Shown: one piece after another, positions 1 to 64,000 of the stretch
How positions within the stretch are numbered: position 1 is the first letter of the stretch
How the letters are laid out: each line of letters begins with the position of its first letter
Source: Oculina patagonica
Taxonomy: Eukaryota
Assembly: GCF_052425735.1 (NCBI RefSeq)
Contig: NC_135765.1
Coordinates: 32,116,001 to 32,180,000 of the forward strand
Length of the DNA: 64,000 nucleotides
Direction: 5' to 3'
Made by a program: the position numbers and the translations under genes
Notes under the pieces: model-generated
Told to the model about the DNA's origin: nothing
The model's input: only the letters and a program-made list of their open reading frames with translations
Database searches by the model: none

Positions 1-396
1 AAACGCACGTGTTATCTCCTGATTATAAATGAACTTTGCAGTGCACACAGAAAGAGACAAGTAACTTTCCTTTTCGAGGTATTTCTACTCACATTTTATC
101 ATGTTACTGATGGATATAAAATTATTTATATGGCAAATAGATTTTATTTTTCACACTAATTCTTTATATGAAGGGCCATAAATGTGCAGCGGTAACTTCA
201 TCATCATCATCATCATCATCATTAGCCACTTAGAATTGAAATTTTGCACCAATATACATTATAGTAGGGCGAGAAGACCTCTAAGAAACCACCAGGCCTG
301 TTAATAGCGCATGTTGTGTCACGAATGAATGTCACTCCATGTACTTTAAACCAATCAGAAGACAAATTTGTGACAGTTTTTACCGTCTTTATACAG

Positions 397-2178
397 GTCA
401 AGTTGCTAGCTGGAGGCGAGATCTTGGGAAAAAGCGTTTATCCTGTGAAGACAACGGTGATGGACGGAGATCTGCCAATGAATACCAAGGCGTGTGGTAA
501 GTCTTCAACGTCTTAAACAATATGACCTCACTAAAAACTGTCTTAACAAGGTAACAAACACATATTACATATGTCACCCAAACCTCAGATCTGAAACCTG
601 GAAACCTTTGCTTCTTGCCTGTTGCCTGTGCTTGTCGTGTGTTTCGATTTAAGGTTTAAAATCCGTGGTTGAAAAACCCCCTAGCAAGCTGTATATTTTA
701 AATTCCACGTGCCTGCGTACGCGTATTTCCGCTCAATCTTTCCAATCGCTACCATTTTTGTTCCTTCAAAAAACTATTTTGGGGTATACTTTGATTTACG
801 TAAAAAGTGACATATTACATTGTGACGTTAAATATGATTTCCAGTCCGTACTGCGCAATCCCCGCCTGCAATGTTTGTGAGTCTCACAAACAGAAGAATG
901 TTTACTAGCAAAAATAAAAATTCCGGGACAAGACTTACCTTTTTCTTCATTATTAACGCCAGATATCATATCCTTGCAAAACAATAATAACGAGTAAAAG
1001 AAGCTCGACGGTATTTCAAACGGACGTTTTAGCTCATCGTGAATTCTTGAACAAAACGATCCGTAATGGCGAACTAAAAAACTTCATGTACGCTATCGCC
1101 GAAGTGTAACGTTTCAACGAATTCAAAACAAAAATGAAAACAAACCCTGAGTCTGCGCAGTACGGACTGGAAATCATCTTTAAACCTTTCAGTGCTGAAT
1201 TTCTCCAAAAACTGGGTTTTTTTTCTACCGTTAAACTGAATTTTTGATGGTACGATCCTGAATTTCCCTTAACTTTGCTTAAAAAGCACTTTTCCACAAT
1301 GCAGCAAGATGATTTTGAGGAAGATTCCATTAAAAATTGTACAAAAATGTACTTTGGTGCATGCGCATAAGCCAAAATTTGGACTTTTTTTTTTTTTTTT
1401 GCGAAATTGTTTCCATTTTTTTTTCTTGCTCCTTTTCCTTTCGTTTCTCTTGGCTTTGTTATTTCCACTACTTTCTACTGTATCCATCCTTCCTTTAGAC
1501 CAAAAAAGTTTTGATAAAAACATTGGTAAACCCTGTCAAGAGGACCTTGATCTTTTACAGGTGTTTTGGCCTTTTTAAGCACCGATTTTGCACTAAAAAG
1601 TGATTGACTTTTTCTCGATTAGCTCTGTTAGGATGCGACCGATACGCAAAATGAATAGTTCTTTGAAAAGGTCAAACCTAGCTCTATCAGATGCTTATCA
1701 CCAAAATCTGCTGACTTTTAAATTAATGACGTCACAAGTGGTTCATTGACTGCTCCTCCAAATGTCGACAAAAGTCGACTTTAGCACTGAAAGAGTTAAG
1801 GTTTGTGGAAGGGGGTACATGTACCATTTTCTATTGAAGATATACCAAAGGGTTAACTTTTCTGTCGAAAATAGCATGTAAAAAGGTAAGGGTTTAGACC
1901 TTGTGGCAGAGTTCCGCGTATAAACATTTTTCGAGGAATTGGAATAACCCTCCCCACGGCCAAGGGTAAAGTGATAAAAATTCTCCACTGTAAACTGAAC
2001 TTGTAACTGTTTATTTGTTCTAGGTGCCTTTGCATGGTGGTATGAAATGAATGATGTCAGCAAGGTAGCTTTAATTGCCGGCTTAATTCTTGTCATCATT
2101 TTTATGATGATGTGCTGCTGCTGTTGTTGCTGCAAGACCCGTGTTACTACGCGCCTTCACTATGTTAAAATACGTTAA
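397..2178 (+). CDS. Cluster paralogue 1 (partial: exons 4-5 only, rest upstream of window); poly-Cys single-pass membrane protein with truncated tail
   Basis: Exon 4 397-496 (cag|VKLLAGGEILGKSVYPVKTTVMDGDLPMNTKAC|gtaagt). Exon 5 2024-2178 (tag|GAFAWWYEMNDVSKVALIAGLILVIIFMMMCCCCCCCKTRVTTRLHYVKIR*). Similarity to the other paralogues stops abruptly after KTR (~2142). Confidence 0.8.
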
Positions 2179-2874
2179 AAATACGAAATTCTATGATTTT
2201 GATTTTATAACGATTTGAAAAAAATAATGCGATTGTATTTTTGGTACTTTCTGACTTACTCTCTTGTTAGATGTTGCACAAATAATATCCTACCTTGTTC
2301 GATGCTTGTATATTTGAGTATTAAAGTAGCGTTTTCTTTCAGTGAATAGTACTTCAAAAATTTGTATCCACAAAAAGGATATCAATTTTTTTCTTTAAAA
2401 AAAACAACCCGCTATAACAGATTACTTCTCTGCCTTAGTGCAAGGGCACCAAAGATGTCGTAGTTTTCTGCTTACATTTTTTGAGTTTTTCAGGAAGAAG
2501 AACTTTTTCTTGAACAAGTGAATACGTTTCTTTTTTTATTATTTAAGTGTTGTTCCGGTTTGCAAAACAAGCGAATACATCTAGACATGTTCGAGCTTGC
2601 ATCATGTAATGCTATCTTGTCAGAAGCAGTGTTAAGGTCTATAAAGATAACCTCCCAATTTGTCACTTACGAGGCTATATCTCCGTCGTTAAGTGAAATC
2701 TTCCAAATAAAAGATGACCTTCATAATATTCCATTATTTCTTTATGTCTCTGTAAAATTTGAGCCTAATCGCACCCATAACAGCCGAGAAAAAAAGCGTT
2801 TTAATTAAAAGATGCAGGTCAAGCAAAACTTCCGCCTAATGAATTTATTCATGCTGTAGGTGTCCCCCGCGACC
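2143..2874. mobile_element. Related transposon with its left end missing, abutting the coding exon of paralogue 1
   Basis: Right end ctaatgaatttattcatg..ccgcgacc|ttaa resembles the right end of the 2879-3679 element. Confidence 0.5.
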
Positions 2875-2878
2875 TTAA

Positions 2879-3679
2879 GGTCGCGCAGGACCCTTGAGAT
2901 CATTTTGTATGTATTTATTTAAAGAGTAGGCACGAACTGCGACGACTGAAGCCGACAACAAACAAAATATTCATGACAATGTTTTTCTTAAAGTTCTTTG
3001 TACAAGTAATTACACGGTATTGTTCTCAGCTTTGCGTACCGTGCGCTGAAACAAAGCGAATTATCATAATTAGATTCACTGCTGCGAATATAGCACACGT
3101 CGGTTGTAAACATTGACTCGGAAGGTCTTCGGAAACGGAAAATCCTGCAATTTTGTGTCCAAGTTTTCTTCGCCGATATAGAATTTCAGGAGTTGATTCG
3201 CGAGGAACATGAACTTGGCGCACCCTATTGTGTTATGACAAGAGCGAATTTTGAAATTTCGTTCTCAAAATGAAGATGCACAATTTCAAAGTTTAGATTT
3301 CACATTTTTGCTCTCTTAGAAGCAGATAACTTCTAGCAGTTTTTGAAATCGAAAATTTCGTTCTTGTCATAACACAAAAGAGGTTATGATTCATCACTAG
3401 GTTATATTATCATTTAACTCGGTGCGCTGTAGTAGCCGAAAACTTGGACACAAAATCGCATTATCTGCAGTTAAACTTTTAAGAACCTGTAACATTACAG
3501 TTAACGGTCATCTCTCAGTAAAAGGACAATCATGATGTAATTCCATCATCCCTTAATATTCTTGAAAAATTTTAGAGAAATCGATGTTCAAAATGTAGCG
3601 AATTAAAGCTTTACAAGATAGCACTCCGTCAAGAAATTTGGCTAATGAATTTATTGATGAGCAAGGGTCCTGCGCGACC
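2879..3679. mobile_element. Non-autonomous DNA transposon with TTAA TSD (Kolobok-like GG termini)
   Basis: 18-bp TIR GGTCGCGCAGGACCCTTG / CAAGGGTCCTGCGCGACC, flanked by TTAA on both sides. Confidence 0.8.
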
Positions 3680-4730
3680 TTAATGAACAAACTAGCCAGT
3701 TTTCTAATAATATTTTTGTTTCAGTGGGTAGGATTTCTTAAGCAAACGACTTAAACAGGCACGGAACTGATCATGATGTGTCTTCGATTCATTGTGCATA
3801 CGTTCAGTTTAATCATCTCGGAATTACTGGTTTCACGTTATATTTTGACGCTCTATAAAGCGGGCACCTCGGACAGATGGAGCCGGTCCCGACGGTGTCC
3901 GTCTGACTGTTCCTCCATTATTAAATAAACTGTAATTTCTGCATTCATTCCATTGTGTCTCTTTGATATTGGACATTGTAACATAGCCCTTAGGGACGGA
4001 CCATTATTTTCTTGGTCTGGGGGGGGGGGGGGGCGAGAGGGTGGTATAAAAAAATATCCCCTGCAAACTTTTCTTTTAGTTTATGCATCTCTCCCAGGGG
4101 GGAGGGGGGGGCCTCCGTGATCAAAGTGACGGAGATGATCGAATCGAGGCAAAACTCAGGACCCAAAATTACCCAAAAAGTCCCTGGACCAAAAAAAAAC
4201 GCCCAAAAAATCCCTATTCAAATTACCCCTAAATTGCCAAGGCCGCACCAAGGCACTTAAGTTTGATTTTAATACCCAAAAAAATCCCCTATTTAAATCA
4301 AGTCACCCCAAAATATACCTGCCAAATTCTCCTACCCAAAAAAATCCCGGAATCGAAAATTTCGACCCCCAAAAAATCCTTCGCATGCACATCCCCGTCA
4401 CTTGGATCCCGGAGTACCCCCCCCTGGGGCATCCATGCTGCAAACAATTATTTTCGAAATTCCACCTATGTTTTGTTATACATATCGTGTTTGCAAACAA
4501 TTTATTTTGTCTTTCCAGGCCCTGCAAACAATTTTTTTTCAATATTTCCCGGTCAATTTCTCGTTGAAATTTTGGAAAGAAGTTGAGTAAGGTTGCATTG
4601 GATCGAGAAAAGGCTGAACGAATCTATTGTACCCCATGGCTCCTCGACTCAGTGTTTCACCACTACAGACTGGAAATCAGTCTTGCATAAATACTGCTTT
4701 GTGTTCGTGTATGTTAATGTTATAGCACAA

Positions 4731-4795
4731 TTCCGAGAAACAAAACTTCATTTCTAAGAAAACTACAAAACCTGTCAAACCGGAAATTTCCGGAA
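4731..4795 (+). promoter_or_regulatory. GAS-GAS-kappaB promoter module of paralogue 2
   Basis: TTCCGAGAA 4731-4739, TTCTAAGAA 4752-4760, palindrome CCGGAAATTTCCGG 4780-4793; ~85 bp upstream of the ATG; conserved in paralogues. Confidence 0.65.
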
Positions 4796-4875
4796 TCCGT
4801 GTCAATCAAGCGGCGGAGGCTGAATCACTTAGACGCCATCTGCATTGTGTTCCTTCAGTTGTCTTTTCTGTTAAA

Positions 4876-7800
4876 ATGTTTTCTTCAAGATACACTCTCG
4901 CCACTGGAGTTTTCATCCTTGTTTTAAGTCAACTTATTTCTTCAAATACAGGTATTTTTTTAATAATGCATATTTTAAAACTTATACTCTGTTATATGAT
5001 TTATGGCTATCGTTGATTATTAGCGCGAAGAACTAAGTCTTTATACACTGAGTGAATTTTTAAGTTCTCTCAGTATATAAAAGACGCGATTTGACGGCCC
5101 GTTTTGTCCGAAATTAATAAGAAAAGAGAACGCAGATAAAAATCGGTTCCACATAAATCCTTGTATTTCAAATGAAGCAAATCGTAGCGCGTTTATTAGC
5201 CAGCTATAACATGTTCATTCGACTGTTGTCAAAGTCCATGTGATGCTTGCCTTGGAGATTTGGTTGAACGCCGAGCCAGCCGTTTGTGTTTTAAAACCCG
5301 CGTCTTCAACGATCTTTCTGTTTTGCCATAGCATGCAATATCGCACTTTTTTGAGTCTTAAATGTTTGCAACTCATTTTGCATATTACGCACGGCCGGTC
5401 AGTGTAAAACGCAGACAGAAGACTGGGGGTAAAATGCAGATTAAGGGTAAATTGCAGACTGCGAACTGCAGAAAGGGGGTAAAATGCAGACCGAGGGTAA
5501 AGTAACGAAATATGAGTCACAAAGCCTTTTTGCCCCGTCGGTTCTATCCGAACGTGAGCAAGCGTTGAAAAGAAAATCGTTCAAAAGTTGCGTGATGGTT
5601 TATTAACGTTTAAAGAACTGCACATCAGGCGATGTTTCGCACGAGCGATCGAGCGATCACGGAGTTGAACTGGTAATAACATAAAATAAATTTTATTCCG
5701 TGGCCACAACTCTTTCAACAGTTTGTAACTGGCACAGATTAACCATTATGCAGTTAGGTAGTTAAAAACGGCTTTCCTTCGATAACTAACCGTCGCGATA
5801 AAACATAAAAAAGCATAAAAAAGGTACAAAACTATTATGTTTAGCGATCTTGTTGTGTCGGCATCGTAAAAAAAATAATATTCAGAAAATCTATAAACCG
5901 TTCAGTTTCATCCGGTTTACAAATGCAGAAGACTTAAAATTGTAGCCTGCGAACAGGCTCCCGAGTGGGGTTTGAGTGGGGTTTTTACGCGAGCGAGGCG
6001 ATTGAAGTGTCACAAAAATGTTGAAAATGCCTTTGCCGGTTAAGGAGGCTCGATGTATTTTTCTAGCCTAAGGGTGGCTGTTTTGAAAATTAAAATTATC
6101 TAGGATGCCAATGTTTGATTTTTGCCAAACTGAATACACCATAATGATCAAATATGACCAAATTTTATTTTTTTACCTGCCACTTAGTCACAAAGGTTAC
6201 CATAGCAACGATTGACGTTTTCTTTTGTTCTCAAACAAGCTTGATTTTCTCGAAATCTAGATTGACAATTGGTATTCATTTTTTTATATGTTTAAGTTTA
6301 GTAGATTGACTAACTGTTGACGTGTTGAAGTGAGCGTTGCTTCCTGAAAAACATAGCAACGTAATGCGTGCAAGAGCTACAATGCCTCTAGATCTAGAGA
6401 AGTAGACCTGTTCTCTGATTACCTACATTTCTGGTTACAGTAAAAAGCCGCGTATAAGAACCTAACATTTAAGAACCTGTTAGGCTAAAATTCTAAAACA
6501 GGTTCTTATTTTCAAAAAAGAAAAAATAATTTTCTCAAAAATATAGAATGAAAAAATATTCTCAAAAATATATTTATAACACAGTCTGTACACATTATAG
6601 TTACAGCATAGTTACAAGATTTATTGGGAATTATAGTGAAGGTTTCAGTATAGTTTTGATTTTAACGGAATCATATTAAAATAGTATAGTATTTTGCTTA
6701 CCGAAGCCTTCAAGAATACTGTTATTGGACATTAAAGAGCAGATCATTAAAAAATTCTACTTTATTTCTTGGACAAAAGTTAAGAACCTAATTAAGAACC
6801 CAGTAAGCCTAATTTTACACTAAATACCATTTATATAAGAACCTGTTTAGGCTAACTTGAAAAAACCTAGGTTCTTATACGCGGGTTTTTACTGTATATT
6901 ACGTATTATAATATCGATAGGAGTCAGCGCGCACTCTAAAATCTATGTTTTATCAGAGTATAAAACATAGAAAAATAATGTGTTATTGTTTTTCGTCAGC
7001 TTTCCTCGAGCTATAGCCACTCGTATCTATCAAGGGCGAATGGAATAATTGTTTTATAAAATCTTTTAATCACTGGACTTTTCACTTTGATGTAAACGAA
7101 GTGAGGCGGGAAAAATTGTGGCGCGGTGTTCACTTCGTGAGTTGAATGAAAGCGAGCGAGAGAGTTTTCTTTCAAAGATTTTCCTCGACAATCTCCTCTT
7201 TATTCGCCTACTCATGCTTGAAAAATATAACAGCAATTAAGGTTTACGGAAAGATTCGAAGCAATAGCTTTTCTAGAAATTATACGCCTTGCGCAAGTTC
7301 AACGAAGCAAGGGAACGGCTGTCATCGAGATTACTATTATGCTTAGACAAAATTGCACTCAGAGTCGGTGAAGCCCGGTGAAGTTTTAATATTTAACAAA
7401 TAAAGAAGCCTAAGCCATGTTTTATAATGTCATAAAACGCGACGAACATTTGAGAACTTTCGCCGTAGTGTCGAAGCGATTCTTTTTTCTTTCTTTCTCA
7501 TTTGGATGTATTGAAGCGAGTGAAGTGATTGGCAGAACTGAAGTGTGAGAGTTTAACAGGATTTGTTCTGCCAATATTTTTATTCCGTGTCAGTTTGCGG
7601 TTTTCGATTCTTGTTTCATAATTAATTTTCCGATTTCAGTGGCTCATAGAATGTTTCTTACTCATCATTAAAATAATGAGTGCAAACAATAAAGCTCTAG
7701 TGAAGAAATTATTCTACAGGACACGAGCGTGGGACAAAGAAAAAATCTGAGTCCCCGACGGGAATCGAACCCATGGCCTCCCAGATACCGGTTGGGCCCT

Positions 7801-10800
7801 CTAACTAACTGAGCTACGTGAGACTTGCTGTGAGCTAGGCCATTTTTACTAGGTTTCGACATTGCTGATCCTAGCAGTATGCAGGACGCGTGTCACTTAT
7901 CAACCTAGTAAAATGGCCTAGCTCACAGCGGGTCTCACGTAGCTCAGTTGGTTAGAGCGCCCAACCGGTATCTGGGAGGCCATGGGTTCGATTGCCGTCG
8001 GAGACTCAGATTTTTTCTTTGTCCCACGCTCGTGTCATGTAGAATAATTTCTTCACTATTTTTCACCGATCTTAAAAATCTACCATCTTTATTATTTACT
8101 ACAAATTTGATGATTTCAACATTGCTGATCCTAGCAGTATGCAGGACGCGTGTCACTTATCAACCTAGTAAAATGGCCTAGCTCACAGCGAGTCTCACGT
8201 AGCTCAGTTGGTTAGAGCGCCCAACCGGTATCTGGGAGGCCATGGGTTCGATTCCCGTCGGGGACTCAAATTTTTTCTTTGTCCCACGCTCGTGTCATGT
8301 AGAATAATTTCTTCACTATTTTTCACCGATCTTAAAAATCTACCATCTTTATTATTCACAATAAAGCTCTATATGACAACATTTTCTACTTCTATCGTGA
8401 GCGATGATTCTTCGGAATTTCTTCAGGTCATGGTTTCGATTCGTGGAAACCAGCGACTAAGGATCGTCACTCAGTCCTAATTTTTTTTTTTTACAAAGAA
8501 AGAATTTACGTTGTAAAACCTACCACGTAGGTCAGCATACATCGTTTCAGGATCACTGGAGGGTGATCCATGAAATATAAATAGTATATATCCCTGGCGG
8601 TCTTCAGTCCAACGTGAGCCTCCAGTTCTGGGAATCAACAGATCCAGATACTCTGGCACGTACATGACACTGAAAATTTCGGTAGACTTCTGGGTTACAA
8701 AAAAGATCAAAAGCCCATCAAAAGCTTGATATAAGCTTTACGAAAAGAGTAAATATAACAGGGAAGTGAAAAAATTCAGTTATTTCTTTCATGGCGTCTC
8801 CTCGCTCAGTTCCGACTTGTTACTCTTCGCCAATGGCCACAGCTGTCGCAAAATGGCTATATATAGAGCGGTTTTCACTTGAGTGTCGAAAGTAGTTTGC
8901 GTTTGCTTTGGTTTTGCATTACTACGCTTAGTGATTGGTTAAAAAATCTCGCGCCACTTTCTTAGCCAATTAGAACTAAAACCAAAACCAATCGTGACTC
9001 GCACGCGCACGCTTTCCCTCGCTTCGTGCCGGCTACATGTATTTGCTTCGAGTTTTGATTGGTTCACTGGATTGTCTGTTTCCTTTGTGATTGGCCGGAG
9101 TAATTACTTTGGTTTTGGTTTTACGACACTCAATTGAAAACTGCTCTATCTCACTCTTCAAGTTGAATAATCTCATTTTCTTCTAGCCGGCGGTTCCTGT
9201 AGCACTGGCTCTCGCAGGACTCTGGATAACGGATGTTCTATCAGTGCGGACTGCAGCACAATCACGTGCAAAATGGATTTTGTTGACGAACCAATCACTT
9301 TTAAGCTCAAGGTAACTCATTGGAAAGATTGTAAAATTTAGCAATATATCTCCTAAACTTTTATCAACAGTTTTGTCGTCGAGAGCACATTTAAAATCTT
9401 TCCAATGAGTTATATTTGAAGTGCATTATCATTCTCGATTTTCAGGAAGGCTTCTCCATCGATAAAATCAACCCCAGCAAAAAGATTAGACATTTAAAAG
9501 TGTTTCGTTTCTACTCTCGAAATATTGATTTTACTTACACTAAATTTCATTTATATTAGACAAGACAGCGCGGTTGACACTTAATTTTCCTTGCCTCTTC
9601 CCATGGCTACAAGTTAACACGTTTAGTCAGAATTTCACGATTTTGGCTAACAGTTATTTGCTTTTATTGCCTGTTAGGTCAATAAGTGTGATGACCCTGT
9701 GAGTGTGACCGCGTCAATGGACGTTCCAGATCTGTTTATTACGTGGTCCCACACTTACACTAGTGACGACATTGAAGAAGTGCCAGGCTTCACCGCATCT
9801 GTGCCTGGTGTCGTTTCTGCTGGCGTGTACGTTCAAGTCGGGCTCACTTCAAACGACGACGAACTGCGTCTAACGGGTGGTGCTTCGTGTAGTGCTCACG
9901 ATCAGTGATCGATGTAACTTCTTTGTGTGCAGCAAAACGCACTTTTGTTACGCCGTGCCCCATAGTTTCACTAACACTTGTTATCTCCTGATTATGAATG
10001 GACTTAACAATGTGTCGTATAAACAACACACAAGAACATCCTTTAGAAAGTTCTAAGAAAGAAGGGCTCGGCAAAGCTAACGATTTTGGAACCACAATAG
10101 AACTTTTTTTTTCAATACGTTACCTCCTAACCATATATATAGTGTCTTCTTAAACTGCCAAGTTGAATTGACAGCGTTCTATGACCTATTTAGACTCGCA
10201 TTTTTACCATTTTACTGACTGAAATAAAACTACCAACTGAAAGGAGGTTTTCACACTTTTTCATTTTGTCACAAATCTTAGCAATGTTAGGATCTGGAAC
10301 GCTCTGCGCAACATTAATATTGCGTACGACGAACGTCATTAATCTAGTCTCTCCATTTAAAGAACTATAAACCAAAGAGAGGACCTAAATGTGACAGCTT
10401 TTACCCTTTCTGAACAGGTAAAGCTACTAGCTGGAGGCGAGATTTTGGGAAAAGCCTTTTATCCTGTGAAGGTGACGGTGATGGAGGGAGATCTGCCAAT
10501 TAATACCAATGATTGTGGTAAGTTATATCAAATGTATGGCTATAACAAAAACTTTCCTTACAAGTTAACAAAAGTGTTACACATATCACCTTAGCCTCTA
10601 ATCTGAAATTAGAGAATATTTACTTCTCTTGGTCTGTCCGTGTGCCACGGTTTTTAGGACCTAAATCCATCGTCGAATGAATCTAGCAAGCTGTATCCTT
10701 TAAATTCCCGTGTGTGCGTTTTTCTTCTCAATCCTCTCCGTCTTATCATCTCTTCAGTAGTATCGAAATTATTTAAGTACGATTTTGGGGGTAATTCTTC

Positions 10801-12843
10801 GATTTAAGTGTTGTCTATAATACACATAAAACACGACTCAATATATATTGCGACGTAAGCTTCTCCTATAGTTTAATGCTCTTCATGAATCCTATTTACA
10901 TGAAACGAAATGTTCAAATACCACAAAGGTCCACACGATACACTAAAAACTATAAGTAAATTCTGCTTCGAGCCTAGTGGCCCATACAGGCCGGAGCTTA
11001 TCCCGGTTTCCGTAGCATTAAGCGACTAGGAGTATTGCTACTCCCCCCTGAATGAGATGCTAGTCCATTGCAGGGTTACCCCCCCCCCCAGCAGTAAATT
11101 CGCCGGTACCCATTTATACACCTGGGTGGAGAGAGGCACTGTGAGACTAAAGTGTCTTGCCCAAGAACACAACGCAGCGCCCCGGCCAGGCCTCGAACCT
11201 GGGCGGTTCGACTTGGACGCGAGCGCGCTAACCATTAGGCCACCGCGCCTGCCACACTAAAAACTATTATAGCACAACTAAAGTAAAGCGCGCGTTCTGA
11301 TTGGTTAATTAAGCGTCTACTATTTGCCCATGGGTGCACGCTGACGTATGCTTCAACCTGAGCGCGCGCGCTGATCTGTTGCGACATGACATAAGAAAGT
11401 GCCACTACTTTACGAGTTTTCTCGATTTTCCTGTGAATTTAAAAAGCTAAACATAAGAAAAAACAATTCTCCATAATGCTGAAAGACTTTGAGGTATAAT
11501 GCAAGTTTGAAATAATTCAAAACTTTGTTTTGTTTGTTTTTTTCTTTTAGGTTTTCGTCAGCGTTTACGCGAGCACTACACGCAATTTTTCAAATAAGCG
11601 CGCGCACTTTTACTCAAAGAAACTTTAATAAATATCCTAAAAGTTGTGCTATAAAACAAATGGTAAACGTCATAGCGTACACTATTGAGTTACAGATGCA
11701 CTTGGGAGGTTTGCTAAGCACTCAAGAAGCTAGAGTCGCCCTCGGCTATCGCCTCGGGCGACTCTTACGCATCTTTCGTGCTTAGCAACCTCCCGCGTGC
11801 ATCTGTAACTCAATAGTGCACGCTATGACGTTTACCATTTGTTAATAGCAGTGTTTCTATTCCGGGTCTTCCTAGGTCAGGATATGCACGTACTAGGACT
11901 CACACACAAGTGTAAATAAAACATTTTCAAATGTATAGCTTTAGCTGGGAAAGTACTGAACTAGACTCAGTCTTTCAGTTTACAGGGTCCATAAAAGATA
12001 CAGCTTATAATCTAGAAAGGTTGTCAGAAAAAAAAGCACAAAAGTGCACGTGACAAGACCGAAAGGTGGTCTAGGTAATCACTTGAATTTTGCATATCGG
12101 CCTAGAGGAAATGTACCAGTTTGTATTTTTGTACGTGAAGATTTTGTTTTTCTCACTGGAGGCCTTTTTCTGCAACTTTACTTCTACTGTCGCATGTCTT
12201 CTAAAATTCAACGTGACTAAAAGTACCTTGTTTCCACATGTCTGAAGAAAAAGAAAACGTGCAAATTCGCGTTTGTCAAGTGGCCATCTTGTAAGTATTC
12301 AGCACGTGCAGTAGCTCTCTACTTCTATCCATGTCGGTCTTGTCGCGCGCACTTTTGTGCTTTTTGCCGACAACCCTTCTCGAATTAGCTGTATACACAG
12401 TGCATTTCTCGAGTCCCCCGATTATTCAAATCAAAAGTCGTCTCTTGTAGATTTGTTTCTCTGTGTCGAACCCTCTATTTTTATTCTCGAGTTCTCGAAC
12501 TTCTGATGTCTTGAACCAATTCTCGTTTCCCCGATGAGGGTTCGAGAAATAGGGATCCCACTGTACTGTAAACTAAGCATAAAAACGTTCTTTGTTTCTA
12601 GGTGACTTTGCATGGTGGCATGGAATCAGCGACGCAGGCATGGGAGCTATGATTGGCGGCTCGATTCTTTTCGTCATTATCATGATCATTGTCTGCTGCT
12701 GCTGTTGCTGCTGTTGTTGCAGCTCAAGTCCAAACAACCAAAGGACCATCATTGTGCAACCTGCTGTTGGTATAGGTCCTGCTGTCATAGCAACCAGCAC
12801 CAACACCTCCATGCCTATGGGACCACTGTTCTACAATACTTGA
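4876..12843 (+). CDS. Cluster paralogue 2, 5 exons (~246 aa if spliced like its paralogues); exon-3 donor mutated GT>GG, possible pseudogene
   Basis: Exons 4876-4951 (MFSSRYTLATGVFILVLSQLISSNT, signal-like), 9187-9311, 9678-9875, 10418-10517, 12602-12843; intron phases 1,0,0,1 as in the other paralogues. At 9876 the sequence is acg|ggtggt, versus acg|gttggt in copy 3. Confidence 0.8.
6438..6894. mobile_element. Tc1/mariner-type MITE (TA TSD)
   Basis: TIR cagtaaaaagccgcgtataagaacct / aggttcttatacgcgggtttttactg, flanked by TA. Confidence 0.8.
7700..8357 (+). mobile_element. tRNA-derived element: one inverted partial copy plus two tandem ~264-bp direct copies, with TSD
   Basis: A/B-box-like tagctcagttgg..gggttcgattccc in each unit; 14-bp direct repeat acaataaagctcta at 7686-7699 and 8358-8371. 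Confidence 0.75.
8864..9148. mobile_element. MITE (tagagcggttttca../..tgaaaactgctcta family)
   Basis: Terminal inverted repeats; a related copy lies at ~33281-33572. Confidence 0.7.
10957..11255 (-). mobile_element. tRNA-derived SINE
   Basis: Reverse strand starts ggcaggcgcggtggcctaatggttagcgcg..ccaggttcgaggcc (A/B boxes); flanked by a repeat of cactaaaaacta. Confidence 0.7.
12000..12393. mobile_element. MITE
   Basis: TIR-like ends acagcttataatctagaaaggttgtc / gacaacccttctcgaattagctgt; a partial related copy at ~46982-47170. Confidence 0.6.
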
Positions 12844-13394
12844 GCCGCTTTCTCAATTGCTGAGATTCACAGCGGTCAATCGCAAAAATCCAAAATCACT
12901 TCCGGTTCTCGCCGCATCGAACTTTGAAAGAATTTGATGCGGAAGTGTACAAGACGTTTGTAAGAAAATGCTACAGAAATAGCACGGGAAACAAAATTAG
13001 CATAAGCAGGATCAGTGATTGTCATGAGGCAGTTTTGGGAGGAACTGCGCACGCGCGCCACGTTTGACAGCTATGTGTTGTGAGATTAATCTTGTACCAA
13101 GAGTCTTTACTCTTTATTTCGCATGCTTGACAAATGCGACCGCTGTTCAACTGGAATGGAAGTTCTAAGGGGGTTCTAAGTACGAGATTATGCCAGACTA
13201 AACATGCGTGTGCAATGTAAAGAAATTGCTTTTCTAGGTTTGTTTGAGCATTCTTACGCAATAAAAATTTGAAACAAAATCCTTTTTGAGTTATTTAGTC
13301 GTTGTGGTTTAGGGAATAACTCATATTAGTAAATTTTTATTTCAGGCTGTTCATGATAATGCTTTGACATCTAAATACTATTTTCAAAAAAGGC

Positions 13395-13648
13395 CCTTTT
13401 GTGGCCTAGTGGTAGGGCGCTGAACTTGAAATACGGAGGTCCCGGGTTCAAATCCACCTCCCCGCCATTAGATGAATTTGTGTTTGGTGGTCCCAAATTC
13501 AAATTCTCCACGCTTTGTAAATAACCAGCTGGTCAGCCTCCTGCCAGCTGGGACTTTTAACATGTTTATGTTCGATTTATAATATTTGTTTATTTATTTA
13601 CAGTGTCCCCAATTAACACAGCCGTGCTAGATACACTGACACTGACAC

Positions 13649-13688
<40 letters not shown>

Positions 13689-13690
13689 TG
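13395..13690 (+). mobile_element. tRNA-derived SINE with (TTTA)n tail
   Basis: gtggcctagtggtagg..cgggttcaaatcc head and simple-repeat tail; a related copy at ~31050-31330. Confidence 0.6.
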
Positions 13691-16200
13691 CCTACGAGTT
13701 TAAGGTGTGTTGTTACAGTTCGTATTGTACGTTTCAGTCGACTGAGGTGATTAGTTTGTCTTCTTCGTAGCTTTAACCTTCACTGCCACGCATTCGCTTC
13801 GCGATGACCAAAATGATTACGACTTTGAAGGAAGCTAGTTAGTAGATTCATCAACGTTTTGACTCAGAATGCGCAAAGAACTGTAGTTTTCACGGGAGCC
13901 CTCTTGAATTTTAAATCCGACATGTTTTATAAGTTCTATGTGAGACTAGCCGGATAGGCTGTCTCGTGCCGGTCCCTCTACTGCACAGAGGCTTCCAGGA
14001 TAAATCTAATATGCGTTTTAAGAATCTCGAGGCCTTTTCTAAAGGACGTGTTGTTACTAGTTTAATAGACTGTAGCTTCTAAGCACGGTCAGTTTGCGTC
14101 GACGATTGATAAAAAAAGCTACAGACGATTGATAATAAAAAGCTGCTTCTCGGATAAGGACGATAAACCGTAGGCCTCGTCTCCTGCATCTTCAGTGTTA
14201 TGGTCAGCAGGGGACGTAAAAGAACTCACAAGCTTATCGTAAAGAGTAGGGCATGGAGCTCCCGGTGTTGTGGTCTGGTCTTTGCCCGTTGTATTGTGCT
14301 TACTGTGAATGCTCGGAGATTAGCTGTATAAGCTACTCTACAAATCCGAGGGTAAAGAAAAATGATGATGATAATGATGATGATAATGATGCACAAGAAA
14401 GCTTAAACAGGTTCTTAACGTTCTACTTTAACCCTGGGTTCTGAAAAAGAAAGTTCTACTTTGCGAGACTCAATTACAAAGCAGTAATTAATTCCTAGCA
14501 AACATATAAACAATCGTATTAACACGACAATAAAATCAACACAATTCAATCATCATAAACTTTCGTATAGTACAAGAATTGCATTTTCCCAGAGCCGCTC
14601 CTTAGCCATCGGGGCCTGTACAAGAGGTTTAAAGTTTCTTGTGCCAAAAGCTTTCTGGTTGAAAAAACTGTTAATCATTTCTGGAGATGCGGATGAGGAG
14701 GCCACTGGGCGATACTTGTGGGGCGCTCTTGCGGCCTTTTCTTATTGGACAAAAACATTATTGAGTATAGACAAAGTGTATATTTTCATAGCAATCTAAA
14801 CAATTAAAATGATTGTTCAATGTTTCCACTTTTCTTCAACGGCAAATTGTCTTTGCCTCTTGGCTCTTGGCGTGTGCTTGGGTTTTCTTCTTTTGATGAT
14901 TTTGTTTCCTCAGGGCAGTACAGTGGAGCTACAATAAGTGACACAAGTGTTGACAATGTCATTTTTACCCCTTTAATTGCAATGCAATATTTTTCGTCCC
15001 CTTACCCCTACTTCTTCCCAGCCCCTCCCCCCACATCAATGTTGAGTTGCTACAATCAAACAACATTGGATGGAGGGAAGGGGGCATTTTGTTAAAGTGA
15101 AGATAAATATAAAAACTTGTGTTTTAAATACCATGAAATGTGTCAACTACTTTTTTCCAAGATTGTAGTCTCGTCATCAACAGGTTGTTCATCGAAACGG
15201 CCCACTGAAAGAATCTGCACATTTTTTATTACTCTTTTTGCAAATATTCAACTCTTAATGGAAGCAATGAGCAATTTGATAAAAACTGATGAGCTTTGGC
15301 AAATTGTAAAATCAGTCAACTGAGAATTAATTTTATGAATTTCTACCCAAATCGTCGGCAATTTATTAAAGTAAATTGTATTGTTTTGATAAAATATTAG
15401 AATGTATGAATGAACCGCTTGCAGAAATCTTAATGAACGATTTGAGTAAACAAAAAATGAAGAAATACATTATATAATATGGTTGAATATTTTTACAGAA
15501 CTTGATTTACCCAAAGTAACTAAAAATTTACGAAAAAAAAGCGGACTCAAACACTCGTTTATTTCACCACTGTTCACAAATGATTGTACCTGCATCATCA
15601 GGGGTTCTATCTTGGGTATTTGAGGGGAAAAAGTTCCCTCCCAAAAGTATTGCTATCATTAAATTACAGTATATAAGTAACTATATCGGGTCAGAACGTG
15701 ATCACGCCTAAAAAAAATAAAAATAAAATACCACTGTAACATTTCTAAAAATTGTGTCTTAAAATGCACCAGATTGCATCTCAGCGCATATTCATTTCAA
15801 AACATTTGCACCCCCTAGGAAGCTCCTGGCCTTTGGCCATTCAGGACTTCTTCCCCAAACGATAAATCCTAGATATAACCCTGATCATTTGATCACATAC
15901 ATTGCTCGAATGAACTGATAACTTGAGTTTACATCTTTTAATTCATCAGTCACTAAACATTGGTGAGATCCAATTTTTTCAGCAATCCATTATTTTTTTT
16001 ATTCATGCAAGTCTTTATCACACATTCTACTATATATATTTTAACTAAAAAAATTAAGGCTTCACTACACTGCTATTGTTTTTGAAACCTGTTTGTTTAT
16101 TTTACAACCCGAAGCGATGAATAAAGAACATTGTCAGTTCTTTGTGATGAAATAAATTACCACTTTTCTGTTACCAAAAATAGAATTAGATTCCCACGCG

Positions 16201-16729
16201 TAGGCTTTTATAGATTGTGCTAGCATAATTTTTGGCATAATTGGAGCTAAAAAGCATAATTTGTGAAACGAGCACTGCCACGGCATAATTAGCAATTTTT
16301 AGCACGTTTTGGAGCATAAATTCATAAAATGTAGTAGATATGGTGTACTTTCTACAGAAATAAATGAAATTTAGGTAGTTTGTTCTTGCAATGCGTGTTT
16401 TAGCTATACAATTGTGATTGTTAAGTCGTTGGAGGCATTTTACAAACGGTTTAGAGATGCGAGCAGCTAATTTGGACAGCTGACGGCCGTGATAAACTGC
16501 CATAAACACAAATAAATTTACAACAACAGTTTATTTAAAAAACATCCTAATTTGGTGTCGTTATTGCGCACCTCTATGTATAGAATCTACGTCATTTTGT
16601 GAGCATAATTTCGGAAATCAGAAGCATAATTTGGGAATTCTGGCATAATTTTTGCATAATTTGGCAAAATTTTGAGCACTGCTAGTAGCATAATATGCCA
16701 CTTTTAGGAGCACAATCTATAAAAGCCTA
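16201..16729. mobile_element. hAT-type MITE
   Basis: TIR taggcttttatagattgtgc / gcacaatctataaaagccta; 8-bp TSD cccacgcg; internal gcataat repeats. Confidence 0.85.
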
Positions 16730-16740
16730 CCCACGCGTAG

Positions 16741-16915
16741 AAATAAAAATACACTATTCTACAAAAACAACAATTACATCAATGAATATTATAAGAAGTG
16801 AAGAACATGACGTTGCAACTTATGAAGTAAATAAGATTTCACTGAGCTGTTATGATGATAAAAGATATTTAAAAACGATGGAATTTACACATTAGCCTAT
16901 CGGTTACGAAGAGTG
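16741..16915 (+). mobile_element. Polinton/adintovirus-type DNA polymerase B C-terminal remnant
   Basis: IRSEEHDVATYEVNKISLSCYDDKRYL, then a frameshift to DGIYTLAY; recalls the protein-primed PolB C-terminal motif. Confidence 0.6.
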
Positions 16916-17501
16916 AGTTTTTGAAGAGTGATTATAAATTTATTTCGATGATTTTGTAACTATTATTAAAAATTTGTTTTATGACTTTAAACTTTTATTT
17001 TATGGCACTTACCACTCTGATGAGTGAGAACGTTGATTAACGTACGTTTTAGAGGTCAAATGACCGAGTTAAAAAAACACGATCGAAATCAATTGAATTC
17101 AGTTCAGAGAAGGTCTGTTAAGTCCAAGATACAGGAATTTACAGTCTCAAAATAAATGATATCATCACATTTATTAAAAGCTAGCAATGGTATATGGCAA
17201 TTTCTGCGTTTTGATTGGTTAACAGGCAATGGTATATAATAACATTCACCACAAATTGGTAGCCGATACGCGTCAACGAAAACAGCTGGGGAGCTCAAAT
17301 ATTCCAATTCCTTTGGGCTTTTTTTAACTCGCGCTTGTTGAATATCCAACGCGCGCTCGTGGAATAATTGTTTTAAAAGTATTCAACTGTCAGAACTCTA
17401 CGTGAATAAAGGTCAAAAGTTATTAAAATCTATAGTAAGAATCATTTGTCTTCGTCAAAAAATTCGCTGAGATCGATCGAGTCGTTCGACTCGTCGGATT
17501 C

Positions 17502-18080
17502 CTATGTTTCTTCCAGCTCTTCGTACTTGAAGGCCATGTAGATAACGTACCCAGCAGACAATCCGTTTTGCAAATTTCCTGGATACAACGATGTGTTTGC
17601 CAACCGTTGATCACACTCCTCATAGGCGAAGTGAGATATTAGGGTATTTTCCAGAGCAAGGACGTACAGCTGTTGGTCCCAAACGTGTTTGTTGCAATCA
17701 TCTTTGAGCATACCACGGGTCACAGCACCTAAAACAACCAAACCATCATATCCTCTGTCTTTGTATTCTTCGTTCCAGCGTTTGCTTATACCGCCTAGCC
17801 TCCATGTATCTACATTGGTCGGGTTGAATATTTTACGCGTTCTTTCTACCGCGTACGTTTTCCCGATACAGAAAAGTTCGATTGCTCTTTCGGATTGCAA
17901 TTCCAAGGAATCTATTGTATCTTTTATTTTAGTGATCAGTGCATCTATTCGTTCCCGCGTTGTTTTGTTACGGAGATCAACCACGTTAAAAGAATAGTTC
18001 TTAACTATCCCCTTGCATAGTTCGTCAAAACTTGTACCACCTTGCGATGAACCTGTCGAGACAGACGCTGATTCAGCCAT
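17502..18080 (-). CDS. Intronless 192-aa uncharacterised protein, possible GIY-YIG-like nuclease fold
   Basis: Long uninterrupted ORF with normal composition in AT-rich DNA; motifs FCIGKT, RWNEEY, LALENTLI, RLAN and C-terminal YVIYMAF. Confidence 0.72.
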   Translation of the reverse strand: MAESASVSTGSSQGGTSFDELCKGIVKNYSFNVVDLRNKTTRERIDALITKIKDTIDSLELQSERAIELFCIGKTYAVERTRKIFNPTNVDTWRLGGISKRWNEEYKDRGYDGLVVLGAVTRGMLKDDCNKHVWDQQLYVLALENTLISHFAYEECDQRLANTSLYPGNLQNGLSAGYVIYMAFKYEELEET

Positions 18081-20347
18081 AGTAAATTGACGCTACCTTC
18101 AGAAAGAGACGGAACAGATCAGTGTTGCGATGTTCGTTCGTCCACCTTGCTCAATGCGAAAATGAAATAAAATACTTCTGAAAAGGGAAGTTAATTTGTT
18201 CCATTGGCGTCCATTGTCTCTGGGCTGTTGATGTCGTAGAACAGAGTTTGCGTATCGAAACTTTTCTAGCAATGAACCGACAGCGCTTACATGCACATTT
18301 ATAACGGTCACGCGAAGTTAATCTTGCAACACTCTCAAATTTCAATTAAACTTCTAGAAATTGACGTAGGTATGCAATCTATTGTTTCCCACGTGAATAG
18401 TATATATTTTTGAATGTTTGTTATTAATTCACCATGGATATGTGAAATGACCGTATCTTGTCAAACAGTTCTCGTTTATATTATCTGAACAGAAAAAAGC
18501 ATTGACGCTAATCCAGCCGTGACAACTGTCAACACCATTTGAATGGTATGCGTGAGTCATGTGCTGTTCTTCACAAATAAAAAATGGATTCATTTTGGGG
18601 CCATTCATAAAGACCCTGAAAGAAAGCAAAAATATCTTAAACGTGCCATGATTATACGTGATGAATAGGTTTTTTGACAGCTAATAAATATAAATAGTTC
18701 AAACTTTTGGGTTGTTAATCCTTTATGGTAATAACATTCAGTCTGAGCACTAAAGGAGCTTATCAGAAGTTCATAAGCTTCTGATATCACGCATTGTACA
18801 TGATGATATGATAACAAGAACTGTTCACTTGTATACGTAGAAGGGGGTCGTAGAACAATGGAATACATACCTAATCACCATAACAAACGACCATGTTGAA
18901 AATAGACTTTGTGTTTACCTCAAGAGCTTGAAATTATTAGGTATGTGTTGGCGTCACACACTTTCTCGAGGGTCTATTAAAGGGGGGTCGTACATTCAGC
19001 AAACCGCCATATTTTGTTCTTCCTAGACCGCAAACTGCTTTGGCTTTGATTAATAAACGGCATGCAATACATGCTGAAGCGATGACGTTTCACAAGGGGT
19101 TAAAAATACATTTTCTTCGTAGATTTGCTCAATTGTACAACTGCAGTAATATTTTATATTTTATTTTTTTCTTGATTTCCCTATGTTGTCTCGACAAAGA
19201 TTACGTTATATTATAGCGTGACTTGCGACAAACGACATACGATACGCGGGAGCTAGCTTTTAAGCTGCGAGAAAGGTCAAACGGTCTCTCAGTCTAAGAA
19301 CTAGAAATCTCTGTCTACTAAATCTAATAGATTCCATCACATAAAATTTAGTCTCTTTCGTTTATACATTGTAGGGTCCCATTCTTACTGCACGGGAGTA
19401 TCTTGCTTTTGTGTTCTACGCGGCGATTTCTTGTTATTAAGTTAAACTTGATTTCTGTTCGATTGAGCTAAACGGATCCGGTCGATCGGGTGCCTGCATT
19501 AAAGCGATGACGTCATCAGTTGCACGTCATCGCTTAAAAATATAACACAAACAGCGGTGATAAACATTATGAAAAATCGCATTTTTATAAACTTGACGTT
19601 TCGTATGGTAAGCTACATACATTTTCAAAAGTATGACCGTTACAATTTTTGGCAACTATTTATATATTGTTATGAAAGGGGTCTGGAACCAAGACCGAGA
19701 CAATTGATCTACAGCAGTAACTTAACTTATCGTTTAGTTTTGCAGACTGGGCCAAATCGTACAAACATAACAATGAATTAATGTGCTCTTTTGATGTTAG
19801 TTCTCTTTTTACAAATGTGCCACTTGATGAAACAATACATATTTGTTTAGAAAAATTGTATTCTCTTCCTGATCCACCGACATTGCCCCGTCCTGTTCTG
19901 CAGAAATTGTTGGAGTTCGCCACTTAGAAGAGCCATTTCCTCTTTGATGGCCAGTATTACGACCAAATTGATGGTGTAGCCATGGGTTCGCCTTTGGGCC
20001 CAGTTTTGGCTAACATCTTCATGTGCCACTTTGAGGAAAAGTGGGTTTTGAACGCCAGAGTTCGTCCTTCTTCTTGGTATAGATATGTGGATGACACCTT
20101 CACCTTGTTTGACAGCAAAGACACTGCTAATGAGTTTTTGCGGTATCTAAACAGTAGGCACAACAGTATCAAGTTCACTTTTGAATTTGAACAAGACAAT
20201 GATATTACTTTTTTAAACATTCTTGTCAAACGTTGCCCCGACAACACTTTCATGACCTCTATCTACCGGAAGAAGACTTTCACCGGCCTCTACACCAAGT
20301 GGGATTCATTTACACCATGAAAATACAAAATTAATCTTATCCGCACA

Positions 20348-20655
20348 CCCGGGGGGGACTCCCATATGAAAGTGACGGGGATGCTCGTCGTCTCGCTTAG
20401 GGGTATAAATTTCGGACGTTGGGTCTCGCTTAGGGTGTTCTGGGGAAAATGGCAATATTTTTAGCTGTCAGGGTCTCGTTTAGGGTCGCACACGAAGAAA
20501 ACAACAAATATGAGTTCTTTTTTCCGAATTTTGGTATCTTATAGGGGTTTAAAATAGCTTTAGCCACGCCCAGATTGGTCTCTTTTAGGGGTTCTTTTAC
20601 AAATTTCCGACGAGCATCCCCGTCCCTTTAATATGGGAGTCCCCCCCCCCCGGGG
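20348..20655. mobile_element. hAT-type MITE nested in the Penelope RT
   Basis: TIRs cccgggggggactcccat/atgggagtcccc..ccgggg; 8-bp TSD tccgcaca at 20340-20347 and 20656-20663. Confidence 0.85.
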
Positions 20656-21430
20656 TCCGCACACTTACCTATCGTTGTTTCCGAATCTGTTCCTCTGCCT
20701 CATTATTACAATCCGCTCAGTATTAAAGATCTCAGGAAGCTCTTGCTGCAAAATGGTTACCCCCAAGGCATTATCACGTACAACGTTAACGATGTTTTGA
20801 ACAGACACAAAAACAAGCCAGACACCCCTGTTGCGACAGTTCCTAAAAAAGATATCATAATCCTGTTACCCTACTTAGGTCTTCCGAGCATCCAAATCAC
20901 TAAACGCCTTAAATCCTGTGTATCCAACTTCTACTCTTTTGTCAACCTTAAGATCATTTTTCAGAACACACGCCGCATCAAATCCTTCTTTCCGTACAAA
21001 GACCGCCTCAACCGTTCTCAACGATCTAAGGTCATCTACAAAGCTAGCTGCTGGGACTGTGACGATGTTTACATTGGGAAAACAAAACGACGATTACATG
21101 ACAGAAAAACTGAACACTTTAAGGCCCTCACTAAATGCGACCATCCATCAGCTATTGCTGATCACATAAAAGCCACAGGCCATAACATCAAATGGGATCA
21201 TTTTGAAATCCTTGCGTCAGGCAAAACTGACCTCCACTGCAAGATTAAAGAGACCTTATACATTCATGAACTACAACCTTCTTTAAATGCCAATGTCGGC
21301 AGTGAGAGGTTGTTACTTTATTAACCTAATGTAAATATTAAGTTACTGCTATAGGTCAATTGTCTCAGTCTCGGTTCCAGATCCCTTTCATAACAATATA
21401 TAAATAGTTGCCGAAAATTTTAACGGTCAT

Positions 21431-21472
21431 ACTTTTGAAAATGTATGTAGCTTAGCATACGAAACGTCAAGT
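21431..21472 (+). ncRNA. Minimal type-I hammerhead ribozyme variant (U3:A8) in the Penelope pseudo-LTR
   Basis: actt-TTGAAAA-t-gtatg(tagcttag)catac-GAAAC-GTC-aagt: stems I and II, a GAAAC core and a GUC cleavage triplet. Confidence 0.55.
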
Positions 21473-21547
21473 TTATAAAAATGCGATTTTTCATAATGTT
21501 TATCTTTCATAACACCTTTGGTGATGTGAGCTCCCTGGGTAAAGAAC

Positions 21548-21955
21548 ATTATTATTATTATTATTATTATTCAATCAATCTTTCAATCTTTATTTCGCTC
21601 TACAATTAAGCCAACATGTCGTTGATACATTTATTATTATTAAATATGATGGAGTAGAGCAGGAACTCTCGACAAACCCTTGTGGGCTTAACAAGGAGAG
21701 CCCTTTATATGTTTAAGGGTATAAAACAATAAATATATAATCAACATGTAAACGGCTTGTAAAACTATTATACTTATATACCTACAAAGGCTATATAGAT
21801 AAATTAAGGTAGTAAATCAAGATAATATTTTCTAATTTTTTTCTTAAAAATAACAAATGACTGTGATTTAGCGTTTTTGATTAATATAGGAAGGTTGTTC
21901 CAAATTTCACACCCTTTAAATTTAATAGAATATTTCTTATAGTTTATCACCGCTG
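21548..21955 (-). mobile_element. LINE (CR1/L2-like) 3' fragment
   Basis: Reverse strand encodes YKKYSIKFKGCEIWNNLP..IK; 3' stem-loop and (AAT)n tail. Confidence 0.55.
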
Positions 21956-23404
21956 TTTGTGTTATATTTTTAATCACGTTACGATGGCCAAAAACTAAGA
22001 GTCTATATGATCCTGCTTTGGCTTTCTCTTAAGAACCTCTTTCTTTGTACTTACTTACTTACTTAGGCCCATCGCTCAAGGTGGGGATTTTCTCTGTACT
22101 GGTATGAAAAGTGATGCTCTTGTGGAATAAAACCAGAAGTGGTATGAACAATATGAAGTATGATATTGGTGGAGACATGCTATTCGACAACACCGACCTA
22201 ATCTCAGGGCAATCAGCGAGACACGCCTCACCTCAAAAACGAATAGAATCAGTGGCGAAGTTTCTTCACTGAAAATATCTTAAGCAAAGATTCAATTCCT
22301 AAAGAAGACCTTGGAAGAACATGGAACATTAAGAAATCTGAGCGAGAAAAGTGGTTGAAACAGTAGAACAAAGCGAAAGAATATCTGGCATATTGGGTTT
22401 CAAAAACGTCGTTTCTTGAATACCATCTTAACATAAAAGCAGAATAACTTGAAAGAATGCGTGGTCGGATGTTTTCTAATTGCCTAAAAGAAAATTGACG
22501 TGATGCTTACCAGTTTTGGTCCAGGAGTATCTTAGAAGAGCAAGAACAATACACGTATTCATTTAGTTATATAACATCACTCGTAAAATAGACTGATGCA
22601 TTCTCTCTGGATTCCATATTGTCGTATCACTTTTCCCTTTCCTTCAGGAGTGGTAAGCGTCCCTTTCATTAGCTGAGGCTTGATATCAGCTAAAATATGT
22701 TTTTAATCAATTTCTCTGTTGTCTATTATAACATCTTATTAATCTGTAAGCTCATCTTTTTCAATCAGGGGGGGGGCAGAAAGTGGGCACTTTTCTTTGA
22801 AATCATAGCAGTGCCTGGAAACGGTGCGAGTCTATGTCAATCAAGCCGTTGCTAAGAAAGACGTCAACCCTTGTTTTCTCAGAAAGATTTAGATATCAAT
22901 GACTGCGTGCGTGTGAAATGCGAATGATGGCGGTGTTTGCGTTTGATGTTATACGCCGCTGACTTGGTTTTGGCATTTCCAGCCAGATTTCTCACCTGAT
23001 ATTTTGCGTCAATGAGAATTTTTTGGCGGCGTGGAATAACAAAGCGAAAAATTTATCACGGTTGAAATTTAACGAACAAAATATGGAAAATAATTTCAGT
23101 ATCATTGGAGTTATTTTTAATAAGGATAATTCGCAAGCCTTTCTTTTGCCAGACTGGTCACACCGTTATCACTGTTTGTCGTTTTGATGTCCGGCGAACT
23201 TCAAAGGAGCAATTAAAATGCAAATAGCTATTGTGTTTTGTGCACGGTCAAGACCAAAACATGTGAACTATACAATGAACTTTGTCAAGCTATTCACTAC
23301 ACCCTTAGCAACCATTCGATAGCTTCTGCGCAGTTTTGGGTCCCGGCACCGCTATGATTATTTTTTGAGCCGTGTAATAAAGGAAGTTTCTTCCCCCCCC
23401 CCCC

Positions 23405-23480
23405 CTGTTTTCAATCCATGAGTTAAACTCCTTATGATAGCCTTTCCGTTTTACCAGGACCTTATAATCTTTTCTTCTGA
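23405..23480 (-). mobile_element. Chromodomain-like fragment, possibly Polinton-derived
   Basis: KVLVKRKGYHKEFNSWI resembles the chromodomain motif VKWKGY...NSW. Confidence 0.4.
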
Positions 23481-23504
23481 CTGACAACCTTATCATAAAC
23501 AATA

Positions 23505-23535
<31 letters not shown>

Positions 23536-23994
23536 CCTCGAGCAAAAAAAGGCAACCGGCGCAAAAAGCGGGAAAACGCGCGTAAGGCAAATGACGAGTG
23601 GTTTTGATTTCGCTCCTGATTGGTTGAAAATGTAGAATGCTTGCTCTGATGGGTTACCATTGCATAAGAGCGCGTTGCACGAGGCTTTTGAGCCAATTAT
23701 ATTTTATGAAAATCAGCCAATGCAAAAACAACTGAAAGTAAAACATAGCCGGTTGCGTTTGAAAGTCCATTCAAAATTTGCTATGCTTCTAAATAGTTTC
23801 ATGCCTTCCGCTTTCACAGACGACTGGCCAACTAAAACTCGCAACCCAACCAGCAACAGCCCAAATTAACGGACAAGTGAACACACTGATAAGGCGGTCA
23901 CTAGTAAAGTCGCAATGGATCGAGGGAAGGCTGAGCGCCGTCTTTTGTGCCCCATGGGGGCAGATTTGCATAAATATTGCTTTGTGTTTATCTA

Positions 23995-24505
23995 CCGTAA
24001 ATGATCTAATAAACGCCCACTCCCAAATAAACACCTCATATTTAATAAACCCCTCCCCAGAGTGTAAAGTTTGTATTGGACGCCCCCTCTAATAAACGCC
24101 CCGTGGCTAATAGACGCCCCGTCCAAGAACACGTAAGAATCACCTCTAAAACCAAGGAAATGCTCCATATATAGTAAAATCACGCAATATAGTTAGTTTC
24201 TTGCTTGACTCGGACATCGGCGAGCCCAACAACGCCAACATGGTTGTCCTCGATGACGATGAAAACGTCGATATCGAACAATGAACAACATCTCTAGGCT
24301 TTGCATTTGCGCAGATTAGATTAGTCTCCTACTCATCAACTTTTTTTTGTATCTTACTCCGCTAGAAAACTACGCATCCAATTTGTTTTGTTGACGTTGT
24401 TACAGTTTAAGTGCCGCGAAATAAACGCCTAATATCTATTTAACGCCTCCCCTAGGACCCCGAACATTTAATATACGCCCCGGGCGTTAATTAGATCATT
24501 TACGG
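23995..24505. mobile_element. Tc1/mariner-type MITE in the promoter of paralogue 3
   Basis: TIR ccgtaaatgatctaataaacgccc / gggcgttaattagatcatttacgg with TA TSD; the empty site is visible in the paralogue 2 promoter (~4710). Confidence 0.85.
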
Positions 24506-24532
24506 TATGCTTATGTTATAATTATAGCACAA

Positions 24533-24597
24533 TTCCGAGAAACAAAAATTCCCTTCTGAGAATACTACAAAACCTGTCAAACCGGAAATTTCCGGAA
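24533..24597 (+). promoter_or_regulatory. GAS-GAS-kappaB promoter module of paralogue 3
   Basis: TTCCGAGAA 24533-24541, TTCTGAGAA 24554-24562, GGAAATTTCC 24584-24593. Confidence 0.65.
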
Positions 24598-24683
24598 TCC
24601 GTGTCAATCAAGCAGCTGAAGCTGAATCATTTAGACGCCAACTGCATAGAGTTGCTTCAGTTGCGTAACTTTCCTCCGTTTAT

Positions 24684-27600
24684 TTGTTTTCTCCAAGACA
24701 TACTCTTGCTACTGGAGTTTTCATTTTTGTTTTGAGCCAACTTATTTCTTCAAACGCAGGTAATTATCTGATGCAGACTTTAAAACTCATACTCTGTATA
24801 AATATTAATTTATGCTCATGGTTAATTATAAGTGCGAAGAATTAAGCTCTCTCAGTATATAAAGGACATGATTTGTAGGTCCAATTTGTTCCAAATTTAT
24901 AAGTGCACAGATAAAAATCGGCCCGATTTTTATCCTTGTAATTCAAATAAAGCAAATCGTACAGTGTAAATTAGCCATAATATTCGACTTCTTTGGTTGT
25001 TGGTGGTAATATGCCTCCTGCCCAACGCCGTAATCGTTGTCAAAGTCCATGTAATGCTTGCTTAGTAGTTTTGACAGCCTTTTTGTGTTTCGAAACCTAG
25101 CACGTCTTCAATTATTTTTCTGTTTTACCACAGTTACAAATTCACTTTTTCTGTTTTACCACAGTTACAAATTCACTTTTCTGTTTGCAACTTATTTTGT
25201 TTACTACGCCAGATTTTGGCTGATCGGCATTACCCAGGTGGGAAAAGACTTGTTGACTGGTTGCTTGTGCCGAGTTTGATCTGTAAACTTTTTTATATTA
25301 TACGTGGCTAATTCTTTCCGAGATACCCTAAACATTTTAGCACCAGATCACTACAGTCAATCGTTGATGGTTTGGTAGGTTTAGTAGCCAACACTTTCTC
25401 GCAGTAATTAATGTCAAGGGAAACCTATTTCGTCGTAGTACCGCTTTGTTTTTCGTTTGCCTTTGTAGGCTGTTGAAAGTTTTCATCATCATTCAAATCA
25501 TAAATGCAAGCAATATTAAAAGCTTTATATAATTAAATTTTCTTGGTTCGTTTAGAGAATGAAATGGAATTTTATATAACAGATTTTTAACACATTATTA
25601 ACAACGTTTAAATTGATAACCCAGTTGACAACTGAGATATGAAAAAAAATTCGCGTGAACGATGATTTCTCGGAATTTCTGCAGGTCATGGTTTCGATTC
25701 GTGGAAATCTCGTCAACTATGTATACGTTTTGTCACCTTTCGAACTTAAAAATTGTGAGCTTCCGAAAAGACTTAATGCAAAAGGAATTGCAAAAGGAAT
25801 TTACACAGTAAAAGGTATTTATAATTATCATGCTTCGGTTCGTGACCATTGGACAAAAATGATTGGAGGGTGGTTCCAAGTTTCAGTCCATCGTTGAACG
25901 TCAATTTCTTGGAATCGATGGATCCAGATACGCATGACCGTACATGACATTCAAAATTTCGTGAGACTTGTAAATGCCTTTTAAAGGCTTGATGTAAACT
26001 TCAGAACTGGGTGAATAGAAGAAATAAGTTAGAGTTTCAATAGTAATTTTTTCCCTGACGTTACTTGCTGCCACTCGCTGCATGAGTTCCGTCTTGTTAC
26101 CCGGGCTATAACCACAATGTTTGGCCAGACTTGAAAGTAATTTTTCAACAGTTTTCATAAAATGGCTTTAGATATCTCACGATTGATAAAATAGTTTCAT
26201 TTTCTTTTAGCCGAGAATGTCGAGTTTGGCGGTTCCTGTAGTACTGGCTCTAGCAGGACTCTTGATGACGGATGTTCTATCAGTGACGACTGCAGCACAA
26301 TCACGTGCAAAATGGATTTTGTTGACAAGCCAATCACATTTAAGCTTGAGGTAATTACTTTACAGCTGAAATCTCTTTAAACGAACATATTTTTGTCATA
26401 ATGATTGAATCGATCTCGTGAATTTTTATTAACATTTTCTTCGTCAAGAGCACATTATTTGTGAAGTTGCATTGATCTCTATTCTCGTTTTTCTGAAAGG
26501 CTTCTCCATCGATAAAATCAACCCCAACAACGGGATTCGCCTGTCTCAAAGTGTTGAATTTTTCTAATCTTGAAACTGTAATTTTTCTTACATTACATTT
26601 CATTTATATCGGACAATATAGTGGTTTATACTTACTTTTCATTGCACTTCTCACGCGGCTATTAAGTAACCCGTTCAGTCAGAATTTCACGATTTCGGCT
26701 AACAGTTATTTACTTGTATTTCCCGTTAGGTCAATAAGTGTGATGACCCAGTGAGTGTGACCGCCTCAATGGATGTTCCAGATCTGTATATCACGTGGTC
26801 CCACACTTACACCAGTGACGACATTGTAGAAGTGCCAGGCTTCACCGCATCCTTGCCTGGTGTCATTTCCGCTGGCGTGTACGTCCAAGTCGGACTCACT
26901 CCAAACGACGACGATCTACGTCTAACGGTTGGTGCTTCGTGTAGTGCTCACGATCTTTACAGTGCACACACAATAACAGCACTTAGAAAGTAAAGAAAAC
27001 ATGCGCGGCAAAGATAACGTTAATTAAATTCGTTAACCACGCTACAACTTACTTTTTTTAATACTTTACCTATATGTTCTCTTCTTGAACTGTTAAAAAA
27101 GTCAAGAGCATTCTACTACCTCCTTTGACTTGCATTTCACTATATCAATTGTTGTAAAGTTCCATGGGCAATTAGTGGGTTTTGGTGCTATTAAAATACT
27201 TGTTTTTATCATTTATTTATACAAAGCACAGCAGTCTAAAAGACCTGGAGCGCAGCGTGCAACATTTCGCGCAATTGCGTGAAAAGTGTCATGAATGACT
27301 TTACTCAGCTCCCTTCTATATATGTACTCGTAATCGATGGCGGGGTGAAAAATCTAACATGCAGTTGTCGTCGTCTTCAAACAGGTTAAGCTACTAGCTG
27401 GAGGTGAGATTTTGGGAAAAGGCGTTTATCCTGTGAAGGTGACGGTGATGGAGGGAGACCTGCCAATTATTACCAACGCGTGTGGCAAGTCTACAAAATT
27501 TCTTTTACAAAATAAACAAAAGTTGTGCATATGTAAGATTAGCTCCAATTCTGAAACTCAGAACCATTTGCTGTCCTTGCTCTTCCTGGAATCACCGTGC

Positions 27601-28585
27601 TTTACAATTTTTAGAAGAGAATCCCGAGAACCCCTGGCAAGCCGGCTGTATCTTTTAAATTCCACGTCCATGCGAAATCCTGCTCAATCTTCCTATTCTT
27701 AACTATTCTCGTTTTTTATCCGTTATCTTTAGCATTATCTTTATGATTTTAGTATTTATGTCGCGGGGCGACGAATAAACACGATGACTGGTTCTTTTTA
27801 ACACAACTTTTTAATACTCAACACCTGAGGGAGATACACACAGCTCACAGCTCGCTCGATTGAAAAATTCTCTCATCTCCTCGGGCGCACGTGGCCCATA
27901 GCAACGTGACGTCATAATAAATTGATCTTAACAACAGAAGTTCATCCTAAGTTAAACGGAAGTTCAGGATGCGGGAGGCACAATTTACATAAGTAAACTG
28001 TTATTATGAGGTGTCCTTCGATTTAAAGACTGTCTTTTAGGTAAAAAGGGACTCAATGTATTGAATGCTCTTCATAAATTCTATTGACACTATGAATGTA
28101 TAGTGAAACGTTCAAATGCTAACCGTTACTAGTCCAAATCTCTCTAGGTCAGGTGATACACGCACTACAGTAGCCTCACTCGACGTGAAAATAAAACAAT
28201 TTAAAACGCAAAGCTAAAATTACAGAAGCTGAGACAAATTTAATGGCCAATATATCGACTTATAGAACTGGTCTTCTACAGGGACAGATGTTAAGTGATA
28301 CAAATTAAATTCTCCACTGTTAGCTGAACTTGTAAATCTTTGTTTGTTTTAGGTGTCTTTGCATGGTGGCATGAAATGAACGATGCCAGCAAGGGAGCTA
28401 TGGTTGGGGGCTCGATTCTTTTCGTCATTGTCATGATCAGCTACTGCTACTGCTGCTGTTGCAGGTCCCGTACGAGCAACCAAGGGACCATCATCGTGCA
28501 GCCTGCTGTTGGTATGGGTCCTGCTGTCATGGCAACCAGCACCAACACCTCCGTACCTATGGGACCGCTGGTCCACCAAACTTGA
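24684..28585 (+). CDS. Cluster paralogue 3, 5 exons (~248 aa); start codon ATG>TTG, GC-AG intron 4; possible pseudogene
   Basis: Exons 24684-24759, 26211-26350, 26730-26927, 27385-27484 (donor gcaagt), 28353-28585. TTG occupies the position of copy 2's ATG, and an in-frame TAA at 24666-24668 excludes an upstream start in this frame. Confidence 0.78.
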
Positions 28586-30758
28586 ACCGCTTCCTCCTTT
28601 GCTAAAGCCAATCTTGTACCCAGGGTTTTGATTCATTTTTGATTCCCATGCTAGACAAATGCGACTCGCTGTTCAATTGGAATGGAAGCCCTGGGTATGA
28701 TATTGTCGAGACTAAACGCTGGTGCGCAGTGTGAAAGTAATTGCTCCTGTAGGCTGGTTTTGGCGTTTCTGATCATGATCGTGACACTATAAAAGGTAAA
28801 AAAAAAACAGCTGTTCTAGAGTCAATTTTAGCCAATACTTTTCAGGGCGCAAATCAATGATGTTCGGCTTAATTTTTCTTAATATCCGTTGAGGTCGATC
28901 CGCCGACAACAAAGTTATATTTCTGATAAAGGCGCTTTCACACAGCGCGCCAGTGTTTATAACCTCAAATCGAACTGTCAATGCTAAAGAGATAATAGAA
29001 AGAGCTTTAGCCATGTAAGGTAGACAAACTGGTAGATAGTTTCCTTTGCTGCCGTTACTTGGATTGTCACACACTAGCATTGCGTGACGACTAATTGGCC
29101 TCCCTTGTTGTGAAGTGCATAGATGTAGTTAAGGTGTGCGCCATAATGAAGATTAATCAGACAGATTTTTTGTAGTTCTGTAGCCCCCTAGGCAGATGCA
29201 CGCGTTCCTCCCAAACCTTTTATTTCCTTATGTAGCACGTAAAAAAAACAGGCATTTTTTGTTGTCGATCGTATCAGGATTGGATTTCTCGTGCCAGTCT
29301 TCTCCTCCACTGAGGCTCTCAAGGCAAAGTTATAAAAGAGCGTGATCAAAGGGAGATACGCGTGATTCATGTACAGGAGAATTACTCCGTGAGCTCAAGC
29401 ACTTTATTTTACAAGAATACAAAAGAAGCCTTTGTTGATAAGTGTTTATCGATGTAATAAATTGCCACAAATGTTTTGAAGATAGATTAGTGAGTCTCGC
29501 GGTCTTTTTTCTAAAGGAAGTATTGTTATTAGGTTAATGGACTATACTTCCGTGTACTGTCAGTTTGTGTTGATGATTGATAAAATTAAAAATAAAAAAA
29601 AGGTGCACGACAAAACTGTAACAAGAATTAATTTTCTACTTTACGAGCTTTAACCACAAAGCTTGCATTTTTTTTTTCGTGTAGTAAACTCTGATACAGG
29701 TGTGTTTCATGCCAAGTATATAAGTCGCGCGAAACTTAGGATTGATTGGGAAAATAAGTGTCACTTTTGAATTTTTCCAGAGCCGCTTCTTAGCGTCGGG
29801 ACTTTCGCACGAGAGAATGCCCGATTCCCTCATGGCGCGCGTCTGCAGGGAATCATGGTAGTTGTGTTCATCGTTGCTTAGTCTTGCGCATGATTTGATC
29901 ATGGATGGTTTGATGAATACAACTACCATGATAACTTGCAGGCCCGCGCCATAGAGGAAATCGGACATTCAAAGTTTCTCGTGCCCAGCACCTCCTGGCT
30001 GAGATAATCAAGCATTTCTAGAGACGAAAATGGAGAGCTCACTGAGCGATACCTATAGAGCGCTCTTGAACCCTTTTCTGATTAGACAAAAATTAAATTA
30101 TTCTGGTTTGATTTATCCTTTCATTTTTTTTTTGATCTGCAAGTACGTACCAAACTAAAGGATCAAGATTGCTTGAATGAATAAGTACAATTTTACACCA
30201 GAATTACAGTGGTTTTATTTTTATGCAAAGAGTAGTTTATGGCTAACGTTTCAACAGGATATAGACCTATCATTAACAAGTTAGGGCCCAGTTCTCTGGA
30301 CAAATGGGCTCATTGATGATTGACAGAAGTTACTTCACCTAATCATCCCTAGTAATTATGTCAACTAACAAAGGTTTTGACGATAATTTATGTACATATT
30401 AGAGGAGCTGCTGAATAATTTTGGTGGTAAATTGGAAATTACCGGTTTGACTGCTTTTGTGGGCGTCTTATAAACAAAGTTTTGTTTCTTGGAATTTTAC
30501 ATTAACATAAAGCAATATTTACGCCAGAGTCGTTCCCAGTATGAAATGCCTAGACAATTGCACATGGGGCACAGAAGGTTCGTTCAGCCTTCCCTCGCAT
30601 CTACTTTGACATAACTCTTATCCTCCCCCCAGTTTCCAAAATGAATAGAAACAGGAGAACGTCTAGCAGTAATCCATTAAAAAAATTGATGCTGTTACGT
30701 CCTTTTTGCGTTACAGTGTTGTAAGTTTAAGAGAGATTGTGCTGCGTCTAGATTTGTA

Positions 30759-31015
30759 GGGGAGCAGGAGTGGCGCAAAGGTGAGAGGCTGAGAGCGCTC
30801 GCCTCCCACCAATGTGGCCCGGGTTCGATTCCGGCCAGGTGCCATATGCGGGTTGAGTTTGTGGTTGGTTCTCGTCCTTGCTCCAAGGGTTTTTCCCCCG
30901 GTTCTCCGGTTTTCTTCCCTCCTGAAAAACCAACATTTCTAAATTCCAATTTGACCTGGATAGAGGACCCGCATTAAACCAGCTAGAGCTGATGTGGCTT
31001 ACTCTCTAACTGATA
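30759..31015 (+). mobile_element. tRNA-derived SINE
   Basis: gggagcaggagtggcgca..gggttcgattccgg head. Confidence 0.65.
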
Positions 31016-32329
31016 GCTACTGATAGTAATTTAAGAAAGTGTTTTCGGTCGGACTTGGTCGAGCTCTAGCTTTATACTAACTTGTTGGCCGGAGGTGTTC
31101 TCAGAAGTCCCGGGGTCCAACTCTCCACCCTGCCACTAGCTGGATTTGTTCTCGGTCGTCGCTAGTTTAGATACTCGATCACGCTTTGTATTTAGACTGT
31201 ATATAGCAACTGGTCTGCCTTTTTCCCGTTGAGATTTTTTACCATGTTACGCTCATTTAAAATATTTGTTTTCTAGGTTTAAGTGGCATGTCCGTAAACT
31301 AGCTCAGTATCTCAGCAGCAACATACAGCATTTACTTACATTAATTTTAGACACAATGGGCAGTGGGAAAATGAGGACAAGCATGTTAACCTAGGGCAAG
31401 AGATTCTCTCTTGTTTGAGGGGGGATCATATACCCGATAAAATTTGTATTCCTTTTCGTCTAATCAGAAATTCAGAAATAATACCAGTAGTTTAAAGGCA
31501 TTGTCTAGGGGCCTCTCCATTCTCGTTCCCCTAACCATTGGGACCCAGGCATGGGAGTGGCGCAGGTCGCCGTGCAGGCCCCGATGGCTAATAAGAGAAA
31601 GAGGTGGACCTTGGGACAATGCCAATCTTTTACTTATCCCTGCGACTTACGTGGCATAAAATACCATCGTTGTAGTAAAGTTGGTGATGTGTCGATTTTT
31701 TTGTCGGGTTTATAAACCTAGTTGAAGAAACGTTGATCCTGTGAAAAGCATAGACCATGAACGATATGACCCAATGGTATTCTGTGTAGACATCCTTGGT
31801 AATCTTGTTAATATTCTTTTTATTGACAATCATGACATTTTCTTTCTTTGAGAGCCTAAGGAACATGTTTAATGCAATCTATGTTATTATCATGCTTATT
31901 TTGTCAAAGGCAACAATTATTTTTTCGATATCCCAGTAAACACTTGTTTCGTGTCGTTCATGGTCAGTTATGCTTTGCATGGGTCAACGATTCTTCACTC
32001 AGGTGTATATATCAATCCTTTGCAATGCAACTTTGTTGTTCTAATCTTGTAAAGAAAAAGTCAAGTCTGTGCAACAGTTTTCATGTGAGCTATTTATTAT
32101 CAATCATCCTTTACAATCCTCCATTCATCAATGCAAAATGACAGAATTTACAAGCTAGAATCTGTTATTACACTAGTAACATTACTTTTAGAAAATAGCC
32201 TCGATCGAGACTTCTTCATCTACATTCAAGGCAATAACTTATCATAATATACAACATTGGTTAATCCTGACCTGTTCTCAAATCTACAGGATCCTAAATA
32301 GAATTCAAGAAATGTGTGCTCACTAAAAG

Positions 32330-32543
32330 AAGGGCCTGAAGGGGTAAAATGGGAACTGGGATTTTGGGCAAATTTTCCCTGGAAAAATGGGATTTGGTTA
32401 CTGGGACTGGGAATCACAAACAAGCTAACAATAGAATTGGGAATGGGAATTCAAATATTGGGAAAACAATAAGCTAAGAAAGGTGATTTGGGCAAAATAA
32501 GAGTTGGGAAAATAGGATTTTAAACCACCCCTTCAGGACCCTC
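32330..32543. mobile_element. MITE shared by the 3' regions of paralogues 4 and 5
   Basis: agggcctgaagggg / ccccttcaggaccct ends; a homologous copy sits at ~44480-44687 in the same flanking context. Confidence 0.65.
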
Positions 32544-33011
32544 CAAAAAGTGTAATTTTCAAAACACTGAATCGATGCGAATCAATTGCTTGGAGACATG
32601 ATCTTCTGTTGATTGTCTGCTTGCTTATTATGACTGAAGCTTACTTCATAACATTTATCAACACGCCGGCACGCAAAGTAAAAGTGTGTTTCTTTACTGA
32701 TCATGGATGATATTTAGGTGGCAACCGATCAACAGCATCGAATTCAGGAAACTTGCATGTAATAATATCCGCTAAATTTGCTGAACAATATCAGCTTGAG
32801 CTCTAAAATAATTTCAATTTTAAAACTACTGCAGTGTTACAAACGTCGTAAAATAATGAATTCCTTTTTACATCAGGTGTTTATTTAATTATCCTAGTTT
32901 TTAACTGGTGAAATTACAGCTGGATTATTTAATACGAAAACAAATTCAAATAAGGTAAGTAATTCCATTCGATTCACATTGTGTACCCAGGTCTCGTTGG
33001 CCATCCGTGGT

Positions 33012-36000
33012 TTAGGTATTGATTTCCGTGACAAAAAAGCCTCTTCTGCAGCAACAGCAGCAGCAACAGCCGCAGCAAATGCAGCATGAAATCACAATGC
33101 CGGTGATCATTAAAGCCCTCCAAGGTATTGAATTTGACCCTAATGCGAAGAACGATCAGGGAGGATAAACTCATTTTACTGTTGAACATTAGTTCATTAA
33201 ATTTATTACAGCATATTCAGTCTATTTTTATTATATGACGTACATAAGTACTTAACACATGTAATTAAATGATTAATTATTGAGCAGTTTTCAAATGAGT
33301 GTAGCAAAACCAAAACCAAAGAAATCGCTCTGGCCAATTACAATTCAAAGGACACAGACAATCCAGACAGCCAATCAAAACTCGAAGCAAATACCTGGCA
33401 CAGGCACGAAGCGCGGGAAAACGTGCGTGAGTCAGTCACAATCATTGGTTTCGGTTTTACTTCTGATTGGCTAAGAAAGTGGCCGTAGATTTTTAAAGCA
33501 ATCACTGAGCATAGTAACGCAAAACTAAATCAAACGCAAATAACTTTCGACACTCAATTGAAAAGCGCTCTATGTCTGTCTTGACATACGGAAAGTCCAG
33601 CAACTAATAATTATTTCTGTTCTGTATTTGGGCTTAATTTTACCAGTGTAAAGAAGTCTCTTGTTCAAAAATACTCCTCTTTTAAAAGAAATCGTTGATG
33701 TTATTTCCCTATTTCTTTTCTCTGTTCATATGCTTGGACCGAAAAGATATCGAAGTCCACATGTGAACTGAAAGAATAAGGGCAATATTTCTACAACTCA
33801 GTCTTAGCGACTTGGTCAATAATATTGTTTACTTCTTTTCAAACATGGTATCGGAAGCGCCACTAAGGGTGATTAACTAGTTGTGCACTGCGCACATCTA
33901 CTGCGCATAGTGTTGCAGCCTCCGGGTGCCTCAAAAAATAATGTTTCTGCCGCAATAAGAGAGGGATGTTTCGCTAGCAGAATGGAAAAAGTCAACCTCG
34001 ATCCAGTCAGTCCTCTCTCGACCAAATGCTCATTTTAGATTTAATTCATCCACATTTAGCCCGTAACACTAAAACGGGCAATTTAAGCAGTTTTTAGTCA
34101 TAATATATGTTAGTTTGAAAAACATCTGATTGCTGCATCGTTAATTGTTATAGCATGCTCGCAGGCTTATTGTTATGGTAAAATGCCTTAAAAAACTTCT
34201 TTTATGCCTGTCATCATATACGCGCGGATGGTGCAGGGTTTTTTAACCTGATTACCGGATAATATATTGTTTATAATAAAATAGGGTCAATAAATACTCA
34301 CAATTACTCCCTTCCGATGTGGGAACACTGGTCATTGGCAGCTTCGTGGTGAAATTGTATCCTAAAAAAGACCAAAAAGTTTGTTTAAATTTGGTACAAA
34401 AGCTTCAATTATATTACCTGCGATTACACTTATAAAGAGAAACTTAGTTTTAAAAGTTTTACTTAAAATGGTTCCTATGGCAACTATTGACACTTTGCTG
34501 AGGTCACCTTTTAAAGCCTTTTAGCCGACAGTCGAAAATGTTGACTACTTGTTTATATACTGTTACAACTGGATGTATTGTATCATATCACGGATGTCAC
34601 ATTTATCTTTGTCCGGCTTCTCCAGAACTAGATCATAGAGACTGTCGTAGCTTTACTTCGAGAAATCTAAATGTTAATTTTATAGAAAGACATTCTGTGT
34701 TGTAAAGGTTATGCTACTTGTATTAGTTTGATGGAGCGTTTTATCTCTTGAGCTCGATGTTTAGGTTTTTAATACCTCCCCTTTTCGCTGTGTTACGTTC
34801 TGGCACCACATGCATCGTTAATTGTTATGGTACAATGCCAAGCAAAATCTTCTTTTATTCCGGTCGTCATATACGCGCGGATGATGCAGTGTATTTTTTT
34901 AGTAATTTAAACCCAATTTCCGGAGAATATATTGTGTTTACAATAAAATAGGGCCAATTACTACTCACGGTCGTTCTCTTTCAATGCGCGGACATTGGGC
35001 TCTGGCAACATTGTGGTGTAATTGTACCCTAAAAAGTACCAAAAAGTTTGTTTAAATTTGGTACAAAAGCTTCAATTACATGCGATTGCATTCATATAGA
35101 GATATTGGTTTTACTCAAGTAAAAAGCTTGTGATGGCGATTCAAGGGACACTTTTTACAAGTTATTATATCTATCAATCTGTTCATTTCATTACTGCAGT
35201 ATCTGCAACTTTTGCACAAAGTATCATTTATATATTTCAAAATTATATATTTTTATTTATATATTTTTAGTCATTTCTGACTATAGGCAACCGTTGCTAT
35301 GGCCGTTACTATGTACAGAAACTTCTATCACTGTGTGCATTCCTTGAATTTTACTTTCGTCTAGGAGAAAATTCGGCAAAATTGTTCCAAAATATTTTTT
35401 ATCAGTGTTCAGTGGTTTTTTATTTTTTTTTCTTATCATCATCTGATCTTCATATCTTAATTCTGGGAGTTGGAATATTTCGCTCGTTATTATTTTTTTT
35501 AAGTACTGGACTTAAATAACAACTATTATAACTTTTTTTTCGATGGAATCACCTGCTAAACCCGGATTTTTTCCGGGATTTGGAGAAATGGTCATTCAAC
35601 CACTTGTGACGTCATCAGTTTGCACGTCAGCAGATTCTTGTGAAATGCAAGTAATACAGATTGGATAGATCTTTCATTTTAACATGAAATCTCCAGCAAA
35701 ATCTTGCTGCAGTGTGAGAAAGTGCATTTCTTGCAAAGTTTAGAGAAATTGAGCACCGTGGTGCCAAAAAAAATCAATTAACGGTAAAAAACGTGTCTTT
35801 TGAGTAATTTTAAACAATTATTGGATGAGGTTTTTGTGATATCCGGAATAATAAGGTAAGTTCGAGGTAAATGTTATCAGCCGAATCTAATAATTATTTT
35901 ATTTAAAACAGATATTGTTTTATAGGTATAAAAAAAGAAGATTTCAACATTTGCGTTAATTCGTTCTTGTCGTCCGGCTTCCGAATGTTCATTTTTTTTT

Positions 36001-37558
36001 CAAGGTTTTCGCGGAACAGTTCCTTTGCAATTTTTCAGTCCTTTTGTATTTTCCGAGTGTCTTTATTCCAGCAATTTTTAATTTCAATCTTTCAATTTTT
36101 GCTAGGTTGAAGGAGCGAATCGATGAGCCATGAGGTGCGCTGTCAGATTGCATTCCAAATTACTCATGGAAATCATGCATTGCGCGCGCAACCTACTTAT
36201 TATTTACTTATCTGCTAGCAGATTAGTGACTAATCTGTAGGTTGCACTGATTCGCAGAATTAATTAACTGTAGGCTTTAAGCCAATGAGAAAATAGATAG
36301 TGACTTCAATGTATAATAACAGCACTTAAAGGGTTAAAGAAGGTTTGACTTCCCGAGAGGTCCAGATAGGAAAAAACTGGACCGGTCGCGCAACCAATCC
36401 AATTACACGATATGATTTATCTGGTGTGCGCACAGAGCAGCAAGATAAGGCTCAAATACTTACGACACCCATAATGCAGCTCTGTCTGTATCACATTCAC
36501 GGTCCTGTTCACGGGAAAAATCTTTTTCCCCAAATCCGCACCTCCAGCTAAGAAATCCACCTGTTAAGAGAAAAGGACACGATTTCCCTTCCTTTTATCT
36601 GTTTTATTGGTAGAGAGTACAAGGGAATGGTCACACCCACTACACAACACATCTACGCAGTTTGGCCAGAACTGTTCCCATGCGCACAGCCAGTCACTTG
36701 TGGAAAAGTAGTTATGGACAGCTGATTCTTTCGGGTAAGGAATTATCCAGAGCAAAGTGGTATACCTAAGCGAAAATATCTCGCAAAAATCATCCGGACT
36801 TTGTACTGGTTTTTAATGTAGGGCCAACCCGAAGGTTGTATGGTGGTTAGGTTTGTAGAACGTTCTCGGCAAAACGAGTTGCAAGTCTGCGTGTTACGTA
36901 ACGTTCAAAAGCAGTCTTGACTTTGAAGTTGTTAATATTGTAAGCTGTTGTAGTTCAGAAAATGTACTACAGTAAGCGTCACTGCCTTGACTAACCTTAA
37001 GATGCAGCTGTTTATCGTCGTTTTCACTGATTCTCACTTGAACATACACACCGGAAGAATTGACAGAGGGCAAAGAGACATTAAAGTCATTAAAGCCTGG
37101 CACTGCTTTAATGCCGTCCTTGAAAAAAGTGTCGGTCCAGTTTATACGTAGACTGGGAACTTCCATTGTGGTGGTTACACTCGCTTTGTCATTACTACAC
37201 TTGTTGACCTAACCGGGCAGCAACACCAATATCACATTAGTCCGACAGTTTTAAAGAAAGGTTAATCATTTTTGACTGGTTTCTTTTTAGGTTTGTGTGA
37301 GTTCTCCCATTATTTGTTCAATTTAGTTAACATTATTTTCTACTCAGTGTTGTTTTGTTCAGTTCAGAACATTAAATTTCAAAAATTTCAAAAAAGTGAT
37401 CAATGTTTAATGTTCTTCTTACACTTATAATACTCTTTTCAAAGGGGTCTGTATAAATGTTTGACTGAGGTTTGACTCAGAAAAGGCCAAAATTGTAGCA
37501 GTGAGAAACGATGATGTTCAAAAATTCTGCAACTGAAGTTGATTTTAGATAGATAGAC

Positions 37559-37593
<35 letters not shown>

Positions 37594-38049
37594 GTGAGTG
37601 AGTGAGTGAGTCACTCTTATTTTAAAACGGCAGTTCCATAAGTTACAAAATAACTTCTTTACTTCGTTTTGTACTAATGGTTTCAGTATATTAACTGCTG
37701 CACACTTACTAATTACCTTAAGCTTAAATGTTATTTGCTTTTTCACAAACTCCATTTCGCACTTGACTGTGTCGCAGTCGCTACTGATGCTGCATCCATC
37801 AGCCAGAGTCTTGAGCAAGCCATCACAAGTACTGTTCGCCTTCACAGTATGAGCTAAAAGAAAGTTATTGTTATAAAAAGTTTAGTCTGTTTACTTTTTT
37901 GTAACTACAAGAATTGTTATGTTTTAAGATTCTTTTTAACGCACATAACGCCATTTGGTGGAAAGAAGTTACAATCATGCCAACAACAACAAGCTTTTTT
38001 TGCATGACTACTCATAAGAATACAGAAGTATTGCAAAATGTACTTAAAT

Positions 38050-38108
<59 letters not shown>

Positions 38109-40004
38109 TTTGTTATTTAACTAACTAAGATAACTAGTAAAACAGAAAAAAATGACAAAATAAAATTAAAGAATTACAATAATTCTTCATTTTATCTATT
38201 CGGGGTGGTGATCATTGTAACGAGATTGTCTCTCAATTCAAAGCATGCCGAGATAAATAAAATAAGCTGAATGTTTAGAAATTAGTCAGTTGAATTCATA
38301 AGATGTGACGATAAGGTTTCGTGCGATAGTAGTCGTAGTAATGGGATTCTAGGTTCTATTTTAGAGAAGAATGTGTCTCGTATATGTATATGTTGGGCAG
38401 TTTCATCTTCAATTTCGTTACAATTGCAGAAATTACATAGTCTTTCATTACGAGGTATTTTGTCACGGTTGTATCTACCTGTTTCAAACCTAAGTGTGTG
38501 ACAGATTATCCTTAGTTTACTAATGTTTTCCTAAAAGGGTTTCTTCTTGTTAAATCTAGGTAGACAGAAGGGCTATAATTATTTTTAATAGTGTCATAAA
38601 AACTAAGTTTTTGCGAATTTTGTAGGGTTTGGTTCCAATACGAAATAAACTTTTGTTTCATGATATCAATATATTGTTTAATTTGAACTATATAGTTTAA
38701 GTCATACAAATTATAATGAAGATGAAGTATTCAACATGACACGAGCATCTTTATTATTTAATACAAATTATAGTACTCATTTATTTTTATTACTCTAGAG
38801 TAAAAAACCATTTTTTCCGTTATCATAGAGATGAATCGATATTTTTAAGGTTTGTTTGGCTATAGAGTTTTTATTCTTTTGTTGTAGGTAAATTAGAATA
38901 CTTAGTAATTTAGATAACTTGCTGCTCTTAGGAGGGTACGAAAGTTTATATCTGCTGATGTGATGATCAATATTTACAAGGCCTTCATCTTACCACATTT
39001 GGAATACTGCGCACCTGTTTTAGTGGGACCTTAATCTGGACTTTCTGACAAGCTAGAATTTACTTATCAGTTTGCTAGCAGAACACTAATGAATCTGCCC
39101 AAGTCACCTCCCTATGGTGATCTACTTAAGATAGTGAACTACACGCCTCATCGTTTACTACGATCAAGTAGCTTAAACCTACTGTCTATTCCTAAGCCTA
39201 AAACGGTTACCTATGGTGACAGATCGTTCTCAGTGATTGCACCAAAGCTATGGAATGACTTGCGCATTGTAGTCAAACAGTGCTCCACAGTTGACTCTTT
39301 TAAATCGAGACTTAAAACTTTTCTTTTTAACAGCGTTTATATTTGATTAATTGTAAAAAGCATTGAGACTCCGTCAGGCTGTAAAATGCGTTTTTAAGTA
39401 CCTTTTAGAAAATGTTCTCATTGCGTTCCAGCAATTATGACCTAAGAGGCTATTGTAAGCTCAATCAGCCAACCTTTAAAACAAAGTATTTGCATAAATC
39501 TTATCGCTTCATAACTTCATGTTTATGGAACAACCTACCTGACAATATAAGAGGAGCGTCCTTTCTAAGAATCTTTAAAAATTTACTGAACAATGTTAAC
39601 CTGACCACCGAGGCCAACTGTTGCTGTAATCTTTGTACCGATTAGTTCACAGATTTAAATTTTAATTGTCTAGTTTTTAAGTTTTATAGTCTAGTTTTTC
39701 AATTTTAAATTTATAGTCTAGTTTTTGTATTTTTATTGAATAGATAACATATTTAAATTCTATATTTTAATTTTAGCATACACGTTCACATTTAAACGAG
39801 CCCCAGGCTCACTGGTGATATGTGTCTAAATAAAGTACTTGCTTACTTACCACTCTTATTTATATCAATGATTGCTGTTGACTCAGCGACTTAGCAATCT
39901 TTTTTTGTTAAAGCTTGGTGATTGTGTCTGTGATGTTGGTTGTTTTGTTATTTTTGGCCATTTCCCCGCGCTTTTAACCAGCAACATTCACTGACTTCAA
40001 ATTC

Positions 40005-40065
<61 letters not shown>

Positions 40066-40206
40066 CAACTACAAAAGATAACCTTGCTGGGTACAGCGCA
40101 TATTTTAAGGGGGGTGTTGTCAAGCTAAAAACTGGCTACCCTCTAGTGCCCCAGGACCATAGTTTGCTCTCGGCACTAAGGACTTTAAGCAACATTACGT
40201 GAGAAC

Positions 40207-40264
<58 letters not shown>

Positions 40265-41758
40265 TAATAATTAATAATAATAATAATAATAATATTTCGA
40301 ATAACAAAATGTTTTGTGAAACATTTGAGAAGAAAAATAAGCGATAGGAAAATAGAACGACGTTTCGATGACGCCATGTCATCATTATCAAGTTAAAATT
40401 ATAATACGGAGTTCATGCTTATATAGTGATCTAGGGTGTGATAATATATTAGCATATTGCAAACCCGGAATGAATATGCCATTCCTGCTTCACATCAACT
40501 TTCACCCTTGGTTATGATCCGAGGCAAGACAGTTATAAAATATTTTTTCCTCGTACATATATTTTGCTCAAAAATTTCGTTTAAACTCCAATGACAAGAA
40601 ATCTTAGTCGCTAAGGTTTCAAAGAATAGCCAATTCCAAGAAAATCAACTCTAACCGTCAGCAAAACATTTCAGTTCAACCTCATTCCTCATTTATTAAT
40701 TTTACAGTTATAAGTTCATTGCTTTTCCTAAAAAAATTGATTACATTTCACCGCAAAGAAGTAGAAAATTCAAGTTATAGAGAGCTTAATTTTTCGCAAA
40801 CCATGGAGTCTAAAAAAAAACTTCTAGAGTCTCGTACGGTCATGCTCAGTCGAACCCATCGATTTCGAAGCATGTTCAATTTTTAACGTTTCTTCACAGG
40901 GAGACCGCAACAGTTGAGAAATTGGATAAATTGATAAAAGAATATCACTCACATGGCTCCGTTCGTTCCCTATGTTAGTTTTCTTTATGCGCAGTCGATA
41001 GCTTATAATTACTGTTGTCGTATGCTAAGCTGTCTTGTGCGCGAGAGGAAGTCAGTTATGCTAATTTTCTCACTTTTTTTTCTAGGAAACAGCAGTTCCT
41101 CGCAAAACCAAATCTTGCATACTTCGCAACAGTTTTAAAGAGAATGCTATTATATCGTCTTATATTCGACAACCACAACCGACCAAACTGAGAAACTCAT
41201 TCGGTAATAGAATTAATCGGCAACAAGAGAAGAAAGCTTAAAGCTCTTGCTATTCCGAACCACCGACGTTTACAAAATGGTCGTCGGCAATATCATTTGG
41301 CTTTTCAATTTGAACTGCTTACGGTCTGCTTAAAAATATAAGCCATGTACGTATTGCTACAAGCTATAGCGGAGAGGAAAGACATAACAAACTGCGTATT
41401 AACCGTCTGCGATTTAAAGGCGTATATATAAAGCGTTTACCCATTTTGTTTGCGAGGTGTAACTATTTCTCACTGAAACATACGATAAAGGTTTGTTACT
41501 CATTGTTAATGATCACTTTGCGATGTCGAGTTGAAGATGAAGACATCAGAAAATTTTATGCTGTGTCATCATTTTTGTATCTTATCTTATGCAGTGTCAT
41601 CACTTTTGCAACCATTGCTCGGCAATGAATCATCTCTATATGCTTGAAATTAAACATCTTCCAACTGAGGTTAATACATAACTGTTCTTACCTTTCGCAT
41701 ACGTTAGCGAAGAGCTTGTCAGAAGCAAAACAATGCAAGGAAGAAACGTCCAGTTCAT
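33012..41758 (-). CDS. Cluster paralogue 4, divergent, 7 exons (~253 aa), with two extra 20-aa stalk exons; intact
   Basis: Exons 41758-41692 (MNWTFLPCIVLLLTSSSLTYAK), 37853-37717, 37208-36996, 36560-36464, 35028-34969, 34361-34302, 33139-33012 (WSNSIPWRALMITGIVISCCICCGCCCCCCCRRGFFVTEINT*). All introns GT-AG and frame-compatible. Confidence 0.78.
34140..35100. repeat. Local tandem duplication (~670-bp period) carrying the stalk exons of paralogue 4
   Basis: 34140-34440 and 34815-35100 are homologous (catcgttaattgtta..catatacgcgcggatg..aaagtttgtttaaatttggtacaaaagcttc). Confidence 0.8.
38120..39645. mobile_element. Nested LINE 3' fragments (- strand 38120-38760; + strand 38930-39645)
   Basis: Post-RT motifs LRFETGRY..IPRNERLCNFC, LPHLEYC, YGDRSFSVIAPKLWNDL and YDLRG..LWNNLP. 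Confidence 0.7.
40005..40292 (+). mobile_element. Severely 5'-truncated R4/Dong-like non-LTR element inside an (AAT)n microsatellite
   Basis: LQKITLLGTAHILRGVLS* C-terminus plus a short 3'UTR, with (AAT)n tracts on both sides. Confidence 0.6.
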
Positions 41759-42495
41759 TTTGACAATCGCACGGTCTTGCTGGGGCTCAAAGGCTTGCTT
41801 TCCTCGCTCAATTGTTGTGTCACAACCGTGATACTTTGTCATCACAAGACCATTCCGAAGATTCTCGATTTATCGTCAATTTCCGTAATAGCAGGTATAC
41901 TGGACGCTGATTGGTCGTCATTTCTCGTGTTGACGATAAACGGGACAGCGATCGATACTGATTTGAAACGAGGTGGCAATCGGGCAGCAATCGGTACTTC
42001 AAATGGGCTCGCCTACAGACTGGAATGTTCGAAGTTAATTGATCGGGTTCCGACCAACCATCAGATGATAATTTCAGATGCCATTGCTCGCGTTGAGACG
42101 TTTTTGCAAGTTCTCGGTTCTTTCTATCATGTCTTATTTTACAATAAGAAGTGTGAATTGGCACAGCTTTCGCGGATTGTACTTTCTTGGTCAGCGATAC
42201 AAATATTTTACTGTTGCTGCGACTTTACGAACTTCCAAGTAGTTGAAAAATCGTTCGTTTCCTTTCAGTTGCGGAGCCGGAAATCAGTCTTGTCTTCGAA
42301 GTCAAGCAACAATTTCAAGAGGCAGAATGAATTCCTTTTGTAGTGACGAAGCAACTCTTTCGGGAGGCAGAATCAACAAATACATGAAGGTATTTGTTTC
42401 CAGAAAGTTCTCTGACCTATTGTTTACAAGTAGCCTTGCGGTTTGCCAAATTTGTTTATTATTATTGTTTCCGTGGGTTGGCTGTCAATTCCTTG

Positions 42496-43207
42496 AGCCT
42501 GGTTTTCACTAGCGACGCAAGCACAAACGCAAGCGCAAGCACAAGCATAAGTAGTTTGTGCCAAGTGAAAACGAACGTCGACATTAGCATAAGTATGAGC
42601 GTAAAAAAACGATGTTTACTAGTTAGAAGACCTCCGTTTTTGACTTCCGTTCTCGGCAAATACATGTGCGAATATGGCGTCAGAAACTATCAGGCATCGA
42701 GTGCTGCTGTCTCATCTACTCTTGTGACAAAGAAAGCGAAAGCAACTAAAAAAGAAGGAAAACGAAACATTTGGGGCTATAGATATTTTTAAAGAAAGAA
42801 GAAGGCATCTCCATTACTTTCGCTACTCGTGCCCACGCTTGTGCCTTTTTGTTTTTGTCATTTATTCCCTACACTCTTCCGAACAACTTCGGAAAACTTT
42901 TATCAAAATCAACTGCGGCCTCCGACACTTTTTTCAAATGCTCAGGCGCACCGGAATCTGAAACGAGTGTTTTTATTGGTTAGACATGGCTAGACGTAAA
43001 CAACTTTCTTGTGCTAATGCGGTGTTTCGTTTTCACACGAACGCAAGCACAAGCGCAAGCACAAGGAAAGGAAAAATTTTAATCCTTGTGCTTGTGCTTG
43101 CGCTCGTGCTTATGCTTGCGTTGAAGCCGTTTTCACGGTGAAATAAGAGCTGTTATGCCTGCGTTTGTGCTTGCGCTTGTGCTTGCATCGCTAGTGAAAA
43201 CCAGGCT
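42496..43207. mobile_element. MITE (Harbinger-like) upstream of paralogue 4
   Basis: TIR agcctggttttcactagcga / tcgctagtgaaaaccaggct; internal gcaagcacaa repeats. Confidence 0.8.
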
Positions 43208-45445
43208 TTACAGCTTTCTTTTGTTGCGGGCGACCAGAGGAGCCCGCAATCCTAATCTCAACGTTGCTATTACGCATGCGCGGCATGTATATAGCCAGAT
43301 CGACAGCCAGATCCTTACCCGATTTTGTGGACTTCCACTAAGAATGAATGGAGTGACAAGAATTTTTTTAAAGATGGCCGCCGCGTTGGCCAGTGTACTC
43401 AATTTTCATAGCCAAAGTTTCGCATCATTGTTGTGCTCACGTCCATTTAAAAGTTTGACAATGGAAAGAAACAGTTTTAAAGAATACGCAATTCTCGCTA
43501 TGATGTCAAAAGAAGAACAGCAAGCGATGAAAACCTGTTTCACAGGCTTACCATCCTATGTTTGTGAGGTCACAGCATGCCCATATGAATATTCAAATTT
43601 CTTCACTTATTGTTATTGTAAATATTTAAGCTTTCTAAAATCGACTTTTACGACTCGTATTTGTAATAAAATGAAATAGAAATATTTTCGCATTGTTTAG
43701 GTTTGTTTTAATGCCGTTTTCTTGGCGATGTCTAAGGCGTGCAACTTAGACATCGACGAATCGGGTACCGCCTCTGGAATGTAGCCGAAAAAACATATTT
43801 CCTCGAATCGCGAACCTTTTAATTCACCTCTTAAAAAAATAAATGACAACTGCCGATTCACTTATAAAGTCGACAATAAAACCACAAACATTAAATGCGG
43901 ATCGCGGATTTCTAAAAATTGTGACCTGGATCCCGGACTCTTTATGTCAGGAAGTTCAGATCGTGGATATATATACTAAACTAAGTTCAGATTACTTTGG
44001 TCGGTCTTTGTCGGTATGTTCGCAGAATTGTCGCAAAAATATTAAAAAACGCCTAAAGAAATTGGCATTCAGTTAAAACAACATTTACTATCCGTTGCAG
44101 TGAAACTACACCACACAAAGTTTTCAAGTAATGCGGATTCGGATAATTCAACGAAAATAGTGGCGGATTTAGCACGGTTCAGCGGATTTGCGTACCCCTC
44201 TTCACCCCCTCCAGAATTAACTCGCCAACTTTATCGCGATTGTATCTCGTAAAGTTCAAAATCGAGTTCGTGCAACAGTTTTCTTGTGCAGCTATTTATT
44301 ATCAATCATCAATGCAAAATGACAGTATCTGTTATTACACGAGTGACTACACCTCTTTTAGAAAATAGCCTCGATCGAGGCTTCTTCAACTAATCATTAT
44401 AAGCAACAATGGTCATTCTTGACATGTTCTCAAATCTACAGGATCCTGAATAGAATTCAAGAAACGTGTGCTCGCTAAAGAGGAGCCTAAAGGGGTAAAA
44501 TGGGAACTGGGATTTGGGCAATTTTTTCACTGGGTAAACGAAAATTGGGTCACTGGGACTGGTAATCACAAGCAAATAAACAATACTGACCCGGAATGGG
44601 ATTTCGAAAATCGAGAAAAAATAGGCGGGAAAGAGAATGGAAAATTGGGCTGGGAAATGGGATTTAAACCACCCCTTCAGGACCCTCCAAAAAGTGCATC
44701 TTTTTACAACACTAAATCGAACGAAGCGACTGGGTTAAAAATTGCTTGGAGACATGATTATCTATCGCTTATCTACCTGCTTATTATGGCTAAAGCTTAC
44801 TTCATAACATTTATAAACACGCCGGCACGTAAAGTAAAAGTGTGTTTCTTGAAATGATATATATTTAGCCGGTGTCAACCTAGCAACATCACCGAATTTA
44901 GAAAAATTACATGTAATAATATCCGATAAATTGTCTGAACAATATCAGCTTGAACTCTAAAAGAGCTTCTACTTTAAAACTACTGCAGTGTTTTTGTTTG
45001 TAATTTTTTATTTTCATTTACTATTTTTACATTAACAGTAGATCACTTCAAGACTACATTACAATACATCATCGTTTGAAGTAAAGAAAACATAATTACA
45101 AATATATTACTAAAAAAGAAAACACTTCATCACCTACAGCACAGCATTATTGTAGCCTCATAACCTCATTCAAAATACTTATTATTGGCATACACACATA
45201 CTGCAGTGTTACAAACGTCGTAAAATCATGAATTTTTTTTACATGAGGTGTTTATTTAATTTATCCTAGTTTGTGACTGGTGAAATTTATATTACAGCAG
45301 AATTTAATACGAAAAAAACTTTAAGGGGCTTAGAAATTAGCAATTCCTTTCACACTGTGTACCCAGGTCACGTGACCAGCCGTGGTGTTGGTACAGATTA
45401 CCAAGACAGTCACGTGACAGTAGGACTTGTTAGAGGGACGGTACC

Positions 45446-48400
45446 TCAGCAGCAGCATTTAATGCAGCAGTAGCAAAGGCAACAGGAAACTAATACCGAA
45501 AGAACCCCTCCACCGATCGTAAGCCACAAATCAAATGACCCTAAACGAAAGAACGAATATAAGCTCAGTTTGATGTTGAACCACATTAATTAATTGAATT
45601 TATCACAGCATATTCAGTCAATTTTATATTGTACAGAGCTACCTTTAACCCAAGGAAACCGTAAATGATAGCAAGGTTGCAGTGTTGCATAAGAAAGAGA
45701 AAAATCGTTTAACTGGGTAATGTTTTAAAGACTTTTACTTACCACAGTCAATCGACAGGAATCCATCTACCACAGTCACATTTACGGGATACATCTGTGC
45801 CCCAAAAATCTTCCCTCCAGCTAGGAGGTTCACCTGTTAAAATACGGGAACTGCTATCAAGTATCTCGCCGTCATGTTCTATGAATAACAACTGATCAAT
45901 AAACCCGATAAATTATAAAAAAATATATTACTTTGTAGAAATATAACTATTTTAAGCAGCATCAGTTTTCACTTCAGACAGCTGTAAAAGCAATAATCAT
46001 GTCCTGCATCCTGGAGTTTTGTCCAGTTGTGGGGAGCTCAATGCTGAACAGTGAGTCATGTGCATTCAAGTCATTCAGTTACGTGTTAAAAGAAATAGTG
46101 TCACTGATGTGCGGTGAACATTGCTCCGGATTCGCAGAGATGCCCGGTGTCGCTTTCTCTTCAAAGAAATTAAACTTTTAAGTAAGTCTTAAACACAGCC
46201 TTCAAGAATAGCAGGGGCTATTGTTTTAAATTTTTATTATGTTATACTCGTAGTTAGGTAGGTAGGTAGGTAGGTAGGTAGGGGCGTACGTAGGTAGGTA
46301 CGTAGGCAGTTTAGTAGGTAGGTAGTTTTTTCATTGATGGAAATACCGGGTTAAAATAATTTCGTTCTGCGGGGTGGGAAATGGGAGGGGGAGGGGATCC
46401 CCCCCGCGCGCGCGCTGCATCGGAATGGAGTGACGTAGTGGAATTTTGAATGACTGTACATTGAATCCAACACGAAGCACTTACCGTTACATTCAGTTTT
46501 TCATCGCCAGGCCGGACTTGAACTTATACACCTGCAGTTCCGATACTGGTCATGGAAACAGTGAAACCTGGTATTGCTATAATGCCGTCACTTGTAAAAG
46601 TATGTGACCAATTGATATTCAGATCAGGAACGTTTATCCCGACGGTTGCACTCACGCCATCACACTCGTTGACCTGACAGGCAACAAAACTAGTATAACA
46701 TTAAAAGGAAAAGGTTGAGTCACGGTCAGTTGAGTTTAAAACATTATTTTCTATTCAAAGTGTTGAATGTTTAGTTTGATGACATAATTCTCAAAAGGTG
46801 CTGCACCATGAATACCTTCAATGTAAATATAACAGTTTTTCCGACAAAATCCATTTTGCAGGTGAGTTTCGTGCAATCAGCACTGATGCTGCATCCTTTA
46901 TCGACTGTCTCGGGAGAGTTTTCACAAGTACCATTCAACTTTAGAAGAGGCTTAGCTAAAAGAAAAAAACAAAAGTACTTATACAGCTAATTCGAGAAAG
47001 GTTGTCGTACTGAGAAGCACAAAGTGCACGCGACAAGACCGAAAGGTGGTCTAGGTGTTCACTGGAATTTTGCATATCGGCCTAGAGGAAAAATTGTATT
47101 TTTGCACAAGCTACTGAAAAGGCCTCTCAGGAGGCCTTTTCAGTAGCTTTACTTTTACTTTCGCATGTCTTTGAGTTCTGAAAATTCTTCTAAACTTCAG
47201 CATATCACTATTCAACTTGTTAAGTTTTTGACTTTTTAATGAAATGCGTGTTGCATTTTGTCACTAGACTCAATTTTGCAATATTTGCTGCCAAGCCCAA
47301 GAGGAGGATGTTCCAAAGGTGCGTCCTTTAACGCGACTGGGTGGTGGGGTAGATGTGGAGGAGAAAGTAATTTGCCGCAAAAAAAAAAAAAATTCAATAG
47401 CGTTTTCTGAATCAAAGTAAGGACCCCTCTAATTAAAAAAAAAACCCGATCCACTCCTGTATGGCATTATTTAATAAAAAACTGCCAAAGAACTTATGTT
47501 TATATTTTAATTTTAAATTTAGCTTCAACCTTTCTGTTGTTTTTAACTTAAACATTCTTGATGTACTAACATTTCTGTTGTATTATAGCGCTTATTAATA
47601 TTCTTCGTCACCTACCTAGTGGCTTTCTATATAAGTCAGTGCATTATATTATCTTTGTCAGGTTTGTCTTGTAATATATATACGAATTGAAATATTACGT
47701 TTACTTTTTTGTTGGTCGGTTGTTCTTGCTTATACTTACATTTTAAGTTTGCGAGATGTTCCTTCGAGTAGTTTGTCGACGGCAAAGATATCTATATCAG
47801 TTTTAGATCTGACTTTGATTTTAATCTAGCCTAACACATGTCGCCTGTAAAAGCAGTCATCATTTTTAAATCTGGCCTTGACACACTTCAAAAAACATTT
47901 GTTATCGTGCTAAAAGACAGTTGAGGGGGCGATATAAAGACTTATACTTGCCACATTGAAACCGCAGGTCTCCCTCTATTACAGTCACTTTCACAGGAAA
48001 ATCGCCTTTTCCCAAAACCTTAGTTCCAGCTAGAACCCTCGCCTATTGAAAGAGGACAAGAACTGTCAGATTTCTCGTCCTCTCGTTCGTTGGAAGGAAT
48101 GACGTCATTCATAAAGCCTATAGCACGTTACATCGTTTAGCATAGATAACGACGTCAGTCTTGAATTCTTGAAAAGGTGTTTTTCCTAGTTGAGTATGTT
48201 TTGAATTTGTAATGATACAAATTGAACTGTTACGAGTCAAACGAGTTCGTAGGACACCTGTTAATGTCACTCCACAGTTGAAGTCACGACGACGATGAAG
48301 GGAAATGTGCTCAACAAAGAGTCAGAAAAGGTTTACTAATTTTTTGGTGTCGTTGTAAGGGGTTGCGAAGACGTAATAGACGAAGATGACGAACACAAAG

Positions 48401-51400
48401 GCGAGCGAGCGCATTAAAAGCAAAATAGAAGAAAAAGAGGACTGCTCGCATTCTGAAGACGTAGGCGTTCAGCCAATTCTTTAGAGATTTGAACTAAACA
48501 AGACGCTTATATGCGTGCTGTTTTGACGGAACACTGCCTAATTTTATTGGTGTATAGCCACTCGCTTTCCAAGACATAAGACAGACGTCATCACATTCGT
48601 GAAATTTTGGGGTTATGATGTAACTAAAGTGTATTTCGCAGCGCAAACGCTTTGGGAAACACTTTTAACGTGGCTTTTAACCGTTTTAGGCTATGTAGAG
48701 CTTTACGACTTCAAAAGTATATCTGAAGACTGTATGTCGAATCCAACACTAACCGTTACATGCAGTTTGTCATCGATAGGACTGAGCTCGACTTGAACGA
48801 AAACGCCTGTATCAATGATGCCATGGAAGGATGTAGTGAAACCTGGCACTTGTACAATTTCGTTACTGGTGTAAACATGGGACCAAGTGATGTGCAAATC
48901 AGGAACTTCCACTGTGGTAGTTGCGCTCACCTTGTCACCACATTTATTGACCTCACGGACAACAAAATCAATATCACATTTAGTAAGGGAAAGATTGATT
49001 CACATGTGTTGCATCTTTTTCTATTCAAAGTGTTGTACAGTAAAACCCACATAAGTTAGCCTAAGAAGGTTCCTAATACCGAATTTAATAAAATAAGCAC
49101 CTGTTTCAAATTTTAGGCTAAATGTTAGGTTTTAATGTAATGGGGGTCTCAATGGAAAGTCTAAGCCTAGCAGGTTCGTTATCACCAGGTTATTATGTGC
49201 GGGGTTTGCTGCACGTTGTGATGTCTAGCTGTTACTTTAGATCTGTTTCGTGTAAGTACTGAGGTTGATCAGAGTTAACTCCGGGTTGATTCACAAAGAC
49301 CAATCCCTAACGTCCTCGTTCGTGGGAGGTGGGCAACGGTGGAGTAGGGGACTGCCTGTCAGGGTGAAGTACAGTGGGACTTAGGTCCCGGGGCCGCTAC
49401 GGTAGCTGTGAAGGCCTGGCAGGAACCCTGAACAAGCTGGCAAATAGGGGCTATGGCAAGTCTGCAGTAGGCTAGTCACCCCCTCAGACTCAACATGTGA
49501 CTACAGAAACCGAAACAGAAGAGGCCTTATGCGTCCAATGGCGCGAAAAGGATCGATGATGATGATTATTCACAAATGAGTTGTTGTCCACGATGAAGCA
49601 ATTTCAACTGTTCGTTTCTGTCAGTATACTACGATCTCTACTACTGTACATGCACTGATTACCTTTAACTTAAATATTATAGGCATCTCCACAAACTTCA
49701 TTTCACACTTGATTGTGCTGCAGTCGCTACTGATGCTGCATCCATTCGCGAGAGTCTTGACAGAGCCATCGCAAGTGCCGTTGAGCTTTGCAGTCTCAGC
49801 TAAAAAAATGATTAATAATTTCAATATTTCAATATTCCCCTTGTTTAAAAACATCACTGAACATTTTCACTCACAAACACAATCACTTGAATTACTTTAT
49901 TGTTGAACGGCTGAACTGATGGCTTCAATATTCCTCCCGGCCGACCCCACCTGCTACCTAACTGCAAGACTGCTAAATGATACAGGACCAGAATAGAAAA
50001 GTAATGGTTAAGAAAACTTCCTTCTGTTTTATAGCACTCCCTTTGTTGTTGTTTTTTTACGAAATAAAAGAAAATTCTAATTTTCGGTCTTGTCGCAGGA
50101 TTCTCAATATTGAGTAGTCCAGTCCCTGAACTCTCTCTTCCGCGCCCTATATAGGGGCTGAACCCCTATAAAGAACGCGCGCGGAAGAGAGACATTGAGT
50201 CTTTAATAGATTTTTCCTAGCAAATTTAACGTTGCTGTATGCTTGCGAAAAAATTTTGAAAAACTGTTTAAAATTTAATGAAAGAAATCTTAGTCGCCAA
50301 GGTTTAAAATTTCCTAGAAAATCAACGCTAAAGTAAAACATTTTCCCGCTCAACCTCAGTTATTAATTTTACCCTTATAAGTCCATTTTTTCCCTAAAGA
50401 ATTGGTAATATTTCACCCGCAAAGAAGTACAAAAATTCAGTTATACAGAGCTTTTAATTTTTTTTTCGCAAACCAGAAATTCTAACCAAACTTTTAGTGT
50501 CTCGTACAGTCATGCGTAGCCGAACTCATCGATTCCGAAGGATGTTGAATTCTTAAAATGATTTTCAATTTTTTTTTAACTTTTGCAGACCCGAAACGAA
50601 TATGCCATTCGTGCTTCACAGGTCAACTTTCACCCTTTGTTAAGGTCCGAAGAAAGAACCTATAAAATATTTTTCTCTCGTAAAATTTATTTTGCTGTAT
50701 GCTTCTGAAATAAACTTCTAAAAATTTAATGACAAGAAATCTTAGTCGCCGAGGTTTCAGAGAACTGGCCGTAAAATTCCAAGAAAATAAACAGTAACCG
50801 TCGGCAAAACATTTTTCCCGCTCAATTTCAGTTATTTATTTTACCGTTATAAGTTCATACTTTTCCTAAAGAAATGATAAAAGAAGTAGAAATGTCAGGT
50901 GTATAAAGCTTAATTTTTCACAAACCAGAAAGTCTAACAAAACTTCGATAATCCGACGCAAACAATCATGCGTAGCCGTACCTATCGACTCCGAAGGATT
51001 TTTAATTTTTAATGATTTTCAAAAGTTTTTAAAAACTTCTGCAGACCCGAAACAAAAATGCCATTCGGAATTCCTGCTTTACAGATCAACTTCTACCTTT
51101 GGTTAACTTATAATCCGAGGCAAGAACTTATAAAAAAGTTATCCCTGGTATATTTATTTTGCTATGAAATTTCGAAAAAAAGTTGTAAAAATTTATGACA
51201 AGAAATCCGGGGTCTCTGACTTTCCAAAGAAATTCCAAGAAAATCAACGCTACTCAATGCGCTGCGCTATACTTTCGAAAAAAACTTTTAAAAAATTAAT
51301 GACAAGAAAACTTTAATAGTCGCCGAAGTTTTTAAACAAACGCAAATTCCAGGAAAATCGAAGCTAACCGTTGGCAAAACATTTTCCCGTTCAACCTTAG

Positions 51401-52481
51401 TTATTTATTTTACGTTTATAAGTCCATTACTTTTCCTAAGGAATTAATTACATTTCAACGTAAAGAAGTAAAAAATTCAGGTACACAGAGCTTAAATTTT
51501 CGCAAACCAGAAAGTGAAACACAAAACTCCCAGAGTCTCGAAAGGTCAGGTTTCGCCAAACCCATCGATTCCGAAGAATGTTTAATTTTTAATGATTTTT
51601 TTTTTTTAAATAAAAACTTTTGCAGACCCGCAAGGAATATACTATTCCTACTTCACAGATCAACTTCCACCCTTGCTTACCATCCGAGGAAAGAACTTAT
51701 AAAAGAATTTTGTCTCGCATTTTGCCGTATACTTTATTTTAATAACAAGAAATATTAGTCGCCGAAGTTTCAAACAAAATAGCAAATTCCAAGAAAATCA
51801 TCGCTAACCGTCGGCACAAGATAAAAGTACATTAATTTTCCAAAGGAATTGATACATTTCACCGCAAAGAAGTAGAAAATTCACGTATATAGAACTTAAT
51901 TTTTCTCAAAACAGAAAGTCTAACAAACTCGGCGAGAGCCTAATAAGGTCATGGTTAGCCAAATCCAGCGATTTCGGATGTTTAATTTTTAATGATTTTT
52001 TTCTTAAGTTTTTAAATTTTGCAGAACCGAAATGAATATGCCACCTTTGGTTGTGATCGAAGGAATGATCTTAAAAAGATTTTTCCCTTGTAAATATGTT
52101 TTGCAGTCTAGTTTCTAAATATGAAAACGTTTAAATTAAAAGTTTAATGACAAGAAACTTTAGTCGCCGATCGCGAGGTTTCCACGACATGGTTAAATTA
52201 CAAGAAAATCAACGCTGGCGGAGGCAAATCATTTTCCGTCGTACTTTTTTCAATTTTTTGCTTTAGCTGTAAAGAATAAGTTGCATTTCACCGACAAAAT
52301 GGAGCTTTTAAGTATATAAAGCGCTACTTTTCACACTTATAATAAATCATAACCATAAATTGTTACTCCAGCGAGTGAGTTTTTAAGAAGTAAGGAAATT
52401 ACCTGCAACTGAAGAAATTACTTGGCTTAAAACAAGAATAAAAACTCCAGTGGCAAGTCCAGTGACTCCTGGCGCAGTCAT
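45446..52481 (-). CDS. Cluster paralogue 5 with two tandem ectodomain modules, 8 exons; in-frame TAA in module 2 (pseudogene or module-skipping isoform)
   Basis: Exons 52481-52403 (signal), 49799-49663, 48951-48754, 48042-47952 (GC donor), 46955-46816, 46673-46485 (GVYVQV>GV*VQV, stop at 46524-46526), 45833-45743, 45540-45446 (TM, ends CCLCYCCIKCCC*). Confidence 0.75.
49270..49566 (+). mobile_element. Non-autonomous RTE-like retroelement with a decayed HDV-like ribozyme at its 5' end
   Basis: tcccta-acg-TCCTCGTT-cgt-gggaggt-gg-gcaacggt-ggag-taggg at the 5' end; gccttatgcgtcc..(gat)n 3' end. Confidence 0.5.
50200..52330. repeat. Degenerate tandem array (~450-580-bp unit, ~4-5 copies) in intron 1 of paralogue 5
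   Basis: Recurrent gacaagaaatcttagtcgcc, accgcaaagaagtagaaaattca and gcagacccgaaa motifs; single related units at ~40460-40900 and ~61280-61640. Confidence 0.75.
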
Positions 52482-52577
52482 TTTCACAGAGGAAAGACAA
52501 GAAGCTACCATATGCAGATGGCGCCTCCGCCGCTGTTAAACCCTTCAGCTTCGACAACTTGATTTCTGAGGGATTCT

Positions 52578-52638
52578 GGAAATTTCCGGTTTGACTGGTT
52601 TTGAAGCATTCTCCAAAACGAAGCTTTGTTTCTTGAAA
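52578..52638 (-). promoter_or_regulatory. kappaB site with degenerate GAS pair, paralogue 5
   Basis: GGAAATTTCC 52578-52587; the GAS positions have decayed (ttctccaaa, ttcttgaaa). Confidence 0.5.
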
Positions 52639-53368
52639 TTATGCCATAACATAAACATGTCATTAGCATGGAGCAATATTTATCCCAGAGTCGTTCTCAC
52701 TAACAAACTGAATGGTAAAACAATCACAACATGGGGCACTGAAGATTCGTTCGGGCTTCCCAAGATCCACTTCGACCTAACTCTTAACCTTTCCATAATT
52801 TTCAACATGGATAAAAGCGGGTAGAACGTAATAATGATGGCATTTCTCACTTTGTTTTTACAGATCCCGTCCCGATCCCGTAGCACAGCAGTAAAACCAG
52901 TCAAGTAATTCCCCCTTCAAGAGTAGGAATAGTCTCCCCACGGGATCAACAAGGTAGAAGTTACCGAGGATGGCGCGACTCCCTTAATGTGTAACACATT
53001 TGTAACAAATTAGGTGGCTGTCCAAAGAAATGAGTTCGTTAAGGGTGTTTTACGATTACCTGGTTACAAATCTGTTGTTATAGTTTTGCGAAACGAATTC
53101 ACTTGTATCTGATAAACCATAAAGTTCAGTACGCGTTACGGTTGTCTTGTGCAACTTTTTATTTTTATCAATCATCAACACAAACTGACAATGCTAAGAA
53201 GTTAAAACGTAGTAAAATAATTACGCTCTATTCTATACTCCAGATATTTGCGAAAAACACCGCAGTAGAAGCAGAGGACTAAATATTTTGTATTCTCGTG
53301 AGATAAAGCATTAGACTACATGGAGGTAATTCTTTTTTTACATGAAGGGCACGGAGTTATCACCTCTT

Positions 53369-54219
53369 CTGGGGCGGATCCAGGATTTTTCAAAGGGGGG
53401 TGACTGTTTACCAATATTTTTTCGGGGGGGGGGGTTGGGTTTTAGGCAGTTTTTTGAAAGTGGGAGTGCAAATGAGTTTAAATGTGAGGCCCATATTTAT
53501 TGGAGCTGAAGGCTCCATCCGCCTAGGGGGGTCTGGGGGCATGCCCCCTCAGAAAATTTTGAAAAGTTGAAGCCTCTTAGACGTGATTTCCGCGATTCTG
53601 AGCAGCTTTATACAGCTGTCAATTAAGTTATTAAGCGACTGTTTTTCCTTGATAATTTGGCAAAATATTCTTTGTTCAACTTACCTTGAGTTATATTTCA
53701 GAGAAAAAGTCTAGTTCTTATGAAATGAACAGTGATTGAAATTTAAAGTTGACAGGCCACGAACTTACAGGAAAGAACAGATATGCGCTTTTTGCTCACC
53801 CACATGCGTGAACATTTTTAGCCCTTGGCAAAGTGGCCTGGGGACAACTTTGGCGACTTAACTTGTTTGTGAAATCGCTTCAATGCGAAAAAACGGTACG
53901 AACACTTGCTAAAAAAATGTAAATGGAGAAGAAAATCATTCCAGCAAGGCTAAAACAACTCTCAAAAGTTAAGAGGAATCTAATTTTTTCAAATTATACA
54001 CACATGTTTTGTTACATTAAGCCAGAAGTTCGTAAAACAGGCTGTCGAAAATCTCCTATTTTGGAAAAATGGCCTTTCTTAACTTTGAACGGCCGCCTGA
54101 CTATGAAAGGTGGATGTACATTGCCCTTATTTTCTATTTTAATATGTTTATTTTCATTTTTCTGGTGGATCAAGGGGGGTGGCTAGCCACCCAATCCACC
54201 CCCCCTGGATCCGCCCCTG
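53369..54219. mobile_element. MITE
   Basis: Ends ggggcggatccagg / cctggatccgcccc. Confidence 0.65.
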
Positions 54220-54467
54220 CTCTTTTGATCATGCATCAGCTACCTTGCGTGCCTTTCTATAGGAGAGAGATTGGCACGAAAAGAAAACCCAAACGTAACC
54301 CAACGGAGTTGCACGTTTGCGCCAAATAAGGAAAAACCTGTCCAAACCTCAAAACTACGGGATTCTGTCAGAAATTTAAAAAGCAAGATGGTGCCCACCT
54401 AGCTAACTACATATCGTCGCACATTCTGAAGTTTTAACAACAAAGGAGGTGAATAAAGTACTACTTA

Positions 54468-54738
54468 GGGACGGACCATTTAGTTTTTGAGGCGCGGGGT
54501 TAGGCATTTTTATCTGAAAAAGGAGCGGGTTTTTTTTCAGCATTGGTATTTGCAAAAATATTTTACCAACATAACCCTCTGGGAGATATATTTTGGCACC
54601 ATCCCGGTTTAGCAGGTGGCCGGTGGGGCTTGCTCGATTCCCTGTGCCAACTTTGCACTTTTTTCTCCTACTTTTCTTGTGCAAGAATTTTTTTCGTAAT
54701 TGCGCAACACCCCTGCCAAAAATTAAATGGTCCTTCCC
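54468..54738. mobile_element. Harbinger-type MITE (TTA TSD)
   Basis: tta|gggacggaccatt .. aatggtccttccc|tta; a related left end at ~3990. Confidence 0.7.
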
Positions 54739-55513
54739 TTAAGTCAAAATGTTAGCCCGTCTGTCAACTTGTCTCCATCGTTGCTTGAGTCGTCACACAA
54801 CACTTTTGCGTGACAAATCTAAGTAACAACAGCGAAAGAAATTAAACTATCATCCTATTACGGCAAAAGCTTACCCTACAAATCATACTAACAGCATACG
54901 TTAATGCGTGGGTGCGCAGTGTGAAAGGGTTAGAGCCTTTTAAAATTTGAAATAATATTTAGCTGTCAACGAATCAGCATCAACAGATTCAAGAAAATAA
55001 CACAACAATTTATAACAGTTTCGGCTAAAACTCAAACGCTCTTTTGTGGTCTTACAAGCGCTGTGCATTTTTAACAAAGAATTATGACTTATAACAAACC
55101 TAGAGTAACGGGCGAAGTTTTAATTTTTTAACAACAAATCACAACGCCAGCATGTGTAGCATTTTATAGCTAATTTTTGTGTCTGCCTGGTGCGGACAAA
55201 TTTGTCAAAAGATCTTGTACAAAAAGGTTGATGCTATTAACAGCTGATATTATTCGAAAAAGAAGCAGAGGTTTAGACTCGTGAAAAACGTGTAATGAGA
55301 GCCGGATTTGAAAACAACAGACAAGTCAAATTGGAGGCCATAAGAAAAAGAGGAATTCCTTTCACACAGCGCACTTAAGATAAGTTTCGGAAAAATCGTG
55401 TACCAAGAGCCTCCGTTTCTAAATACCAGCGCTCACGTTTGTCAAAACACATGCAGTAAGGAATCAAAACCCTGGGAACGAGATTAGTATCAGTATTGGA
55501 AGAACAGCTCAAA

Positions 55514-58500
55514 TTAAATTTCATTGACCAGCGGTCGCATAGGAACGGTGGTGTTGGTGCTGGTTGCCATGACAGAAGGGCCAACAGCAGGTTGCAAAAT
55601 GACGGTCCCTTGGTTGTTAGGACGGGATTTGCAGCAGCAGCAGCAACAGCAGCACGCGATCACGATGATGACGAAAAGAATCGCCCCGCCAACCACAAGC
55701 CCTTTGCCGACATCGCCCATCTCATACCACCATGCAAAGATACCTAAACCAAAAAATCATTTTATAAGGTCAGTTTTAGTTGGAAAATTATATATCACCT
55801 CTAGCCTTGTAGCGGACAAGTTCTACTAGTATACACGGATCTAGAGTTTCAGGCTTCCGGTCCAAATTCAAAGGAAAAGTAAGCATCATTTAGTCAGGCC
55901 ATTGTTAAACATCGCAAAATACAATAGCCTGGCTTAATGAGTCTCGCCTTTCTTTTGAATTTGGACCGGAAGTCTGAAACTCTGGATCCGTGTATATATA
56001 CTTACCACAGGCGTTGGTATTAATGGGCAGATCTCCCTCCATCACTGTTGCCTTCACAGGATAACCCCCTTCTCCCAGAATATCGCCTCCAGCTAGGAGT
56101 TTCACCTGTAAAAAGACAACAAAAACTCTCAGGTTTTTTGCCCTCTACTTGTTTGGTAGTACAATAGCCTGCATAGCAGGCGTCTGTGTAGTTTTTAGCG
56201 CGCGCGCCTTTCGCGTTTCTCCCATACGCGCGCTAGAAACTAACGACGCCTGCCACGCAGGCTAGTAGTACAACGAAAAAAATTACGTCATCTGTGACGT
56301 TCATCGTGCAACTGCTGGCGCAATGTGTTCCAGGTCTTCAGACTGCTGCGCTTTTATGACGCCTTTAACAATAAATTAGTGTATAAGATTGAACAACAAC
56401 AACAACTTTATTTGCACCTTTTCTTTCAATTAAAATTAGCAAAACAATAAATAAAATAAATAGAGTAAAGTGCATGGCTGCCCAGAATAACCACGATTGG
56501 CTAACAAGATTGGGCAGCCATACTTAGTTTTTATTACAATAATTTATAAAAAGGTCAGGTATATTTAATATTTACATAGCAAACTATACAACACACAAAA
56601 ACAAAACTAAGTAGGCTTAAAGAAAAAATTAATGGAAAAAAAGATGAAAAATGACGTATTATAGTTATAAATATAAAATGTTCAGTTAATAGCTTGTTTT
56701 TTTTATATTTTTTCTTAAATTGTTTAAGTGACAGAAGCTTAATGTCATCACTGATAGCATTCCAGATTTTAGCGCCCTGATATCTAATATTAAAGATTCC
56801 ATAATTTGTTCTGGTTTTGGGTAAAGCATAAGTCATTCTAGAGGAAAATCTTGTATTGTAACCATGAGTTTCTTTTGCCGAAGTGAAAAAAACATCAAAA
56901 TAAGAAGGGAGAAGTTGGTTTTTAAATTTGTACATAAAAACAGCAATGTGAAAAGTTACTTCATCAAATAATTTGATAACATTTAGATCTTTGAAAAGTG
57001 GACTTGTATGTTCAGAAAAGCTAGAGAAAGTTATAATTCTAATGGCTTTTTTTTGTAATACAAAAAGAGGTTGCAGAGAAGTTTGATAAGTATTATCCCA
57101 AGCTATTAAACAATATGTTAAAAATGGATAAACAAGAGCATAATAAAGGTCCAGCAAGGTTTTACTGTTAAGATAATAGCGAAGTTTAGAAAGAATTCCT
57201 ATACTTCGTTTAATCTTTTTTGCAATGAAATTAATTTGACTTTTCCAGTTAAGACGCTTATATGAGCTCTCCCGTTCTTGTGTGTGTTACGGCTTATACG
57301 GTGTTCTGCAAAGTTTCCCCATTATAAAAATATAGCACAGAAGTCAGTAGGATTATTGAAAAATTCGTTTAGTCGCTCGGAACTTGGGAACCACTTTCCC
57401 GGCTCAAAAAGATGTCATAACTGTGTACTGATCAGTTGTGTCGTACACAAAGTACCAACCTTTAGATGTAGTTCGTCGCCGTTTGGAGTGAATCCGACTT
57501 GAACGTACACACCGGCAGAAACGAGACCATGCAAGGACGCGGTGAAGCCTGGCACTGCTACAATGTCGTCACTGGTGTAAGTATGGGACCACGTGATATA
57601 CAGATCAGGAACGTCCATTGAGGCGGTCACACTCACTGGATCATCACACTTGTTGACCTAACAGGCAATAAAATTACTATCACTTTTAGTCCAGTTTGAA
57701 AAGAGCTTATGATGAATGGTTGAGACCCGTTTTCTTTTCCTTTCTTGCTTTATTAGTTTGGAAATAGTTCTCTTACAACTGTTAACTGGGGCCGTAAAAT
57801 TGTGGCTAACTGTGTTCACTCAGTGGCGAGTACAAAAAATATCAACTGCTGTTTTGCCTTAACTCCAAATTCTTAGAACTAGTTTTAAACGACTGGTATT
57901 ACAGCCCGTGAGAAAAGTTAATCTCTCGAGATTAAGAATGAAAGGGTTAATGGCAAATACTGTTTGCTGGCGTAAAGCCTTCTTGGAAAACGAAAATAAA
58001 AGATGCATTTCACATGTGATGTCGAGGATAAAACTGTCGATTACAATTGAAATAACTATGACAAAAATATGTAAATAAGTTAAATACTATCGTATCCTTT
58101 AAGAACTAAGAATGAAACAATTCCAAAATCTTTTTATTGAAGAATGGTTCAGACATCTACAATGTTGATGTGATTACCTTCAGCGTAAGTGTGATAGGCT
58201 TGTCGACAAAATCCATCTTACACGTGATTTTGCTGCAATCTTCACTGATACTGCATCCGTCACCGAGGGACGCGTCGGGACACGACCCGTCAATTGTTAT
58301 AGAATGTTGATCATCGTAGACGTCGCCTAAAAAAAAGACAACACTTGATTGGCTGACAAGAAGATGCTTCATGGTTGAAGCATGTTGAGTACAGTTTCTT
58401 GGACAAAATGGTAAAGAAAAACCAAATCAAGTGAATACATATACCTAATATATAGCTCATGGTCATCCTTTTGACTTTGTCAGCCATAGAGAACTATCTT

Positions 58501-61500
58501 ACCCAGTGTCTAAATAATCAAAGATTCTTGGACGAATAACATCTGTCTATCCCACCACTTAAAGTTCTAAACAGTGGTCCATGTTGGATCAATGAAACGT
58601 AACTTTATTTGATGTGATCAGAGCACCAACGCTAGTCTATACATTTGAAAGCAAGTTTTGTTGAAAACTTCGCAACCTAATTTTCAGCTATACCCCAATT
58701 CAACTTAAAATTTCGTATTCTCCTATGTGTCCTCACTAATGTGAATTTCGCATTGTTAACTGGGATTAATTATTTAGAATTCTCGTAATTTGCCTAAAAG
58801 TTGTTACGACTACTTTTTTATCGCAGCTTGATTTATTCATGTTTGCACCAAGAATGTTGAGAAAATCAATTCATTTTTTTTGTCCTGATTAAATTTTGTA
58901 TGTCATGCATCACATGCGGAGAAATTATCATTCTAAAAGCCTTTCTCATTTTATGTGTAAATCAGTTTCAAAGAAATGTTAAACGTTACTTTGTTTTACT
59001 TTTTTACTAGCTTTTATTGACCTTTCAAAGTTACTCGATTTTAAAAAAACTGTAATGTACGATTCTAGACGGGTAAGTACCATTTGGGATCACACATATT
59101 TATTTCTTCTTCTCTTATTTAGCAATTTTTACTGATATTAATTTACATCAATTCGATGAATTTCAATATACCGTTGTTTACAATTCTTACATGTTTCTGT
59201 TGAAGTCTAGTCTCTCTCGCAGCCGTTTTAAGTGTCGTCACTTAACGCTCCTCCCCACAAACGGCCGTTTGTGGGGAGGAGCGCTGCGTGACGACACTAA
59301 AAACGGCTGGCCCCGAGGAAGACTAGTTAAAGTCTAGCTCTTTGCAATTTATGAATAAGGTGTGCTCACCTCCAAGATCGCGAGATTCCCATAGCTAGGC
59401 AAAGTAGCTACCGCGAGAGCAAAAGCAATTTTAGCAGTGGAACGTTGATTTAACGAACCTCTATATAACGAAGTCCTCGGTATAAAGGCGAACGATATTC
59501 TTCAGCCCGGCCAAAGTGACAAAAAGTGTATGGAGGAGGACCTCGATATAACGAAATCCTCGTTATCACGAACACAATCCGAAAGCCCAAACGTAAAATG
59601 TCCCTCGATATAACGAAAACGTGTCAACACGCAACAAAAGATGAATGCGGAACACACCAACAAGGATGAAAATCCTTTAATCCTGTAACACTGAGAGAAC
59701 AAGTTCATCAAGTACATATGTCCATATCAATGTGCATATATTATACATTACAAATCTTATTTTCAGAAATCGTTAATATCCGGGTGCGCAGTGCAACGTA
59801 ACAGGGGTAAAAACTGATTAGCTATACCTCGATATAACGACCATTTTGGTTGTTTTTCCGAAACTTCGTTATATCGAAGAACCCTTGTTGTAACGAACAA
59901 ATTTTCACAGTCCCTTCGCGCTTCGTTAAATCGAGGTTTTTACTGTAAAAGCTGTCCCTGCTAACATAAATGTAAAACTATCTACGATCGCGAATCGACA
60001 CTATGCTCTTGTAACGACAAAGAAAGTCGTAGCCAAGCTTAACGAAGTGGGTATCTAAGCTCGTTAAAATCAGTTAAAATCGATTCACTCCAGCCACAAA
60101 AATTGCAGCAAACAGCCTGTTTTTCATCAGTTTCTTCCTTCCCTTCTTGCAGTCAGATGACTTGTAGACTTAATTTCTTCTTCTGTAAATTCCCTAAAAA
60201 CACGAGGCACGTTACCATGATTTTTCTAGTTGATCGCCTGATCTATCAAATGATTTTTCTTACACTGACGAATGTATACGTACTTGTGTAAGAATTTAAA
60301 TGCAGTCTTCTGAGAGATAAAACTGAAATAAATCACTTTTTGTGGGGTTTTTTTCCTTCTGATATTTGCACATCCTACAAAAATTAAATTATTTCCCTCA
60401 TTGACGTGCCTAGTGAAAGATATTTACCTCGCCGCTTGCAGGTCCGCTTCGCGGCTCGGTAGATATCCACCACTATCCACCCCATTGCGGGGAATAAATT
60501 CAAATAATTGTTTAATATAAGCCGGCTTCTAGAAGTTTCCAAAATCAATAAAGTTTAGCAGATAAAAATTCTAATCAAAATTACAAGTTTACTTTCCAGC
60601 CTTTTCAGAATAGCGAACTCTTCAAAATGATTTCACACTGCGCAGATTAGCGCTATCAATGAGCTTTTTCGATTCTTGCTCAGTATGTCACGGATTACAT
60701 TTAAAAACTAGAAAAATAGACTTGAATGTGCCAATTTTTAAAGCAGAACAAAATCCTAAAGAATGATGCAAATAACATGCTGGTTTAACTGCATGTTTAA
60801 TAAAAAATTTCGCTTCGGTTAGACAATGGGTTACCTTGTTGTCTAACAGCTAAAGTGATAAAAGTTCGCTTTGGTTAAATCATGTATCCGAGACAGGAAT
60901 GAAAAGAAAGGAAACACAAAGGTAGATCTCAAGCATTAATAATAAAAACCTTCCATAACTTCTCGAAACTTCCATAATTTTGCAGCAGTGATCGTTCTGC
61001 GAGTAATGCTGTCAAAAAAAATAAATTAAAATTCGAGGTCTACCTTCTGTTTACCTTCTTTATGAAGTTTATATCAAGCTTTAATAGTTATTTCGACGAG
61101 CTTATAATCGTTTTTGTCACCAGATCTCTAACTAACGAACCTTCGAGAATAATCACGTACGGTCAAGTCTGCGGTATCCGCCATCGATTCCAAGAATTCG
61201 AGACTTATTGAAAAGGCGCGGAAGGATATTGGTATCTATTTTCCACGGAACAACTTTTACCAATCGTGCAAAAACTAATCAAAATGCTTTAAAGAATTAA
61301 CACATACAAATTCTTTCTCTTGTAACTTTCGTTTGCTCTTTCTTGCGAAGAAACTATAAAGGTTTTCTAAAACGAATAATTAGTCGCCGTTTGAGACGTT
61401 TGAGGTTTCCACGAAATCCCGACATGTGCCAAATTCCGAGAAATTATCTCTCATGCTAATATTCTTCTTTGAATCTTATTATTTTCCACTTTCAGTTACC

Positions 61501-61743
61501 AATTGTTAACGGTTCTTTAACTTTTCTCATAAAGAATTCAGTAACAACATTTCACCGCAAGGAAGAAGACAATTCAGATGTCCGCTAAAGAGCTTTTACA
61601 ATTTTTGCACTAATAATTAATGCATAACCATAAATTACAACAAGTTTGCATCAAATAAAAACCCTACCTGCAGTTGAAGAAAATAGCTGGCTTATAACAA
61701 GAACGAAAACTCCTGTGGCAAAAGCGTGTCGTGGAGAAAACAT
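55514..61743 (-). CDS. Cluster paralogue 6, 5 exons, intact (~250 aa): signal peptide, Cys ectodomain, TM, C8 tract, short tail
   Basis: Exons 61743-61668 (MFSPRHAFATGVFVLVISQLFSSTA), 58326-58178, 57657-57460, 56105-56006, 55743-55514. All introns GT-AG; total 753 nt in frame. Confidence 0.88.
55832..55995. mobile_element. Foldback hairpin MITE next to the exon-4 donor of paralogue 6
   Basis: Long inverted repeat tacacggatctagagtttcag../..ctgaaactctggatccgtgta; a second copy at ~62806-62970. Confidence 0.8.
56392..57255 (-). mobile_element. LINE (CR1/L2-like) 3' portion in intron 3 of paralogue 6
   Basis: LYYALVYPFLTYC..LQKKAIRII..HGYNTR..GAKIWN ORF; 3' stem-loop and (GTT)n tail. Confidence 0.85.
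59435..59945. mobile_element. pogo/mariner-type MITE
   Basis: cagtggaacgttgatttaacgaa / ttcgttaaatcgaggttttactg ends; internal cctcgatataacg repeats. Confidence 0.65.
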
Positions 61744-61836
61744 TTTAACAGAGCAAACTCAGCAAAGATAACACATTACAATATGCAGATAGCGTCTCAG
61801 TGATCCAACCCACGCGAATTAATTGACATATGTTCT

Positions 61837-61896
61837 GGAAAATTCCGGTTTGACCGGTTTTGTAGTGTTCTCAGAAAAAAGTTTTGTTTCTCGGAA
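61837..61896 (-). promoter_or_regulatory. GAS-GAS-kappaB promoter module of paralogue 6
   Basis: GGAAAATTCC 61837-61846, TTCTCAGAA 61868-61876, TTCTCGGAA 61888-61896. Confidence 0.65.
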
Positions 61897-63898
61897 CATT
61901 AGCTTACGTAAGCCAGACTCGTTCCCAATCCAAAATGGTAAAATAAATCGCGGAGTCGTGAGGCACAAATTCTCGTTTTGATCCAGTGCCAGGCTGCCGG
62001 CGGCCTTTGTACTCAAATCTTTCCAAAGATTTCAACCAAGAAGAGGCTCGGAAGGTGTTTGTGTAAATGCAACCAGAGATTTGGTTTGTTTTATACATAT
62101 ATCTTTTTTACCTGGAAAACTCAGTTTTCTGAGTCGTCAGTGGAAGAGAATGGTCTGCAAAGATCGTTATTTCCAAAGAAACTTTGTCGCAGTTTTGGTC
62201 ATTATTTTGTCGGTTGGGTCAAATCAAACTCGCGCATGTCTGAGTTTACTATTTCTTTATGGGAACCCGGTGCCATATTCCGTCAAGAACAATTGAGCAA
62301 ATATTTAATTAAGATACTTCAATGCTACATCTATTAGAAAGCGCGTGTTGTTTAAAGGAGCAATGTCACGGTATATATAAATAAGTCATTTTTCTGCTTT
62401 CTTTCAATATAATACTTTTCTAACATAGAAAACAACAAAGAAGTAATAAAAAGGCGAAAATAACCAAGAATGGTTTCTACTGATAAAGATTAGGACGACA
62501 AATTGAAATTAGATCCTTTAACAATGTTATATGCATTAGCTTACGTACGTACACTGAATTTGTCAGTCAATTTTGTATTGATTTATGTTATGCCAACAGA
62601 ATAGGTCAGAAAAGTATCAGTAGATCATACATTTACGTGTAATATTTTGCATCGAATTTAGAAAAAGGTGAAAAACATGGATACCACCCCTAATAAATAC
62701 CTGTTAGGATAAATAAGTGTATGTATGTTTTCACATTTACCACGGTTTTATTAAGTTCAATTGGTCCATATATGGTACATCTTTAAGCTAGCAATCTCCT
62801 GAAAATACACAGATCCAGAGTTTCAGACTTCCGGTCCAAATTCAAAAGAAAAGTGGGACTCATTAAGTCAGGCTGTTGTGTTTTGCGATGTTTAACAATG
62901 GTCTGACTTAATGAGTGCTCACTTTTCTTTTGAATTTGAACCGGAAGTCTGAAACTCTGGATCCGTGTATAGCAACCGTCCAAACGTATCGATAAGCTAA
63001 GGCTAGTAACGCCGAAAGCAACGAGGGTCGTAACTGTAAAAACAAATAAAATACCGTGTCACTACAGCACAGCGGGTCACTTTGGGGTACCTAGTAACTG
63101 TAGGTAAGGGAAGAAAAAAAACAATTGCAAATCCGTTTAAAAGTTTCGGCGGAATGTGCGCTTCGTGATCTACTTGTACCTATACTTTGTCTTCTAACTG
63201 TACTGAAACGTCTCCTAGAAACCGTATATATATAATAAAAATGTTAATATCATAAAGTTAACTGTGAAATTGTCTTTTAACTTTTGGTATTGGTGGTGCA
63301 TAAAAATTTATTCAAAAACGAGGTTGGAAAGATTAATGAAATGATGAAGAACCAATGCATTTCTGTATCAGTTCTAAGGGGTGATGGAGAAAGATACACA
63401 AAGATACCATACGAGAACAAGACAAAATTAGCTTGAAATGTACACTGTACGATATTTCGGTTTCCAAAACAGCCTTCTAGGTGAGCTTAATTTTAAACTA
63501 AAAATTCTTACAAGTAAGATTCGTTTTGGAAACCGACGGAAATATCGGGCAGTATAATAGGTCTATAAATAAGATTTCTGCCTTTGGGAGGATATTTCAA
63601 TTTTATTTTGTATTTTGCCTCTGTCGTCAAGACCAATTTACCGTTTAATTTTCGCTGTCTCTGTAGAACTTCGAAGTTCTTAACTTATTGTTTGCTTACT
63701 TGAAACAAACTGATTTGCTAAGAAATGAGGAAATAGCTTGGGTGCGGCTTGGAACGTGCCCACGAGATCGCGTGACCTGGCTGGGGCATGACGTCATCGG
63801 ATTCTGTTTTGAAAATTTATGCTCAAAAAATCAGTTTCTCTCTTGACATATAAATACTCGACACGAAGCGAAGAACTTGAGTATTCACTTACGGTTAA

Positions 63899-63959
63899 AT
63901 GATGGAGACGAAGAGTTTTCTTGCCGTGCTGTTTTTCGCTCTTTTGTCGACGGCGTTAG
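63899..63959 (+). CDS. First (signal-peptide) coding exon of a downstream gene continuing beyond the window
   Basis: MMETKSFLAVLFFALLSTAL followed by a phase-1 donor g|gtaag; TATA-like CATATAAATA ~50 bp upstream and TGACGTCA at 63789-63796. Confidence 0.6.
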
Positions 63960-64000
63960 GTAAGAGTTGTGATTATTAATGCTATGAAATAATAACTGTT

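Follow-up and report, generated by a model that had tools for sequence, protein, structure and literature searches.

A transcribed cluster of small single-pass surface proteins with a six-cysteine ectodomain in Oculina patagonica

What kind of protein is encoded by a run of closely similar genes on contig 8 of Oculina patagonica, and could the run be a receptor array, as an earlier note on this DNA had proposed? Many surface proteins of corals are lineage-restricted and uncharacterised in their role, and the family described here is a well-defined case. The window (the whole stretch of 64,000 nucleotides that was analysed) contains one family of six genes, a transcribed cluster of small cell-surface proteins. 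We put the probability of the following reading at about 0.6: the genes are members of an anthozoan family whose products are small type I membrane proteins with a six-Cys beta ectodomain, a transmembrane (TM) helix, a run of cysteines and a conserved tail, in which gene G is of the ancestral type and genes A to F are derived.

Gene models and transcripts

Family elements were located by motif scans and by an all-against-all comparison of six-frame fragments. Six ectodomain modules, six exons encoding the TM helix and poly-Cys run, and the exon blocks were found at the places described, in genes that are arranged in tandem and convergently oriented. Exon models were built by hand, and the intron phases (1,0,0,1, as previously described) and splice sites were read directly from the DNA. 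The interval runs from position 397, where exon 4 of gene A begins, to position 61743, the ATG of gene G. Exon 3 is 90-95% alike among paralogues, hence some RNA contigs cross-map or are mosaic. The genes of the left half are as follows.

397-2178, + strand: gene A (LOC144664435), 3' part only; its translation is the C-terminus of the deposited protein
397-496, + strand: gene A exon 4
2024-2178, + strand: gene A exon 5, encoding the TM helix, CCCCCCC and a short tail, then the stop
Contig 8, 32115782-32115979: gene A exon 3, 22-219 nt upstream of the window, found with the exon-3 profile
4876-12843, + strand: gene B (LOC144664428 isoform X5); spliced model identical to the deposited protein
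4876-4951, 9187-9311, 9678-9875, 10418-10517 and 12602-12843, + strand: gene B exons E1 to E5
24684-28585, + strand: gene body C (annotated within LOC144664428); spliced model
24684-24759, 26211-26350, 26730-26927, 27385-27484 and 28353-28585, + strand: gene C exons E1 to E5

Gene A had been counted as a partial copy beside five complete ones. It is not partial but cut by the window edge: exons 1-3 all lie upstream, and exon 3 was found there. Searching the genome with the exon-3 profile gave 13 matches, 12 of them within ~165 kb of contig 8. The count of six is a lower bound.

The spliced model of gene B translates exactly to XP_078381670. Its E3 donor reads GG in the reference DNA, and the GenBank model takes an in-frame GT 39 nt upstream instead. 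In gene C, E1 opens with TTG, not ATG, and the depth of this exon was zero in four RNA runs; the E3-E4 and E4-E5 joints of C were nevertheless seen in RNA. RefSeq links the two bodies, which are ~17 kb apart, through isoforms X1-X5 of LOC144664428. In isoforms X2 and X3, C exons follow directly on B E1 or B E1-E2; our spliced chimera models reproduce both by exact translation, and C gains a signal peptide via B exon 1 in the RefSeq isoforms. Expression of C is probably driven from the B promoter and the B 5' exons, the RNA support for B-to-C splices being mainly that of the RefSeq models; a start-less duplicate may thus stay expressed via its neighbour's first exon. In clustered protocadherins and UGT1A, the first exons are the variable ones and the 3' exons to which they are joined are constant. 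LOC144664428 resembles these loci in its shared and alternative exon sets, with one 5' set joined to the B or the C body, but here the shared part is 5', there are two bodies only, and the arrangement may be read-through between tandem duplicates.

The right half of the cluster is encoded on the opposite strand.

33012-41842, - strand: gene D (LOC144663627, 281 aa); spliced model identical to the deposited protein
41692-41842, 37717-37853, 36996-37208, 36464-36560 and 33012-33139, - strand: gene D exons E1 to E5
34969-35028 and 34302-34361, - strand: gene D stalk exons, each 60 nt and phase 1-1
45446-52481, - strand: two-module gene F/E, from RNA joints
52403-52481, 49663-49799, 48754-48951 and 47952-48042, - strand: F/E first module, exons E1 to E4 (E4 with a GC donor)
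46816-46955, 46485-46673, 45743-45833 and 45446-45540, - strand: F/E second module, exons E2', E3' and E4', then E5
55514-61743, - strand: gene G (ACROYT_G029592 / XP_078381665, 250 aa); spliced model identical to the deposited protein
61668-61743, 58178-58326, 57460-57657, 56006-56105 and 55514-55743, - strand: gene G exons E1 to E5

The spliced model of gene D translates exactly to XP_078380762, and that of gene G is identical to KAL9965750/XP_078381665. Gene D has an E1 of its own that encodes a different signal peptide. As for gene G, a fraction of 0.21-0.30 of the words sampled from 55400-58400 is present in RNA runs, close to what the exons make up. Looking for spliced joints in RNA, as had been suggested, revealed them in contigs for both F/E and C. 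For F/E, the joints found were E5/E4', E4'/E3', E3'/E2', E2'/F-E4 and F-E4/F-E3, and the GenBank model of this gene differs from the exon chain given here. The F E2/E3 junction was absent from the joints listed; contigs run through the acceptor into the intron upstream of F E3. The E module (45.4-47.0 kb) was also considered as a separate seventh gene, and this was ruled out by the F-E4/E2' junction in three RNA runs.

Collectively, the models bear out the domain-number variation (two modules in F/E, with the join seen in RNA) and the stalk variation (the two extra 60-nt exons of D) proposed for the cluster. The family has grown through tandem copying of genes and through duplication of two phase 1-1 exon cassettes, the module and the stalk.

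How many of these copies still work? Frequent lesions had been claimed, and some are real: the TTG start of C, the GG donor of B and an in-frame TAA in E3' of F/E (46524-46526 in the reference). They are, however, fewer and softer than claimed. GC donors (C E4 and F E4) were ruled out as lesions, both being used in RNA, and RNA contigs of three runs, from other samples, have TAC (Tyr) in place of the TAA together with an insertion of 6 nt, so that the E3' frame is open again. It is conceivable that the array, leaving aside G and possibly A and D, consists mostly of decaying duplicates, the C and F/E RNAs being read-through or non-productive. These lesions, the silent E1 of C, the intron retained upstream of F E3, an orphan promoter fragment (see below) and the aberrant tail ends of B and C all fit such decay. 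By contrast, the frames of B, C and F are open over 240-340 codons, and that of E likewise save one codon; dN/dS values among A, B, C and G lie at 0.19-0.32, well under the 1 expected of neutral sequence; the E3' stop is missing from the RNA of three runs; and RefSeq isoforms supply C with a signal peptide. We regard wholesale decay as unlikely.

Protein layout and ectodomain fold

From N- to C-terminus, the proteins comprise a cleavable signal peptide, a variable and often acidic N-terminus (the variability noted earlier is borne out), the six-Cys ectodomain, a Trp-rich stretch (F-x-W-W), the TM helix and a run of 5-9 cysteines directly after the helix on the cytosolic face. The models of A, B, D and G have the type I single-pass layout, with signal peptide, one TM helix and adjoining cytosolic cysteines, and both models and alignment agree with the earlier description of a surface protein whose helix passes directly into a Cys tract. 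In the canonical form a tail of ~35 aa follows, ending VPMxPLVxE[AI]-COOH. In an alignment across Anthozoa, cysteines, WW stretch, TM helix, Cys run and this C-terminal motif are all conserved. G is the sole copy in the window with every canonical feature and the conserved ending, VPMRPLVNEI; in its place B ends PLFYNT and C ends PLVHQT. Deep paralogues just outside the window have the same C-terminal motif with CC only, and in one relative a C-terminal ShK-like domain replaces the TM helix.

G is probably an ancestral-type working receptor or adhesion protein, and A to F would be derived copies whose tails have been shortened or have degenerated, some copies being partly disabled in the reference haplotype. 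Judging from the sequences and from what is generally known of juxtamembrane cysteines, the Cys run could be multiply S-acylated and keep the protein in ordered membrane, the ectodomain could bind an extracellular ligand or partner, and the conserved C-terminal peptide could dock a cytosolic sorting or signalling partner. The unusual cytosolic Cys run and the sharply conserved C-terminal peptide offer handles on cell type, partners and ligand.

The ectodomain itself, disulfide-bonded on this reading, is ~145 aa long and is encoded by three exons; F/E has two ectodomains. All of the motifs ascribed to it (SIS-D-C, VNKC, PGF, GVYVQV, LAG and six conserved cysteines) are present in models and alignment. 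AlphaFold2 predicts an all-beta domain of 10 strands with confidence (pLDDT 87.6, pTM 0.80); a homodimer prediction for the G ectodomain scored 0.00 and gave no answer. The earlier statement that the ectodomain falls in no named family held against Pfam, PDB and Swiss-Prot. Single exons, fused-exon relatives, ten full-length relatives and 30 domain sequences gave only sub-threshold noise in Pfam (EB, Mucin, EphA2_TM, LptD_2, CCTL2_WNK), and a sequence-profile search of the PDB gave a single chance match (E 0.34). With the predicted structure as query, Foldseek found nothing in the PDB at E <= 0.001 (best TM 0.27). Among AFDB Swiss-Prot entries, the best match had a TM of 0.21 at E 0.026, and none of the 30 matches listed was cnidarian. 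VIA-align against 48,161 chains peaked at Z 5.5, short of the 7-8 that the tool gives as its noise level.

Of the folds put forward beforehand, ML/MD-2 (NPC2, MD-2, Der p 2) gave no Foldseek match in the PDB, no place among the best 50 of VIA-align and no ML match in Pfam. For Ig/FN3 there was no Pfam match, and no solved Ig-fold structure was prominent in Foldseek against the PDB or in VIA-align. Coral skeletal matrix proteins gave no sequence or fold match via Foldseek against Swiss-Prot, where reviewed ones are presumably to be found.

The remaining proposal was DUF4773 (PF15998), a domain of secreted proteins in arthropods, molluscs, nematodes and other groups that is itself uncharacterised. 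It is the nearest named fold: Foldseek against AFDB clusters gave a TM of 0.54-0.55 by query (E about 1e-3), and a shape search of the ESM Atlas gave a TM of 0.63 over 111 residues (rmsd 3.0) to a cluster that is 100% PF15998, both sides of these comparisons being predicted. The two are about equal in size, and each is an all-beta extracellular module with cysteines. Our family differs, however, in lacking Pfam-level membership: the PF15998 HMM was unlisted for any exon, full-length relative or the 30 domain sequences at E up to 5. Against eight coral DUF4773 sequences, which cover mostly the C-terminal half of that domain, hhalign of the family gave a probability of 0.2%. True DUF4773 matches are present separately in the O. 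patagonica genome, on another contig. A language-model feature score of 0.78 to DUF4773 was taken as a lead only, and DUF4773 was named only in passing in the literature found. In these searches, no solved or named fold came closer to the prediction than DUF4773. It is a domain that can be modelled confidently and is missing from Pfam and the PDB, with a range from Hydrozoa to invertebrate deuterostomes.

Relatives, selection and possible roles

A cnidarian-wide search, which the earlier note had proposed, found relatives in corals, sea anemones and a hydrozoan (Acropora, Montipora, Porites, Pocillopora, Stylophora, Orbicella, Actinia, Nematostella and Hydractinia), and multi-module relatives were found in Branchiostoma (amphioxus) and Ptychodera (acorn worm); all are annotated 'uncharacterized'. 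In the tree, Oculina A, B and C group together, as do the F/E modules, while acroporid and pocilloporid sequences form clades of their own. The cluster had been described as rapidly evolving, and this was not borne out. Pairwise NG86 dN/dS of the ectodomain, a crude measure, was 0.19-0.66 (dS 0.23-1.15), and pooled pN/pS in sliding 20-codon windows was 0.06-0.77, with no window above 1. These comparisons show an ectodomain under purifying selection. Exon 3 also gives hints of mosaicism among the copies.

A conserved upstream block was located by blastn and alignment.

4715-4815, + strand: upstream block of gene B, holding TTCCGAGAA, TTCTAAGAA and CCGGAAATTTCCGGAA
24522-24616, + strand; 52571-52652, 61819-61896 and 30434-30508, - strand: paralogous blocks
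30433-30624, - strand: orphan fragment of the block with no first exon behind it
Contig 8, 32102196: gene A promoter block, 13.8 kb upstream of the window start

The block, whose alignment has invariant columns, carries two TTCnnnGAA sites and GGAAATTTCC; gene D is without it. The genome (529 Mb) has exactly six copies, every one at the cluster, which ruled out a dispersed repeat. Shared promoters of STAT/NF-kB type had been proposed. The shared block is real, but its palindrome CCGGAAATTTCCGGAA fits paired ETS cores as well as it fits NF-kB. The upstream-block motifs are short.

Could the cluster then be an immune, allorecognition or symbiont-recognition receptor array that undergoes birth and death and whose working copies differ between individuals? 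The tandem, lineage-specific duplications, the variation in domain number and stalk, the F/E nonsense codon that is Tyr in RNA of other samples, the lesions of B and C and the subfamily-specific upstream block are all consistent with such an array, in which tail-less paralogues could serve as decoys. On the other side, dN/dS is below 1 everywhere measured; the family has no Pfam immune signalling or recognition domain (TIR, Death, Ig, LRR, lectin) and no Tyr-based motif, the canonical tails being without Tyr; Anthozoa, sea anemones and corals alike, share the architecture and the tail motif, and the module occurs also in amphioxus and acorn worm; and the promoter motifs are open to the ETS reading. 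An array of this kind strikes us as improbable. The Alr genes, the allorecognition complex of the cnidarian Hydractinia, are clustered and encode polymorphic type I membrane proteins whose ectodomains are Ig-like and highly polymorphic. The Oculina cluster is similar in its tandem single-pass surface proteins, copy- and domain-number variation and pseudogenes; unlike Alr, it shows no solved Ig fold prominently in fold searches, and its dN/dS is below 1. Because of the tests against rapid evolution and immune domains and the promoter ambiguity, an immune, self/non-self or symbiont role is neither refuted nor backed and would be speculation from sequence. Among the outcomes that the earlier note had named as contrary to such a role (a confident match to a well-characterised non-immune family, no spliced transcripts, strong purifying selection with stable copy number), none was found in full. 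A literature search by gene and protein identifier and by poly-Cys/TM/coral architecture found no paper on the cluster.

A more far-reaching version, to which we give a small chance, would have an ancient, unnamed metazoan module (cnidarians, amphioxus, hemichordates), with no more than a remote likeness to DUF4773, built in corals into a palmitoyl-anchored, polymorphic cluster for self/non-self or symbiont recognition without Ig, lectin or LRR folds. Cluster members would then differ between individuals, in the second module and the donor allele, and would share the B/C 5' exons. Should the copies turn out to be polymorphic and to respond to challenge or symbionts, they would represent a new type of cnidarian recognition receptor. 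The locus in any case shows how phase 1-1 cassettes and tandem copies lead to domain-number and stalk variation.

We consider it quite improbable that these are structural proteins of matrix, mucus or skeleton, shed as ectodomains from a membrane-anchored precursor. Fold neighbours do include extracellular proteins with pherophorin, EB and EGF domains, one relative has the ShK-like C-terminus in place of the TM helix, and a DUF4773 protein is listed in an octopus skin-mucus proteome. But Swiss-Prot gave no fold match, the family occurs in sea anemones, which have no skeleton, and in a hydrozoan, and the Cys run together with the conserved cytosolic tail speaks for a membrane function.

Least credible is a role in membrane fusion or remodelling with a layout like that of viral fusion glycoproteins: the order F-x-W-W, TM, Cys run suits it, and more than a dozen of the best 50 VIA-align matches are viral envelope glycoproteins or fusogens (class II and EFF-1/HAP2 included), but at Z 4.3-5.3 these lie under the tool's noise level of 7-8, no class II match of domain I with the fusion-loop domain emerged beyond those scores, Foldseek found nothing, and a single 145-aa ectodomain has neither the fusion-loop domain nor the stem domain that known fusogens possess. 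In viral envelope glycoproteins, coronavirus spike for one, a palmitoylated, Cys-rich endodomain lies behind the TM helix. These glycoproteins have no sequence or significant fold relation to the family, whose ectodomain is one small domain; the two are alike, by analogy of layout only, in an aromatic or Trp-rich stretch, a TM helix and a dense cytosolic cluster of cysteines.

Layout and gene models of the cluster

The six genes in the window are best read as members of a conserved anthozoan family of type I surface proteins, putatively palmitoyl-anchored and bearing an unnamed, DUF4773-like, putative binding domain. In the stony coral Oculina patagonica, tandem and cassette duplication would have expanded this family; G is taken as its canonical form, and a number of derived copies as partly disabled or sharing exons. 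The window (G000:C8:32116001-32180000; assembly of 529 Mb) was scanned for motifs in six frames, and its six-frame fragments were compared all against all. Five types of exon recur: one for the signal, with a conserved block 5' of it (E1), three for the ectodomain (E2-E4), and one for a TM helix and a Cys run (E5). The genes form two convergent groups that meet at ~29-33 kb:

0.4-28.6 kb, + strand: A, B, and C (three genes)
33.0-61.7 kb, - strand: D, F/E, and G (three genes)

Splice sites were taken by reading the DNA, and the intron phases of 1,0,0,1 claimed in the earlier note were seen in every copy. The spliced models gave translations identical to proteins deposited under Oculina patagonica. 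The observation of a six-copy tandem poly-Cys cluster is confirmed and sharpened.

Spliced models and deposited proteins (exact translation matches)
Gene B: XP_078381670
Gene D: XP_078380762
Gene G: KAL9965750 / XP_078381665
B/C chimeras (n = 2): isoforms X2 and X3 of LOC144664428, the RefSeq locus covering B and C

The family had been bounded at 397, where A exon 4 begins, and at 61743, the ATG of G, and five of its six copies were described as complete. Gene A is itself complete and only straddles the window edge: upstream of the window start lie its exon 3, at 22-219 nt, and its upstream block, at 13.8 kb. The count of six holds for the window but as a total is a lower bound, since the exon-3 profile had 13 matches genome-wide, 12 of them within ~165 kb of contig 8. 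More distant members lie to the right (C8:32181207-32197976; L018:1207-3942, L020:317-3147 and 7608-7976). In these genes, module exons 2 and 3 (the first two module exons) are fused, only "CC" stands behind the TM helix, and the tail carries the same C-terminal KVP[LM]QPL[IL]NEV and a PPSY motif, a possible WW-domain ligand.

In B, C, F, and G, and in A by homology, the upstream block precedes the ATG by ~110-190 bp; it recurs in an orphan fragment (30433-30624, - strand). It has long invariant runs and contains TTCCGAGAA, TTCTGAGAA, and CCGGAAATTTCCGGAA. Exactly six copies exist in the genome, all at the cluster, which rules out a dispersed repeat and makes a shared regulatory module plausible. 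Of the suggested shared STAT/NF-kB-type promoters, the shared block stands, and STAT/NF-kB is one option; the palindrome in the block would fit paired ETS cores equally well.

Protein architecture and fold

An alignment of 25 full-length relatives gave the order of elements. A signal peptide and a variable, often acidic N-terminus precede six conserved Cys (C-x8-11-C-[ST]-[ILV]-S-x-D-C-x4-C … VNKC … C-G) and the ectodomain motifs WSHTYTSDDI, VPGF, GVYVQV, and LLAGG; F-x-W-W stands before the TM helix, and the Cys run, which we take to be a putative S-acylation site, after it. In most species the tail ends in …[ST]x[ST]VPMxPLVxE[AI], presumably a docking site. Within the window only G keeps this ending (VPMRPLVNEI); B ends in PLFYNT and C in PLVHQT, and A, D, and E stop shortly past the Cys run.

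The ectodomain matched no Pfam family and no PDB sequence. For G residues 36-178, an AlphaFold2 model based on a 30-sequence alignment was confident (pLDDT 87.6, pTM 0.80) and had ten strands. With this model, Foldseek found nothing in PDB or Swiss-Prot, and the top Z of an exhaustive structural aligner (5.5) was below the tool's own noise level. The ML/MD-2, Ig-like, and skeletal-matrix folds proposed for checking were not found. Among AFDB clusters, the best matches were uncharacterised cnidarian relatives, followed by Lingula, oyster, and copepod proteins, one protein with a pherophorin domain, and several with DUF4773 (TM 0.54-0.55). TM was 0.63 against an ESM Atlas cluster made up 100% of DUF4773, and language-model features pointed there too, weakly. 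At the sequence level the link to DUF4773 found no support: the Pfam HMM had no match to the ectodomain, and hhalign against coral DUF4773 sequences, most of them spanning the C-terminal half of the domain, gave a probability of 0.2%. True DUF4773 (PF15998) matches occur in the same genome on contig 9 (C9:25868067-25877713 and C9:27958153-27958332), unlinked to the cluster.

Distribution and selection

Profile searches returned 80 representatives, then 51 and 66 proteins. The family occurs in Acropora, Montipora, Porites, Pocillopora, Stylophora, Orbicella, Actinia, Nematostella, and Hydractinia; Branchiostoma and Ptychodera have mucin-like TM proteins with two or three modules and no Cys run. 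All relatives are named "uncharacterized", and we found no literature on this poly-Cys family. A maximum-likelihood tree grouped Oculina A, B, and C together and F and E together, with acroporid and pocilloporid sequences in clades of their own, so that duplication was largely lineage-specific; the tree did not settle where G and D belong.

Within the set A, B, C, and G, pairwise NG86 dN/dS of the ectodomain was 0.19-0.32; pairs involving D, E, or F went as high as 0.66, and dS was 0.23-1.15. Pooled pN/pS in sliding 20-codon windows reached a maximum of 0.77, the core VNKC…WSHTY being most constrained and the pre-Cys N-terminus least. The ectodomain is thus under moderate purifying selection, and diversifying selection is not evident. 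The structural part of the earlier interpretation held; the tests run gave no support to a rapidly evolving immune or self/non-self receptor, which is the less probable reading.

Altered copies and their transcripts

Exon 1 of C starts with TTG, where other copies have ATG, and has no upstream in-frame ATG; RefSeq supplies its start via B.

RefSeq isoforms that include C
X2: B E1 + C E2-E5
X3: B E1-E2 + C E3-E5
X4: C alone, from an internal Met, without a signal peptide

The exon 3 donor of B is GG (GT in C and G); RefSeq joins there anyway, and the GenBank model takes an in-frame GT 39 nt upstream. In gene D, the first exon (41692-41842) and its signal peptide are private to the gene, and the shared upstream block is missing. 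A further pair of 60-nt exons, both of phase 1-1, codes for the stalk repeats RYNYTT… and RYNFTT…. The three exons of the ectodomain module likewise form a phase 1-1 cassette, which explains how copies can differ in stalk length and in the number of modules with the frame intact. The 3' flanks of D (32161-32867) and F/E (44328-45239) are homologous, so the last exon, of the short-tail type, and its flank were duplicated as one unit.

Of the words sampled from 55.4-58.4 kb (gene G), RNA-type runs contained 0.21-0.30, roughly the exon share; for 45.4-49.8 kb the fraction was up to 0.36. RNA contigs from four runs, placed on 45.3-51.3 kb, carried the canonical joints E5/E4', E4'/E3', E3'/E2' (primes marking the second module of F/E), and F-E4/F-E3. 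Three runs also showed E2'/F-E4, joined from a GC donor, so F and E make up a single gene that has two ectodomain modules. The F E2/E3 junction was absent from the joints listed; at that point contigs continue past F exon 3 into intron sequence. The reference E3' has an in-frame TAA (46524-46526); in contigs of three runs this codon is TAC (Tyr), with six extra bases and an open frame. The stop is therefore either allelic or peculiar to the reference as against the corals sampled; it is no fixed pseudogene mark. Two short stretches (49500-49700 and 50115-50145) had an RNA contig depth of 100-650 with loose ends on both sides and are probably parts of dispersed repeats inside F intron 1.

For C (24.3-29.3 kb), one 1261-nt RNA contig joined E3-E4-E5, using the GC donor of E4, and ran ~0.95 kb past the E5 acceptor; exon 1 of C itself had zero depth in all four runs. 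Some contigs on C exon 3 carried B-like or G-like bases; paralogues cross-map or are mosaics there. Contigs continuing from this exon (26730-26927) into exons 4-5 were B-like at 6/10 variant sites, suggesting gene conversion or differing haplotype structures among individuals.

Other elements lie between and within the genes:

19559-21504: Penelope-like retroelement remnant, bounded by inverted repeats (19559-19736 and 21327-21504); it contains an RVT_1 ORF (19982-20320, E 3.8e-6) and an ORF with a weak GIY-YIG match (20743-21324)
17502-18080, - strand: intronless 192-aa ATG ORF between B and C, no Pfam match
56555-57157, - strand: 200-aa ORF within G intron 3, no Pfam match
7696-8384: ~260-bp repeats, direct and inverted, in B intron 1

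The 192-aa ORF was nearest to unnamed and GIY-YIG/T5orf172-like clusters by language-model features (0.93-0.94), which we treat as a lead only, and the 200-aa ORF presumably resembles the C-terminal region of an ORF2 from a non-LTR retrotransposon. In the GenBank model ACROYT_G029589 (P0126, 438 aa), the Penelope-like ORFs are fused to gene C, apparently an artefact of annotation.

Follow-up and report, generated by a model that had tools for sequence, protein, structure and literature searches.

Do the tandem paralogues at this locus share a promoter element that has been maintained by selection, and which factors would bind it? The window, that is, the whole stretch of DNA analysed, comprises 64,000 nt of Oculina patagonica (GCF_052425735.1, NC_135765.1, 32,116,001-32,180,000, forward strand). 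An initial annotation had proposed a composite STAT + NF-kB enhancer upstream of these genes. In our assessment, the chances are about even that a block of 65-80 bp is a selectively maintained proximal promoter module, in which a pair of sites would bind STAT dimers and a GGAA element a second factor. We infer both the identity of the binding proteins and the inducibility of the genes by a signal.

These genes code for a type I membrane protein that is limited to cnidarians and contains a poly-Cys stretch. The family, which consists of surface proteins, is tandemly expanding, and the promoter module belongs to one subfamily. Pfam gave nothing above the cut-off for the exons and full proteins, a search of the ESM Atlas with exon 3 was uninformative, and no paper was found through the LOC identifiers of the homologues, which in Nematostella are LOC5509047 and LOC5509027. 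The AlphaFold model of the protein (pLDDT 74) had a beta-rich ectodomain, with no match of E below 0.01 in the PDB and Swiss-Prot AlphaFold libraries. An RNA contig of copy 2 started at 4855, in a TCAGT initiator-like context, and was spliced at 4951>9187 (GT..AG); no reads of the PolyA runs X23 and X24 fell on this copy. Copy 6 has its ATG at 61743 on the minus strand (exon 1 coding sequence, 61743-61668). Its exons 2-3 were spliced in an RNA run, and its exon 1 and transcription start were not covered by RNA contigs. In copy 3, the exon 1 that lies 3′ of the module has lost its ATG.

Copies 2, 3 and 6 have two TTCNNNGAA sites 20-21 bp apart, a distance of roughly two helical turns, followed by GGAAWWTTCC, at 85-153 bp 5′ of the ATG. 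The motifs sit 64-125 bp upstream of the RNA contig 5′ end. Their positions were exactly as first annotated, and so was the state of copy 5, which keeps the palindrome and has a decayed GAS pair, with both TTC arms changed to TTT (TTTCAAGAA, 52630-52638; TTTGGAGAA, 52609-52617). A fifth module, an orphan promoter remnant, keeps TTCCAAGAA (30494-30486); its second site and its palindrome (GGTAATTTCC) have decayed. The window contains 7 matches to GGAAAWTTCC (0.44 expected) and 4 GAS pairs with a gap of 10-15 bp (0.06 expected). The excess stems from common ancestry, as the copies are paralogues. Therefore, the real test is conservation relative to the flanks, as the initial annotation had also suggested, and the GAS arms pass it.

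Table 1. Positions in the window of the promoter motifs and related features.
Feature	Position	Strand	Remark
Copy 2, distal GAS-type palindrome TTCCGAGAA	4731-4739	+	Intact here in 10/13 aligned promoters
Copy 2, proximal GAS-type palindrome TTCTAAGAA	4752-4760	+	12 bp after the distal site
Copy 2, AAACC-N-GTCAAACCGGAA block with GGAA core, ETS- or NFAT-type	4768..4785	+	Overlaps the left half of the palindrome
Copy 2, palindrome GGAAATTTCC (kappaB site of the initial annotation)	4782-4791	.	Motif match
Copy 2, three-unit heat-shock element reading GAAnnTTCnnGAA	4783..4795	+	Alternative for the palindrome bases
Copy 2, TGATTGAC, presumed PBX-MEIS-like octamer	4801..4808	-	Motif match
Copy 2, exon 1	4855..4951	+	ATG 4876, donor after 4951; protein P0097
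Copy 3, module	24533..24593	+	Distal TTCCGAGAA 24533-24541, proximal TTCTGAGAA 24554-24562
Copy 3, GGAATTTCC palindrome GGAAATTTCC	24584-24593	+	Motif match
Orphan promoter remnant	30434..30597	-	No exon 1 follows
Copy 5, module	52578..52638	-	Palindrome intact, 52578-52587
Copy 6, module	61837..61896	-	TTCCGAGAA 61896-61888, TTCTGAGAA 61876-61868
Copy 6, palindrome GGAATTTTCC	61846-61837	-	Motif match

The test set consisted of promoters that had not been used for the initial annotation: copy 5, two each from Orbicella and Pocillopora, one from Porites and three on coral contigs from metagenomes. The metagenome pattern scan returned 119 loci, only five of them coral (L034, L041, L070, L071 and L122); the others were rejected as homologues, being chance 18-mer matches. 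Three test promoters were found with a pattern over 4774-4791, and this segment was left out of the statistics. At the 12 arm positions, the Oculina base was kept in 94% of the cells of the test set. Comparatively, the other columns that are invariant in copies 2, 3 and 6 kept it in 74%, and the difference was significant by a Mann-Whitney test (P = 9e-4), although this and the following P values overstate the independence of the sequences, which are related paralogues and orthologues. A tree-aware count gave 0.5 parsimony steps per column in the arms, 2.7 in the centres (P = 1e-4) and 2.5-2.6 in the remaining promoter (P = 4e-6). Changes in the TTC/GAA arms were five times rarer than those in spacers and centres (P about 1e-4). 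Among 118 gapped xxxNNNxxx placements, the proximal GAS site ranked first and the distal one second. Copy 5, an aberrant paralogue, and the orphan remnant, which have lost arms, serve as natural controls. The distribution of substitutions indicates that the paired sites are under selection.

We tallied 27 intact sites in 14 complete pairs and 5 further single sites, from eight genera. All but two of the intact sites fit the consensus TTCYNRGAA. The arms are fixed, as the initial annotation had stated, but of the three central bases, which it described as variable, only the middle one varies freely, taking all four letters; nearly every intact site has a pyrimidine at position 4 and a purine at position 6. 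The proximal site has eight different centres between its fixed arms and lies 24-25 bp 5′ of an AAAC[CA]GGAA core in 10 of the 13 promoters. Conservation is high in the spacers too (AAACC, GTCAAAC).

The pair could be followed beyond the aligned promoters. Without alignment, pairs were found within about 150 bp of the ATG in Nematostella (L003 9903), Acropora digitifera (L125 9850), two promoters of Stylophora (L128 1828 and 4777) and a third promoter of Pocillopora (L124 18415), against a chance expectation of 0.06 pairs per 64 kb. The gaps in the 14 intact pairs were 10, 11 (four pairs), 12 (five), 13 (two), 14 and 15 bp, so that 9 of the 14 had a gap of 11-12 bp. Actinia has one site only, and no pair was seen in several members of the family: Acropora promoter 2, Hydractinia, Oculina copy 4 and the Orbicella L002 subfamily. 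Across species, identity was 70-79% in the module, 66% in the exon 1 coding sequence, 39% between the module and the ATG, and 33% upstream. These comparisons indicate that the STAT-type pair has been retained from stony corals, both robust and complex, to Nematostella, and that the palindrome is younger. The oldest and best-supported part of the module is the TTCYNRGAA pair, whose gap spans 10-15 bp and is 11-12 bp in most cases.

The spacing of the pair has a precedent in mammals. STAT5 tetramer sites most often have a gap of about 11-12 bp, with secondary peaks at 6-7 and 16-17 bp (PMC4990345). The coral pair resembles these sites (TTCNNNGAA, PMC4990345) in having tandem TTCN3GAA motifs with a gap of 10-15 bp in a promoter-proximal position, with a pyrimidine at position 4 and a purine at position 6. 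What sets it apart is its host, a non-bilaterian whose STAT is single and whose set of JAKs and cytokine receptors is incomplete. Nematostella has a single STAT gene, and knockdown of nvSTAT left the cGAMP response unchanged (PMC8713801). Cnidarians are without one unit of the JAK-STAT pathway, and according to reviews there is no functional study of this pathway in any non-bilaterian (PMC11193209). The most likely mechanism is that each TTCYNRGAA palindrome would bind one dimer of the single cnidarian STAT. The two dimers would face the same side of the helix and act cooperatively, as at STAT tetramer sites. It is possible, though we lean against it, that the pair is a true STAT tetramer-type response element already present in the hexacorallian ancestor.

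About 16 bp further downstream is GTCAAAC[C/A]GGAA, the most conserved bases of this region, which lie on the 5′ side of the palindrome and look like an ETS or NFAT site. A factor of one of these types would most likely be bound there. The ETS consensus is (A/C)(C/A)GGAA(G/A)T and the NFAT core (A/T)GGAAA. The AAACC-N-GTCAAACCGGAA block is invariant in Oculina and near-invariant in Orbicella, and CCGGAA becomes CAGGAA in Porites and Acropora. Of the 13 aligned promoters, 12 have one or the other, the exception being CTGGAA in Pocillopora b. As in an ETS site, a GGA(A/T) core preceded by C/A is conserved across orthologues (GGAA in 12/13), and CCGGAAA and CAGGAAA alternate by clade in the way that the consensus allows. 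Unlike in an ETS site, the conserved 5′ flank GTCAAAC exceeds the typical footprint. In robust corals, the GGAA element is extended into GGAAWWTTCC, followed by CC[A/G]GAA.

The palindrome was seen in robust corals only: the four Oculina copies, Orbicella a and Stylophora a. Its two central bases (AT, TT or AA) are its sole variation. It is missing or broken in Orbicella b, Pocillopora, Porites and Acropora. Sites of the ETS, NFAT, CP2-type and heat-shock kinds can be recognised in its bases, and on sequence grounds Rel/NF-kB, an NFAT dimer, an HSF trimer and a CP2-type factor are all candidate binders.

Composite GAS plus kappaB promoters are known from inducible immune genes of vertebrates, and the Turandot genes of Drosophila reportedly need both JAK-STAT and Relish input. 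The coral module is like such promoters in placing STAT-type sites near a Rel-homology-type palindrome, within about 60 bp and close to the start; it differs in that its palindrome is of the Rel/NFAT type, rather than of the p50 type to be expected for cnidarian NF-kB, and is lineage-restricted. It is unlikely that a coral NF-kB homodimer binds GGAAWWTTCC and, together with STAT, makes these inducible immune genes. The exact palindrome in six promoters fits this reading, as does the Orbicella b version, which is 1 bp shorter and reads GGGATTTCC, kappaB-like, on the other strand. NF-kB is also active in the immune and heat responses of corals and an anemone (PMC13042239). However, the two half-sites are not both conserved in orthologues: Stylophora a has the right half, but it is gone or out of place in Orbicella b, Pocillopora a and b (with TACC or a 3-bp insertion), Porites, and Acropora 1 and 2. 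The invariant bases run 8 bp in the 5′ direction, beyond any kappaB site. Both GGAAATTTCC and GGAAAATTCC match GGGRNWYYCC at 9 of 10 positions, with A at position 3 on both strands, giving GGA instead of the consensus GGG; p50 prefers GGGG, and GGAA half-sites are preferred by p65/c-Rel (PMC4493129). The binding of anemone NF-kB resembles that of p50 and not that of c-Rel or RelA, and the Rel subfamily is absent from cnidarians (PMC5700166). Of the composite enhancer first proposed, we retain the tandem GAS half, which the comparisons support strongly through its conserved arms and variable centres, its fixed position relative to the element downstream, its gap of 11-12 bp and its phylogenetic depth. 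We do not uphold the NF-kB half in its original form: the palindrome is lineage-restricted, repeatedly lost, without a third G and of Rel type, and constraint is strongest on its 5′ side.

The TTCYNRGAA pair might instead be bound by a factor other than STAT, for instance a cnidarian dimeric factor or a reader of the AATTCCGAGAAAC context, which we regard as rather improbable. The distal site retains the centre CGA or CAA and a flanking A/AAC in most species, and its nearly fixed longer context AATTCCGAGAAAC could suit a factor with a longer footprint. The function of cnidarian STAT is also unstudied in the literature (PMC11193209). Against this, eight centres between fixed arms at the proximal site are what would be expected of a palindromic half-site reader like STAT, and the gap between the sites has STAT tetramer geometry (PMC4990345).

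A heat-shock element (nGAAn nTTCn nGAAn) could be formed by the palindrome and the next five bases. An HSF trimer would then make the genes heat-inducible, and the GAS-like sites would be a separate input. We consider this quite unlikely. A perfect GAAnnTTCnnGAA occurs in the four Oculina copies, Orbicella a and Stylophora a, which match the three units of nGAAnnTTCnnGAAn exactly, and also in L122 and L041. At least three contiguous inverted nGAAn units are thus present, and the three variable columns of the Oculina 15-mer all fall on n positions. Intron 1 of copy 6 holds three more perfect three-unit matches, all clustered within 620 bp, when 1.16 would be expected in the whole window. However, the array is not kept in the orthologues: it is interrupted by altered spacing in Orbicella b and by GTA in L034, and is likewise broken in the two aligned promoters of Pocillopora, in Porites and in Acropora. 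CC[A/G]GAA persists in promoters that have lost the palindrome, which suggests that it is an element in its own right. The typical targets of HSF are chaperones of the cytosol rather than membrane proteins of the secretory pathway, and the coral product is a membrane protein and no chaperone.

That the motifs have no function of their own, their apparent conservation being due to recent duplication or gene conversion, is scarcely credible: copies 2 and 3 share about 82% identity over promoter and exon 1, and paralogy explains the excess of motifs in the window, but the module is present in seven other promoters of five other genera that were found independently of its sequence, it is more similar than the exon 1 coding sequence with flanks at only 33-39%, and substitutions avoid the arms. 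Contaminant Oculina DNA as the source of the foreign loci was excluded by their divergence.

If the STAT reading of the pair is true, a direct STAT target module would for the first time be identifiable outside Bilateria, and the poly-Cys surface family would be an output of a cytokine-like or stress pathway operating without the full bilaterian set of JAKs and receptors. STAT exists in cnidarians, and a short cis-element common to reef corals and the tractable Nematostella makes the question experimentally accessible. The family also provides candidate signal-responsive genes in corals, whose immune and heat responses are of practical concern.

Several other candidates were rejected. A non-coding RNA had no Rfam match at the module, and a transposon origin was discarded as the module always accompanies exon 1 of the gene. 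The IRF/ISRE reading of GAGAAACAAAAC had the wrong spacing, and the second half of the Grainyhead site AACCGGTT was missing. Extra matches to AAACCGGAA at 2561 of the window and at L071 8529 were attributed to chance. Downstream of the palindrome, the octamer TGATTGAC, which we take to be PBX-MEIS-like by its consensus, is kept in copies 2 and 3, both Orbicella copies, L034, L122 and Pocillopora b.

The window contains six paralogous multi-exon genes in a tandem cluster, and self-comparison revealed repeated exon sets, with copies 1-3 on the + strand and copies 4-6 on the - strand. Oculina patagonica protein entries, obtained from an exon 3 profile search and a homology search, mapped to the window at 100% identity. 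The family product, about 245 aa long, has a signal peptide and a Cys-containing ectodomain (about 140 aa), then a transmembrane helix with a cysteine run after it; its short tail ends in VPMxPL. Profile and homology searches returned members only from cnidarians (stony corals, anemones and Hydractinia). A Pfam search found no domain in the protein, and its AlphaFold model, of moderate confidence, had no structural match. RNA contigs showed that copy 2 is transcribed and spliced. Copy 3 exon 1 had no ATG (ATTTG where AATG was expected), and NCBI isoforms, including protein entry P0096, joined copy 2 exons 1-2 to copy 3 exons 3-5, about 17 kb downstream. Thus, the copy 2 promoter may drive the expression of copy 3.

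The motif positions given in the initial annotation were correct to the base in copies 2, 3 and 6. Each had two TTCNNNGAA sites (STAT-type GAS sites, TTCN3GAA), whose starts were 20-21 bp apart, with GGAAATTTCC or GGAATTTTCC after them, and the entire module lay 85-153 bp upstream of the ATG. Copy 5, as also described there, retained the palindrome with a decayed GAS pair, both sites having TTT where TTC was expected. Motif counts in the window exceeded those of shuffled sequence, but this excess reflects paralogy and alone is no proof of function.

Homologous loci of Orbicella, Nematostella, Porites, Pocillopora, Acropora, Actinia, Hydractinia and Stylophora were compared, and three further distinct coral promoters came from metagenome contigs searched by pattern. 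In alignments and anchored extracts, the same module preceded the homologous exon 1 in other species. Compared with Orbicella, Pocillopora or Porites, Oculina was 70-79% identical in the module, 66% in the exon 1 coding sequence, 39% from the module to the ATG and 33% upstream of the module. This contrast with the flanks indicates that the module block is a conserved non-coding island; a by-product of recent duplication was ruled out by the same identities.

We surveyed the GAS arms (TTC and GAA) only in promoters outside the initial annotation, restricting the columns to those without variation among copies 2, 3 and 6. Retention was 94% of cells at the 12 arm positions, compared with 74% for neighboring columns (p=9e-4), which upheld the claim that the GAS motifs are more conserved than their surroundings. 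The two sites ranked first and second among 118 possible gapped 3+3 placements. On the maximum-likelihood tree, there were 0.5 changes per column in the arms, 2.7 in the centres (the three middle bases) and 2.5-2.6 in the rest of the promoter. In 10 of 13 promoters, the distance from the proximal (3′) site to the GGAA core downstream of it was 24-25 bp. Where promoters could not be aligned with Oculina, a blind regex scan near the ATG found a GAS pair at -99 and -75 in the Nematostella homologue, as well as pairs in a second Acropora paralogue, a third Pocillopora promoter and two Stylophora promoters. By simulation, 0.06 pairs would be expected per 64 kb, and in about 290 kb of coral and anemone DNA a single pair with a gap of 10-15 bp lay outside these promoters. 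Actinia kept one site of the pair. Hydractinia had no GAS site, and neither Oculina copy 4 nor an Orbicella subfamily had a GAS pair upstream of the start.

Intact GAS sites matched TTCYNRGAA, with all four letters occurring at the middle base and eight different centres at the proximal site. The gap between the sites was 11-12 bp in nine of the 14 pairs (range 10-15). A gap of about 11-12 bp is also the commonest in STAT5 tetramer sites (PMC4990345), which the pairs found here resemble in this respect. Nematostella has only one STAT gene (PMC8713801). Considering the consensus fit, the gap match and this single gene, STAT seems the best candidate binder of the GAS pair. According to a 2024 review, the JAK-STAT pathway is without functional study in non-bilaterians and one of its units is missing in cnidarians (PMC11193209).

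Among promoters recovered without reference to it, the palindrome (GGAAWWTTCC) was intact in four Oculina copies and in one copy each from Orbicella and Stylophora. It was one base shorter in the other Orbicella copy, mutated or split by three bases in Pocillopora, and absent from the Porites and Acropora promoters. This distribution points to a robust-coral feature that was lost several times. The unchanging bases, GTCAAAC[C/A]GGAA, start 8 bp 5′ of the palindrome and include only its left half. An ETS-type site permits the alternation of CCGGAA and CAGGAA, and GGAAA is the NFAT core; by our rough odds, most of the probability falls to ETS, NFAT or another reader of GGAA. NF-kB, assigned to the palindrome in the initial annotation as part of a composite STAT + NF-kB enhancer, is an improbable binder. 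Besides the restricted distribution and a strongest constraint that begins 5′ of the palindrome and takes in only its left half, the 10-mer mismatches GGGRNWYYCC at the third G, and anemone NF-kB binding is p50-like, unlike c-Rel or RelA (PMC5700166), whereas GGAA half-sites are preferred by p65, and GGGG by p50 (PMC4493129). HSF is, if anything, slightly less probable: the Oculina palindrome and the next five bases form a perfect three-unit heat-shock element with every variable column on an n position, but this array is broken outside the same lineage. Support for the kappaB palindrome is much weaker than that for the GAS pair. Comparative evidence and geometry give the STAT half of the composite reading good support, while the lineage-restricted, repeatedly lost palindrome does not sustain the NF-kB half. 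A role of the family as inducible immune genes, suggested in the initial annotation, is hypothetical.

Coordinates of features in the window and, where a locus is named, in other corals
Feature	Position	Strand	Remarks
Copy 2 RNA contig start	4855		one contig; TCAGT context
Copy 2 joins in RNA contigs	4951-9187; 9311-9678
Copy 2 exons 1-2 in isoforms	4876-9311
Copy 3 exons 3-5 in isoforms	26730-28582
Copy 3 exon 1	24640-24775
Orphan fifth module remnant	30434-30597
TGATTGAC, PBX-MEIS-like octamer	4801-4808; 24603-24610	-	directly downstream of module; several species
Full TGATTGACAG	L125 (Acropora digitifera locus) 9790-9799		upstream of GAS pair in one promoter
GAS pairs, 18-bp gap, intron 1	L002 (Orbicella locus) 4353; 10291; 11386		subfamily without upstream module; ~290 bp 3′ of each exon-1 unit (three duplicated units)
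CTGTCAAACCGGAAATTTCCAGAAC	L070 (coral metagenome contig) 1235-1266		no GAS sites; no recognisable exon 1 of the poly-Cys membrane protein family
Inverted repeat, copy 2 intron 1	7698-8365		arms 96% identical
tRNA-like matches in inverted repeat	7756-7818	-
	8198-8260	+
Sharply bounded element	8863-9149		RNA-run contig depth 45,000-90,000; 83% identical to 33279-33573
Two successive exon-3-like modules, copy 5 (protein entry P0001)	46400-49900		same copy has decayed GAS arms
Tandem array filling copy 5 intron 1	50200-52240		units ~440-460 bp, 70-77% identical; several TTCCAAGAA sites
Related unit near copy 4	40457-40896
Three perfect three-unit heat-shock-element matches (GAAnnTTCnnGAA), copy 6 intron 1	60527-61149		within 620 bp
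Fourth three-unit match	42398-42410		~560 bp upstream of copy 4 ATG

Since the L070 element stands apart from GAS sites and from the family exon 1, the GGAA/palindrome element may also occur at genes beyond the poly-Cys membrane protein family. For three-unit heat-shock elements, 1.16 matches were expected in the entire window; no tandem repeat, ORF or RNA coverage was found in the copy 6 interval that holds three of them. The inverted repeat in copy 2 intron 1 is probably a tRNA-derived SINE pair, and the sharply bounded element just upstream of copy 2 exon 2 probably represents an interspersed repeat that is transcribed and abundant.

Follow-up and report, generated by a model that had tools for sequence, protein, structure and literature searches.

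An intronless gene of the coral Oculina patagonica belongs to a large animal protein family, unnamed and probably of GIY-YIG derivation

The locus and its open reading frame

The window examined in this study is the whole stretch of 64,000 nucleotides of Oculina patagonica DNA, which, with a GC content of 0.31-0.42, corresponds to AT-rich animal DNA. An open reading frame (ORF) on its minus strand, whose GC content was in line with that of its surroundings, was characterized together with its flanks, where the following features were located:

17502..18080, minus strand: single-exon coding sequence, uninterrupted from ATG to stop, 192 amino acids plus stop
17343..18273, minus strand: possible unspliced transcript of about 0.93 kb, from gap-free and difference-free contigs of two same-species runs whose library kind was guessed to be RNA
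18158..18167, plus strand: GAAAATGAAA, an IRF-like core 78 bases upstream of the ATG
18267..18967, no strand assigned: upstream non-coding blocks, 71-74% conserved in the orthologous locus of another coral (blastn)

The original prediction had described an intact, intronless ORF carrying a set of GIY-YIG-like motif strings, and both parts of that description were confirmed. The frame at 17502-18080 on the minus strand encodes 192 amino acids without interruption, and each of the quoted strings, including the C-terminal GYVIYMAF, was found in the protein (F70-C-I-G-K-T75, R101-W102, Y106, L143-E144, L147-I148, L160-A-N162, and G177-Y-V-I-Y-M-A-F184). Homologues were recovered in two ways: 45 full-length ones (49-74% identity), all without a name or Pfam domain, came from a word-indexed search, and an exhaustive profile search yielded 704 cluster representatives at E <= 1e-3, 149 of them at E <= 1e-30. 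Given these matches, the ORF is, as judged from sequence, far beyond chance. The homologues that were traced came from metagenome contigs of coral holobionts and formed one unbroken ORF apiece; all coral homologues recovered were complete ORFs called in prokaryote style on such contigs, so that none was interrupted. Both a protein search and a family profile search indicated that the gene is single-copy in the 529-Mb genome. The dN/dS ratio was 0.65 (dS 0.26) against the nearest orthologue, which was not significantly below 1 (p = 0.08, one pair), and 0.14-0.35 for more distant pairs, for which dS was saturated. We consider the ORF very probably a real gene.

A blastn comparison with a contig of another coral (L002) showed colinearity on the upstream side of the gene, reaching at least to 22.7 kb in the window, and the orthologue there shared 74% protein identity and 81% DNA identity over the gene. 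That locus was without the Penelope and other repeat insertions that are present in Oculina at approximately 19.5-21.5 kb. Because the upstream flank is colinear in the other coral and the repeat insertions are absent there, the gene occupies an orthologous host locus and is not a mobile copy. A derivation from a transposable element or virus, as had been suggested, was not supported, given the single copy of the gene and the colinearity of its upstream flank with the other coral’s locus.

Transcription of the ORF is plausible, the library kind of the two covering runs being only guessed. The contig cover ended at 17343, which is a repeat boundary, and positions 18339-18839 had zero cover in all four runs. 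A definite coral metatranscriptome gave no cover on the ORF. Regarding the IRF-like sequence that had been predicted at 18158-18167, GAAAATGAAA was present exactly there. However, the reading of it as an IRF site was unsupported, since the motif GAAANNGAAA occurred 17 times in the window versus 8.5 expected, and the site was not kept in the nearest orthologue, which reads GACAATGAAA at that position with one GAAA half gone. The original prediction had further placed the gene in a putative immune locus; nothing was found for this, and a Pfam scan of the nine other long open frames of the window gave no match.

An unnamed animal family

The homologues constitute a large animal family, without a name or a Pfam model, that is defined by a domain of approximately 190 residues, and a literature search found no paper mentioning it. 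Its position is mostly N-terminal: of 180 full-length domain matches, 171 began no later than residue 60. Many members are 300-980 amino acids in length, with extended tails rich in Ser, Thr, and Pro. A small number have C2H2 zinc fingers at the end or include a TAFH domain, and in six the domain is repeated two or three times in tandem. The brittle star Amphiura filiformis contributes two members, listed in RefSeq as “uncharacterized protein”, and one of these is encoded by one chromosomal exon of 2,337 bases. A 431-kb contig carried 16 family genes within approximately 31 kb, all on the same strand, two of which appeared frameshifted. Among the AFDB cluster matches, one was labelled salmon louse, and others had accessions that we take to be from Stylophora and Mytilus. 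Scans of the coral protein and 127 aligned members against Pfam, PHROGs, and PADLOC yielded no consistent family: phrog_1382 (function unknown) matched nine members with a best E of 7e-4, and PADLOC returned scattered single matches only. Sequence searches of the PDB, whether started from the coral protein or from the family profile, gave nothing meaningful.

This distribution bears on the proposal that the gene was horizontally acquired. A pattern search plus tblastn, a method of limited reach, detected no relative among 185,579 prokaryote genomes or in IMG/VR, and the family occurs in animals from corals to a brittle star; recent horizontal transfer was thus not supported. A recent acquisition of a bacterial, viral, or mobile-element gene would be in keeping with the lack of introns, with a Penelope element 1.5 kb away, with giant-virus proteins being the nearest viral structure matches, and with the dense 16-copy, same-strand array on another organism’s contig. 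Nevertheless, we regard such an acquisition as very unlikely: the gene is single-copy with GC content like its surroundings, the other coral’s locus keeps the upstream flank without the Penelope insertion, the pattern search plus tblastn found no relative in the prokaryote genomes or IMG/VR, and the brittle-star chromosome carries family members as ordinary predicted genes.

Predicted fold and conserved residues

The full-length protein was modeled with AlphaFold2 from 24 homologues (pLDDT 85, pTM 0.83), and a core comprising residues 64-190 was folded alone from 100 homologues (pLDDT 94.9). Conservation was counted in an alignment of 127 diverse members, and separately in a coral subset of 24. 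The elements below are from the model, except for the loop, which was placed by conservation counts:

17979..17999, minus strand: strand 1, residues 28-34 (NYSFNVV), with Tyr29, candidate equivalent of the GIY strand
17892..17960, minus strand: helix A, residues 41-63, a long helix between strands 1 and 2
17844..17882, minus strand: strand 2, residues 67-79, with F-C-I-G-K-T (family consensus F-Y-I-G-K-T)
17760..17795, minus strand: helix B, residues 96-107, with Arg101
17718..17744, minus strand: strand 3, residues 113-121 (GLVVLGAVT), with Gly113 in 122/127 members
17619..17675, minus strand: helix C, residues 136-154, with Glu144 in Y-x-L-A-L-E-x-x-L-I, candidate metal-binding Glu
17595..17612, minus strand: loop D157-x-R159-L-x-N162, candidate GIY-YIG Asn
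17523..17552, minus strand: strand 4, C-terminal, residues 177-186 (GYVIYMAFKY), with Tyr181

Only Tyr181 and Gly73 were invariant in the family alignment (both 127/127). Tyr29 was present in 118/127 members. Position 71, corresponding to the Tyr of YIG, held Tyr in 91 members, Thr in 15, Cys in 10, and Val in 7 (n = 127), and was followed by Ile72 (119/127), Gly73, and Lys74 (123/127). Trp93 (120/127) preceded helix B, in which Arg101 (117/127) was followed four residues later, at position 105, by His in 87 members or Tyr in 14 (n = 127). Towards the C-terminus, Glu144 was kept in 122/127 members, Asp157 in 118/127, Arg159 in 117/127, and Asn162, which lies 18 residues past Glu144, in 125/127. 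Judged from the alignment and the predicted structure, the residues conserved family-wide are candidates for the full GIY-YIG set, in the classical order and on matching types of element.

The arrangement of these elements differed from that of the original prediction, which had proposed a circularly permuted domain without an N-terminal GIY strand, its place being supplied from the C-terminus. The model does contain an N-terminal strand, at residues 28-34 and with the conserved Tyr29. Moreover, the matches to small T5orf172-like models were single colinear spans, running from residue 14 or 29 to residues 186-187. Canonical GIY-YIG domains have no helix between their first two strands, whereas the helix-rich stretch of helix A was found in all aligned family members. 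In T5orf172 proteins, a conserved aromatic segment (EWF/EFF) closes the domain after the Glu helix and Asn. On the basis of the model, a circular permutation of GIY-YIG is not needed, and a helix inserted in the first hairpin along with a terminal strand of the T5orf172 type would be the simpler reading.

Relationship to the GIY-YIG superfamily

Searches with the predicted structures returned GIY-YIG-type neighbours among other predicted structures. The best shape neighbour in the ESM Atlas was a 113-amino acid bacterial cluster (TM 0.82 by hit, 112 residues at 2.2 A) annotated as PF10544 T5orf172 (22%) and PF13455 MUG113 (14%); the core model matched the same cluster over 82 residues at 2.0 A, and also a SegE_GIY-YIG cluster at TM 0.46. 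Among the AFDB clusters, small bacterial proteins reached TM 0.64-0.81 by hit, and a match of E 0.025 was obtained with a “GIY-YIG domain-containing protein”. In BFVD, the top match was a “GIY-YIG domain-containing protein” of Yasminevirus (E 1.9e-3), followed by a Klosneuvirus protein (E 6e-3). The language-model neighbours included PF01541 and PF10544 clusters at 0.91-0.93. T5orf172 is an accepted member of the GIY-YIG superfamily. In published work (PMC8263062), the T5orf172-domain protein Gp88 of phage ICP1 has been described as an origin-directed nuclease, and the N-domain of AtGRXS16 is listed as an atypical GIY-YIG domain.

Comparison with solved structures was made for both models. With the core model, the I-TevI catalytic domain (1ln0_A) ranked 5 of 48,161 solved chains (Z 3.4, 2.9 A, 62 residues, 16% identity) and the AtGRXS16 N-domain (2lwf) ranked 13 of 48,161 (Z 3.0, 3.2 A, 68 residues, 18% identity). 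The probability of at least two GIY-YIG chains in the top 13 was 3e-6 to 5e-5, assuming that the library holds an estimated 10-40 such chains. The GIY-YIG matches of the core model tied in Z with dodecin-like and ferredoxin-like folds, no solved structure reached Z 5 with either the full or the core model, and GIY-YIG chains were absent from the top 50 solved structures for the full model. Foldseek searches against the PDB and Swiss-Prot models returned nothing at E <= 0.001.

Profile comparisons were made with hhalign against T5orf172, YhbQ-type GIY-YIG, and UvrC N-domain alignments that were built from bacterial genomes. Untrimmed, the family gave weak matches (E 0.008-0.09), with the Glu helix alone matched at E 0.008-0.015. 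A control with two true PF01541 groups, YhbQ versus UvrC, reached a probability of 5.3%, no better than the untrimmed family, which indicated that the untrimmed comparison has little power. Once helix A and a pair of loops had been cut out along the boundaries seen in the model, the match to the UvrC N-domain rose to a probability of 57% (E 1e-4, 58-59 columns), pairing Y-I-G-K with Y-V-G-K of UvrC and Glu144 with the catalytic Glu, and the match to a merged T5orf172, YhbQ, and UvrC profile to a probability of 64-67% (E 5e-5). Controls with reversed templates scored E 0.13-0.3, and among 40 column shuffles the lowest value was E 0.026. As the trimmed match was one of 25 comparisons, it provides moderate support only. 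Both with and without trimming, Glu144 fell on the UvrC helix that bears the catalytic Glu (E-A-L-L-L-E-x-x-L-I) and on the Glu that is conserved in T5orf172, and at low stringency the Arg159/Asn162 segment was paired with the Arg...Asn segment of T5orf172.

Several results ran against a GIY-YIG relationship. None of the 127 members matched a GIY-YIG-clan Pfam model (PF01541, PF10544, PF13455, PF19239, or PF19835) at E <= 1, and the window protein had no match in Pfam at E <= 10; a caveat to this null result is that the window’s own Penelope endonuclease ORF was likewise without a match at E <= 0.01. In geometry, strand 2 runs on as a strand past G-K rather than leading straight into the Arg helix, helix B with Arg101 follows only after a 16-residue loop, and hhalign offset Arg101 by four positions (one helical turn) from the Arg of UvrC. 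Strand 1 with Tyr29, the candidate GIY strand, is split from strand 2 by the 23-residue helix, and no tool aligned it to a GIY strand.

An alternative is that the domain is unrelated to GIY-YIG, being a separate alpha/beta sandwich with convergent motifs, and possibly a STING-like binder of small ligands or nucleotides. In agreement with such a fold, the best solved matches of the full model were five bacterial STING entries (Z 3.6-4.6, 103-118 residues), the top-scoring chains being at Z 4.0-4.6, Rid/YjgF proteins were matched at Z 3.6-3.8, the top 50 contained no GIY-YIG chain, Pfam matched none, and the geometry of strand 2 departs from the canonical YIG-then-helix. However, the Z values of the STING and Rid/YjgF matches are below the noise of the tool (typical best Z 7-8), at 4-10% identity and 4-5 A, while the core model lifted two GIY-YIG structures, those with the lowest rmsd and highest identity, into the top 13. 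Furthermore, five independent kinds of search pointed to GIY-YIG or T5orf172 and none to any other named family. The STING cyclic-dinucleotide-binding fold itself was rejected as a candidate (Z 3.6-4.6, 4.2-5.1 A, 4-10% identity, below noise), its score dropping to Z 2.6 with the core model. We consider an unrelated fold improbable.

The lines of evidence for a GIY-YIG relationship were individually not strong and mutually agreeing, and can be described as weak but concordant. Of the original prediction, the GIY-YIG-like motif set was upheld, with these lines placing the core near the GIY-YIG superfamily, and the permuted arrangement was not. The core, which extends from strand 2 through helix B, strand 3, and helix C to the Asn loop, is likely to be a distant, remodelled GIY-YIG relative that originated within the superfamily, and in the models it is closest to the T5orf172/MUG113 branch of the fold. 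Taken together, the ORF is the coral representative of a large animal family, unnamed and probably of GIY-YIG derivation. The fuller reading, that it is a functional, single-copy, intronless gene of this family with a GIY-YIG-derived core, we hold to have about an even chance of being correct.

Proposed mechanism and the coral active site

GIY-YIG enzymes hold one metal ion with a Glu and place an Arg and a Tyr at the scissile phosphate. By analogy, the family protein would be a nucleic-acid binder that cleaves a phosphodiester bond using one divalent metal on Glu144. Stabilisation of the phosphate would fall to Arg101 and Lys74, Asn162 would serve to brace the site, and the base would be a tyrosine. 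Three elements would have been added to the core: the helix that separates strands 1 and 2, a Thr-Trp loop, and the C-terminal strand.

The corals depart from this scheme at two points. The Cys that had been noted at the Tyr position of YIG is Cys71 in Oculina, and in the coral clade position 71 held Cys in 18 sequences, Ile in 5, and Tyr in 1 (n = 24). As far as the sequences indicate, the change from Tyr to Cys is a state of the coral clade and not a private lesion, and the wider family keeps Tyr (91/127). In helix B, the wider family has R-x3-H and the corals R-x4-Y; the His position was Lys or Thr in 20 of the 24 corals, and the extra Tyr106 was present in all 24. An example of a member with both the Tyr and the His is the N-domain of the brittle-star protein XP_072030210.1. 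Two of the six classical catalytic positions are thus substituted in the Oculina protein. Other positions were kept: Arg101, Lys74, and Tyr106 were unchanged in 24/24 coral sequences, and so were Glu144 and Asn162 in all 23 sequences with residues at these columns, the last of the 24 having a gap there. The constancy of Arg101, Lys74, Glu144, and Asn162 across the corals argues for continued selection on the putative active site.

Since Cys71 stands where the YIG Tyr would be and the His is missing, the chemistry of the coral protein would be either non-canonical or lost. As corals replaced both residues, Tyr29, Tyr106, or Tyr181 would have to serve as the base if the protein is active. By analogy with characterized GIY-YIG enzymes, the coral protein may still be an active nuclease, although we place this slightly below an even chance. 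A further explanation is that the protein is derived from GIY-YIG and catalytically dead, a nucleic-acid-binding or regulatory pseudo-nuclease that keeps the binding surface only. The replacement of the YIG Tyr by Cys or Ile in 23/24 corals and of the helix His by Lys or Thr in 20/24 speaks for a dead enzyme, as does the fairly high dN/dS of 0.65 against the nearest orthologue, and the disordered tails, C2H2 fingers, and TAFH domains of the wider family would suit roles in chromatin or transcription. On the other hand, the metal ligand is usually the first loss in dead enzymes, and here Glu144 and Asn162 are kept in all 23 covering sequences and Arg101, Lys74, and Tyr106 in 24/24, while three other conserved tyrosines (29, 106, and 181) could take the role of base. 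We consider loss of catalysis with retained binding unlikely.

Comparison with known systems and significance

The best neighbour by predicted structure was T5orf172 (PF10544)/MUG113 (PF13455); PF10544 was not found in the coral genome. These domains share with the unnamed family a Glu-x-x-x-His helix that is followed by Arg...Asn and, at the end, by an aromatic segment, and the Tyr position of YIG is occupied by another residue in both T5orf172 (Lys) and the corals (Cys). Unlike T5orf172/MUG113, the unnamed family is animal rather than phage or bacterial and has the 23-residue helix between strands 1 and 2 along with the Thr-Trp loop; there was no HMM match between them, and the untrimmed profile comparison gave E 0.015. 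With the N-domain of UvrC and I-TevI (PF01541), the domain of the family shares Y-[IV]-G-K, an Arg-bearing helix, A-L-x-L-E-x-x-L-I, and an Asn 12-18 residues later. It differs from them in being nearly twice as large, with insertions and an extra C-terminal strand, in the low Z values, and in the Arg register, which was one turn off in the profile alignment.

The Penelope-like GIY-YIG endonuclease, a copy of which lies at 20632-21321 in the window, resembles the family in the Y-I-G-K-T pentapeptide only. Consistent with the original prediction, the ORF was otherwise unrelated to its neighbouring Penelope ORF (hhalign, 15 columns, probability 2.6%). The coral gene has no reverse transcriptase and is single-copy in a conserved locus, whereas the Penelope copy is absent from the orthologous locus. 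Few GIY-YIG nuclease families are known in animals. SLX1 and ANKLE1 are the known cellular GIY-YIG nucleases of animals; like the unnamed family, they are nuclear genes in which a GIY-YIG-type domain is joined to other modules, and the N-terminal position of the domain in the family resembles that in SLX1. No sequence match to them was found, and the unnamed family is set apart from them by its features, in that its partner domains are disordered tails, C2H2 fingers, and TAFH, and in that it is intronless and tandem-expanded in some lineages.

It is conceivable, though we put this forward only tentatively, that the family represents one more nuclease lineage of GIY-YIG type, spread across animals, in addition to SLX1, ANKLE1, and the Penelope endonuclease, one that is intronless and usually N-terminal to disordered tails or zinc fingers, that forms dense tandem arrays in some animals, and that is present in stony corals as one copy with a Cys-rewired site. 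If the assignment to GIY-YIG fails, the domain would still be a confidently predicted one (pLDDT 85-95) without a clear match among solved structures. If it holds, a widespread and unstudied family that cuts or binds DNA would be added, and the presence of Tyr in most animals versus Cys in corals would constitute a natural experiment in the rewiring of an active site. Should the family indeed be a nuclease lineage, its arrays and fast evolution would fit a role in genome defence or conflict.

Insertions, certain and probable, around the gene

The following parts of a Penelope-like element lie near the gene, the intronless single-copy frame at window 17502-18080 on the minus strand:
19500-21500, Penelope-like element fragment
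19982-20320, reverse-transcriptase ORF of the fragment
20632-21321, GIY-YIG endonuclease ORF of the fragment

The fragment is missing from the orthologous locus of another coral, and its insertion therefore postdates the split of the two species. A Pfam search with the endonuclease ORF returned no match at E <= 0.01. Just downstream of the gene, a related-species contig skipped 302 bases (17079-17380), joining 17078 directly to 17381, and contig depth in the adjacent bin (17170-17336) was in the thousands. A SINE- or MITE-like element has probably inserted here, by the 3' end of the gene. A further 537 bases (16193-16729) were missing from both a same-species contig (sequencing run X1) and a related-species contig (X3), and 11 bases at the joint could be assigned to either flank. 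The pattern resembles that of a transposable element whose insertion is polymorphic and is flanked by a target-site duplication.

Other features of the window

The IRF-like core GAAANNGAAA occurred 17 times in the whole window against 8.5 expected, a count reached in none of 100 shuffles. The excess is modest and window-wide, and does not single out the gene.

The longest open frame was also searched against Pfam, with no match at E <= 0.01:
56558-57286, minus strand, 243 codons

Family members elsewhere

Two members of the animal protein family to which the gene belongs were located in the brittle star Amphiura filiformis:
CM076859.1, about 8.72 Mb (retrieved stretch L206), RefSeq XP_072030210.1 and XP_072030212.1

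Their RefSeq numbers are near-adjacent, and a contig of 80,523,477 bases was recorded for both. C2H2 zinc fingers form the C-terminal end of one protein, and a TAFH domain is present in the other, so the N-terminal domain of the family is joined to differing DNA or transcription modules.

Separately, 16 intronless family genes were observed head-to-tail within about 31 kb, at positions of about 148-179 kb on a contig from another organism:
ENA ERZ25072283, ctg172982, retrieved as L208:1-21386 and L209:1-20621, family gene array, all genes on one strand

The length of the C-terminal tail differed among the 16 genes, two of which look frameshifted, and at least four (P0086, P0088, P0096 and P0112) were representatives of separate 50%-identity clusters.
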